DNA from: Polynucleobacter sp. JS-JIR-5-A7
Lineage (GTDB): Bacteria; Pseudomonadota; Gammaproteobacteria; Burkholderiales; Burkholderiaceae
Length of the DNA stretch: 32,000 nt
Direction: 5' to 3'
Assembly: GCF_018687935.1 (NCBI RefSeq)
Contig: NZ_CP061308.1
Span: 2,115,031 to 2,147,030, forward strand
Shown: positions 1 through 32,000 of the stretch, one piece after another
Layout of the letters: each line of letters starts with the position of its first letter
How positions within the stretch are numbered: the stretch's first letter is position 1
The notes under the pieces: model-generated
What the model was told of the DNA's origin: nothing
Seen by the model: the letters and a program-made list of their open reading frames with translations, nothing else
Databases searched by the model: none
Made by a program: the position numbers and the translations under genes

Positions 1-185
1 TCAGCGGCGCCAGCTGGAAACTCAACAATCTGCAAAGTGGCCTCTCTTCCGGTGCTACCCACATCCGATTTTTGAAGTACCGTACGTTTTGGTCGCAACT
101 CGTCAGTCTGCGTCTGCGCGAACGCAAAGTGGGCCATAAAAAAACTGATCGACAAACCCAGCCCAAGCCATTTTGCTAGTTTCAT
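1..185 (-). CDS. secreted cupin-like protein, N-terminal part only (gene runs off the window start)
   Basis: ATG at 185-183. Translation is MKLAKWLGLGLSISFFMAHFAFAQTQTDELRPKRTVLQKSDVGSTGREATLQIVEFPAGAA, giving a signal-peptide-like N-terminus and a cupin-like VEFPAGA strand. Truncated, so absent from the ORF track. Confidence 0.4.
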   Translation of the reverse strand, partial: MKLAKWLGLGLSISFFMAHFAFAQTQTDELRPKRTVLQKSDVGSTGREATLQIVEFPAGAA

Positions 186-271
186 TTTCGGTCCCTATTA
201 AATTGATGTAAATATCGTATCGTAAACTGATTCTATGTGAGGATATATGAGACTACTAGGCCCTAGAATAG

Positions 272-661
272 CTAATCTTTGGGGGCGTATTGCATCTCAC
301 CATTACCAAATGACCAGTTTTCTTTATTCACCTCAATCAAATTGATGACAATGTCTTGAGGTCTAACTTTAAGTCTTTCAACCAAGCCTTCACATATGGC
401 TTTGTAGAACTTTTTTTTCAGCTCAGTAGTTCTACCCTCATTTAAAGTCACCTGAATAAAGATAATATCTTCAGAATACTCAATGCCTAGATAACTTTTA
501 GGTACGACTAGCTCCTGACTTTCGTGCTTAGTAATAACTTGAAACTTATCATCTTTAGGCACATTAATATGCGCCGTCATCACTTGATAAACAATTTCGC
601 CTACTTGTTGGGCAAAACCTTCTGGATGTTTTTTACTTAAATCGATTCTGACAAATGGCAT
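272..661 (-). CDS. tautomerase family protein (4-oxalocrotonate tautomerase-like, long form)
   Basis: 129-aa ORF starting MPFVRIDL (catalytic Pro1 after Met). Size and layout fit the roughly 130-aa tautomerase family. Confidence 0.75.
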   Translation of the reverse strand: MPFVRIDLSKKHPEGFAQQVGEIVYQVMTAHINVPKDDKFQVITKHESQELVVPKSYLGIEYSEDIIFIQVTLNEGRTTELKKKFYKAICEGLVERLKVRPQDIVINLIEVNKENWSFGNGEMQYAPKD

Positions 662-680
662 CTAAATATCTCCTTGGGTT

Positions 681-1364
681 TTATTTCTTGAGCCGCTCAT
701 TACTTGGAAAAAGATTCTTTCTGGACTCTTCATCAACCTCTGTCTTGAAAGTGAATTTAGTCTTAATAGCTTCAACAGCCTGAGCACTTGGCTTGGCATT
801 GATTTCATCTAACAATCGCTTCACACTAGGCAACTTTTCCCAGGCACCTTCACCCAATACAAACGGAATCACTCTGGCCCAACCCCAAACAGACATGTCC
901 ACAATGCTGTAGTCACTGAGCATATAAGGCTGTTTAGCTAGATGCTCTTCAATTAATAACCAGTGACGCCATGCCTCAAAATCATAGCGATTGACCGCAT
1001 ATTCTTTTGGCTCTGGAGCAAAGTGTTTGAAATGAACAGCTTGCCCACAATACGGTCCAATACCGGTAGCAACAAACATAAGCCATGAATAGAGCTCAGC
1101 ATGTGCTTGCGGCGTATTTGTTGGCATGAACTTGCCAATCTTCTCGCCCAAGTAAAGCATGATGGCATTGCTATCAAACACCTTAATGTCGCCATCAACT
1201 AAAGCAGGCGTCTTTCCATTGGGATTGATTGCTCTAAACTCTGGTTTGTGTTGATCGCCCTTACGGGTATCAGTCACAATGATTTCGTAAGGCGTATTGG
1301 TCTCTTCTAAATACAGGGCTACTTTCGCTGGATTGGGTGATGGGTGATAGTAGAGCTTAAGCAT
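681..1364 (-). CDS. glutathione S-transferase family protein
   Basis: 227 aa. N-terminal thioredoxin-like GST fold (MLKLYYHPSPNPAKVALYLEE...NPNGKTPALVD...FDSNAIMLYLGEK) followed by a helical C-terminal domain. Confidence 0.85.
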   Translation of the reverse strand: MLKLYYHPSPNPAKVALYLEETNTPYEIIVTDTRKGDQHKPEFRAINPNGKTPALVDGDIKVFDSNAIMLYLGEKIGKFMPTNTPQAHAELYSWLMFVATGIGPYCGQAVHFKHFAPEPKEYAVNRYDFEAWRHWLLIEEHLAKQPYMLSDYSIVDMSVWGWARVIPFVLGEGAWEKLPSVKRLLDEINAKPSAQAVEAIKTKFTFKTEVDEESRKNLFPSNERLKK

Positions 1365-1404
1365 TTTTTATTCCTAGAAGTCAGTCTCTTTTAATAATAC
1401 CCAC

Positions 1405-1465
1405 AAATGAAAAACCACCCGAAGGTGGTCTTTGTGTTTCTTGGTGGCTTGAGGTGGAATCGATC
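1405..1465 (-). repeat. degenerate copy of the tRNA-Phe terminator hairpin plus tRNA 3' end; distal-most att-like remnant
   Basis: aaatgaaaaaccacccgaaggtggtctttgtgtttcttggtggcttgaggtggaatcgatc aligns with 25799-25860 (aaatgaaaaaaccacccgaaggtggttttggtatttcttggtggcccggggcggaatcgaac), with several mismatches in the tRNA part. Confidence 0.6.
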
Positions 1466-1494
1466 GGGGCTGAGGATGCCTGATCCTTAAGGCA

Positions 1495-2100
1495 TTAGTG
1501 ATTATGGCCCTTATTATTCATTGGCATCTGACCGTCGATCATTTTCTGATGTTGTTTCATCATGTCGCCATGCCCATCAGGATGGCAAAACTCATGATCC
1601 GAGTTACCACCCATTTGATGAGGATTAGCGCCTTTGTATCCTAGAATACTTGGATCAAGCATGCCGGCGATCATGGCAATGTGTCCAAATACCAAGAACA
1701 AGGCGACACATATCGCATGAATTTTTAGCTTGCCCATTTGGTCTAGCGTTCGATTTACTAAACCCAACTCTTGTAGGGCAATCCAGATCAGCGGCAATCC
1801 TGCGATGACATAAGTGCTAACAGCGATTACATCAATCACTGTTCTCCACTCGCCTGCCTGTGTAACAGGAATAATGGCATTAGTCACAATGTAGTAAATG
1901 ATCCCAACAAAGTAAACGCCTACAGCAATTCCAGAAAAGCGATTGAGGTAATAAACAGCACCATCGAACTTGCGAGTAAAGAGTAGATATAGCTCAGTGA
2001 TAGCTAAAGTCTCTGCCAAGATGATTGGGATGGCCATAAAAATAATTAAATTCCAGGGCTGATTAACAGCCAATAACTCCATGTAGTGAGTCATGTTCAT
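1495..2100 (-). CDS. integral membrane protein with His/Met-rich C-terminal tail (unknown family)
   Basis: Start moved to MNMTHYMELL (ATG at 2100), preceded by GGAG. There are several hydrophobic helices. The C-terminal tail is HQMGGNSDHEFCHPDGHGDMMKQHQKMIDGQMPMNNKGHNH. Confidence 0.6.
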   Translation of the reverse strand: MNMTHYMELLAVNQPWNLIIFMAIPIILAETLAITELYLLFTRKFDGAVYYLNRFSGIAVGVYFVGIIYYIVTNAIIPVTQAGEWRTVIDVIAVSTYVIAGLPLIWIALQELGLVNRTLDQMGKLKIHAICVALFLVFGHIAMIAGMLDPSILGYKGANPHQMGGNSDHEFCHPDGHGDMMKQHQKMIDGQMPMNNKGHNH

Positions 2101-2157
2101 AAGATTTCTCCAATAGATTACGGTGGCTGGATGCCACAAAAATTAGTTAATGCGTAG

Positions 2158-2490
2158 TTAACTAATTAATCTTGGAGGTTTGAATATATGACTTGGAACT
2201 GCCTCAACAATGAGTTGGAGCACTTGAGAAACAAAGTGATTTGAGAAATCTGGCTGGATATATTGGCTAGTAGATAAGTTTGCTATTACGCCCAAACAGC
2301 ATTGATGCTGTGCTTGATGATTTGTTGATTGCGAGTTCTCAACATTCACATCTCTTTTTGTATGGCAATCATGCTGAACTACATGCCCAGAATGAGCTTG
2401 TGATTTAGAGTCAGCAGATAAGGGCATGCTAGCCGCGTGAATCAAGCTGGCAAATAGACTAAAGCAAAGGCTGATACATATCCTTCTCAT
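2158..2490 (-). CDS. small secreted Cys/His-rich protein, FKPP(R/K) C-terminal family, paralogue D (possibly DUF2946-like)
   Basis: Signal peptide MRRICISLCFSLFASLIHAAS. HDCH and HQCC motifs. C-terminus IFKPPRLIS is shared with the ORFs at 17819, 19358 and 22895. Confidence 0.55.
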   Translation of the reverse strand: MRRICISLCFSLFASLIHAASMPLSADSKSQAHSGHVVQHDCHTKRDVNVENSQSTNHQAQHQCCLGVIANLSTSQYIQPDFSNHFVSQVLQLIVEAVPSHIFKPPRLIS

Positions 2491-2507
2491 AATTCCATTC
2501 TACGCCC

Positions 2508-2592
2508 AACAAATAAAAACCACCCGAAGGTAGTTTTAGTGAATCTTGGTGGCCCGGGGCGGAATCGAACCACCGACACAAGGATTTTCAAT
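2508..2592 (-). repeat. direct repeat: terminator-like hairpin plus 46-nt 3' portion of tRNA-Phe (att-like site)
   Basis: 2544-2592 tcttggtggcccggggcggaatcgaaccaccgacacaaggattttcaat is identical to 25834-25882 of the intact tRNA gene. It is preceded by a degenerate copy of the ccacccgaaggtgg hairpin. Confidence 0.85.
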
Positions 2593-2686
2593 TCTTTTTA
2601 CAGGATTAATACTGACTCTTGATATTTCCCTTTTGAGCCAATTGTGGAAACATTTCGGCTGCCAACTCCAGAACAATCTTGATGCC

Positions 2687-3361
2687 TTATTTTGGAATAA
2701 TTGGACTATTTGGATCTTTTGGCATCGAAGGAGCTGGGTAACCCGCAGCATGGGAAAACTTAACAATGCCTGGAATCATTTCCTTAGCCAATCCTGAATA
2801 TACTGGCAGCAGATTATTCAAATCCGGCGCCTTATATTCTGAAACTGGTCGCGCGACTGGGGTAGGCCATGTACTTGGATCGCAAGGGGTTGTCCGTATG
2901 AAGCAAGGCTCATGCGTTCTCACACTGGCATCACAGGCAGTAAATGGTTTGCCAAGATTCTATGCTTTACGCAAACTCGCAATCATAGAGGTATCACGGA
3001 ATTCTTTAGCGAATACTGTCTTCCCAGGAATCCATGACAAAATCATTACCACAAGAACAAGATAGCCAGATCTGCGGAAATCAAATCTTTGTTGGCCTTT
3101 TGGCACTGATGGATCTGGAGCAGGAACCAATGGAGGTGGCACGCGATCATAAGTTCCACCCGGCTCATCCCAACCAAGAAAAAAGTGTTGAGCACATTAG
3201 ACCCTGCCCGTGTTGTTGACTCGTTTAAGACGAGCGAACAGTTCTTTTAGTCTTTTAATCTTCGCTTTTTCAGTTGTAGGTAGTTTAAATAGAGCGGTAG
3301 CATCTTGAACTTGCTTTGCTGGCTGTAATTTCTTTTTGATTTCTTCTAATGTAGATGACAT
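2687..3361 (-). pseudogene. decayed gene of unknown product: one 225-codon frame with two in-frame stops
   Basis: A 54-aa ORF (3361-3197, MSSTLEEIKKKLQPAKQVQDATALFKLPTTEKAKIKRLKELFARLKRVNNTGRV) and the track ORFs 2960-3142 and 2687-2923 all lie in the same frame. They are separated only by TAA at 3197-3199 and TAG at 2960-2962. A weak P-loop-like SWIPGKTVFAKEF is present. Confidence 0.3.
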
Positions 3362-3399
3362 TTACGAAAAATCAGTTAAAGTTCGCACATATATTATGC

Positions 3400-5103
3400 T
3401 TAAAGCTTTGCTACTAGTGCGTGCCCTCCAATAATCTCTCTATTTGTAAAATGATCCCAAAACTTAAAGTTATATACATTAGGATCTCTAAACATCTTAA
3501 TTTGAAATCCAATAGACAAGTCTTCCAGCGGCAAACCCTGCTCAAAAACCCCTTGAAGACTACCCTGTCTAACTCTCAGGAGTTCAATATTATTTCTAGT
3601 ATGCTTCCTCAACATATCAATAACCTGAGAATCTAATTTTTTATCAATATCAATAATTGAAGACCCTCTGCCTTCTTGTGAAAAATTTACAACTAAAGCT
3701 GTATTTTCAAAATTTGAAAAGTCATCATTAGAGGGAATTATTACTATTGTTAACTTATCAAAAAAAGAAGCACTAAGAAATTTTTCACCAAGAATAAGTA
3801 ATTTTTTAGAAATAAAACCTTCCGCATCTGAAGAAAATTTTGTAATTTCTTCTTTTACGTATTCTTCATCAAGAAAGTAAAGTGGGGACTCATATTGCTC
3901 TAACTTATTTAAATCTTTTCCAAAAATATTTAAACGTGAAGTTTCTATTGGGTTAATTCCAATAACTTCAGGAAAGGTAGCCTCTACATATTGTATAAGG
4001 TCATCTGGAGAGTTTTTGATATTAATTCTTTTTACATCTAAATCTCTATTTATTTCTGTAAAGTATCCGGCGTATGGGATAACGAATTTTGGCATAGTTG
4101 CCGCCACTAATTTTTTTACGTAATGTGTAAGTACCGAATTTCTGTTTGCGTTTGCTATTTCAATTTTTTTCTGTAAATCAAAATTTTCAATCCGAGAAGG
4201 AAAAGCGCTCGCCCCACCTGCAAAGAGAGTAAAAAGCATATCTACTTTTGGTAAAACCCAGTTGTTAGGCATATTTGTGTCTACCCCAAAAAAAATAACG
4301 TTTTCTTTAGTGTAGACAAGCAAAGAGCTGTCATCCCTATCATCGCCTGATTTAACAATAATTAGCTTTATACTTTCATCTTTATTTATGGTCACCTCCT
4401 CAAGGAAATCAGCAATAATTAAGTTGTTATATCCTAATTTTCTTAAAATAGTTTCAACTGACTTTGATTCAAAGTTTGGCACTAAAAAACACTTGTCTTT
4501 TGATACGTATTTCTCAAGCGTAGGAATGTGTAGGTGATCTGAATGATTATGACTTATGTAGATTAAGTCGGCATTTACAAGTCTATCTACTGCCTCAACA
4601 CTTGGCGGATATAAGTGCCACCATCCTGTAGCAAAACAAGGTCCAATGTACCAAGGGTCTGTGATTATCGAAATGCTGCCAGCCACTAAAGATACTGAGG
4701 CGTGAGCATTGAAATCAATTCTTATCTCACCACCATAAAGCATTTCACACGGCACTAAAGGAAAAGACTCATCTTCCTTTAGTACACATAGAATATTTTC
4801 TTTATCTACTACCTTTAGTTGTTTCTTTGGACAGGCGTTTTCATATACTCCTTCACTAAGCAATAGCGTCCATTTATGAATTGGGCAGGTTGCTGTTTTT
4901 TTACCTGGATCAAGCGATAAATTACCTCCGTTATGATCACAAATCCTATCATAAGCAACCCATTCGCCTTTGACCTTACCCAGAAAAAATTCAGCGTGCT
5001 CTGTAAAACTTTCCTCTTTTGGCTTTTTTATTTCATAGCTAATAATTTTTTTTGTATTTTTTAAAAAAACATTCTTCTGGATAGAAATAATATCTGGATT
5101 CAT
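3400..5103 (-). CDS. Rieske [2Fe-2S] + metallo-beta-lactamase-fold monooxygenase resembling CMP-N-acetylneuraminate hydroxylase (CMAH)
   Basis: Probable ATG at 5103 (MNPDIISIQ); the track start at 5118 is TTG. Rieske motif CDH-x15-CPIH. MBL motif YISHNHSDHLH. Blocks DPWYIGPCFATGWWHLYPPS, ADLIYISHNHSDHL, FAGGASAFP, IPYAGYFTE and IGFQIKMFRDPNVYNFKFWDHF match my recollection of vertebrate CMAH. GC is about 30 percent in sampled lines. Confidence 0.8.
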   Translation of the reverse strand: MNPDIISIQKNVFLKNTKKIISYEIKKPKEESFTEHAEFFLGKVKGEWVAYDRICDHNGGNLSLDPGKKTATCPIHKWTLLLSEGVYENACPKKQLKVVDKENILCVLKEDESFPLVPCEMLYGGEIRIDFNAHASVSLVAGSISIITDPWYIGPCFATGWWHLYPPSVEAVDRLVNADLIYISHNHSDHLHIPTLEKYVSKDKCFLVPNFESKSVETILRKLGYNNLIIADFLEEVTINKDESIKLIIVKSGDDRDDSSLLVYTKENVIFFGVDTNMPNNWVLPKVDMLFTLFAGGASAFPSRIENFDLQKKIEIANANRNSVLTHYVKKLVAATMPKFVIPYAGYFTEINRDLDVKRINIKNSPDDLIQYVEATFPEVIGINPIETSRLNIFGKDLNKLEQYESPLYFLDEEYVKEEITKFSSDAEGFISKKLLILGEKFLSASFFDKLTIVIIPSNDDFSNFENTALVVNFSQEGRGSSIIDIDKKLDSQVIDMLRKHTRNNIELLRVRQGSLQGVFEQGLPLEDLSIGFQIKMFRDPNVYNFKFWDHFTNREIIGGHALVAKL

Positions 5104-5119
5104 CAAAAAAATTTCCAAG

Positions 5120-6343
5120 TTATGTCAATCTGTATGCTTCCATCGTCGCAGTGAGCTTACTGTAGTGTCGCTCAATCATTCCGGCACTATTACCCATCTG
5201 CTTCGCAAGCGTGTGAATATCTATTCTATATTCTATAAGCTCCAATGTAGCATAAGTGTGTCGCAATGAGTACAAAGTGCGTGTCTGTCCTTCTGCGTCT
5301 TTTTCTAATCCGCTATCACGCATTAGCCGTCTAAAAGTTCCATTCAAACTCGGCGGTTGATAACCATTACTAAATGTAAAAAGTTTATGTGCTGTGCGTT
5401 CTTTAATAAATTGCTCAAACTCAATACCATTGTGCGATTGCTGTCTGTTGTGTAGTCGCTTTAATACATCTACAGCGCGATGCTTTGCTATCAACCATCT
5501 ACCGCCCGTTTTACCATTCACCCATATGCGTAAGTAGCGTATGTCTTTGTCTGTGTGCCACTCAATGTGCTTCCAACTAATGCCTAATGCCTCTGTGCCG
5601 TGTCGCATTCCCGTTAGCAATAGCATCTCTACATAATCACGCAGTAGCGGACGCATCTCACGCTCTACAGCTAATCTCCCCTTCATACTTCACTTCACCA
5701 TATACACAAGCAGATGCTCTATCTCCTCCCTGCTAAATGCTGGGCGAGCGATACTCTTTAGTCCTCGTGTTGATAGCTTCGGTATCGCAACACGCTCGCT
5801 AATCCAACCTCTACTGACAGCAACGCTACACAATCTACTCCACGCACTCGCAAGGTTATTCAGCGTGCTTGCTTTAGGCAACTTCGCCATCTGTCTATTT
5901 CGCCATAACTCAAACTCTACGATGTCGCTGTGCGTGAGCTCCTCTAACTGCTTGTCCGCAAAGTACGGAATGAAATACTTTTCTATACAAGTTATATACG
6001 ATTGATACACGCTCTTTCCTCTACCCAAGTCCATCTCTTTGCGTAGCTCATCTAATGTTGCGTCTGCGATGTGTGCGAAGTCGTGTGATATGTGTGCTAA
6101 ACCCAGTCGCTGTCTAAAGCGTATCTCGTCGTACATCTCGCACGCAACACTATCGGCACTTTCAACACTCGCTTTGCGCGTGCTGACTCTGTACCAACTG
6201 CCGTTGGCTAACTTAAAGCGACATTGATATAGCGGACTGCTACTGCGACGATACAAAACAACTTCGCTATCACGCAGATACAGAATGTTGGGGTTAGATG
6301 TGTAGTGTGCTGTGAGTAGTCGTAGATACCTTGCGAGTGTCAT
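5120..6343 (-). pseudogene. int: tyrosine integrase inactivated by a single in-frame TGA (paralogue of the 15269-16543 integrase)
   Basis: Track ORFs 5690-6343 and 5120-5686 are in the same frame, with TGA at 5690-5692. LLVYMVK*SMKGRLAVEREMRPLLRDYVEMLL aligns with LLEFMEPWIKQGRLEIEHETRPLLRDYIEMLL of the intact paralogue, so the stop replaces a Trp codon. The catalytic RHTYAT...HY region is retained. Confidence 0.85.
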
Positions 6344-6468
6344 TACACAAAGTTAAACAGCGTGTTGCTAAAGTGCGGAGAGCGTAGATTATTTTTACGC
6401 ACGCAAAGAGCAAAAGTTTGTACAAGCACAAAAGAAAACACCGCAGTCTTTCGACTACGGTGTATATA

Positions 6469-6545
6469 TGGTGGCCCGGGGCGGAATCGAACCACCGACA
6501 CAAGGATTTTCAACTCTGTCCCCCAGACTAAACTCCCGCTAGATC
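6469..6545 (-). repeat. tRNA-Phe 3' fragment (45 nt identical) continuing into a diverged pseudo-tRNA; att-like site next to the dead integrase
   Basis: 6469-6513 tggtggcccggggcggaatcgaaccaccgacacaaggattttcaa equals the 3' end of the intact tRNA. The continuation ctctgtcccccagactaaactcccgc only loosely resembles the D arm and cannot pair as an acceptor stem. It has its own hairpin plus T-run at about 6438-6466. Confidence 0.8.
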
Positions 6546-6734
6546 TCAAAAGGTTCACCCCACCATAGGCAAACTTTGTGCACAAAACTTTCTTAGGTGT
6601 TTGTATGGGGTTGATTTGGTTGAGTTATTTTGACCCACGCAAGGATAGTAAGAGAGTTTGGTGGCGTAGCGAGGATTTGACTGACACAGGGATAACGACT
6701 CCTTGTTGTGATTGGGGTACCCCGTGCATGAACT

Positions 6735-6749
6735 GTCCTTTTAAAGGAC
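6735..6749. repeat. P-box palindrome GTCCTTTTAAAGGAC, copy 1 (left-extended: catgaacTGTCC...)
   Basis: Exact 15-mer, 8 nt upstream (plus strand) of the stop of the aquaporin gene at 6757. Confidence 0.9.
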
Positions 6750-6756
6750 ATTGCCT

Positions 6757-7428
6757 CTATAAACCTCTTGTATAGCTCTTGTTATCTTTTGGCTCAACTA
6801 GAGCAAGAATTCCAACAACCAATAATGCCGCAATGACCTCAGCCACAACAAATCCTAAAACATCATTAGGAGCAATGCCCACAAAGGTATTGGTTAAGCT
6901 CCTTGCTACTGCTACTGCTGGATTGCTAAAGAAGGTAGAGGAAGTAAACCAGTAGCCTGCTGTCACTGCCAAAGCAACTAACATTGGAACCTTATCTTTA
7001 GCCTCTTTATCTCCAATGTGTATTACTGAGAGCAATACGAGTGTTGATACAAGCTCACTCACCCAAATACCTAATCCTGTTCTGACTTTGGTTGATTCTT
7101 GAATAATGGGCAAGCTGAACATTAAATGGGTGAGCCATATTCCAGCAATAGCGCCTGTGAACTGGCAAACCCAATAGCCCAACATCTTTTTTAGATTGAG
7201 ATGTCCTAACTTCCAAAACATCAATGTGACAACTGGATTAAAGTGGGCGCCAGAGATGGGTCCGAGCAAAACAATTAAAGCGTAGAGTCCTGCGCCTGTA
7301 GCAATGCTATTACCAAGTAAGGCAACTGCGGCGTTGCCTGCTCCCAATGATTCACCCATAAAGCCAGACCCCGCCACTATTGCTAATAGCAGGGCTGTGC
7401 CCACAAACTCACTTACATAACTTTTCAT
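6757..7428 (-). CDS. aqpS: MIP-family aquaglyceroporin in the ars operon (AqpS-like arsenite channel)
   Basis: 223 aa and hydrophobic. Two NPx boxes (HFNPVVTL and FSNPAVAVAR). The ATGA overlap with the arsC stop indicates translational coupling. Confidence 0.8.
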   Translation of the reverse strand: MKSYVSEFVGTALLLAIVAGSGFMGESLGAGNAAVALLGNSIATGAGLYALIVLLGPISGAHFNPVVTLMFWKLGHLNLKKMLGYWVCQFTGAIAGIWLTHLMFSLPIIQESTKVRTGLGIWVSELVSTLVLLSVIHIGDKEAKDKVPMLVALAVTAGYWFTSSTFFSNPAVAVARSLTNTFVGIAPNDVLGFVVAEVIAALLVVGILALVEPKDNKSYTRGL

Positions 7429-7904
7429 GCTTTTGTATGAATCTCTTTTAGGCTCATTGAATCTAATTTGTCTAAAGGCATAGATGCCAAGATATCGATA
7501 CGCTTTTTCAAACCAATCATCACATCCTTAAATGCTTTGCGTTTTTCTTCATCACCACCTTGAACTTGTGATGGATCAGGAAAGCCCCAGTGAGCTGTAG
7601 AAGGTTTGCCAGGCCAAAATGGGCATACTTCACCCGCGGCATTATCACAAACAGTAATAATGAAATCCATTTGTGGAGCATCAGGCAAGCCATACTCATC
7701 CCATGACTTAGAGCGCAACTTATTCTCGTCGTAGCCCATCTCTAAGGCTAACTCTCTAGCAAAAGGATTAACAGATGTACCTGGGGTAGAGCCAGCTGAG
7801 TAACCAACAAACTTACCACTTAGATGGGTTGATGCTAATGCTTCACCCAATACAGAGCGGGCGGAGTTATGGGTACACAAAAAGAGAATGTTGTATTGCT
7901 TCAT
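7425..7904 (-). CDS. arsC: arsenate reductase, LMW-PTPase/thioredoxin-coupled type
   Basis: Start reset to MKQYNILFLCTHNSARS (ATG 7904-7902), overlapping the arsR TGA (7903-7901). CX5R(S) P-loop, plus the downstream Cys pair VCDNAAGEVC. Confidence 0.9.
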   Translation of the reverse strand: MKQYNILFLCTHNSARSVLGEALASTHLSGKFVGYSAGSTPGTSVNPFARELALEMGYDENKLRSKSWDEYGLPDAPQMDFIITVCDNAAGEVCPFWPGKPSTAHWGFPDPSQVQGGDEEKRKAFKDVMIGLKKRIDILASMPLDKLDSMSLKEIHTKA

Positions 7905-8230
7905 TTGATTTTGGCTTTCTTGAGGGGTTTGATGGGAAGGCAAGACTTACCGCCACAGCAGTTATCTAATAAAAATTCACTTAACTTTTGAACTTGCTCG
8001 GCATTAGGTCTATAGATGAGATTACGACTTTGACGCTCTACCAATAAAAGCTCGGCATCCACTAAATCTTTTAGGTGAAAACTGAGGGTGGCATTGGGGA
8101 TGCCAAGTTTTTCAATAATTTGACTTGGAGTTAACCCAAGGTCACCACGCTGAACAATGAGGCGAAACACATTAAGTCGGGTTTCTTGCCCTAGAGCGAG
8201 GAAAGCAGAGATAGCGTTATCATTATTCAT
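7901..8230 (-). CDS. arsR: ArsR/SmtB-family metalloregulator
   Basis: 109 aa. Winged-HTH region (QETRLNVFRLIV...TPSQIIEKLGIPNATLSFHLKDL). C-terminal Cys cluster DNCCGGKSC. First gene of arsR-arsC-aqp. Confidence 0.9.
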   Translation of the reverse strand: MNNDNAISAFLALGQETRLNVFRLIVQRGDLGLTPSQIIEKLGIPNATLSFHLKDLVDAELLLVERQSRNLIYRPNAEQVQKLSEFLLDNCCGGKSCLPIKPLKKAKIK

Positions 8231-8252
8231 ATTTCGAATTATATGGAAATAT
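8229..8252. promoter_or_regulatory. candidate ArsR operator in the divergent arsR/arsH intergenic region
   Basis: Inverted repeat ATATTTC-n10-GAAATAT within the 93-bp AT-rich gap between the arsR start (8230) and the arsH start (8324). Confidence 0.3.
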
Positions 8253-8323
8253 ATGACAGTTTTATGAAATCTCGTTTCTAATAGACTCTCTTAATAATTT
8301 CACCTTTAAATTAGTATTCATCC

Positions 8324-9034
8324 ATGACTGATCTACCCAATATCGATAAAGCCCTATTTCATAAGCCAAGTCTTGATGAATTAACCATCAACTCCATTGA
8401 TAGTCACCCACCTAAGATTTTGCTTTTATATGGATCACTTAGAGAGAGGTCATTTAGTCGCCTTCTGGCAGAAGAAGCAGAAAGAATATTAAAAGCGATG
8501 GGCTGTGAAACGCGATTCTTTAATCCTCATGGATTGCCGCAAGTGGATGACGCTCCTGAAACACATCCCAAAGTAGTAGAGCTAAGAGAGTTAGTTCAAT
8601 GGGCAGAAGGAATGGTGTGGAGCAGTCCTGAGCGACACGGAGCTATGACAGGACTAATGAAATCGCAGATTGATTGGATCCCACTTAGCGTTGGCGCTGT
8701 CAGACCCTCTCAAGGCAAGACTCTTGCTTTATTACAAGTGAGCGGTGGTTCGCAATCTTTTAATGCTCTCAATCAAATGCGAATTCTAGGTAGATGGATG
8801 AGGATGATCACAATTCCAAATCAATCGTCAGTGCCCAAAGCATTTCTAGAGTTTGAGGATAACAATCGCATGAAACCTTCGGCCAATTACGATCGAGTAG
8901 TTGATGTCATGGAAGAGCTGGTTAAATTTACTTTGCTAACTAGGTCAGTTTCAAGCTATTTGACTGATCGCTACAGTGAGCGAAAAGAAAGTGCTGAGGA
9001 ATTATCAAAGCGGGTTAATCAAAGAGCTATTTGA
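8324..9034 (+). CDS. arsH: arsenical resistance protein ArsH (NADPH-dependent FMN reductase)
   Basis: 236 aa with [22 protein letters not shown] and [22 protein letters not shown], typical ArsH blocks. Divergent from arsR. Confidence 0.9.
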
Positions 9035-9040
9035 TTGAGT

Positions 9041-9103
9041 TGTCGTTTAAAACGACATCGACTGATGCAAGGATGAATAATTGACGTGTCCTTTTAAAGG
9101 ACA
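9041..9103. repeat. bipartite repeat, copy 1: H1 palindrome TGTCGTTTAAAACGACA + linker atcgactgatgcaaggatgaataat + P-box copy 2 (9088-9102)
   Basis: Aligns with 19742-19804 and, more loosely, with 25004-25075. Begins 7 nt after the arsH stop. Confidence 0.9.
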
Positions 9104-9304
9104 AATTAAAACCATCCTCGCAATACCTCTCATCCCCACTAACAAGCGATTTCCTTTTCCAATAAAAACCGCCAAAAAACCCTTGAATTTGGGTCAAATC
9201 GCCTGATTGTCAGAATAAGAATTATTACGAATACGAGGTGGGGTTAGATTAGATCACCAGGGGCCGAGATCTCCACTGGCCTTGAAAATTGCGCGGTAAT
9301 TTTT

Positions 9305-9685
9305 TTAGGGCTTACTACTGATCGGCTTGATAGTTTGTTGATGATGCTGGCGATCCTTTTCCAGCTTTAGTTGTTGTTTGGCTGAATCCACATTTCTCTT
9401 AAGAGAAGCTACTCTTGCCTGCTTGAGATTCAGTGGCTTAGTGGGTTTAATCATTTTGATAGCCTCACCTAAAGACAAGGTATCTTTATCTTCAGATAGG
9501 CTGGGAGCTGACACCAAACTATTCATACCAAATTGATATTGCAGAATCAGCCGCGCATGGATCTGACTATCGGCAAATACAGCTGTTTTAACTTGATGAC
9601 CATTGATACGGACAAGGGCTTGATATTTGTTCATACAAATATTTATAGTCTCGGCGCCCCTCGGGTCTTTTAAATCATGTCGCAT
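9305..9685 (-). CDS. hypothetical protein (start possibly at 9634, MNKYQALVRING)
   Basis: 126-aa ORF with no recognisable motif. It is the only ORF between P-box copies 2 and 3. Confidence 0.4.
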   Translation of the reverse strand: MRHDLKDPRGAETINICMNKYQALVRINGHQVKTAVFADSQIHARLILQYQFGMNSLVSAPSLSEDKDTLSLGEAIKMIKPTKPLNLKQARVASLKRNVDSAKQQLKLEKDRQHHQQTIKPISSKP

Positions 9686-9897
9686 TCGGCTCTTTGCCAG
9701 CTGGCTCGCCTCTGCGATGGGGGCTTCAGCCCACCCATCTTTTCCAAAACGTGCACCACGTGGTGCTGGAAAATGATGGTCTTCTCTGTCCTAAGCGCAC
9801 CAGCTGGTGCAGGACATTCGTCTTAGGCTTCGCTGGATCGGTGGCGACAGCCCTCGCCACCTATGGGGCTACCTTGCGGTGCGCCCCATATATAAAT

Positions 9898-9912
9898 GTC
9901 CTTTAAAAGGAC
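9898..9912. repeat. P-box palindrome GTCCTTTAAAAGGAC, copy 3
   Basis: Exact 15-mer with central A, 6 nt from the stop (9918-9920) of the 145-aa ORF. Confidence 0.9.
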
Positions 9913-9917
9913 AAACT

Positions 9918-10355
9918 TCAACGACCAAAGCCCGCACGTACAGCGCCGCTTGCGGCTTCTATTTGTGTGTCAAGCTCGCCTGCTTCTACGGCCACCTTAA
10001 TAATCTCTAGGGCTTTAATTAGCTCATCTGCTGAATTCACCTCAACAGCAGTCTTGCCTTTAGCGAACTCAATAATCTTGGCGCCGTAGCGGATGTTTAA
10101 GCAAACCTTGCCATCCATAGCAACGAACCACCATTGACGAATACGCTTTTCATGTTCAATGGTTTTACGTGCGCCAGTAATGTCTTTAACTGTTTTGAAT
10201 TTCTTAACAGTAAACGTACCGCCTTCTTTGCTGGCTTTAGCTAACTGGATCTGCTCCCACACTTTATTCGCTAATTTATTCCTGCGATGTAGTACTGGTG
10301 GAATTGCTGTTGGCTTTTTTGAATTAACCATTTTCAAACTGTTTAATGTGCTCAT
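9918..10355 (-). CDS. hypothetical protein, 145 aa
   Basis: Clean ORF with plausible composition (RIRQWWFVAMDGKVCLNIRYGAKIIEFAKGKTAVEV). No family recognised with confidence. Confidence 0.5.
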   Translation of the reverse strand: MSTLNSLKMVNSKKPTAIPPVLHRRNKLANKVWEQIQLAKASKEGGTFTVKKFKTVKDITGARKTIEHEKRIRQWWFVAMDGKVCLNIRYGAKIIEFAKGKTAVEVNSADELIKALEIIKVAVEAGELDTQIEAASGAVRAGFGR

Positions 10356-11094
10356 CTTTTTCTCCTATAAGTGAATGGGCACACTTAATTTATTGTCAGA
10401 GTTTTTGGATGGACAACCTCTTTTTGCCAAAAGCCACAAAGATCTAATAAATTTGCCAATAATGCGCCTTCTTTTATTAGGTTTCACTAAATAACTATGA
10501 CGACAAAACAGAAGAACGTTTTGTATGCCATTACATTACTACCGAAACAAGAGCAGTGACACTCAGTCGTTATGTCACCCTAAAGCTGGACTAGGAGTCA
10601 CAGTCATGGAAATTCTGGGCGGTAGCAGAGACTTAATTCACTATCCTTAACCGGACGCCATTAGCCTTGCTGACTAATATGAATCAAGTATACGAATTAG
10701 CACAAAGATCGTAGAACATTGTTTTACGGATCACGAGAAAGCCCTGCTTACACAGCAACTTTCAAACAAGACAAGGGTAGCCACTTATTGCTTTTGTCAT
10801 TGTTGCGTTTCAAGCCGCACATAAAAGGAGACAGCGAAACCGCCCTTCCCAAACTGGTTGTGCCCATAAGTGGTGTAGTAAAGAACTCAGCGAAAGTCCT
10901 TTTCTATTACTGAGCCTGTTGCTTAAGGCTCAGTGTAGGTTGAATCTAGCGAAAGTCCATCAAACAACATCAGATCAGCATTAGAGAAGAAGAAATGTGA
11001 TGAGCGACAAGCGAAATCACAGGGGAACGTAGTTCGCCTTTACTCAATAACAACTATCAAAATTTATATTAAAGTATTGAAAAAGGAGGGAATT

Positions 11095-11871
11095 ATGCAA
11101 ATACAAAATGGTTCACCAAAAGTAATGCAATTATTAAATCGTCTAGAAAGTGAAGGCACTTTAGTTAATTTGTATTCAAAGGATTTCTTTGATAAGAATC
11201 AGCGGGGACCAGCAATCTTTCTAGAAGAATTCGAAAGAATGATTGAAATTGAGAATGGAGCAAATGATGACTATGGAGATACAAAATTTCCGCTTGGTCA
11301 CCTATTAGTTATATGCACCTCTCTTTTAAGCCCTGAGGATATAAAGTTATTGAGGGATTTGTATTCCCCATTACAAAATGTATTAAGAGATGGTATTCAT
11401 CATCCTAATTTTTTATTTTTTAACTTATACACAAAGCAAATTCTTTCAGTTGGTCTTGGTAGAAAGAATCGCTTATTTTGTATTGATGTTGATTCCAATA
11501 AAAGTATAGATCCTACTTATTTGATCGTAGGTTCTGACGACTTTAACTATATCCAAAAGTTTACAGAGCATGATGTCATTGACTTTGTGTCAGAGGACTT
11601 AATTGGCTCTCTTCATGCAATGGGTCTATCATTTTTTGAACAAGATCATTTACCCTTCATTCATGATCTTCATGATTTACTAGACACCGAACCTAATGAG
11701 GATGGCATTTACGAACTTGAAGGATACGATGATGGTGTCTCTGCTCAAGAGGTAAAGGACATGATTAAAGAGTATGAAGATCATCAAGAAATCATCAACA
11801 ACCAATTACAAATACTTCAGTCTTTTTTTCCTGAGCTTACGGAAGGCGATTTAAATACTGGTGATTATTAA
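11095..11871 (+). CDS. hypothetical acidic protein, 258 aa, AT-rich gene
   Basis: ATG at 11095 is preceded by AAGGAGGG at optimal spacing; the track start at 11077 is TTG. No motif recognised. A terminator follows. Confidence 0.6.
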   Translation: MQIQNGSPKVMQLLNRLESEGTLVNLYSKDFFDKNQRGPAIFLEEFERMIEIENGANDDYGDTKFPLGHLLVICTSLLSPEDIKLLRDLYSPLQNVLRDGIHHPNFLFFNLYTKQILSVGLGRKNRLFCIDVDSNKSIDPTYLIVGSDDFNYIQKFTEHDVIDFVSEDLIGSLHAMGLSFFEQDHLPFIHDLHDLLDTEPNEDGIYELEGYDDGVSAQEVKDMIKEYEDHQEIINNQLQILQSFFPELTEGDLNTGDY

Positions 11872-11895
11872 TTTCTGTTGTCAAAATGCCACGAT

Positions 11896-11929
11896 AAATA
11901 TAAGAGAACAGTACTACTCTTATATTTTT
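11896..11929 (+). terminator. rho-independent terminator
   Basis: AAATATAAGAG-n10-CTCTTATATTT followed by TT, 25 nt after the stop at 11871. Confidence 0.55.
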
Positions 11930-12040
11930 GCCTAACTCATTGATAAAACAGCGGTTCTTTTTCAGCCATTTTCGGTTGCCCAAACCGAATCTAAGAAAAC
12001 ATACTGTAACTCTGTATTTAATACATTTCAGGGAGAACGT

Positions 12041-12607
12041 ATGTCACAAGCTAGAGTTTTAAATCCACAAGAGCTACGCAGAGTTTTAGATCACGTTGCT
12101 ACACGTAGGCATTCAGCACGTAATCGCGCTATGTTGCTACTAACGCACTACGCGGGTATGCGAGTAGCTGAAGTAGCCGCGCTACGCATAAACGACGTTT
12201 TAAACGGCGACAGTAGTATTAAGGGCGAAGTACGCTTAATGCCCGATCAAACCAAGGGCAAACATGCTCGTACTGTTTACTTAAATGAACGTATGCAAAA
12301 GGAGCTGGCGCAGTACATCAAAGCAATCAAAATCAAAGATGTAACTAAACCCTTGTTTTACACGCAGAAGCAAGCTGGGTTCTCAGCTAACTCACTTACC
12401 CAATACTTCTTTTATCTATATCGCTCTGTAGGGCTAGAGGGTGCCAGTAGCCATAGCGGTAGACGCACATTCTTAACTGGACTTGCCAATAAAGGTACGG
12501 CGATACATATATTGAAGTCTCTTGCAGGACATAGAAATATCAGCACTACTGCAACCTATCTCTATAGCAGTCCAGATCAGCTTAAGGCCGCTGTTGAGTT
12601 AATCTAA
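12041..12607 (+). CDS. small tyrosine recombinase, catalytic domain only (FimB/FimE-sized, 188 aa)
   Basis: ARNRAMLLLTHYAGMRVAEVAALRINDV (Arg box), SSHSGRRTF (HxxR) and LAGHRNISTTATYLY (His...Tyr nucleophile). There is no N-terminal core-binding domain. Confidence 0.8.
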   Translation: MSQARVLNPQELRRVLDHVATRRHSARNRAMLLLTHYAGMRVAEVAALRINDVLNGDSSIKGEVRLMPDQTKGKHARTVYLNERMQKELAQYIKAIKIKDVTKPLFYTQKQAGFSANSLTQYFFYLYRSVGLEGASSHSGRRTFLTGLANKGTAIHILKSLAGHRNISTTATYLYSSPDQLKAAVELI

Positions 12608-12610
12608 TTT

Positions 12611-12625
12611 GTCCTTTTGAAGGAC
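12611..12625. repeat. P-box variant GTCCTTTTGAAGGAC, copy 4 (right-extended: ...GGACggctcatg)
   Basis: One mismatch from the consensus. It fills most of the 21-nt gap between the convergent stops at 12605-12607 and 12629-12631. Confidence 0.85.
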
Positions 12626-12628
12626 GGC

Positions 12629-13357
12629 TCATGCAACTGGAAATTGACCTGTGGATGAATTATCAATCCTTGTCTTTGCTTGCTTGATATACCTTCCGAC
12701 TGTTGCCGCCAAACGATTACGCTTAACGAGCCTATCTGCGTAATCGTCTTTAGGATTAGGCATAGAGTCTTTATCCAATAGACCCATTTCTGCGCCAATC
12801 TCCCACAACTTTAATTTATTGGTGCCCAATCTTGTTTCCATATAACGGTCATAGACTTGTAGACACAGCCTCAAGTTTGCAATCGTATAAGTTCCATTGA
12901 GCGGATATCTGGCTGTAGTCTTGCTCACAGTTTTAGATGGGCGACCTTTCTTTCTGCCGTGGCGCTCCATCAGCAACTCATTGAAATACTTCTTTAGTGA
13001 CTTCTTATCGTAAGTGAGTGGCACCTGTAAAAAGATGAAGTCATCTTTACTCCATTGATCAGGCACTTCGTCTTTCCCATCTATCTCTTTAAATTTGTAG
13101 ATGGACATTTGCTCTGCAAATAATTCAACCCCTTTGGCTCGCCACCAAACTCTAAATTCATCATCGCGCACATCACCAAAGTCTGCATATAGCTTGGAGT
13201 ACTTGCCCTTGCCGCCTTTTTCACAAGTCGCCAAATAGTCTTTATTGCGGCGCAAGTACGCCCACCACCAGTAATAAGGGCTCTGCTCCTGCCTAGACAA
13301 GGGCTGTCTATTGTTTTTAGTGCCAAAAGTTGGGTACGGCTCAAAGAATTTGACCAT
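12629..13357 (-). CDS. hypothetical protein with a WWWAYLRRNKDY motif (possibly DUF6499-like, ICE/plasmid-associated)
   Basis: 242-aa ORF. The aromatic-LRRNxxY block recalls the W(A)WE(F)LRRNPxY signature as I remember it. Low-certainty family call. Confidence 0.5.
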   Translation of the reverse strand: MVKFFEPYPTFGTKNNRQPLSRQEQSPYYWWWAYLRRNKDYLATCEKGGKGKYSKLYADFGDVRDDEFRVWWRAKGVELFAEQMSIYKFKEIDGKDEVPDQWSKDDFIFLQVPLTYDKKSLKKYFNELLMERHGRKKGRPSKTVSKTTARYPLNGTYTIANLRLCLQVYDRYMETRLGTNKLKLWEIGAEMGLLDKDSMPNPKDDYADRLVKRNRLAATVGRYIKQAKTRIDNSSTGQFPVA

Positions 13358-13493
13358 TTTCTTAACATCCTAAATAGATCATTTCTGTATGGATTATCGA
13401 ATTTTAACCCAAACGAATAAATTAGATACATGGCCAAGCGGTTAAATTTCTTAACAAGCAGTCATATTTCTTAATACAGAAAGAGAGTTAAAA

Positions 13494-14276
13494 ATGAATG
13501 CATTATTAAACGCAGTAGATACAACCCCTGTTACAACAAACGTCCTTTTAAAGGACACAACCAAAGTAACTAACGTTGCTGTTGGTACTACCGTTGCCCT
13601 TACTAATATGGAAGCAAATCGTATTAACTGGGAACAGGGTGCCTACAGAACAAGTAATCAAGCCTTATATGCAGTATTAGGTGATTGCTTGGCTTTTTGT
13701 GGTGACCTGACACTTCCAGAAGCTAAACAACGTAGCGAATCTTTAGAGTCTTTCTATAAAGATCGTGGCTACACATATAAAAAGGATCTCCCATTAGCGA
13801 CACGTGTAGTGCGTGCTGTTTTTGGATCTAGAGATCGCCGCCGTATCAGCACCTACTCTTTGGTTATTCGTCAGGCAATGAAAGAGAAAGTTTTGATAAC
13901 TGACTTTTCAGCATGGGTGGAAGAGCGTGGCGGCGTTCAAGAGATCAGTCTTGGTAAGAGCGCTACTTACATCAAGCCTGCGGACAAAGCTGAGATTGCT
14001 AAAAACAATCTAAAAGGCAAAACACCTATTGGCTATGCCAAGTCTGAATTGCTCTCACATGTTGCTGATGCTCAGTACCTAGGCGATATGTGCGTACTTT
14101 TAGCGGAGCAACAAGCTGACGGCAGTTTTGGTGTCTATGCAGTTTTGCGTCAAGACGGACTGGTTAAGTCTGCCTTTACCTCTTTGTATGCAGTTGGCAA
14201 AGAGCTTGAAGACAAAGCCAAAGCAGAGATCAAAGCGGCAAATGATGCAGATGGCGCTATTGCTAAATCTGCTTAA
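13494..14276 (+). CDS. hypothetical protein, 260 aa
   Basis: ATG is preceded by agagag. It is followed after 18 nt by the AAA+ gene, giving an operon-like layout. P-box copy 5 lies inside codons 17-21. Confidence 0.55.
   Translation: MNALLNAVDTTPVTTNVLLKDTTKVTNVAVGTTVALTNMEANRINWEQGAYRTSNQALYAVLGDCLAFCGDLTLPEAKQRSESLESFYKDRGYTYKKDLPLATRVVRAVFGSRDRRRISTYSLVIRQAMKEKVLITDFSAWVEERGGVQEISLGKSATYIKPADKAEIAKNNLKGKTPIGYAKSELLSHVADAQYLGDMCVLLAEQQADGSFGVYAVLRQDGLVKSAFTSLYAVGKELEDKAKAEIKAANDADGAIAKSA
13542..13556. repeat. P-box palindrome GTCCTTTTAAAGGAC, copy 5 (the only copy inside a predicted CDS)
   Basis: Exact 15-mer encoding V-L-L-K-D near the N-terminus of the 13494-14276 ORF. Confidence 0.9.
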
Positions 14277-14294
14277 TTAATCAAGGGGAATGTT

Positions 14295-15014
14295 ATGAGC
14301 GTTCCCCATTCATATTTGAAAGGAATACAAATGTTAACGAAAGGAAATAATCATGAGCCTCAAACGATTGATGACATCATCTTTGGAAACAATGAATCTA
14401 AATTGCGGATTGAAGATATTGTCTCGGGTGCCGAAGAATTACCTTACAGCGGCAAATCAGCGATTCTTTTATACGGAGTCTTTGGGACAGGCAAAACCAC
14501 ACTGGCCAAAATGCTACCTAACCACATTGAATATGGCAAAACTAAAGAAGAGTTAGTTTGGGATCCAGTGTTTATAGGCTGTCAGCAGGGCTTTAATGGG
14601 CCTCAAGTGATGGCAAGAATTGACGCAATCTTGACTAAAAGCTCTTTCAACGTTAGCGGGCTTCACTACATCATTCTTGATGAAGTGGACAACTTGACTA
14701 AGCAGGCTCAGCAAAGTTTGAAGTCGGCCTTGAATACAACTCGCGGGGTATTCATATTGACGACAAACAATGTTTCTGAGCTAGACAAGGGGCTTTTGGA
14801 TCGTTGCATTTTGGTAGAAATGAATGCGGCAAATCCGAATGCTTATTTGGATATTGCCAAATCCATTGCTGATGAGGCGGGGGTAGCTTTATCTAATGAA
14901 GAGTTACTGCCCACTATTCAGGCCGCTAATGGATCGTTTAGAAACTTGTTTCATAACGTGAGTCGATTGGCTAGGCGTAAAGGTCAACAGCCGCCGCCCA
15001 ATGTCATTTATTAA
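14295..15014 (+). CDS. AAA+ ATPase, clamp-loader (RFC/DnaX/gp44)-like
   Basis: Walker A GVFGTGKTTLAK. Walker B IILDEVDNL. LLDRCILVEMN resembles the clamp-loader SRC box. AAGGGGA precedes the ATG. Confidence 0.75.
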   Translation: MSVPHSYLKGIQMLTKGNNHEPQTIDDIIFGNNESKLRIEDIVSGAEELPYSGKSAILLYGVFGTGKTTLAKMLPNHIEYGKTKEELVWDPVFIGCQQGFNGPQVMARIDAILTKSSFNVSGLHYIILDEVDNLTKQAQQSLKSALNTTRGVFILTTNNVSELDKGLLDRCILVEMNAANPNAYLDIAKSIADEAGVALSNEELLPTIQAANGSFRNLFHNVSRLARRKGQQPPPNVIY

Positions 15015-15023
15015 GGGTGAAAT

Positions 15024-15209
15024 ATGGAATCAGCATGGATTGTCTTTATCGCCGATGATGAGGGATTTATTGAGGGTGTATTTGACAACGAAGAAGCGGC
15101 TAATGATTGCTACAAGTATCACGATAGCTACATGCCCTTAGCTACCTATATGCTAAGGATAAACCCCGCAATCTTTCAGTCCACCTTTACTATCCCGCTT
15201 GACGAGTAA
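15024..15209 (+). CDS. hypothetical small acidic protein, 61 aa
   Basis: Tightly follows the AAA+ gene (9-nt gap) and is followed by a strong terminator. Confidence 0.45.
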   Translation: MESAWIVFIADDEGFIEGVFDNEEAANDCYKYHDSYMPLATYMLRINPAIFQSTFTIPLDE

Positions 15210-15214
15210 AGTTA

Positions 15215-15244
15215 AGAGCCCACTTTCGAGTGGGCTCTTTTTTT
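15215..15244 (+). terminator. rho-independent terminator
   Basis: AGAGCCCAC-tttcg-GTGGGCTCT followed by TTTTTT. The T-run abuts P-box copy 6. Confidence 0.75.
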
Positions 15245-15259
15245 GTCCTTTAAAAGGAC
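15245..15259. repeat. P-box palindrome GTCCTTTAAAAGGAC, copy 6 (right-extended: ...GGACagttcat)
   Basis: Exact 15-mer, 10 nt from the integrase stop codon (15269-15271). Confidence 0.9.
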
Positions 15260-15268
15260 AGTTCATAT

Positions 15269-16543
15269 TCAAGCCAACCTATCTGCCGCCATCGTTGCCG
15301 TCAACTTGCTGTAGTGACGATCAATCATGGCGGCACTATTTCCCATCTGCTTGGATAGCGTGTGAATATCAGTCTTGTTCTCTAGCAACTCCAAAGTGGC
15401 GTAGGTATGTCTAAGTGAATAGAGTGTTCGCATCTGCCCATCATGACTTAATCCCAAACCACTATCTCGCATCAATCGCTTAAATGCGCCATCAATCCGC
15501 ATAGGCTGATGACCATTGGCAAAAACAAAGATCCGCTCTGGTGCTCTTGTCTCAAATAGACGATCAAAGGGAATATCCCACACGGCACGTTGCCTACTGT
15601 GTAATCGTTTGAGCACATCTACTGCCTTATGTTTGGCAATGAGCCAACGCCCACCCGTCTTGCCATCCACCCATATACGTAGGTATTTCTTATCGCCTTG
15701 GGTATGCCACTCAACGTTGTTCCAGCAGATATTGAGTGCCTCAGTGCCATGCCGCATGCCTGTGTATAAAAGCATTTCAATATAGTCACGCAGTAGAGGG
15801 CGAGTTTCATGCTCAATCTCTAATCGGCCTTGTTTAATCCATGGCTCCATAAACTCCAATAAGCGATCAATCTCTTCACGAGTGAACGCTGGGCGGGTTT
15901 TACCTTTTTGCCCTCTAGCTGTGAGTTTTGGAATAGCTACTCGTTCGCTGATCCAACCCTTGCTAATGGCTACCAGCTGTAACTTAGTCCAAGCACTGGC
16001 AAAATTCATAAGGGTGCTGGCTCTAGGCAACTTATTCATCTGCCTATTACGCCAAACTTCAAACTCATGCACGTCTGTATAAGTTATTTCTTCTAGTCTT
16101 TTGTCACCAAAGTAGGGTAGAAAGTATTTCTCAATACAGGTGATGTAGCTACCGTACACGCTCTTGCCTATACCCACATCCAAGTCCTGCCGCATTGAGT
16201 AGAGAGTGGCGTGTGCAATTTCTGCAAACGTGGGCGACTTTTGCGCAAGCCCCAGTCTTTGGCGAAATCTGGTTTCATCGTAAAGATCGCATGCCATTCG
16301 TACTGCATGTTCAATACTGGCTTGGCGGGTGGTCTGACGATGCCATGAACCATCTTGCAGTCTAAAGCGGCAATGCCAAAGTGGACTTCCGGGTCTGCGG
16401 TGAATAACTACTTCGCCATCGCGTAAGTAAAGCTCTGTGGGCTCAGCGTATTTGAGCTGGCTTAAGGCTGTGGGCTCGGATTCTTGCTGGGGTGATGAGA
16501 TTACTTCTAGGTGACTTTCAAGTACTTTGATTACCTTAGTCAC
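15269..16543 (-). CDS. int: tyrosine-type site-specific integrase, intact (424 aa)
   Basis: C-terminal catalytic region RHGTEAL...LYSLRHTYATLELL...MGNSAAMIDRHYSKL (R...HxxR...Y). An N-terminal SAM-like/arm region is present. It looks strongly similar by eye to the broken integrase at 5120-6343. Confidence 0.9.
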   Translation of the reverse strand: MTKVIKVLESHLEVISSPQQESEPTALSQLKYAEPTELYLRDGEVVIHRRPGSPLWHCRFRLQDGSWHRQTTRQASIEHAVRMACDLYDETRFRQRLGLAQKSPTFAEIAHATLYSMRQDLDVGIGKSVYGSYITCIEKYFLPYFGDKRLEEITYTDVHEFEVWRNRQMNKLPRASTLMNFASAWTKLQLVAISKGWISERVAIPKLTARGQKGKTRPAFTREEIDRLLEFMEPWIKQGRLEIEHETRPLLRDYIEMLLYTGMRHGTEALNICWNNVEWHTQGDKKYLRIWVDGKTGGRWLIAKHKAVDVLKRLHSRQRAVWDIPFDRLFETRAPERIFVFANGHQPMRIDGAFKRLMRDSGLGLSHDGQMRTLYSLRHTYATLELLENKTDIHTLSKQMGNSAAMIDRHYSKLTATMAADRLA

Positions 16544-16617
16544 TTTGTGGGCAGATTGCTGTTGTCATACAGCTATTTTATTTTCAGACTTAAAGTTGGA
16601 CAACCTCAACATGAAAC

Positions 16618-16632
16618 GTCCTTTTAAAGGAC
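16618..16632. repeat. P-box palindrome GTCCTTTTAAAGGAC, copy 7 (left-extended: catgaaacGTCC...)
   Basis: Exact 15-mer, 75 nt upstream of the integrase start. Inverted relative to copy 6 when the extensions are included. Confidence 0.9.
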
Positions 16633-16650
16633 ATTATTGAGACTTAATCG

Positions 16651-16677
16651 AAAAAAACCACCCCGGAGGGTGGTTTT
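16651..16677 (-). terminator. rho-independent terminator of pstS
   Basis: CCACCC-cgga-GGGTGG, flanked by A7 on the plus strand (a T7 run on the minus strand), 21 nt after the pstS stop. Confidence 0.75.
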
Positions 16678-16697
16678 GATTACCAAAATTAAGTAGA

Positions 16698-17735
16698 TTA
16701 CTTAGTATCAACCTGTGACCAGACACTCTTACGAATGAAGTTGGTAGTAGCATCGGGCATTGGCACATAGTCCAAATCTGAAGCCATTTTCTTGCCATCT
16801 TTAAAGCCAAAATCAAAAAACTTGATGGTTTCTGATGCGGTAGCTTTGTTTTCAGGTTTTTTGTAAATCACCACAAACGTAGCGCCAGTAATTGGCCAAG
16901 CGTTGGCGCCAGGCGCATTAGTAATGAAAGTATTCATGCCTGGAAACTTAGACCAGTCAGTTCCTGCAGAAGCCGCCGCGAAAGAGGCCGCTGTTGGCTC
17001 TACAAACTTCTCTTCAGCATTCTTCATTTGTGTGTAACTCATATTGTTCTTCTTAGCGTATGCATACTCTACATAGCCGATTGAATTCTTAATACGAGCT
17101 ACGTTTGCCGATACCCCTTCGTTGCCCTTACCGCTGACAGTTGACGGAGCTGGCCACTTCACAGAAGCACCAAAACCAACTGCATCTTTCCAGCCTTTGT
17201 TTACCTTAGAAAGATAATTAGTAAAGATCGCTGTTGTACCAGAACCATCAGCACGAGTAACAACTGTAATCTCACCGGCAGGAATTTGAAGGCCAGGGTT
17301 AAGCAACTTAATACGCTTGTCGTTCCAGTTTGCGATTGTTCCTTGGAAAATATCAGACAGCACATCACTTGATAGCTTCAGTTGACCTGGCTTTATGCCT
17401 TCAATATTAACAACAGGTACTACGCCACCAATAATTGCTGGGAACTGAACCATCCCACTCGCCTCTAATTCTTCAAAGCTCATAGGAGCGTCAGTAGCAC
17501 CAAAATCAACTGTCTTAGCTTTAATTTGCTTGATACCGCCACCAGATCCAATTGACTGGTAGTTCAAGTTATTACCTGTTTTCGCTTTAAAAGCTTCAGA
17601 CCATTTAGAGAGCACTGGATAGATAAAAGAGGAGCCTGCGCCAGTGATATCTGTTGCCTGAGCAACCTGTACAAACACAGATGAGCAAGCAATGAACATG
17701 CCCGCAGTGATAACTTTTTTAAACTGTTGTTTCAT
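16698..17735 (-). CDS. pstS: phosphate ABC transporter substrate-binding protein PstS (orphan; no pstCAB in the window)
   Basis: 345 aa with a signal peptide. TGAGSSFIYPVLSKWSEAF and YQSIGSGGGIKQI...DFGATDAPM are classic PstS blocks. Confidence 0.9.
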   Translation of the reverse strand: MKQQFKKVITAGMFIACSSVFVQVAQATDITGAGSSFIYPVLSKWSEAFKAKTGNNLNYQSIGSGGGIKQIKAKTVDFGATDAPMSFEELEASGMVQFPAIIGGVVPVVNIEGIKPGQLKLSSDVLSDIFQGTIANWNDKRIKLLNPGLQIPAGEITVVTRADGSGTTAIFTNYLSKVNKGWKDAVGFGASVKWPAPSTVSGKGNEGVSANVARIKNSIGYVEYAYAKKNNMSYTQMKNAEEKFVEPTAASFAAASAGTDWSKFPGMNTFITNAPGANAWPITGATFVVIYKKPENKATASETIKFFDFGFKDGKKMASDLDYVPMPDATTNFIRKSVWSQVDTK

Positions 17736-17818
17736 AAAAAATCCTTATTAAATTAAAAATACATAACATTGCACCCCAAAGTGAAGCCCCTTGGAGTTTT
17801 AAAAATTGAAAACGTGAT

Positions 17819-18160
17819 TTAGGCTATGGACCGAGGTGGTCTAAAGATTCGACTAGAAATTATCTTCAAGTGGGGATTTGAGTACTCGGCAATATTTGTG
17901 ATGATAGCTTTAGTATTTCTCAATTCTGGCTTAGGATCAGATTCAAGATATCCCAGCACATGAGATGAAAACTGAAAATAGTTGGCGTTTTTAATATCTT
18001 GATTAGATGATTTTGAAAGGCAAAAGTTCTTTGATGCTACGCCGTTAATCTTGTGAACTTGCCCTAATCCATTTTGAACAAAAGCCGCCGCAGAAGTGCA
18101 TTTAAAGGCAACAATAAAAATACAGATTAGAGTTACCAGCAGTTTTGATGAGCTACGCAT
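17819..18160 (-). CDS. small secreted protein, FKPP(R/K) C-terminal family, paralogue C
   Basis: Start reset to MRSSSKLLVTLICIFIVAFK, which aligns with MLPRSKTLVLFICLFMIAFK of paralogues A and B. C-terminus is RIFRPPRSIA. Confidence 0.55.
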   Translation of the reverse strand: MRSSSKLLVTLICIFIVAFKCTSAAAFVQNGLGQVHKINGVASKNFCLSKSSNQDIKNANYFQFSSHVLGYLESDPKPELRNTKAIITNIAEYSNPHLKIISSRIFRPPRSIA

Positions 18161-18270
18161 TTGCTGACACTCTAGTTTGGATAAATGACAGTTATATGAC
18201 AATAGATGCCAATTTAGCTACACCTCTAACCATCCAAAGCAAAATATCGGGATTTTTTAATTCATACATC

Positions 18271-18297
18271 AGAACCGTCCTTTAAAAGGACGGTTCT
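18271..18297. repeat. P-box copy 8 embedded in a perfect 27-bp palindrome AGAACCGTCCTTTAAAAGGACGGTTCT
   Basis: 13-bp arms around a central A. It lies 14 nt after the stop of the zinc-ribbon gene (18311) and about 110 nt upstream of paralogue C. Confidence 0.9.
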
Positions 18298-18310
18298 TAA
18301 ATACCCATTC

Positions 18311-18619
18311 CTACCAGCCTCCTGATCGATGCTGAGCCCCTATGTGGTTTCCGGTTGCTCGCATATGATTTTTGCAATAAGGACAAGTGATACCGTCCCA
18401 TGGCTCCAAATAATCCCCTGAACCACAAGCTCTACATAAGGGCTTAAAGGGAAGCTCAGCACTAATGCTCTCTGAATTGGGAACGGTATAGGTATCGATC
18501 AAGGCGCATGAGCTACAAGTCATGGCTACCTCAGAGGAGCGAGGACCAAGCTCGGTACCAATACCACTAATGCATTCATATTTACAAGATTTACATAAAA
18601 ATTTGTACTTGGTCGCCAT
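18311..18619 (-). CDS. four-CxxC zinc-ribbon protein, 102 aa (copy 2)
   Basis: CKSC, CSSC, CRAC and CPYC pairs. Roughly half the residues match the ORF at 21457-21765 when aligned by eye. No signal peptide. Confidence 0.7.
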   Translation of the reverse strand: MATKYKFLCKSCKYECISGIGTELGPRSSEVAMTCSSCALIDTYTVPNSESISAELPFKPLCRACGSGDYLEPWDGITCPYCKNHMRATGNHIGAQHRSGGW

Positions 18620-18622
18620 AGA

Positions 18623-19141
18623 TTAACTCCCTTGATAGTCTTTCATGACCTCAGTCCACTTGTCGTTGGTGTAATGCAACCGCATTTGTCGCTCTTGATT
18701 GGCAACGCCAATGGTAATTTTTTTATTGACTAGGTCGCTATAAACATCGTCTACTTTAGAGTAGTAATACTCAAAAACTGCGACCATTTCTGGCTTTGGA
18801 AATTCCTTAGCAATGCCACGACATTGCATTGTTTCTTCCTTAAATTGTTTGAGTTCCATAGCCTGCTGATCAGTAATGAATTCTGTTGAACTCAATAACT
18901 TTTTTGCATTGGGATTATTGGGCAAAATAATGATGATGTTGGCATTCACATCTTTCGCATCATCCTTAGCATTTACTTGGGCAATACAACTAATCATTTT
19001 TTTTCGAACCGTCTCTACTTGTTTTTGTATTGCGTCTTTACTCTCAATGGTTGCCATAGTATTACTAGATTTATTGCTGGCACAACCGGCTAACATCAGG
19101 GTCGAAAGACAAATTCCTCTAAATAACTTTTTCATAATCAT
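18623..19141 (-). CDS. lipoprotein, unknown family (copy 2)
   Basis: Lipobox LMLAGC. Shares KKITIGVANQERQ and its overall layout with 21778-22299. The start may be MKKLF at 19135. Confidence 0.7.
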   Translation of the reverse strand: MIMKKLFRGICLSTLMLAGCASNKSSNTMATIESKDAIQKQVETVRKKMISCIAQVNAKDDAKDVNANIIIILPNNPNAKKLLSSTEFITDQQAMELKQFKEETMQCRGIAKEFPKPEMVAVFEYYYSKVDDVYSDLVNKKITIGVANQERQMRLHYTNDKWTEVMKDYQGS

Positions 19142-19167
19142 TTCCTAATAATGGGTCGTCTGAAGGT

Positions 19168-19275
19168 TTAGTGATAAACAATGTCAGCACGATAGTTTTC
19201 TTTAAATACCGCTTCTGTCTAAGATAGGTTGGCTGGCTTTTCTTTTCCATAGCTCACGGCTTTAAGCTGAGCATG
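19168..19275 (-). pseudogene. internally deleted remnant of a Pal/OmpA-like gene
   Basis: 19168-19272 aligns well by eye, with scattered mismatches, with the last roughly 105 nt of 22317-22808. 19273-19300 aligns with the start codon and upstream region at 22806-22835. About 0.4 kb of the middle is missing. Confidence 0.65.
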
Positions 19276-19357
19276 GTGGGGTTTCCCAAACATAGCTAAA
19301 CGTTAGTAGCTATATGGCAAATGAAAACGCCACTATGACAAACCGAACCTAAAAATA

Positions 19358-19711
19358 TTAGGCTGTAGCTTTGGGTGGTTTAAACGCTGAGTCAGGAAAG
19401 TTTTGCGAAAACAAAACTTTATTTGCTATAGCAAATTGAATTGGGGTCTTGGGTAGGGAAAAAACGGTTATTCCAGCCTCGCTAATGTTTGCAGTCACAT
19501 GACTCATTAGATGCATGGTGTGAACCTGATGCTTATCGGTGAATGACCCAGCACTCTCATACGACTGCTGTGAGATTGGTACATTGGCATAAGAGCTATC
19601 AATCTGCGCTCGCTCTATTGCGGCTTGAATAAAAATACTTCCAGCGGCCAGCTTAAATGCGATCATGAAGAGGCAAATGAATAAAACGAGTGTTTTACTA
19701 CGAGGCAACAT
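19358..19711 (-). CDS. small secreted protein, FKPP(R/K) C-terminal family, paralogue A
   Basis: 117 aa. The N-terminal 36 aa and C-terminal roughly 20 aa are almost identical to 22895-23248, while the centre is diverged. Ends SAFKPPKATA. Confidence 0.65.
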   Translation of the reverse strand: MLPRSKTLVLFICLFMIAFKLAAGSIFIQAAIERAQIDSSYANVPISQQSYESAGSFTDKHQVHTMHLMSHVTANISEAGITVFSLPKTPIQFAIANKVLFSQNFPDSAFKPPKATA

Positions 19712-19741
19712 GGTTCAAATTCTATACCTGATTACTAAATT

Positions 19742-19804
19742 TGTCGTTTTAAATGACATCGACTGACGCAGGGATGAATAATGGATTTGTCCTTTTAAAG
19801 GACA
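19742..19804. repeat. bipartite repeat, copy 2: H1 variant TGTCGTTTTAAATGACA + linker atcgactgacgcagggatgaataat + P-box copy 9 (19789-19803, right-extended ...GGACagttcatg)
   Basis: Aligns with 9041-9103. The H1 part sits about 30 nt upstream of the start of paralogue A. Confidence 0.9.
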
Positions 19805-19889
19805 GTTCATGATGGGGGGATGTGAACGGCAACTGTAAACTATGTGGTCGGTACCGGACGTAAAGCATGTGTCCGGTACGTACCCGGTG

Positions 19890-19920
19890 TTTCTTGGTGG
19901 CCCGGGGCGGAATCGAACCA
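19890..19920 (-). repeat. 31-nt direct repeat of the tRNA-Phe 3' end and flank (att-like site)
   Basis: tttcttggtggcccggggcggaatcgaacca is identical to 25832-25862. The next roughly 35 nt (…ccctagactac) resemble the sequence that follows the 25159 copy. Confidence 0.75.
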
Positions 19921-19955
19921 GGGCCGAGAATGTCTGACTCTAGCCCTAGACTACT

Positions 19956-20267
19956 TTACCTATAGCCCAATACATCGTCTTGAGTTCTCTTTTGCCCCTC
20001 AAGGAATAGCTTAGTACATATCCCAGCGCCACTATGAAAACTTTGTTTTTTAGAGTCGACTTGCATTTGATACAAGGTATCAAAGCAATCCCTTCGATTA
20101 ACGAACTTGAAGCTCTCTGTGTGGGTTTGCTTACCCTTGTAAAAATGAAAGAAATCTAAAGTCCAATACTTGTCGCCTTGAGCGGTTACAGTGGCTTGCT
20201 CTTTTTTAAGGGGTTCAGCACAAGAGCATAAGGCCATAACTAAAATGAGAATTATTAGTTTTTTCAT
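19956..20267 (-). CDS. small lipoprotein, 103 aa
   Basis: MKKLIILILVMALCSC lipobox. Its start lies 2 nt after the stop of the FGE-like gene. Confidence 0.6.
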   Translation of the reverse strand: MKKLIILILVMALCSCAEPLKKEQATVTAQGDKYWTLDFFHFYKGKQTHTESFKFVNRRDCFDTLYQMQVDSKKQSFHSGAGICTKLFLEGQKRTQDDVLGYR

Positions 20268-20269
20268 TA

Positions 20270-21194
20270 TTAGTCTTCTAATACTAACCTCATGCCTGCC
20301 AAGACATAACGCGACTCTGGCGTATTCACATTTCTAAAAGAAGATCGACAGTACAAAGGCCATGAGTGCCAAGAACCTCCTCTCCTTACTCTCGCTTCAC
20401 CAATATTGGGGCCCTGTGGGTCTATGGTTGGTGCGTATTGATAATAATTTTCAGCATACCAATCAGAACACCACTCCCATACGTTCCCGATCATGTCATA
20501 TAGAGCAAATGGGTTAGGAAGAAAACTGCCAACGGGAGCCGAAAATTCGTAGTGACTATGATATTCAAGAGCGTATTTTTGCCACTGCGGCCAAATCTCT
20601 ACTGAATCTAAGTCAAACACATTGGCATATGAAATCAGCGTAGTTGGATCGTCGCCGGTAAAGAACCTACTATTCGTACCCGCTCTGCAGGCATATTCCC
20701 ACTCGGCTTCAGTTGGTAGTCGATACTTTTTTCCCTCTTTCTCACTTAACCACTTAGCCATAGCATTGGCATCATTCCAAGTAATGTTCACCACTGGAAA
20801 ATCATCCGCTTGGTTAAAACCCGTTTTATCCCACGCATACTGACTATTGCGACCTTCAAAAACTTCATCATCAATAGTCTTTAAATGGGCATCAATTGGA
20901 TTGAACCCATATCCACCAGTACCGTCTCGAATCGATTCAGGCATGTATCCAGAGTGGGTTAAAAAATAACTCAAACTGCTTAACCGTGACTGGGTACTGT
21001 CCCATCCAAAATGGCTTAGTAATTATTGCCTTGTGTAGTGGGCTTTCATCATGAAATTCAGAGAGCCGAGTTAACTCATACTGAGGAAAGTCTTGTCTTA
21101 ATGAATTTTCTGTTTCATTACTGCCCATTAAAAAACTTCCAGCAGGAATATAAGCAAAACTCATAGCAATACTATTTTGTAAGGTCTTCATCAT
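20270..21194 (-). pseudogene. formylglycine-generating-enzyme (FGE/SUMF1) family gene with a 1-nt frameshift in a homopolymer
   Basis: ORFs 20937-21194 and 20270-20974 are in different frames. Removing one base of the A6 run at 20961-20966 gives VTVKQFELFLTHSGYMPES. FGE blocks present: RLPTEAEWEYACRAG, GNVWEWCSDWY and RVRRGGSW. Confidence 0.8.
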
Positions 21195-21201
21195 TGAGAT
21201 A

Positions 21202-21444
21202 TCAAACAGCTGATTTCTTTATAAGCAAGTTAGCCAATTGATCGATAACTTCTGACCATTCCGAATCATCGGCTTTGGCTTCAATTAAAAAAGTCTTTTG
21301 CTCTGGATCCCAATAAATGGCATTTTCCAAAATAGAGCCTGGCTGTAATTGATGCCTTTCTATAAATCGTTCCATGTGAATCTTTTGGGATGACAATCCT
21401 AACTGCTCAAAAAGCTCTTCCAAAGTTCTATTGTTCATACTCAT
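21202..21444 (-). CDS. DUF2789-like small protein, 80 aa
   Basis: LEELFEQLGLSSQKIHMERFIERHQL...YWDPEQKTFL...DDSEWSEVIDQLN matches my memory of the DUF2789 pattern. Confidence 0.65.
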   Translation of the reverse strand: MSMNNRTLEELFEQLGLSSQKIHMERFIERHQLQPGSILENAIYWDPEQKTFLIEAKADDSEWSEVIDQLANLLIKKSAV

Positions 21445-21456
21445 TGGAATTCTCCT

Positions 21457-21765
21457 TCACCAGTACTTAAAGCGAGATCTCTCAACATCAACATCTGGGC
21501 CTATAGCCCGCATCTTCATCTGACAATGTGGGCAGGTAAGCCCATCCCACTCCGCCAAATGTTTGCTAGAGAGGCAACTTGTACAAGCAGGTGAAATACT
21601 AATTTCTGTATTAATACTACCTGGGTGAGCAACCGTATATAAATCAATGGTTGCACAAGATTTACAGGCCATAACCACTCTAGAAGAGTGAAGCCCCGCC
21701 TCTCTACCAATACCACTGATGCATTCAAACTTACAAGAGCCACAAATAAATTTATATCTAGCCAT
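21457..21765 (-). CDS. four-CxxC zinc-ribbon protein, 102 aa (copy 1)
   Basis: CGSC, CKSC, CTSC and CPHC pairs. Paralogue of 18311-18619. Confidence 0.7.
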   Translation of the reverse strand: MARYKFICGSCKFECISGIGREAGLHSSRVVMACKSCATIDLYTVAHPGSINTEISISPACTSCLSSKHLAEWDGLTCPHCQMKMRAIGPDVDVERSRFKYW

Positions 21766-21777
21766 AAATCTATCGCA

Positions 21778-22299
21778 CTAATTCTTTTTAGATTGAATAT
21801 CTAGACGCTTCATGCGAGCATCTTGAATCAGTAATTGCCTTTCTTGATTAGCAACTCCGATAGTGATTTTTTTAGAAATGAGATCTGCATAAACGCCATC
21901 GATTTTTTTAAAGAACTCCTGATACACCGAAATCATCTCGGGACTTAATTCCTCTAGCGCAATAGGACGACAAGAATTAGCTTCAAGCAAGTAATTAGCT
22001 AATGCCTTAGCCTGTTGATCAGTTAATTTATCGGCTGAATTAAAGAGGGCTTGTGCATGCGGATTGTTCCTTGTAACAACGATGATCTGACTATCCACCA
22101 ACAATGCATCTGCACTTTGATTACTGTTAACAATACAGTCATTAAGACGCTTAGCCACAGCACCAGTATGAACTGGGGCTATTGCAGTCATTGGTGCCGG
22201 CGCTTTAGCAACTTGTACTGGGTTATTGGGGGCAAAGTTTGTCGCACATCCACTTAAGAAAGCAATGCCTATCAAACTTAGTTTGAATATGTTTTTCAT
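21778..22299 (-). CDS. lipoprotein, unknown family (copy 1)
   Basis: Lipobox FLSGC. Paralogue of 18623-19141. Confidence 0.7.
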   Translation of the reverse strand: MKNIFKLSLIGIAFLSGCATNFAPNNPVQVAKAPAPMTAIAPVHTGAVAKRLNDCIVNSNQSADALLVDSQIIVVTRNNPHAQALFNSADKLTDQQAKALANYLLEANSCRPIALEELSPEMISVYQEFFKKIDGVYADLISKKITIGVANQERQLLIQDARMKRLDIQSKKN

Positions 22300-22316
22300 T
22301 GAATAGCCTTTGAAGT

Positions 22317-22808
22317 TTAGCGATACACAAAATCAGCGCGGCGGTTTTCTTTAAATGCCGCTTCAGTTTGCGCTGGGTCAGCTGGCTTTTCTTTGCCAAA
22401 GCTCACTGCCTCTAGTTGAGACTCACTAACACCTTGAGAAACAAGCGCTTTCTTAACAGCTTCGGATCGCTTTTGGCCCAAGGCTAAGTTGTACTCAGCG
22501 GTTCCACGATCATCGGTATTACCTTGAATAATGACGGATGCCTTTTGCCTTTGAAATGCTTTCAAGTACGAAGCATGGGCAGAGATAGTAGAGGCATATT
22601 TTGGATCTAATGTATAGCTATCAAACTCAAAATAGATAGAACGCTTGCCATAAACGCTAGACTTAGAATCGCTGATTGGATCATACGACATTGAGCCGCC
22701 AGCGTTGATAGTAGCAACACTATTAGCATCATCTAACTTAACGCTACTACAGGCGGAAACAAATAAAACCAATAATGCCAATGGCAATATTTTTATAAAC
22801 TTAAACAT
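22317..22808 (-). CDS. peptidoglycan-associated lipoprotein (Pal/OmpA C-terminal domain)
   Basis: Start reset to MFKFIKILPLALLVLFVSAC (lipobox). OmpA_C blocks: IYFEFDSYTL, GNTDDRGTAEYNLALGQKRSEAV and ENRRADFVY. Confidence 0.85.
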   Translation of the reverse strand: MFKFIKILPLALLVLFVSACSSVKLDDANSVATINAGGSMSYDPISDSKSSVYGKRSIYFEFDSYTLDPKYASTISAHASYLKAFQRQKASVIIQGNTDDRGTAEYNLALGQKRSEAVKKALVSQGVSESQLEAVSFGKEKPADPAQTEAAFKENRRADFVYR

Positions 22809-22894
22809 GATGGAATTTCCCAAATACGGCTGAATAGGCTCAGCCATGCTATCAATAGGATTGATCTTATTTAGACCAATCCCAACCAAGTAAA

Positions 22895-23248
22895 TTAGGT
22901 GTTAGCTTTGGGTGGTTTAAATGCTGAGTCGGGGAAATTTTGCGAAAACAAAACTTCATTAACGATAGAGAACGAAGCCACTGCAATCGATGGAGAGAAA
23001 ACGGTAATTTCAATTTCGCTAATATTAGCTGTTACATGGCTCATGAGGTACATGGTATGAACCTGCTCTTTGTCGTCAGCTGAGTCAGAGCTATTATGTG
23101 CTTGCTGTGACATTGAAGCATTGCTGTAGCTACCAGCAAGTTCTGCCCGCTCTATTGCGACTTGAATAAAAATACTTCCAGCGGCCACCTTAAATGCGAT
23201 CATGAAGAGGCAAATGAATAAAACGAGTGTTTTACTACGAGGCAACAT
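22895..23248 (-). CDS. small secreted protein, FKPP(R/K) C-terminal family, paralogue B
   Basis: 117 aa. See 19358-19711. Ends SAFKPPKANT. First gene of a tight minus-strand operon running to 19956. Confidence 0.65.
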   Translation of the reverse strand: MLPRSKTLVLFICLFMIAFKVAAGSIFIQVAIERAELAGSYSNASMSQQAHNSSDSADDKEQVHTMYLMSHVTANISEIEITVFSPSIAVASFSIVNEVLFSQNFPDSAFKPPKANT

Positions 23249-23278
23249 GGCTCAAATTCTATACCCGATTACTAAATT

Positions 23279-23295
23279 TGTCGTTTAAAACGACA
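23279..23295. promoter_or_regulatory. H1 palindrome TGTCGTTTAAAACGACA upstream of paralogue B (candidate operator overlapping a -35-like element)
   Basis: Same position relative to the start codon as the H1 copy upstream of paralogue A. On the minus strand ACGACA-n18-TAGAAT lies just before the ATG. Confidence 0.4.
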
Positions 23296-23343
23296 TTACA
23301 AGCACCAACCCTTAATCAGAAGCCTTTAAAAGATGCTTACTGT

Positions 23344-23655
23344 CTACTTCCTATTAGCCCCATAAGTCTTATTAAGGTAGTCGACTATGACTGGAACTTC
23401 CTCATCAGTAATAGGTGCCTTAAATACATTTTTCATCCTTAAAACTTGGGCATTCCAATAGCCAACTCCCGTATTGGGCGGTTGATATTCTGCATAGTGG
23501 GCAGAGTGACAGGTAGAGCATTTCTGTAAAGTCAGCTGATAGCCTGGCAAATCTGATGGCCTCCATAAAACAGTATCAGCTGGCAACTCAATCGTTTTAG
23601 CTTGTGCCATTTGTGCCAAAGCAAGAGCAGATAGAAGGAGGATAATTTTTTTCAT
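23344..23655 (-). CDS. sorB: monohaem cytochrome c, SorB-like partner of sulfite dehydrogenase
   Basis: Start reset to MKKIILLLSALALAQMAQA (ATG 23655), preceded by AAGGAG. It has a signal peptide and a single CSTCH haem-binding motif. Confidence 0.8.
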   Translation of the reverse strand: MKKIILLLSALALAQMAQAKTIELPADTVLWRPSDLPGYQLTLQKCSTCHSAHYAEYQPPNTGVGYWNAQVLRMKNVFKAPITDEEVPVIVDYLNKTYGANRK

Positions 23656-23665
23656 ATTCTTCTCC

Positions 23666-24889
23666 TTAAACCGCTGTGACTTTAACAGTCTCAACAATAT
23701 TACGCATATAGCCAGCCGGCATCCAACTTGCGGTCATGGGCTGAACTTGGCCGGCATGATTAAATGCCCTAACCCTCAAGTCCAATGTCCCTTTTTGTTT
23801 TGGCGTAAATTCAATGCGCCACTCTCTAAATGAGAAACGACCCAGATCTTGGCCCAATCTTGCTTCTGTCCAATTTTGTCCATTGTCCTGAGAGAACAAA
23901 ACTTTCTTTATTCCATAGCCAGCATCAAAGGCAATGCCTCGAGCTTGAACGGGCTTACCAACAGTAACAACACTATTGTCTGTGAAGTTCGTAATGAAAG
24001 AGCGAATCGTAAATTGATTAATTGGAATCGTTTTAGAAGGGGCAGTTCCTGGCGCAACACAGTTACAGTCATTATCAGGAATGCGATAAGCAGGATTCAT
24101 CCAATAGCCGTTGTATACATCATCAACCACTTTAATTTCACTAAGATGTTTTACCCAATAAGTGCCGTAATAGCCAGGCACAATTAACTTGATTGGATAA
24201 CCATTTAAGAAAGGAATATCTGTTCCATTCATTTGATAGGCAACCATGACATTGCCATCCATGGCGTGATCAATATCTAAGCCTTTTACGAAATCTGAAT
24301 CACTTGGCAATACTGGCTGATCTAAGCCATCAAAGGTCACTTGCTTGGCGCCGCGACCAGGATTGGCCGCCTTCAAAATATCCTTTAAGGCAACGCCAAC
24401 CCAAGCGGCATTACCCATCGCACCATTACCAAGTTGACCACCATTCACTCTAGGTTCAAACAAGCCACGACTGTTACCAGAGCATTGATTAACAGCAACA
24501 ATGCGTTGAGATGGAAAGTTTTTCTTTAAAGACTCTAGGGAGATCTCCAAAGGCTTTTCTACATTGCCGCCAACTTTTAATCTATAAGTATTAGGGTCAA
24601 TGGATGTTGGAATCCCGGCCATGTGATAACGCACAAAGAATTCATCGTTTGGCGTAATGACATGATTGTCGTAATACTTAAATGGGGTTTCTAATTGCGG
24701 CGGCCTAGAAGTCAATACAATCATGGGCTTCTTTTCAGGAAAGACCATGAGTTCGCGCTCACCATAGGCTATCGGTAAATTTATTTTCTCTGCTCCCATT
24801 GCCCAGGATGGCAATAATGAACTGGCTCCACCAGCCAAGGCCGCTGTAATGACTTTACGTCTATTGGTAAAGTTTTCTGAATTCATCAA
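23666..24889 (-). CDS. sorA: molybdopterin-dependent sulfite dehydrogenase catalytic subunit, SorA-like
   Basis: Twin-arginine signal NRRKVITAALAGGAS. Mo-ligand Cys context VNQCSGNSRG. Sulfite-oxidase-family size (407 aa), followed by the cytochrome c gene. Confidence 0.85.
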   Translation of the reverse strand: MMNSENFTNRRKVITAALAGGASSLLPSWAMGAEKINLPIAYGERELMVFPEKKPMIVLTSRPPQLETPFKYYDNHVITPNDEFFVRYHMAGIPTSIDPNTYRLKVGGNVEKPLEISLESLKKNFPSQRIVAVNQCSGNSRGLFEPRVNGGQLGNGAMGNAAWVGVALKDILKAANPGRGAKQVTFDGLDQPVLPSDSDFVKGLDIDHAMDGNVMVAYQMNGTDIPFLNGYPIKLIVPGYYGTYWVKHLSEIKVVDDVYNGYWMNPAYRIPDNDCNCVAPGTAPSKTIPINQFTIRSFITNFTDNSVVTVGKPVQARGIAFDAGYGIKKVLFSQDNGQNWTEARLGQDLGRFSFREWRIEFTPKQKGTLDLRVRAFNHAGQVQPMTASWMPAGYMRNIVETVKVTAV

Positions 24890-25003
24890 TGTCTCCTCCG
24901 CCCATAGCTATCTGGGCATCATGTTGATCTGGATCAATATAGCCCATAAATATAGAGCGTACGGGTAGGAGATACCCGCATAGACAGTGCCTTTATCACC
25001 AGC

Positions 25004-25075
25004 GTCGCTTAAATCGACACTTGACTGGCACAGGGATGAATCATCCCCCCCACACAACTGTCCTTTTAAAGGACA
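25004..25075. repeat. bipartite repeat, copy 3 (diverged): GTCGCTTAAATCGAC + linker acttgactggcacagggatgaatcat... + P-box copy 10 (25060-25074)
   Basis: The linker shares gactg.c.cagggatgaat with copies 1 and 2. The P-box is an exact 15-mer with flanks aacTGTCC...GGACAgct. Confidence 0.8.
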
Positions 25076-25158
25076 GCTCTTGATAGAGATATCCCAAACT
25101 AATGGCACCTAACCCTACCAACCCAAAAGAAAATAGCCCAACAAGTGGGCTATTGAGA

Positions 25159-25186
25159 TTCTTGGTGGCCCGGGGCGGAATCGAAC
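25159..25186 (-). repeat. 28-nt direct repeat of the tRNA-Phe 3' end and flank (att-like site)
   Basis: ttcttggtggcccggggcggaatcgaac is identical to 25833-25860. It is preceded by its own 9-bp-stem hairpin (aatagccca...tgggctatt) with a T-rich tail on the minus strand. Confidence 0.75.
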
Positions 25187-25220
25187 AGGGGCCTCAGGAA
25201 ATTCTCATCCTACCCCTAGA

Positions 25221-25439
25221 CTACTTCCAGCTAAGGTTCAATTTCTTATGCGAAGCGGCACAATCTCTCAAATAGAGATTAATGAGGCTTTGATAAGGAA
25301 TTCCAACTTCTTCTGATACAGATTTGAAGTAACTCACTGAATCCTCATCCAATCTAATCGTAATGGGCTTCTTGAGCATAGAAGCATATGGATTTTTACG
25401 AGCTTTTGAGAAATCATATTCTTTACGCATTTTCATCAC
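25221..25439 (-). CDS. brnA: BrnA-family antitoxin
   Basis: 72 aa. KEYDFSKARKNPYA...ITIRLDEDSVSYFK...GIPYQSLINLYLRDCA is the typical BrnA/CopG-like pattern. Immediately follows brnT. Confidence 0.8.
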   Translation of the reverse strand: MMKMRKEYDFSKARKNPYASMLKKPITIRLDEDSVSYFKSVSEEVGIPYQSLINLYLRDCAASHKKLNLSWK

Positions 25440-25441
25440 CT

Positions 25442-25720
25442 TTAATAAGCTTTTGACTCTCTAGGGGTTGCCTTACGAGCCGAAATAATACGAACGACAT
25501 TACCCTCGCTTCGATAGCAATGGCAAACCAAAATCACACGAAGAGAATGGCTTACTCCCAGCAAGATAAATCTTTCTTCACCCTCCGAATGATCGGGATC
25601 GGAAATTAACTTAGCACTTTCATCATAGAACACAGATTTGGCCTCTTCAAAAGAGATGCCGTGTTTCTTTAGATTGGCTGAAGCTTTTCTAGGTTCCCAT
25701 TCAAATCGTAACGAAGTCAT
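25442..25720 (-). CDS. brnT: BrnT-family toxin (DUF497 ribonuclease)
   Basis: Start taken at [27 protein letters not shown] (ATG 25720). The track start at 25735 would place a palindromic operator inside the codons. Confidence 0.8.
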
Positions 25721-25738
25721 ATGTACATTGTACATATA
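25718..25738. promoter_or_regulatory. 21-bp near-perfect palindrome at the brnT start; candidate BrnTA autoregulatory operator
   Basis: catatgtaca-t-tgtacatata (9 of 10 arm positions pair) overlaps the ATG at 25720. Confidence 0.45.
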
Positions 25739-25803
25739 TCAGCTGGGATAATCAACCAGGGTTAAAAATCCTGAATCACGCAACCTTTCCGAAAGACCAA
25801 ATG

Positions 25804-25827
25804 AAAAAACCACCCGAAGGTGGTTTT
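25804..25827 (-). terminator. rho-independent terminator of tRNA-Phe
   Basis: On the minus strand, CCACC-ttcg-GGTGG is followed by TTTTTT, 10 nt after the tRNA 3' end. Confidence 0.75.
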
Positions 25828-25836
25828 GGTATTTCT

Positions 25837-25912
25837 TGGTGGCCCGGGGCGGAATCGAACCACCGACACAAGGATTTTCAATCCTCTGCTCTACCGACTG
25901 AGCTACCAGGCC
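25837..25912 (-). tRNA. tRNA-Phe (anticodon GAA), CCA encoded
   Basis: The reverse complement is GGCCTGGTAGCTCAGTCGGTAGAGCAGAGGATTGAAAATCCTTGTGTCGGTGGTTCGATTCCGCCCCGGGCCACCA. It folds as a cloverleaf: 7-bp acceptor stem, GCTC/GAGC D stem, GAGGA/TCCTT anticodon stem with loop TTGAAAA, and GGTGG/CCGCC T stem. Confidence 0.95.
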
Positions 25913-25969
25913 AAGAGTGAGAATTATAAATGAAAGTGTGTTTTAGCCTGAAAAATGGACTTGCTGGAC

Positions 25970-28174
25970 TTAACTAGCTGTAGTTAAAGCCTTGGAGCGG
26001 GCAGCATGTAATTTCCTATAGCTGTCGATCAAGCGGTGGTGCCGGTCAAGTCCCTCGAGTTTTGTACTCGTTTGGGTCAGACCGTAAAAACGCAGTGTGC
26101 CATCTACAGAACCCATTACCGCGTCCATCCGCTCATTGCCAAACATACGGCGGAAGTTGACTTCGTAGTCATCAAGCTGCAAATCATCATCTAGCAGAAT
26201 CTCTAGAACTGCATTTAAGGCCTGATAGAACAATTTGCGCTCGACTGTGTTGTCGTTGTATTGAAGGAAGGCGCCTACTAACTCATGTGCTTCATCAAAT
26301 TGCTTTAATGCAAGATGAATTAACAACTTCAACTCCAGAACTGTTAACTGGCCCCAAGTTGTATTTTCATCAAACTCAATGCCAATTAATGTTGCAATGT
26401 CGCCATACTCATCTAGCTCGTTATTTTCTAGACGCTCAAGTAATGCACCCAGTCTAGCGTTATCTAATGTGTGTAGATTCAAAATATCAGCGCGAAATAA
26501 CAAGGCGTTGTTCGTGTTATCCCAAACCAGATCTTCGATTGGATAAACCTCCGAATAACCTGGGACCAATATTCTGCAGGCTATCGCGCCTAGTTCGTCG
26601 TATACCGCAACGTAAGCCTCTTTATTCATATCCTTGAGGATGCCAAACAAGGCCGCAGCCTCCTCAGCATTAGAGCTCTCACCCCGCCCCGAGAAATCCC
26701 ATTCAACAAATTTGTAATCGGACTTTGCGCTGAAAAAACGCCATGACACTATGCCGCTAGAATCAATAAAGTGTTCAACAAAGTTATTGGGTTCGGTCAC
26801 CGCTTCGCTTGAAAAAGTGGGTGGGGGCAAATCATTAAGCCCCTCTAAGCTTCGACCCTGGAGTAATTCCGTTAAGCTTCGCTCCAATGCGATCTCTAAA
26901 CGCGGGTGCGCTCCGAAGGAAGCAAATACGCCCCCTGTTCGCGGATTCATTAAGGTCACGCACATCACTGGATAAACCCCGCCAAGTGAGGCATCCTTTA
27001 TCAACACTGGAAAGCCCTGCTCTTCTAATCCTCGAATCCCTTCCAGAATGCCGGGATACTTAGCCAGTACTTCCTGCGGCACATCGGGTAGAGCAATTTC
27101 ACCTTCTAGAATTTCACGTTTAACTGCACGCTCGAAAATCTCTGATAGGCACTGTACTTGGGCCTCAGCGAGGGTGTTGCCAGCACTCATGCCATTGCTG
27201 ACATAAAGATTTTCAATCAGGTTCGATGGAAAATAAATAGTCTTGCAATCAGATTGACGTACATAAGGTAACGAACAAATACCGCGCTCTACATTGCCTG
27301 AATTCGTATCAATTAAATGTGAACCACGCAACTCACCGTCAGGATTAAAAATTTCCAGGCAATATTCATCCAAAATTTCTGTTGGTAATGCATCATCGCC
27401 ACCCGGTTGAAACCAGCGCTCATTTGGATAATGCACAAATGCTCTATTAGCGATATCCTCGCCCCAGTATGCGCCAGCATAAAAATGGTTGTTGCTTAAT
27501 CGCTCGAGGTATTCTCCTAAAGCAGATGCTAAAGCGCTTTCTTTTGTTGATCCTTTCCCGTTGGTAAAACACATCGGCGAATGTGCATCGCGTATATGTA
27601 AGGACCACACGTTTGGAATAATGTTGCGCCATGAAGCAATTTCAATCTTGATTCCAAGGTTTGCTAACACACCAGACATATTGACAATGGTTTGCTCTAG
27701 GGGTAGATCCTTGCCGGCAATAAAAGTTTTTGCATCGGCAGCAGGCTTTAAAGTCAACAAGGTCTGCGCATCGGCATCCAAGTTTTTAACTTCTTCTATG
27801 ACAAACTCTGGACCGGCTTGCACCACTTTTTTTACAGTACATCTCTCAATGGAGCGTAAAATACCTTGGCGGTCATTGGCAGAAATATCTTCTGGTAACT
27901 CAACCTGGATCTTAAAAATCTGCTGATAGCGATTTTCAGGATCGACAATATTATTTTGTGAGAGACGAATATTTTCGGTAGAGATCTTTCGGGTGTCGCA
28001 GTACAGCTTCACAAAATAAGCAGCGCATAGGGCCGATGAAGCCAGAAAATAATCGAATGGTCCAGGAGCTGAACCATCACCCTTATACCTTATCGATTGA
28101 TCGGCAATCACGGTGAAGTCATCGAACTTAGCTTCAAGGCGAAACTTGTCGAGAAAGTTGACTTTAATTTCCAT
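25970..28174 (-). CDS. OsmC-domain / YcaO-domain fusion protein with a helical C-terminal extension (734 aa)
   Basis: The N-terminal roughly 140 aa are OsmC-like (GSAPGPFDYFLASSALCAAYF). The central region is YcaO-like (NGKGSTKESALASALGEYLERLS, NGMSAGNTLAEAQVQCLSEIFER, PRLEIALERSLTELLQ). Confidence 0.85.
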   Translation of the reverse strand: MEIKVNFLDKFRLEAKFDDFTVIADQSIRYKGDGSAPGPFDYFLASSALCAAYFVKLYCDTRKISTENIRLSQNNIVDPENRYQQIFKIQVELPEDISANDRQGILRSIERCTVKKVVQAGPEFVIEEVKNLDADAQTLLTLKPAADAKTFIAGKDLPLEQTIVNMSGVLANLGIKIEIASWRNIIPNVWSLHIRDAHSPMCFTNGKGSTKESALASALGEYLERLSNNHFYAGAYWGEDIANRAFVHYPNERWFQPGGDDALPTEILDEYCLEIFNPDGELRGSHLIDTNSGNVERGICSLPYVRQSDCKTIYFPSNLIENLYVSNGMSAGNTLAEAQVQCLSEIFERAVKREILEGEIALPDVPQEVLAKYPGILEGIRGLEEQGFPVLIKDASLGGVYPVMCVTLMNPRTGGVFASFGAHPRLEIALERSLTELLQGRSLEGLNDLPPPTFSSEAVTEPNNFVEHFIDSSGIVSWRFFSAKSDYKFVEWDFSGRGESSNAEEAAALFGILKDMNKEAYVAVYDELGAIACRILVPGYSEVYPIEDLVWDNTNNALLFRADILNLHTLDNARLGALLERLENNELDEYGDIATLIGIEFDENTTWGQLTVLELKLLIHLALKQFDEAHELVGAFLQYNDNTVERKLFYQALNAVLEILLDDDLQLDDYEVNFRRMFGNERMDAVMGSVDGTLRFYGLTQTSTKLEGLDRHHRLIDSYRKLHAARSKALTTAS

Positions 28175-28283
28175 AGGAATGATTCCAAATAAGATATATC
28201 ACTGGGGTGAGCACGGCCTTAGCTTTAAAACAAACGCACATGCAAAAATATTTACCAAGTGCTTGCGGCAAATATTGTCAGGC

Positions 28284-28967
28284 CTATTGCTCGCCCTTAT
28301 TGCGTGATGTATCAATTCCTAAAGCTTTGAGCTTACGATATAAGTGCGTTCTCTCTAGTCCAGTGTATTCAGAGATCTTTGTCATGCTGCCACCCATAAT
28401 TTGCATTTGATGCTCAAAATAGGCCTTTTCAAAAAGATCTCTGGCTTCTCGTAGGGGTAGATCAAAATACGTTTTGGCGATTCCACTGATGAACTCGCCT
28501 TCGGCAGGCGCTGGAGCAGGCTCAGTAGCAAGCGACTTTGGGGAAGCGCCTGCAGATAGGCTGGACTGAACTACTCTCTCTTCTGCTGGCTCTATATATT
28601 TTGGTGAATTCTCTAGGGCTTTGCTGACGGTCTTCAGAAGTTTTTGTAAAGCAATTGGCTTTTCTAAAAAATTCAGTGCGCCAATGCGTGTGGCTTCAAC
28701 TGCCGTATCTATTGTGGCATGACCAGACATCATGACTACTGGCATGGTTAGCTGCCCAGTCTTTGACCACTCTTTTAATAAAGTAATACCGTCAGTATCT
28801 GGCATCCAAATGTCTAACAGCACCAGATCAGGACGCATTTGTTCACGAATAGTGCGCGCCTGAATAGCGCTCTCTGCAGCATAAACAGTATGGCCTTCAT
28901 CTGTCAGAATCTCATTGAGAAGCTCACGAATGCCCATCTCATCATCCACGACCAAAATGCTCGCCAT
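28284..28967 (-). CDS. ntrX: NtrX-like response regulator: receiver + Fis-type HTH, without a central AAA+ domain
   Basis: Receiver blocks ILVVDDEMGIRELL and LLDIWMPDTDG. C-terminal HTH GGSMTKISEYTGLERTHLYRKLKALGI. At 227 aa there is no room for a sigma-54 ATPase module. Confidence 0.8.
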   Translation of the reverse strand: MASILVVDDEMGIRELLNEILTDEGHTVYAAESAIQARTIREQMRPDLVLLDIWMPDTDGITLLKEWSKTGQLTMPVVMMSGHATIDTAVEATRIGALNFLEKPIALQKLLKTVSKALENSPKYIEPAEERVVQSSLSAGASPKSLATEPAPAPAEGEFISGIAKTYFDLPLREARDLFEKAYFEHQMQIMGGSMTKISEYTGLERTHLYRKLKALGIDTSRNKGEQ

Positions 28968-28969
28968 GC

Positions 28970-31282
28970 TTAGGCCGCCTCTTTTGCTAAGTTCATAAAC
29001 AAAATAGATACTTGTGCACCGACCACTTCTTCTCCTCGCATACGATTTCGTATTTCTATTTTGGCACCGTGGTCGTCAATAATTTTTTTAACGACCGCCA
29101 AGCCTAATCCCGTGCCTTTACTCTTAGTTGTTACGTAAGGCTCAAATGCTCTTGCCAATATCTTAGCTGGAAATCCAACTCCACAATCACTTATTGTTAA
29201 TCGCACTGCATTTTGAGTGGCCCCATCTTGCTCACCATAAGCCACCAACTCTGTTTTTACCTCGACTGGTTCAGCCTGATGACTGCCCTCCAGCGTAGCG
29301 TCTTGAGCGTTTTGGAGCAGATTATGAATAACTTGTCTCAGCTGAGTTGAGTCTCCCAAGATATTTGGGCAGCGTGGATCGAGCTGGGTTCGCAAGGGAC
29401 TGCCCTCGTATAAACCGAGTATTTCCGTGGTGAGCGTATTAATGGAGACGGGCTTTAGTTGTGGTGTGGGGGTCTTTGCGAAATCCCTAAAGTCATTCAC
29501 CATTTCTTTCATGGCTTGAACCTGTCCAATGATGGTCTCGGTGCTGCGATTGATCATGTCCTCTTGCTCGGGACTGAGCTTACCCGCAAGTTTGTGTTGT
29601 AAGCGCTCAGCAGAGAGCTGAATTGGGGTCAGTGGATTTTTAATTTCGTGGGCAAGGCGTCTTGCAACTTCACTCCAAGCAATGGATCTTTGTGCACTAA
29701 TGACATCAGTAATATCATCAAAGACCACCATGCGCAGATCCGTCGTCAGCTGTGTGCCACGTACAAAAAGGGTTACACCTAACTCATTATCAAATTCATT
29801 AGCAGTATGAAGCTGAACTTGTTTTTGCCAGATAGGCGCCGCCTGTTGGGCTGATTCGGCTGCAGAATCAGACGCATCATTAGAAACGGCAAGCTTCAAG
29901 CTTGCGAAGCCTTCTTTAATGGCTTCTTCAAACTCCAAAAGCGCAGGATTACTACTCAGGGGTTTGCCGTCCAAAAGGGTTAAATCTTGTGCAAAGATGC
30001 GGTCTGCGCCAGCGTTGCTAGACACTACGTTATAGCTTTTATCAAAGATACACACCCCTGCAGTGAGGCTTCCCAAAACCTTTTCTAAAAAGGCCTTGGA
30101 TTCTTGCAAAGATGTGCGCGCGTCGGCCAACTGCCTGGTCATCACATTAAATTGCCGTGTCAGCATGCCAAGCTCATCGCCCGTATCGAGCTCTGGCTTG
30201 GGCGACAAATCGCCTTGGGCAACTGCCTGAGTTCCTTTGAGCAACATCAGCAATGGTTTGGCAAGTTGACGGCCTAATACTAAGGCCAAAATCACCGCGA
30301 CAAATAATGCAAAAAAGAGTGTCAGTGTGAGAGTGCCAACAAACATCTTGCGCAAACCGGTGCGGCCCAAAGACTTCTCTTGATAATCAGTATAGGCAGA
30401 TTCAACCGCATCAATATTCTTAGATAGTGGGCCGGGAATGAAACGTACCAACTGAAGAAAGTATTTATCGTCTGGCTCTTTGTTGGAATCAAGCTTACTT
30501 TGGCCCGTCTTCTTGCGCACAATTGGCACAACCGCTCTTACACGATAACCGTGCTGACCATCTTCCATTTCAATTTGATCTATGAAGGTCAGACCCTTCT
30601 TTTTAAATGCCTCCGCAATGACATCTGCGCTAGGGGGGGGGAGATACTTTTTGGGCCTTACCTCACTAGTAAAGATCAAATTGCGTTGAATGCTAAAAAG
30701 ACTAAGCTCTTGAATACCAAATTGATTACGAATCTTCATTGCCATGGCCGCAACCTGCTCAGTACTTGAGCCAGCAGGAACTAGTACAACTTGTTCGGCA
30801 ATATAATTTCCTTCGGACAAAATTTCTTCTTGAGCAACCCTTAAGGTAACGCGCCCTAGTTCCAAGCCTGAGTTAAGCGCGGATTCGACTTGGACGTCAA
30901 ACCAAGTTTCAATGCTTCGGGAAACGAACTGAAGAGAAACCCCATACAAAATTAATCCTGGCACCACCCCCACCAGTGCAAAAATCATTGCCAGTTTGGC
31001 AATCAAACGTGTGCCAAAGTGACCGCGACGCCAACGCACGGCAATCAAGATAGCTAAAGTCAAAATGACGAGCGTTAAGCAAACGCCAATGACCAGGTTT
31101 GCTGCATAAAGCCAAATAAAGTAACGGTCAAAGAATTCGGTGTTGGAGGAAGCAATCGATAACAAAGCCAATAGCAATAATGCCAATGCTCCAATCAAGC
31201 CTATTGCAGCTGGCAGTATTTTTTTCCGCCAGACCTTGGATTCAAAGAAGCTGGGCTTAGCCGATGTTATAGCTTGTCTCAT
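28970..31282 (-). CDS. ntrY: NtrY-like sensor histidine kinase (TM-HAMP-PAS-HisKA-HATPase)
   Basis: N-terminal transmembrane helices. H-box RRLAHEIKNPLTPIQLSAERL. N box and G boxes NLLQNAQDA, DCGVGF and GTGLGLAVV. Confidence 0.85.
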   Translation of the reverse strand: MRQAITSAKPSFFESKVWRKKILPAAIGLIGALALLLLALLSIASSNTEFFDRYFIWLYAANLVIGVCLTLVILTLAILIAVRWRRGHFGTRLIAKLAMIFALVGVVPGLILYGVSLQFVSRSIETWFDVQVESALNSGLELGRVTLRVAQEEILSEGNYIAEQVVLVPAGSSTEQVAAMAMKIRNQFGIQELSLFSIQRNLIFTSEVRPKKYLPPPSADVIAEAFKKKGLTFIDQIEMEDGQHGYRVRAVVPIVRKKTGQSKLDSNKEPDDKYFLQLVRFIPGPLSKNIDAVESAYTDYQEKSLGRTGLRKMFVGTLTLTLFFALFVAVILALVLGRQLAKPLLMLLKGTQAVAQGDLSPKPELDTGDELGMLTRQFNVMTRQLADARTSLQESKAFLEKVLGSLTAGVCIFDKSYNVVSSNAGADRIFAQDLTLLDGKPLSSNPALLEFEEAIKEGFASLKLAVSNDASDSAAESAQQAAPIWQKQVQLHTANEFDNELGVTLFVRGTQLTTDLRMVVFDDITDVISAQRSIAWSEVARRLAHEIKNPLTPIQLSAERLQHKLAGKLSPEQEDMINRSTETIIGQVQAMKEMVNDFRDFAKTPTPQLKPVSINTLTTEILGLYEGSPLRTQLDPRCPNILGDSTQLRQVIHNLLQNAQDATLEGSHQAEPVEVKTELVAYGEQDGATQNAVRLTISDCGVGFPAKILARAFEPYVTTKSKGTGLGLAVVKKIIDDHGAKIEIRNRMRGEEVVGAQVSILFMNLAKEAA

Positions 31283-31860
31283 CGCTTAATTAGATTTGAT
31301 CCGCCGGTAGAAAAAGGCATGCGGAACCAATCACTAGAGACATTCCACTCTCTACTGTTCAGAGCATTTACCTGAAATGGTTTGGGTAGCTTGCTTAAAT
31401 CCAAGGCCATGTGCAAGCTTGCGGTGTATGCTTTACTGGGGTCAAGCTGGCTGTTATCAATCACACGCCAACCACCAATACTGCCAACCGCTTGCAAGGC
31501 TTCAGAAATCGTTTTAGCAGAAAAACTAAAACCTTCGGAGGCAATACGATATTGCTGAGTCAAGGGCTGATAAGACAAGCGCGCTTGTCTTTGAGCAGAG
31601 ATTGGTTTTTCATCAAACCAATACCAGCGCGAGCGCGTCAACTCAAAGTCTGTCTGAAAATAAAGCACAACACCTTTTTGTACAGCATCTTCCAAGCCCG
31701 GCGACAACTCAATTTGGAAGGTGGCATTTAGTAGCCAATCGTTATCGACCTTCTCTAGCTCAAAGGATTTGATTTTGATGCCCTCGGCATTAACGGCCGT
31801 TGAAAAAATACTCAAGGCCATCAAACCCAAAAAGATGAATTGCTTAATTCTTCGGCTCAT
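31279..31860 (-). CDS. DUF4390-like periplasmic protein
   Basis: 193 aa with a signal peptide. Sits between rsmB and ntrY with ATGA overlaps at both ends, a position I recall DUF4390 proteins occupying in Burkholderiales. Confidence 0.6.
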   Translation of the reverse strand: MSRRIKQFIFLGLMALSIFSTAVNAEGIKIKSFELEKVDNDWLLNATFQIELSPGLEDAVQKGVVLYFQTDFELTRSRWYWFDEKPISAQRQARLSYQPLTQQYRIASEGFSFSAKTISEALQAVGSIGGWRVIDNSQLDPSKAYTASLHMALDLSKLPKPFQVNALNSREWNVSSDWFRMPFSTGGSNLIKR

Positions 31861-32000
31861 GGCCCATTTTTCTTAAACAAAGCATAGTAAAAACCATCGT
31901 TCGCTTCGGTTGGCAAAAGCTGTCCTGGAGCATCTAATCGTAACGCATTGCCATGCTGCTGCGCAAACCAAGCTGCCTGCTCTTCACCCTCCTCCGGAAA
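31857..32000 (-). CDS. rsmB: 16S rRNA (cytosine-C5)-methyltransferase RsmB, C-terminal end only
   Basis: The in-frame translation FPEEGEEQAAWFAQQHGNALRLDAPGQLLPTEANDGFYYALFKKNGP* ends with the DGF(F/Y)YA motif typical of the RsmB C-terminus. Its TGA overlaps the next ATG. Confidence 0.55.
   Translation of the reverse strand, partial: FPEEGEEQAAWFAQQHGNALRLDAPGQLLPTEANDGFYYALFKKNGP

Follow-up and report, generated by a model that had tools for sequence, protein, structure and literature searches.

A bacterial member of the CMAH family adjoining a decayed integrase on a tRNA-Phe islet of Polynucleobacter

Judged by its sequence, the 567-aa protein encoded on a tRNA-Phe islet of the freshwater bacterium Polynucleobacter sp. 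JS-JIR-5-A7 is a bacterial member of the CMP-Neu5Ac hydroxylase (CMAH) family. The gene is one more member of a family known from sequence since 2015 and, for the 32-kb stretch of DNA analyzed here (hereafter the window), it is an unremarkable gene, deposited previously, whose setting is of interest. What is new is that the pairing of an integrase with a downstream CMAH gene recurs in two metagenomic loci, and that nonulosonic-acid genes are the commonest neighbors of the family. We consider it probable that the protein is an O2-dependent hydroxylase, which would convert N-acetyl to N-glycolyl groups on a CMP-activated nonulosonic acid and would thus serve as a mobile modifier of surface glycans.

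The minus-strand ORF occupies 3400..5118 when counted from a TTG, and the ATG at 5103 gives a protein of 567 aa that is 100% identical to the NCBI “Rieske 2Fe-2S domain-containing protein” of the same Polynucleobacter isolate. The protein is laid out as a Rieske [2Fe-2S] domain (residues ~39-112), a metallo-beta-lactamase (MBL)-fold oxygenase domain (~125-380) and a C-terminal SCP2-like domain (~385-560), which is the order of CMAH and the opposite of that of NamH when Pfam positions are compared. The Rieske motif, C55-D-H57, x15, C73-P-I-H76, fits the pattern CxH-x15-17-CxxH, and the HxHxDH motif of the MBL domain is H185-N-H187-S-D189-H190. Only generic Rieske (residues 39-90, E = 1.9e-7) and Lactamase_B modules (Lactamase_B_3, residues 129-212) are recognized by Pfam. 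The ORF call and the Pfam matches bear out the original prediction of an intact 567-aa frame with both motifs.

Comparison with vertebrate CMAH was made on database entries, for the retrieval of which a mouse CMAH sequence served as bait only. BLASTP against the Sarcophilus CMAH (P0145) gave one collinear block (query 39-552, subject 38-558, 30% identity, E = 1e-55), and the Lepisosteus CMAH (P0205) was matched at 31% identity (E = 1e-55). Collinearity is kept through the C-terminal IGFQ...RDP..Y..FW.HF block, and the five conserved blocks that had been named for vertebrate CMAH all align to the database sequences in one collinear BLASTP alignment. The homology to CMAH is thus end to end as predicted, with the C-terminal region included and not restricted to the Rieske and MBL modules. 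No animal CMAH was among the matches of two word-indexed homology searches, one queried with the window protein and the other with an alignment of distant relatives. If the protein were instead a generic MBL-fold hydrolase or an ordinary Rieske ring-hydroxylating oxygenase, then it would resemble CMAH only via shared modules, as the purely generic Pfam matches might imply. The collinear match through the C-terminal domain, however, speaks against this, and so does the compactness of the family, of which 127 clusters at 50% identity reach E ≤ 1e-30 among 1.84 billion representatives. Furthermore, no mononuclear iron domain of the Ring_hydroxyl_A or VanA_C type is found by Pfam, the catalytic domain being an MBL fold, and the protein does not belong to an ordinary Rieske oxygenase family. 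A generic hydrolase or oxygenase is therefore highly improbable, being refuted by the collinear alignments to the two vertebrate CMAHs.

In an alignment of 62 bacterial and vertebrate sequences, H57, C73, H76, H185, H187, D189, D258, D275 and D354 are invariant, and C55, H190 and E350 are conserved in at least 90% of the sequences; the window protein keeps every one of these residues. The AF2 model of the protein has a pLDDT of 93.3 and a pTM of 0.91. Its best fold matches in the PDB are the non-heme diiron hydroxylases CmlA and FrsH, which also top the sequence search, and the UlaG fold was matched as well. The similarity of the modeled fold to CmlA and FrsH suggests that the iron centre is a diiron centre.

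Genes for nonulosonic-acid biosynthesis are tightly associated with the family. Across 81 loci, the commonest neighbor families are NeuA-like (28), NeuC-like (28) and NeuB-like (24), and a NeuA-like gene lies within 3 kb in 23 of the 81, CMP-sugar synthetase being the single commonest close neighbor. Since a 20-kb span is at most ~1% of a genome, fewer than one locus would be expected to hold a given neighbor by chance. Within the clade of the window protein, one locus (L089) carries LegB, LegC, NeuC-, NeuB- and NeuD-type genes that score above the NCBIfam cut-offs and form one operon-like run with the CMAH gene, and a second (L091) has the same layout. In P. paneuropaeus (L001), neuA, neuB and neuC share a polysaccharide cluster with the homologue, which lies ~6-8 kb downstream of them. 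These neighbors elsewhere suggest, from gene content, that bacteria make N-glycolyl sialic-acid-like sugars. In the window itself, neither nonulosonic-acid genes nor a ferredoxin or b5 gene were found by tblastn and Pfam, as the original prediction had stated. Among the 81 loci, a motif scan detected no ferredoxin-like ORF within 5 kb, and no reductase partner is linked in any locus.

The same fold and chemistry could also be directed at another substrate, i.e., a UDP- or GDP-linked N-acetyl-hexosamine or 2,4-diacetamido-trideoxyhexose. NamH, which hydroxylates UDP-MurNAc, sets a precedent, and its family has the MBL and C-terminal core in common with the window protein (hhalign probability 99.2%). 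Nonulosonic-acid genes are missing within 10 kb in about 50 of the 81 loci, and the closest homologues (L006, 83% identity; L003, 78%; L090, 57%) are in polysaccharide clusters that lack NeuB within 8-10 kb and contain DegT aminotransferases, PglD-like acetyltransferases and glycosyltransferases. On the other hand, orphan copies can draw on a pathway elsewhere in the genome, other members of the clade are found within legionaminic-acid clusters, and the frequency of CMP-sugar synthetase close to the family favors a CMP-activated substrate. The window protein also has the CMAH order and no Pfam match to PF25451 (SCP2_Rv3818), so that with its N-terminal Rieske domain it does not have the NamH architecture, and its identity to vertebrate CMAH (30% over 514 residues) exceeds that to a NamH-like protein (25% over ~290). 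A differently activated sugar is consequently a rather unlikely substrate. A CMP-activated nonulosonic acid is the most likely one, for which CMP-legionaminic acid would be the leading candidate in this clade and CMP-Neu5Ac the alternative.

The anatomy of the islet is given in Table 1. The two integrase ORFs (5690..6343 and 5120..5686) are a single frame split by the TGA, a position occupied by Trp in both a paralogue at 15269..16543 and the metagenomic locus L093. The islet integrase is ~65% identical to this paralogue, which matches Pfam Phage_integrase, and 16 nt separate its stop from the ATG of the CMAH gene. The integrase was thus rightly described as killed by a nonsense codon (Trp to TGA), 16 nt before the gene, and the segment is bounded, as claimed, by perfect copies of the tRNA-Phe 3′ repeat. 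The intact tRNA-Phe is 19 kb away, so the islet represents a single unit within a tandem array; the earlier notion of a tRNA-Phe islet holds in that repeats bound it, but the islet is not a single one, being one of several in tandem. The ORF at 23666..24889, considered as a third integrase, was rejected since it encodes a molybdopterin oxidoreductase. Beyond the CMAH gene, the 54-aa ORF matches the downstream ORF of L093 at 48% identity over 52 aa (tblastn). Pfam and NCBIfam assign no family to the 54-aa ORF, to the L093 downstream ORF or to the remaining islet; the latter, whose ORFs have no Pfam match and which has no tblastx match to related loci, is probably decayed element DNA.

Table 1. 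Positions in the window of the islet, its parts and the tRNA gene at the head of the array
Feature	Position	Strand	Description
tRNA-Phe 3′ fragment, 45 nt	6470..6514	-	Identical to 25837-25881; integrase-side boundary repeat
Terminator-like hairpin	6463..6438		After integrase-side repeat
Tyrosine integrase pseudogene	5120..6343	-	One frame, broken by TGA at 5690-5692; adjoins the tRNA-proximal repeat
Intact CMAH-family gene, 567 aa	3400..5103	-	ORF, Pfam, BLASTP, conserved residues, predicted structure
54-aa ORF	3197..3361	-	Shortened remains of the ORF (at least 173 aa) found 3′ of the CMAH gene in L093
Remaining islet	2593..3196	.	No recognizable coding content
tRNA-Phe 3′ fragment, 45 nt	2548..2592	-	Identical; distal boundary repeat
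Terminator-like hairpin	2537..2516		After distal repeat
Intact tRNA-Phe (GAA)	25837..25912	-	Head of tandem islet array

The order integrase, then CMAH gene, is found again outside this genome. L093 is collinear with 5833..3216 of the window (2.6 kb), with 91% nucleotide identity in the integrase part and 80% in the CMAH part. In L090, also a metagenomic locus, an intact CMAH gene follows 26 nt after an integrase of the same family that carries a frameshift. The shared integrase-CMAH linkage in these two loci is evidence of the mobility of the element, and one clade of the CMAH family travels as integrase cargo. No tRNA fragments were found in the related loci. In the window, horizontal acquisition of the gene by way of a tRNA-Phe islet whose integrase is dead, as first proposed, is supported by the repeats and by the change of Trp to TGA. 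The GC content is 33.5% in the CMAH gene (GC3 25.7%), 45.5% in the integrase and 42.3% in the window; the contrast of 30% against the mid-40s that had been noted is real but smaller, 33.5% against 42.3% for the window. All genes of the window's clade are low in GC in every host, and low GC was therefore rejected as proof of recent foreign origin.

Decay of the islet raises the question of whether its cargo is functional. The gene could be an unexpressed hitchhiker on a dying islet, without a pathway or function and intact only through recent arrival. This would be in line with the dead integrase, the shortened downstream ORF, the still unameliorated GC3 and the absence of nonulosonic-acid genes from the window. 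Consistently, a hairpin stands upstream of the integrase, no promoter-like site was found between it (6463..6438) and the gene by a weak consensus scan, and the promoter/terminator scan, which returned no more sites than shuffled sequence, gave no usable promoter for the gene. That scan, however, is a weak tool, and the ORF is full length with every family-invariant residue. Lineage-specific amino-acid changes are balanced (38 vs. 39), i.e., without excess in the window lineage, and dN/dS against the closest homologue is 0.18. Moreover, the pairing of a decayed integrase with intact cargo is repeated in L090, and this speaks for selection on the cargo. A functionless hitchhiker is thus unlikely, and a working hydroxylase of a CMP-activated nonulosonic acid is preferred.

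The original prediction had regarded microbial CMAH homologues as only scattered. They are not very scarce: a relative is encoded by 125 matches in the GTDB species-genome collection, which has one genome per species, in addition to the 127 clusters described above. No close homologue was returned by a plasmid search, which gave only distant NamH-like and MBL proteins, and a phage search gave no match whatever for the window protein. Bacterial relatives already bear the JGI/KEGG label CMP-N-acetylneuraminate monooxygenase. Prokaryotic and algal CMAH homologues have been reported as sequences only (Simakov et al. 2015, PMC4729200; Peri et al. 2018, PMC5767959), and the window protein is one more member of the same family. 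The parts of these two papers that concern the homologues mention no association with clusters for legionaminic or neuraminic acid and no mobile form in which the gene is integrase cargo. Literature searches found no functional study or enzyme assay of the bacterial CMAH branch.

Homology, domain architecture, conserved ligands, islet anatomy, the repeated linkage of integrase and cargo and the neighbor counts are direct observations; the substrate, product, redox partner, expression and role, and with them the following mechanism, are inferred. An external reductant, probably a housekeeping ferredoxin/flavodoxin system, would reduce the N-terminal Rieske [2Fe-2S] cluster, from which electrons would pass to the iron centre held by HxHxDH and the conserved acidic residues of the MBL-fold domain. 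O2 would be activated at this centre, and the N-acetyl methyl group of the nucleotide-activated sugar would be hydroxylated to N-glycolyl. The gene is carried as cargo by a small element that integrates at tRNA-Phe and consists, in order, of the integrase, the CMAH gene and an ORF without assigned function. In this genome the element is decaying, with its integrase stopped and its downstream ORF shortened, while its cargo is preserved. The product would probably alter a surface polysaccharide encoded at another place in the genome, in the manner of a serotype-conversion module.

A bolder possibility, which we advance tentatively and regard as doubtful, is that the integrase and the CMAH gene form a self-contained, horizontally circulating cassette by which freshwater bacteria would turn surface legionaminic or neuraminic acid from the N-acetyl into the N-glycolyl form, a mobile “serotype switch” selected by phage or grazer pressure. 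If true, it would be the first case of microbes synthesizing N-glycolyl nonulosonates de novo, possibly Neu5Gc among them, contrary to the textbook view that they cannot make Neu5Gc. The latter is a major xeno-autoantigen in humans, and reviews hold that no known microbe synthesizes it. The linkage to nonulosonic-acid genes and the existence of an integrase-cargo clade make it testable whether bacteria produce N-glycolyl sialic-acid-like sugars, a question for which culturable Polynucleobacter isolates are suited. A soluble bacterial enzyme might also prove tractable for solving the first structure of a CMAH and for preparing CMP-Neu5Gc analogues enzymatically.

Among known systems, vertebrate CMAH (EC 1.14.18.2) is like the window protein in its domain order, in the 30-31% identity over ~515 residues, and in the Rieske ligands, HxHxDH, FAGGAS, AGYF.E and IGFQ..R.P..Y..FW.HF. 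In contrast to vertebrate CMAH, the window protein is bacterial and falls in another clade than the bacterial sequences nested with the vertebrate ones (neighbor-joining tree), its gene sits on an integrase islet, and no cytochrome b5 system is seen with it; its substrate is probably a bacterial nonulosonate, e.g., legionaminic acid, instead of or besides Neu5Ac. NamH (Rv3818, Mycobacteriales) performs the chemistry proposed here, N-acetyl to N-glycolyl on a nucleotide sugar, has a Rieske cluster too, and shares the homologous MBL and SCP2-like core. Its order, however, is permuted to MBL, SCP2_Rv3818 and Rieske (as seen in a Nocardia NamH-like protein, to which the identity of ~25% applies over the core). 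Among solved structures, those of the MBL-fold diiron beta-hydroxylases CmlA and FrsH, whose substrates are carrier-protein-bound amino acids, come closest to the catalytic domain. Both enzymes share HxHxDH but are without a Rieske domain, and the TM-score is ~0.3 over the whole window protein.

For the islet, the known parallel is serotype-converting modules such as the gtr and oac genes of Shigella flexneri phages and their remnants, in which a glycan-modifying gene lies directly beside an integrase at a tRNA site and persists after the element decays. Unlike these modules, the window islet carries no phage genes, and its enzyme would act on an activated sugar rather than on finished O-antigen. 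By analogy, the CMAH gene of the window, which adjoins an integrase at a tRNA site and seems to outlast the decay of its element, may be a module of comparable kind.

The 567-aa window protein is a genuine full-length member of the CMAH family, and its gene lies on a tRNA-Phe islet in decay. The same sequence is deposited at NCBI as 'Rieske 2Fe-2S domain-containing protein [Polynucleobacter sp. JS-JIR-5-A7]'. Pfam places a Rieske domain at residues 39-90 and a metallo-beta-lactamase (MBL)-superfamily domain at residues 129-212, and the translation shows the Rieske motif (C55-x-H57, 15 residues, C73-x-x-H76) and the MBL motif (H185-x-H187-x-D189-H190). Indexed searches with the window protein and its family returned many bacterial relatives, many of them named 'CMP-N-acetylneuraminate monooxygenase' by JGI, and animal sequences were absent from the two indexed listings of window-protein relatives. 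Mouse CMAH served as bait only, recovering hundreds of named vertebrate CMAH entries, and the comparisons were made with real database entries. By BLASTP, the window protein forms a single collinear alignment with CMAH of Sarcophilus (query 39-552, subject 38-558, 30% identity, E = 1e-55) and with that of Lepisosteus (31% identity, E = 1e-55), and both alignments extend through the C-terminal DLSIGFQ...RDP.(V/I)Y..(K/L)FW.HF segment. The original prediction of end-to-end homology, drawn from conserved CMAH blocks, is thereby borne out, as every block falls inside these alignments.

Conservation was examined in an alignment of 62 bacterial and vertebrate members. Invariant residues comprise three of the Rieske ligands (H57, C73 and H76) together with H134, D149-P-W151, H185, H187, D189, D258, D275 and D354. 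The fourth ligand, C55, shows at least 90% conservation, and H190 and E350 are almost invariant. None of these positions is altered in the window protein. Between the window gene and its closest relative, the gene at locus L006 (83% amino-acid and 86.5% nucleotide identity), dN/dS is 0.18 and lineage-specific substitutions are balanced (38 vs. 39), thus there is no sign of relaxed constraint on the window gene.

Repeats of the tRNA-Phe 3' end show that the tRNA stands first in a tandem array comprising four or more islets bounded by such fragments. The CMAH unit spans 2593 to 6469, between the two perfect copies, as had been proposed. The proposed nonsense-killed integrase upstream was likewise found: it is one frame interrupted by a TGA at 5690-5692, and is ~65% identical to an intact paralogue that scores above the Pfam Phage_integrase threshold and has Trp in place of the TGA. 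A terminator-like hairpin (6463..6438) precedes the integrase, and a promoter/terminator scan found no promoter-like site before the CMAH gene. Such hairpins adjoin most of the tRNA-Phe repeats. The copies at 19896 and 25164 have ~25 nt in common with the tRNA, followed by another sequence common to both.

Features of the tRNA-Phe islet array and other elements in the window
Feature	Position	Strand	Remark
Intact tRNA-Phe	25837-25912	minus	Sole intact copy in the window
tRNA-Phe 3' fragment	2548-2592		Perfect, 45 nt, CCA end to anticodon loop
tRNA-Phe 3' fragment	6470-6514		Perfect, 45 nt, CCA end to anticodon loop
Shorter or degenerate tRNA-Phe copies	1443-1467, 19896-19920, 25164-25188
Integrase	6343..5120	minus	First gene of unit 2593-6469
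CMAH-family ORF	5118 (TTG) or 5103 (ATG) to 3400	minus	Second in unit; starts 16 nt after integrase; ATG start gives 567 aa
54-aa ORF	3361..3197	minus	Third in unit
Segment without recognisable genes			~600 nt, end of unit 2593-6469
Intact integrase paralogue	15269..16543
Arsenic-resistance set	6757-9034		Opens neighbouring islet; MIP channel, LMW-phosphatase-type ArsC, ArsR, ArsH-like FMN reductase
Polynucleobacter-1 sRNA (Rfam)	10551-10689	plus	83.6 bits; inside island region; consistent with a Polynucleobacter origin
Palindrome GTCCTTT(T/A)AAAGGAC	6734, 9087, 12610, 13541, 15244, 16617, 18276, 19788, 25059		At least nine intergenic sites; may be a terminator or REP-like element
Segmental duplication	19166-19757/22315-23294		77-81% identity; spans small ORFs
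DUF6803 membrane protein (His-rich tail) and 110-aa His-rich secreted protein	1495-2490		Between two tRNA-Phe fragments; may be a metal-related mini-islet
BrnT toxin gene	25442-25735		Within mini-islet beside tRNA-Phe
OsmC-YcaO fusion protein	25970-28174		734 aa; directly past tRNA-Phe

The same gene pair was found elsewhere. Metagenomic contig L093 (2,993 bp) aligns collinearly with window positions 5833..3216, with nucleotide identities of 91% in the integrase part, 80% in the CMAH part and 79% in the next 189 nt. Its integrase has Trp at the position of the window TGA, and its CMAH gene, also of 567 codons, starts 14 nt past the integrase stop. The ORF downstream is at least 173 codons long, thus the 54-aa ORF of the window is a truncated remnant of it. 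At a further locus (L090), the integrase belongs to the same family as the window's (45% amino-acid identity) but is frameshifted, and it lies 26 nt upstream of an intact CMAH gene that is 57% identical to the window's and has 36% GC in host DNA of 50-57%. Judged from these three sequences, the integrase-CMAH pair is a recurring mobile unit, in which the integrase has decayed and the cargo is intact in two of three cases.

The low GC content noted for the window gene was confirmed (33.5%, GC3 25.7%, vs. 42.3% for the whole window and 45.5% for the adjacent integrase). Among the window clade (L001, L003, L006-L008, L090, L093 and the window), however, CMAH genes keep 33-37% GC despite flanking values of 36-57%, and the linked integrase tracks its host. 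Since the GC content stays in this range whatever the host, it says little about how recently the window gene was transferred.

As originally noted, no nonulosonic-acid, ferredoxin or b5 genes were found within the window. In other genomes, all ORFs within 10 kb of a CMAH-family gene were clustered for 81 loci. The commonest neighbour families are CMP-sugar cytidylyltransferases (NeuA/LegF-like, 28/81), NeuC-type epimerases (28/81) and NeuB-type synthases (24/81); in 23 of the 81, the cytidylyltransferase gene is no more than 3 kb away. No ferredoxin-like ORF was seen around the gene in any of them. Within the window protein's own clade, the P. paneuropaeus gene (L001) belongs to a polysaccharide cluster with capsule-type and glycosyltransferase genes, and neuA, neuB and neuC lie ~6-8 kb upstream of it. 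At L089, of the same clade as L091, LegB, LegC, NeuC-, NeuB- and NeuD-type genes, each scoring above its NCBIfam cut-off, form one run ending at the CMAH gene, and the same set surrounds the gene at L091. The loci closest to the window gene, L006 and L003 (78% identity), are in polysaccharide clusters with NeuB absent within 8-10 kb, which keeps alive the alternative that some family members act on another nucleotide sugar. In 14 loci a methyltransferase-like gene occurs within 3 kb, mostly immediately adjacent and on the same strand, which hints at a further modification step, e.g., O-methylation of the new hydroxyl. This gene (~233 aa; L017, L032, L034, L040-L042, L047, L048, L051, L052) abuts the CMAH-family gene or overlaps it slightly, mostly with gaps between -10 and 14 nt; in L017 the gap is 521 nt.

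An exhaustive HMMER search across 1.84 billion representatives yielded 127 clusters with E <= 1e-30, rising to 454 with E <= 1e-10. Among GTDB species, each represented by a single genome, 125 matches encode a relative. Hosts include Beta-, Gamma- and Alphaproteobacteria (among them Pelagibacterales, Pannonibacter and Bradyrhizobium), Bacteroidota, Prochlorococcus, Nitrospira, Myxococcota, Bdellovibrio, one haloarchaeon and several gastric non-pylori Helicobacter species. In a neighbor-joining tree, the window protein's clade is mainly of freshwater and betaproteobacterial sequences (45-83% identity to it), and the vertebrates nest with another bacterial group. The Helicobacter carriers (H. 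cetorum, H. cynogastricus, H. baculiformis, H. salomonis, H. labacensis, H. vulpis and H. bizzozeronii; loci L031, L033, L069-L073, L076 and L082) have the gene away from sugar clusters, with two copies each in H. cynogastricus and H. baculiformis. Pseudaminic acid decorates Helicobacter flagellins, thus an N-glycolyl form of it is conceivable there.

The window protein is not a new kind of protein, its sequence being already deposited and bacterial homologues known since 2015. Microbial homologues were recorded by Simakov et al. 2015 (PMC4729200), and Peri et al. 2018 (PMC5767959) listed about 60 in prokaryotes besides two green algae. The literature searched yielded no account of an assay on any bacterial CMAH-family enzyme; a 2019 review places Neu5Gc synthesis beyond all known microbes, and a 2017 paper describes N-glycolyl nonulosonates as undescribed in bacteria.

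A confident AlphaFold2 model built on the 62-sequence alignment (mean pLDDT 93.3, pTM 0.91) was searched with Foldseek, which found no solved structure spanning the whole Rieske-MBL-C-terminal architecture. The top matches are the MBL-fold non-heme diiron hydroxylases CmlA and FrsH, which likewise lead the PDB matches by sequence; NAPE-PLD and UlaG-type proteins follow in Foldseek. From the model and these matches, we infer that the Rieske cluster would take up electrons and hand them to an iron site of the MBL domain, where O2 would be activated and an N-acetyl methyl group hydroxylated.

Among actinobacterial plasmids, distant tblastn matches pointed to a protein of Nocardia that resembles NamH (Rv3818), the UDP-MurNAc hydroxylase that the literature treats as a distant CMAH homologue. 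Its domain order is MBL (2-176), SCP2_Rv3818 (PF25451, 332-451) and Rieske (467-508). Profile comparison matched CMAH alignment positions 129-547 to Nocardia residues 2-442 (probability 99.2%), thus the MBL and C-terminal core is common to both and the Rieske module is permuted. Together with the recurrent integrase-cargo module and the strong association of the family with clusters for legionaminic and neuraminic acid, this permuted relationship turns N-glycolyl nonulosonate synthesis by microbes into a concrete hypothesis that can be tested. The window protein is only 25% identical to the Nocardia protein over ~290 residues, lacks a PF25451 match, and has the CMAH domain order, of which that of NamH is a permutation.

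Follow-up and report, generated by a model that had tools for sequence, protein, structure and literature searches.

Type-matched short palindromes occupy fixed sites in a family of integrative elements arrayed at tRNA-Phe in Polynucleobacter

The 32,000-nt stretch analyzed here (Polynucleobacter sp. JS-JIR-5-A7, contig NZ_CP061308.1, positions 2,115,031 to 2,147,030; hereafter the window) is made up of elements integrated in tandem at tRNA-Phe, with 3' fragments of the tRNA repeated among them and a cargo that includes pstS, ars, and sorAB. These elements belong to a family inserting in tandem at tRNA-Phe in Polynucleobacter, with relatives in other freshwater Burkholderiales. Conserved chromosomal flank lies left of ~1490, with positions 284-1487 matched by locus L084 (7455-7999) and by L118. 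Dispersed through the array are a 15-bp palindrome, pal1 (GTCCTTTWAAAGGAC), and a sister palindrome, pal2 (GTCGTTTWAAACGAC). The array, as delimited by direct repeats and locus comparison, comprises the following features.

1404-1490 and 2515-2595, minus strand: further tRNA-Phe 3' fragments closing the array (repeats D2/D3)
6437-6517, minus strand: tRNA-Phe 3' fragment, att core copy "O" (direct-repeat families D2/D3)
up to 6734, minus strand: P arm of 217 nt, ending at pal1
6735-6749: exact pal1 closing the P arm of the ars-carrying element on its inner side, after the aquaporin stop
9040-9103, plus strand: composite site 8 nt past the arsH stop, with pal2 (9042-9056), a 31-nt spacer containing TCGACTGATGCAAGGATGA, and pal1 (9088-9102)
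18277-18291: pal1 between two cargo blocks, extending to a 27-nt perfect palindrome, AGAACCGTCCTTTAAAAGGACGGTTCT (18271-18297)
19741-19956, plus strand: P' arm of the backbone-bearing element, with a pal2-like copy (19743-19757), 31 nt, pal1 (19789-19803), a flank of ~80 nt, and a tRNA-like att core (19886-19956)
23280-23294: exact pal2; a 117-aa gene begins 32 nt downstream
25004-25226, plus strand: P' arm of the sorAB-carrying element, with GTCGCTTAAATCGAC (25004-25018), a spacer, pal1 (25060-25074), a flank, and a tRNA-like att core (25131-25226)
25837-25912, minus strand: intact tRNA-Phe(GAA), the integration target anchoring the array

Scanning the window recovered all ten pal1 copies of the original prediction, nine exact (starting at 6735, 9088, 9898, 13542, 15245, 16618, 18277, 19789, and 25060) and one with a single mismatch (GTCCTTTTGAAGGAC, at 12611). 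The claims that these are not expected by chance and are confined to the accessory block both held, with 13 matches at ≤2 mismatches across the whole window versus 0.08 in shuffled sequences, and none in 1-6700 or 25100-32000. The three extra two-mismatch matches are the pal2 copies, namely GTCGTTTAAAACGAC at 9042 and 23280 and the pal2-like GTCGTTTTAAATGAC at 19743, and GTCGCTTAAATCGAC is a further variant read from the sequence. The conserved site spans 17 bp only, and one 17-mer, YGTCCTTTWAAAGGACR, fits all nine exact pal1 copies. Nine of the ten copies are non-coding, as had been noted, the exception being 13542, within a 260-aa ORF (p260). The distances to stop codons first described were likewise confirmed, with 7 nt for the copy at 6735, 5 nt for 9898, 9 nt for 15245, and 3 nt in both directions for 12611. 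Overlooked at that stage were pal2, the 61-nt composite (pal2, 31 nt, pal1), the tRNA-Phe array, the att-arm copies, and the backbone shared by five copies.

Four of the window pal1 copies belong to att arms, and an arm motif, TCATCCCTGYGTCAGTC, is present at four copies. In both arms pal1 forms the inner end, mirrored between the two and with a common extension (RGTTCATG..GGGGWWWCCC), and the combination of pal1, the AGTTCATGCRYGGGGTACCCC arm, and a tRNA-Phe 3' fragment recurs in four other loci (L084, L114, L119, and L139). The distance from the tRNA 3' end to pal1 is 79-91 nt in five genomes; an intact tRNA-Phe is found in 11 Polynucleobacter-type loci, 79-205 nt from pal1 in ten of them. 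In Comamonadaceae loci, att arms upstream of tRNA-Met are bordered in a comparable way. Within the window, the composite region (9040-9103) directly repeats 19741-19804 at 89% (D10), and a 300-nt paralogous repeat (19458-19757 and 22995-23294, D1) stops at the last base of pal2.

Five further pal1 copies lie within or at the edges of the conserved backbone of one element. The segments originally drawn between palindromes are roughly right, except that the "plasmid-like genes" and "integrase" segments form this single backbone (9088-16632), whose genes (9305-16543) were delineated by locus comparison and domain searches.

9305-9685, minus strand: p55-like ORF
9898-9912: site a, pal1 after the DUF6641 stop; at the orthologous position, 8 loci have pal1 and 7 have pal2
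9918-10355, minus strand: DUF6641
10551-10689, plus strand: Polynucleobacter-1 RNA
11077-11871, plus strand: p264, variable-slot gene
12041-12607, plus strand: REC, small tyrosine recombinase
12611-12625: one-mismatch pal1 between the convergent stops of REC and p242
12629-13357, minus strand: p242
13494-14276, plus strand: p260
13542-13556: site b, pal1 at codons 17-21 of p260, encoding VLLKD
14295-15014, plus strand: RFC-like AAA+ ATPase (clamp-loader-like), directly downstream of p260
between the ATPase and the integrase: 61-aa ORF
15245-15259: site c, pal1 after the integrase stop, adjoining a canonical terminator (15214-15239)
15269-16543, minus strand: integrase
16618-16632: site d, pal1 74 nt upstream of the integrase start

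REC, the most conserved backbone protein, has all catalytic residues and lacks the core-binding domain. The 12611 site on its 3' side is kept in L001, and in L005 and L065 an extra gene is inserted on the left of that site. Site b is found within the p260 gene in nearly all elements, at codons 16-20 in the metagenome loci, even though its coding flanks are only ~50% conserved; in pal2-type elements it is pal2, encoding VVLND, and the N-terminal tail encoded there is disordered in the AlphaFold model. Site d is flanked on one side by the terminator of pstS (16654-16677) and on the other by a promoter-like sequence of the integrase gene (16603-16575). An additional site, i, lies within the integrase ORF, and a, b, c, d, and i keep fixed positions across loci, all without the arm motif.

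To describe the distribution of these sites independently of the palindrome, we used 80 metagenome loci (577 kb) fetched through REC, which contained 58 exact pal1 and 91 exact pal2. Each backbone is of one type, be it pal1, pal2, or a further variant, with 24 loci carrying pal1 only, 25 pal2 only, and 2 mixed; orthologous sites change type on both half-sites together, and new cargo blocks are bounded by palindromes of the resident type. An ORF 3' end lies within 15 nt of 44 of 123 non-duplicate sites and an ORF start within 15 nt of 2, while convergent gaps outnumber divergent ones both in the REC-ascertained set (20 vs. 8) and in a palindrome-ascertained set (21 vs. 5), in line with the initial placement of copies at gene and module ends. 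These palindromes belong to the element, not to the host genome, and occupy set places: inner ends of both att arms, integrase flanks, the first 20 codons of p260, the position after DUF6641, and ends of cargo blocks. Polynucleobacter assemblies each contain only 1-2 clustered 8-kb chunks with matches, even on contigs of 1.7-3.2 Mb, which speaks against two roles first considered, a REP-like element and an uptake signal.

The form of the site points to duplex recognition by a putative dimeric, lineage-specific protein. Symmetric variants exist (GTCTTTTTAAAAGAC, GTCGTGTAACACGAC, and GTCGATTAAATCGAC), as do GTCT/CGAC half-site hybrids, three of them in L264; such changes would disrupt a hairpin while leaving a dimer site intact. 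The site would consist of two 7-bp half-sites, GTC[C/G]TTT, around a flippable A/T base pair, read by a dimeric protein of this modular integrative element family. Among the roles originally listed, a recognition site for an island-encoded dimeric protein or recombinase fits best, given the half-site variants, the uniformity of type, and the fixed positions.

As to function, the likeliest reading, put forward tentatively, is that the sites are module joints in recombination: cargo may be captured next to them, and neighboring tandem elements may fuse there through loss of an att junction. The agent would probably be REC, the universally conserved catalytic-domain-only tyrosine recombinase, possibly guided by the neighboring p242 protein. 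The arsH stop is followed 2-6 nt later by pal2 (window and L108), pal1 (L115), or GTCGCTTAAATCGAC (L209), and the DNA beyond differs in three of these four contexts. In L216, two pal4 copies enclose 6.2 kb; L213 and L234, with the same flanks, have only one copy there. The window junction at 9088 equals that of L108 minus a P'-O-P att junction between two pal1 copies. Also in favor are the end of the paralogous repeat at the last base of pal2 and a pal2/pal1 hybrid in L069 and L118 at the place expected for a composite. The breakpoint statistic is weakened by a control. Of comparable pairs, 60% lose homology at the palindrome, versus 3-6% for anchors placed 80-135 nt from it, but downstream of ORF 3' ends that have no palindrome the loss is as frequent or more so (75% vs. 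49%, in an ungapped comparison dominated by the REC family). What the contrast reveals is therefore breakage between genes and not at palindromes in particular.

Other observations weigh against joints. No inverted segment of at least 300 bp was found among 84 loci, although the sites are nearly symmetric and both central bases occur, and the central base of orthologous sites flips without any rearrangement, hence is not a directional overlap. Free recombination among sites in or beside the essential integrase and p260 genes would destroy the element, and a 17-bp site is small for the core of a tyrosine recombinase. In 35 loci a gene is inserted after REC without a palindrome on both of its sides, and no "four-gamete" reassortment of flanks was found. 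In addition, no REC residue separates pal1-type from pal2-type elements.

A joint role would resemble that of integron attC or Acinetobacter plasmid pdif sites. As in integrons, short palindromic sites directly 3' of ORFs delimit accessory units near a tyrosine recombinase, and the same cargo is joined to different neighbors at a fixed end. However, attC sites are 57-141 nt long and variable in sequence, with R''/L''/L'/R' boxes and folded single-strand recombination, whereas these are perfect 15-bp palindromes of uniform type; integron cassettes usually consist of one promoterless ORF and share one orientation, unlike the multi-gene modules in both orientations seen here; sites also occur within the element backbone and att arms; and neither recombinase scores as IntI, which has a specific insertion. 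With pdif modules the elements share conserved short sites bounding accessory modules in a mosaic mobile context, and a recombination role derived from comparative data. In contrast to the 28-bp dif-like XerC/XerD sites of pdif, with asymmetric arms and host Xer proteins acting on them, we found no dif-like sequence here, and a 17-bp core with element-encoded recombinases in a chromosomal tRNA island.

The main alternative, possible but less likely, is that the palindrome serves as an operator or boundary for a global regulator encoded by the element, a dimer that would repress or block the integrase and p260 genes from sites within or close to their 5' ends and prevent read-through at module ends and att arms; junctions would then coincide with sites only because both lie between genes. 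The perfect palindrome with an unconstrained central W is consistent with this, as are the single type found within each element and its concerted switching (as in phage immunity groups), the location of site d just upstream of the integrase promoter-like site, of site b ~75 nt into the p260 transcript, and of site i within the integrase ORF. In addition, the pal2 half-site ACGACA forms a -35-like hexamer for two 117-aa paralogues, relatives of p242 show faint matches to PF20109 and PF10074 (regulator/DNA-binding domains), and both the lack of inversions and the equal mosaicism of palindrome-free gene ends are accommodated. The 3'-end and convergent-gap biases are, however, the opposite of what an operator predicts, domain and fold searches detected no HTH or ParB-type protein in the backbone, and neither the resident-type palindromes bounding new cargo nor the meeting of arsH with three palindrome types at one nucleotide is explained. 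A parallel, KorB-OB of IncP-1 plasmids, likewise involves about a dozen perfect short palindromes on one mobile element, some in promoters and some distant, and a dimeric element-encoded reader (here putative), but KorB is of the ParB family, and OB sites are known neither for a gene 3'-end preference nor as mosaic joints.

It is unlikely that the palindrome is an att-arm accessory site for intasome assembly, recognized by a protein that is excisionase-like, architectural, or akin to host Fis, with most dispersed copies as relics of collapsed att junctions. The 79-91-nt spacing from the tRNA in five genomes, the mirrored arms with their shared extension, the Comamonadaceae tRNA-Met arms, and the arm motif at four window copies would all suit it, and pal1 fits the main Fis core features (G1, C15, Y4, R12, and an AT-rich center), but pal2 violates the Y4/R12 rule. 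Sites a, b, c, d, and i keep their positions across intact backbones and have no arm motif; they are therefore not relics. Each element is homogeneous in type and the types coexist within a single genus, which speaks against a host factor, and pal2 is found with three unrelated or distant integrases.

An RNA-level or single-strand hairpin, acting as weak terminator, 3'-end stabilizer, or REP-like repeat, appears very improbable. Despite the association with 3' ends, palindromic variants resembling compensatory changes, and three copies flagged by a lenient terminator scan, the predicted hairpin reaches just -5 to -8 kcal/mol, a T-run is missing from most copies, and true terminators (-12 to -19 kcal/mol) directly adjoin several of them, which agrees with the earlier argument against simple terminators. 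Recurrent half-site hybrids would disrupt the stem, and uniform type within an element is unexpected for mere structure. Like REP/BIME sequences, the palindromes are intergenic and prefer gene 3' ends; unlike REPs, which are imperfect, form stable hairpins, and number hundreds of copies genome-wide, they are confined to mobile elements, and no RAYT or IS200-type gene is present. In Paenibacillus, the identical 15-mer is the apex of a dispersed ~45-nt repeat that forms a long hairpin and behaves in a REP-like manner, with unrelated flanks, which favors the hairpin.

Least probable of all are iterons of a replication module with p260 as initiator and the RFC-like AAA+ protein as loader, reminiscent of the dyad-symmetric lambda O sites inside the O gene: site b inside p260, the p260 column 152 (S/T vs. 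K/R) that separates pal1-type from pal2-type elements, and the adjacent clamp-loader-like ATPase fit, but p260 holds a single copy, the others are dispersed, unclustered, over 10-15 kb and the att arms, elements without p260 (L241, L243, and L257) still carry sites, and the p260 fold has no match to known initiators.

The array as a whole recalls the tycheposons, tRNA-targeting cargo elements of Prochlorococcus (bioRxiv 10.1101/2020.12.28.424599), which also are tyrosine-recombinase elements piling up in tandem at tRNA genes with partial tRNA repeats, and also combine small integration/replication modules with nutrient cargo (here pstS, ars, and sorAB). Tycheposons differ in host phylum and hallmark genes, and their description (bioRxiv 10.1101/2020.12.28.424599) makes no mention of a repeated palindrome. 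Particular to the present family are the type-matched palindromes, the second, minimal recombinase, and the Polynucleobacter-1 RNA.

A pattern search of the window recovered nine exact copies of the 15-bp palindrome GTCCTTTWAAAGGAC (hereafter pal1) where the original prediction had placed them, together with the one-mismatch copy at 12611, and confirmed its restriction to the accessory block, with zero copies in 1-6700 or 25100-32000. Allowing up to two mismatches gave 13 matches in the window against 0.08 in shuffles. The three extra two-mismatch matches belong to a related palindrome, GTCGTTTWAAACGAC (pal2), which is exact at 9042 and 23280 and one base off at 19743; another variant, GTCGCTTAAATCGAC, lies at 25004. 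The 17-mer YGTCCTTTWAAAGGACR fits every exact pal1 copy, and seven of the ten pal1 copies share a one-sided extension, RGYTCATG. pal2 and pal1 also occur 31 nt apart in composites of 61-64 nt (9040-9103 and 19741-19804), which repeat one another in direct orientation with 89% identity. Each composite includes a promoter-like pair (9052-9081 and 19753-19782, + strand), in which pal2 supplies the -35 hexamer and the 31-nt spacer supplies AATAAT; the pair is directed through pal1 toward the att core. Two paralogous 117-aa genes (19358-19711 and 22895-23248), in DNA about 80% identical (19166-19757 versus 22315-23294), likewise have pal2 32 nt upstream of their starts, the half-site ACGACA forming a -35-like hexamer with the partner TAGAAT. 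A small ORF begun by AAGGA-N6-ATG beside pal1 was considered and dropped, its ATG varying across copies.

The setting of these copies is an array of tRNA-Phe repeats with the following features:

25837-25912, - strand: intact tRNA-Phe, the only intact one in the window
25131, 19886, 6437, 2515 and 1404: copies of the tRNA-Phe 3' part
25221-25735, - strand: BrnTA toxin-antitoxin pair (BrnT/BrnA)
6757-9034, both strands: ars/aquaporin block of four genes
9305-16543: element backbone, with a p55-like ORF, DUF6641, Polynucleobacter-1 RNA, a variable gene, a small tyrosine recombinase of 188 aa (REC), two proteins without family (p242 and p260), an RFC-like AAA+ ATPase (AAA) and a 424-aa integrase
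Cargo: PstS-like protein, FGE-sulfatase, OmpA-family protein, and molybdopterin oxidoreductase with a cytochrome c-like protein (sorAB in the original prediction)

Five further copies of the tRNA-Phe 3' part are what repeated insertion of elements side by side at one tRNA leaves behind, and we therefore read the array as several tandem elements at tRNA-Phe. On the far side, conserved chromosomal sequence begins left of ~1490 and matches P. nymphae and another Polynucleobacter genome. Gene blocks in the window other than ars hold two to seven genes, and a megablast search of 6000-26000 against a plasmid database gave zero matches. An Rfam match in the window, to the Polynucleobacter-1 RNA (RF01718, 10551-10689, + strand), agrees with the best matches of the genome scan in pointing to Polynucleobacter. 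This RNA also lies between DUF6641 and REC in eight of nine related loci scanned (L185, L193, L238, L246, L250, L253, L258 and L264); as a constant part of a mobile-element backbone, this orphan RNA is element-borne rather than a host gene. The BrnT/BrnA pair makes up a separate 0.6-kb unit, with the intact tRNA-Phe on one side and the nearest tRNA-like repeat on the other, and recurs in two comparison loci (L082 and L130). Next to the tRNA-Phe piece at 6437-6517, a second integrase gene (5120-6343, - strand) is broken into two reading frames, 5120-5686 and 5690-6343, and is a probable pseudogene; its element (2596-6436) is free of palindromes. The FGE-sulfatase gene (20270-21194, - strand) likewise consists of two overlapping ORFs (20270-20974 and 20937-21194), probably through a frameshift.

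The strongest evidence that the palindrome is an element-borne site comes from lake and river metagenome loci fetched through the REC protein, with no selection on the palindrome (80 retained of 152 relatives). These loci contain 58 exact pal1 and 91 exact pal2 copies in 577 kb, by far the most frequent perfect palindromes there; their gene order is conserved (DUF6641, RNA, REC, p242, p260, AAA, integrase), and the palindromes recur at equivalent places from element to element:

Site a, window 9898: directly 3' of the DUF6641 stop
Site b, window 13542: codons 16-20 of p260
Site c, window 15245: directly 3' of the integrase stop, beside a terminator
Site d, window 16618: roughly 75 nt 5' of the integrase start
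Site i, confined to pal2-type elements (L238, at 6716, and L241, L243-L248, L250, L253, L257 and L258): integrase ORF, 186 nt in, with no counterpart in pal1-type integrases

At site b, the palindrome stays perfect while flanking coding DNA drops to about 50% identity, the encoded peptide is VLLKD or VVLND according to palindrome type, and p260 residues 1-26 are disordered in the AlphaFold model; it is thus the DNA that is conserved here rather than the protein. Across the REC-fetched set, an ORF 3' end lies within 15 nt of 44 of 123 non-duplicate sites and an ORF start within that distance of 2 of 123, and sites in convergent gaps outnumber those in divergent gaps by 20 to 8 (21 to 5 in the palindrome-ascertained set). 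In 14 REC-bearing loci, one further perfect palindrome, TGTATTnAATACA, is present as exactly one copy per locus. Immediately 5' of p260 (13440-13455), an inverted repeat, GGTTAAATTTCTTAAC, is kept in nearly all related loci of either palindrome type; it coincides in part with a likely -35 element and could be an operator in its own right.

Elements differ in the type of palindrome that they carry. Backbones were pal1 only in 24 loci, pal2 only in 25 and mixed in 2 (at site d only), such that orthologous positions kilobases apart switch from C4/G12 to G4/C12 jointly. Further symmetric variants (GTCTTTTTAAAAGAC, GTCGTGTAACACGAC, GTCGATTAAATCGAC and a family centred on CTTAAAT) were found, and the complete P. 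paneuropaeus genome carries, beside tRNA-Met, a pal2-type element with three hybrid sites, each combining one GTCT and one GTCG half-site. Such hybrids would disrupt a hairpin but weaken just one half of a dimer site, and orthologous sites can differ in the central base with no effect. Taken together, type-switching, symmetric variants, hybrids and the free central base indicate, at the level of sequence, recognition of the duplex by a symmetric dimer whose specificity would differ between element lineages. The reading of the palindrome as a site that a protein recognises, belonging to a family of modular elements that integrate at tRNA genes, is well supported, and we consider it probable.

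Among candidate specificity proteins, the integrase has the tree that fits the types best (1 change), with 40 type-specific alignment columns, compared to none in REC, p242 and AAA and four in p260, two of which are the palindrome's own codons. Against the integrase as the determinant, however, pal2 sites also accompany two other integrases, one 45% identical (L227 and L228) and one unrelated and 332 aa long (L264). Variable slot genes between DUF6641 and REC did not track palindrome type. REC aligns with the catalytic domain of XerA/XerC-like proteins and retains the catalytic residues, while the N-terminal core-binding domain is absent. p242 and p260 gave zero matches in Pfam, PHROG, NCBIfam and PDB sequences, and their models (AlphaFold pLDDT 86.6 and 73.0) had no PDB fold match (best Foldseek E-values 1.3 and 0.32, respectively). 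p242 belongs to a large family, with 1264 clusters at 50% identity, and its relatives show only sporadic sub-threshold matches to PF20109 and PF10074.

Exact comparisons place the palindromes at junctions. The identical arsH stop codon was found in four contexts, with a palindrome 2-6 nt further on in each: pal2, composite and P' arm in L108; pal2, composite and backbone in the window; pal1 and backbone in L115; and GTCGCTTAAATCGAC followed by other DNA in L209. Cargo thus meets the palindrome of its host element at one fixed nucleotide. pal1 brackets the att arms on both sides; outward from the tRNA core lie 80-90 nt, pal1, 31 nt and pal2 on one side, and 217-270 nt and pal1 on the other, with the shared extension directed at the core in both arms. 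L216 contains 6.2 kb, including an att junction, between two CTTAAAT-type palindromes, where L213 and L234 have a single copy with the same flanks. A like arrangement is seen at 9088 in the window, where the arsH-composite of L108 is joined straight to the backbone, as though two pal1 copies had lost the P'-core-P segment that separated them. A 300-nt paralogous repeat (19458-19757 and 22995-23294) terminates at the last base of pal2, a pal2/pal1 hybrid (GTCGTTTTAAAGGAC) occupies the expected composite position in L069 and L118, and REC-carrying metagenome contigs end at 12611 and 13539. A defence slot in P. paneuropaeus (L264, 11744-20708) and a related metagenome contig (L265, 1981-7701) holds different restriction-modification/defence gene sets, is bounded by pal2 copies and has conserved outer flanks.

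These junctions are consistent with the palindrome being a joint used by the recombination machinery of the element, a reading that we hold tentatively. Cargo would then be captured next to palindromes and tandem neighbour elements fused at them, probably by REC with a specificity partner. A homology-break test on site pairs similar on at least one 40-nt flank found one-sided similarity in 60% of pairs anchored at the palindrome, compared to 3-6% at anchors 80-135 nt away. However, in the control, an ungapped, indel-sensitive comparison dominated by the REC family, downstream homology was lost at 75% of palindrome-free ORF 3' ends versus 49% in the palindrome comparison. The statistic therefore establishes that elements are mosaic at gene boundaries, and does not single out the palindrome among these. 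Of the earlier claim that copies sit at module boundaries, the exact comparisons bear out the location, while the breakpoint contrast is not palindrome-specific. Inverted segments between sites were absent from the 84 loci, and a search for four-gamete reassortment of flanks found none; the conserved core is just 17 bp, essential backbone genes are flanked by or contain sites, and the gene inserted after REC in many loci lacks two bounding palindromes. These observations argue against free crossover inside the palindrome and keep a regulator or insulator reading alive.

The palindrome could instead be an immunity-type operator or boundary site, which is possible but which we rather doubt. KorB-OB operators are read by a ParB/KorB-family or HTH protein of the element; yet no such protein is recognisable in the backbone, whose proteins gave no ParB/KorB or HTH match in Pfam, PHROG or NCBIfam, although a small or novel binding protein may be present. 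The joint reading, extended to its fullest form, would describe a new cassette-capture system for chromosomal islands, built on REC, a separate specificity protein and palindromes of several mutually exclusive compatibility types; we regard this as unlikely. Here, the catalytic-domain-only REC would be targeted to the 15-bp palindromes by p242 or another backbone protein, recombination beside them would load cargo operons into tRNA-integrating elements, and deletion of att junctions would fuse neighbouring elements into the genomic islands of abundant freshwater bacteria. Improbable, in turn, is an accessory site of the att arms with dispersed copies mostly as relics: pal1 does bracket these arms, and sites a, b, c and d recur within the backbone.

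An RNA hairpin or a REP element is very improbable. REP/BIME repeats are dispersed genome-wide in core intergenic DNA and associated with a RAYT (Y1/HUH) transposase. The 17-mer was scanned in one genome per species, in 8-kb chunks, with counts as lower bounds (at least 120 chunks), and two groups emerged among the matches listed: Paenibacillus, and Polynucleobacter with freshwater Burkholderiales MAGs. Among these matches, Polynucleobacter genomes and freshwater Burkholderiales MAGs had 1-2 chunks each with 1-3 sites per chunk, few per genome even on Polynucleobacter contigs of 1.7-3.2 Mb, and an intact tRNA-Phe was present in 11 Polynucleobacter-type loci, 79-205 nt from pal1 in 10 of them. 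The REP-like role, one of those first proposed, is thus disfavoured by the 1-2 chunks per Polynucleobacter assembly among the matches listed and by the lack of copies in the core flanks of the window. No RAYT (Y1/HUH) domain was found in the 30 ORFs scanned across 6757-25735, and IS200/RAYT hairpins were likewise considered and dropped. By comparison, one Paenibacillus genome had at least 13 chunks in the same scan. In this genus (L064, L067, L070, L071, L074 and others), the 15-mer forms the tip of a repeat of ~45 nt that folds as a long hairpin, gaaacggtacc-PAL-ggcaaagccgtttc; this repeat, with many dispersed copies per genome and flanks unrelated to Polynucleobacter sites, is a separate REP/MITE-like family. 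Viral contigs scanned for the 15-mer yielded nothing related: 56 of 57 stretches had a single chance-level match, and one unrelated contig (L034) had two copies 45 bp apart. Intrinsic terminators combine a G+C-rich stem and stable hairpin with a T-run, and the original prediction was right to argue against simple terminators, the hairpin reaching only -5 to -8 kcal/mol and the T-run being absent at most copies; canonical terminators (-12 to -19 kcal/mol) adjoin the copies at 15245 and 16618 and copies in other loci. Replication iterons, a reading that would go with the putative replication role of p260 and AAA, are the most improbable of all.

Closest in kind among known systems are attC and pdif sites, in a tycheposon-like setting, from which perfect type-matched 15-bp palindromes, fixed backbone positions and pairing with a catalytic-domain-only recombinase distinguish this system. 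Integron attC sites span 57-141 nt between RYYYAAC and GTTRRRY core boxes, next to an IntI integrase, and the cassettes are mostly single ORFs in the same orientation. The conserved unit here is instead 15-17 bp, the composite ends GTCGTTTAAAACGAC and GTCCTTTTAAAGGAC both lack GTTRRRY, and the blocks are multi-gene, with ars on both strands. An integron was rejected: REC reached 43.8 of the 265 bits required by TIGR02249 and 22.3 of the 435 required by NF011946, and the 424-aa integrase had zero integron-integrase matches. A pdif site has 28 bp, with 11-bp XerC and XerD arms around a 6-bp spacer; dif/pdif was rejected, the 11-bp arms being absent and information outside the 17-bp core not exceeding 0.6 bit on one flank and ~1.3 bit on the opposite flank. 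As in tycheposons, integration at a tRNA has left partial tRNA repeats in tandem, here the tRNA-Phe array. The setting resembles the tycheposon islands of Prochlorococcus; the tycheposon paper (bioRxiv 10.1101/2020.12.28.424599) does not mention palindromes. Tycheposons combine a tyrosine recombinase with a small replication module and niche cargo, and the window has an integrase, REC, a putative replication module of RFC-like AAA+ and p260, and ars, pstS and sorAB cargo. A literature search on the exact palindrome sequences and on Polynucleobacter island palindromes found no description.

Polynucleobacter are among the most abundant freshwater bacteria, and their niche adaptation is thought to proceed via genomic islands; to our knowledge, the route of cargo into such islands is poorly understood. 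What is defined here is a widespread element family from lake and river metagenomes, a simple searchable cis-signature with lineage-specific types, and a fixed backbone including the orphan Polynucleobacter-1 RNA and two tyrosine recombinases, one catalytic-domain-only. Should the palindromes act as joints at which cargo is captured and elements are fused, tRNA-island assembly would have a mechanism comparable to attC for integrons; if they are operators of an immunity-like regulator, they would reveal a control circuit of tycheposon-like elements. Under either reading, module limits in metagenomic island sequences can be located with the motif. In Comamonadaceae/Limnohabitans MAGs, pal1 and GTCGTGTWAMACGAC lie 13 nt apart upstream of tRNA-Met (L076 181-973, L113 1131-1422, L146, L161 and L163), and in L076 both this arm and a core, CCCAAACTTTATTCAAAAGT, are duplicated around a single ORF. 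The arrangement resembles a small-cassette system of a related kind, at a different tRNA.
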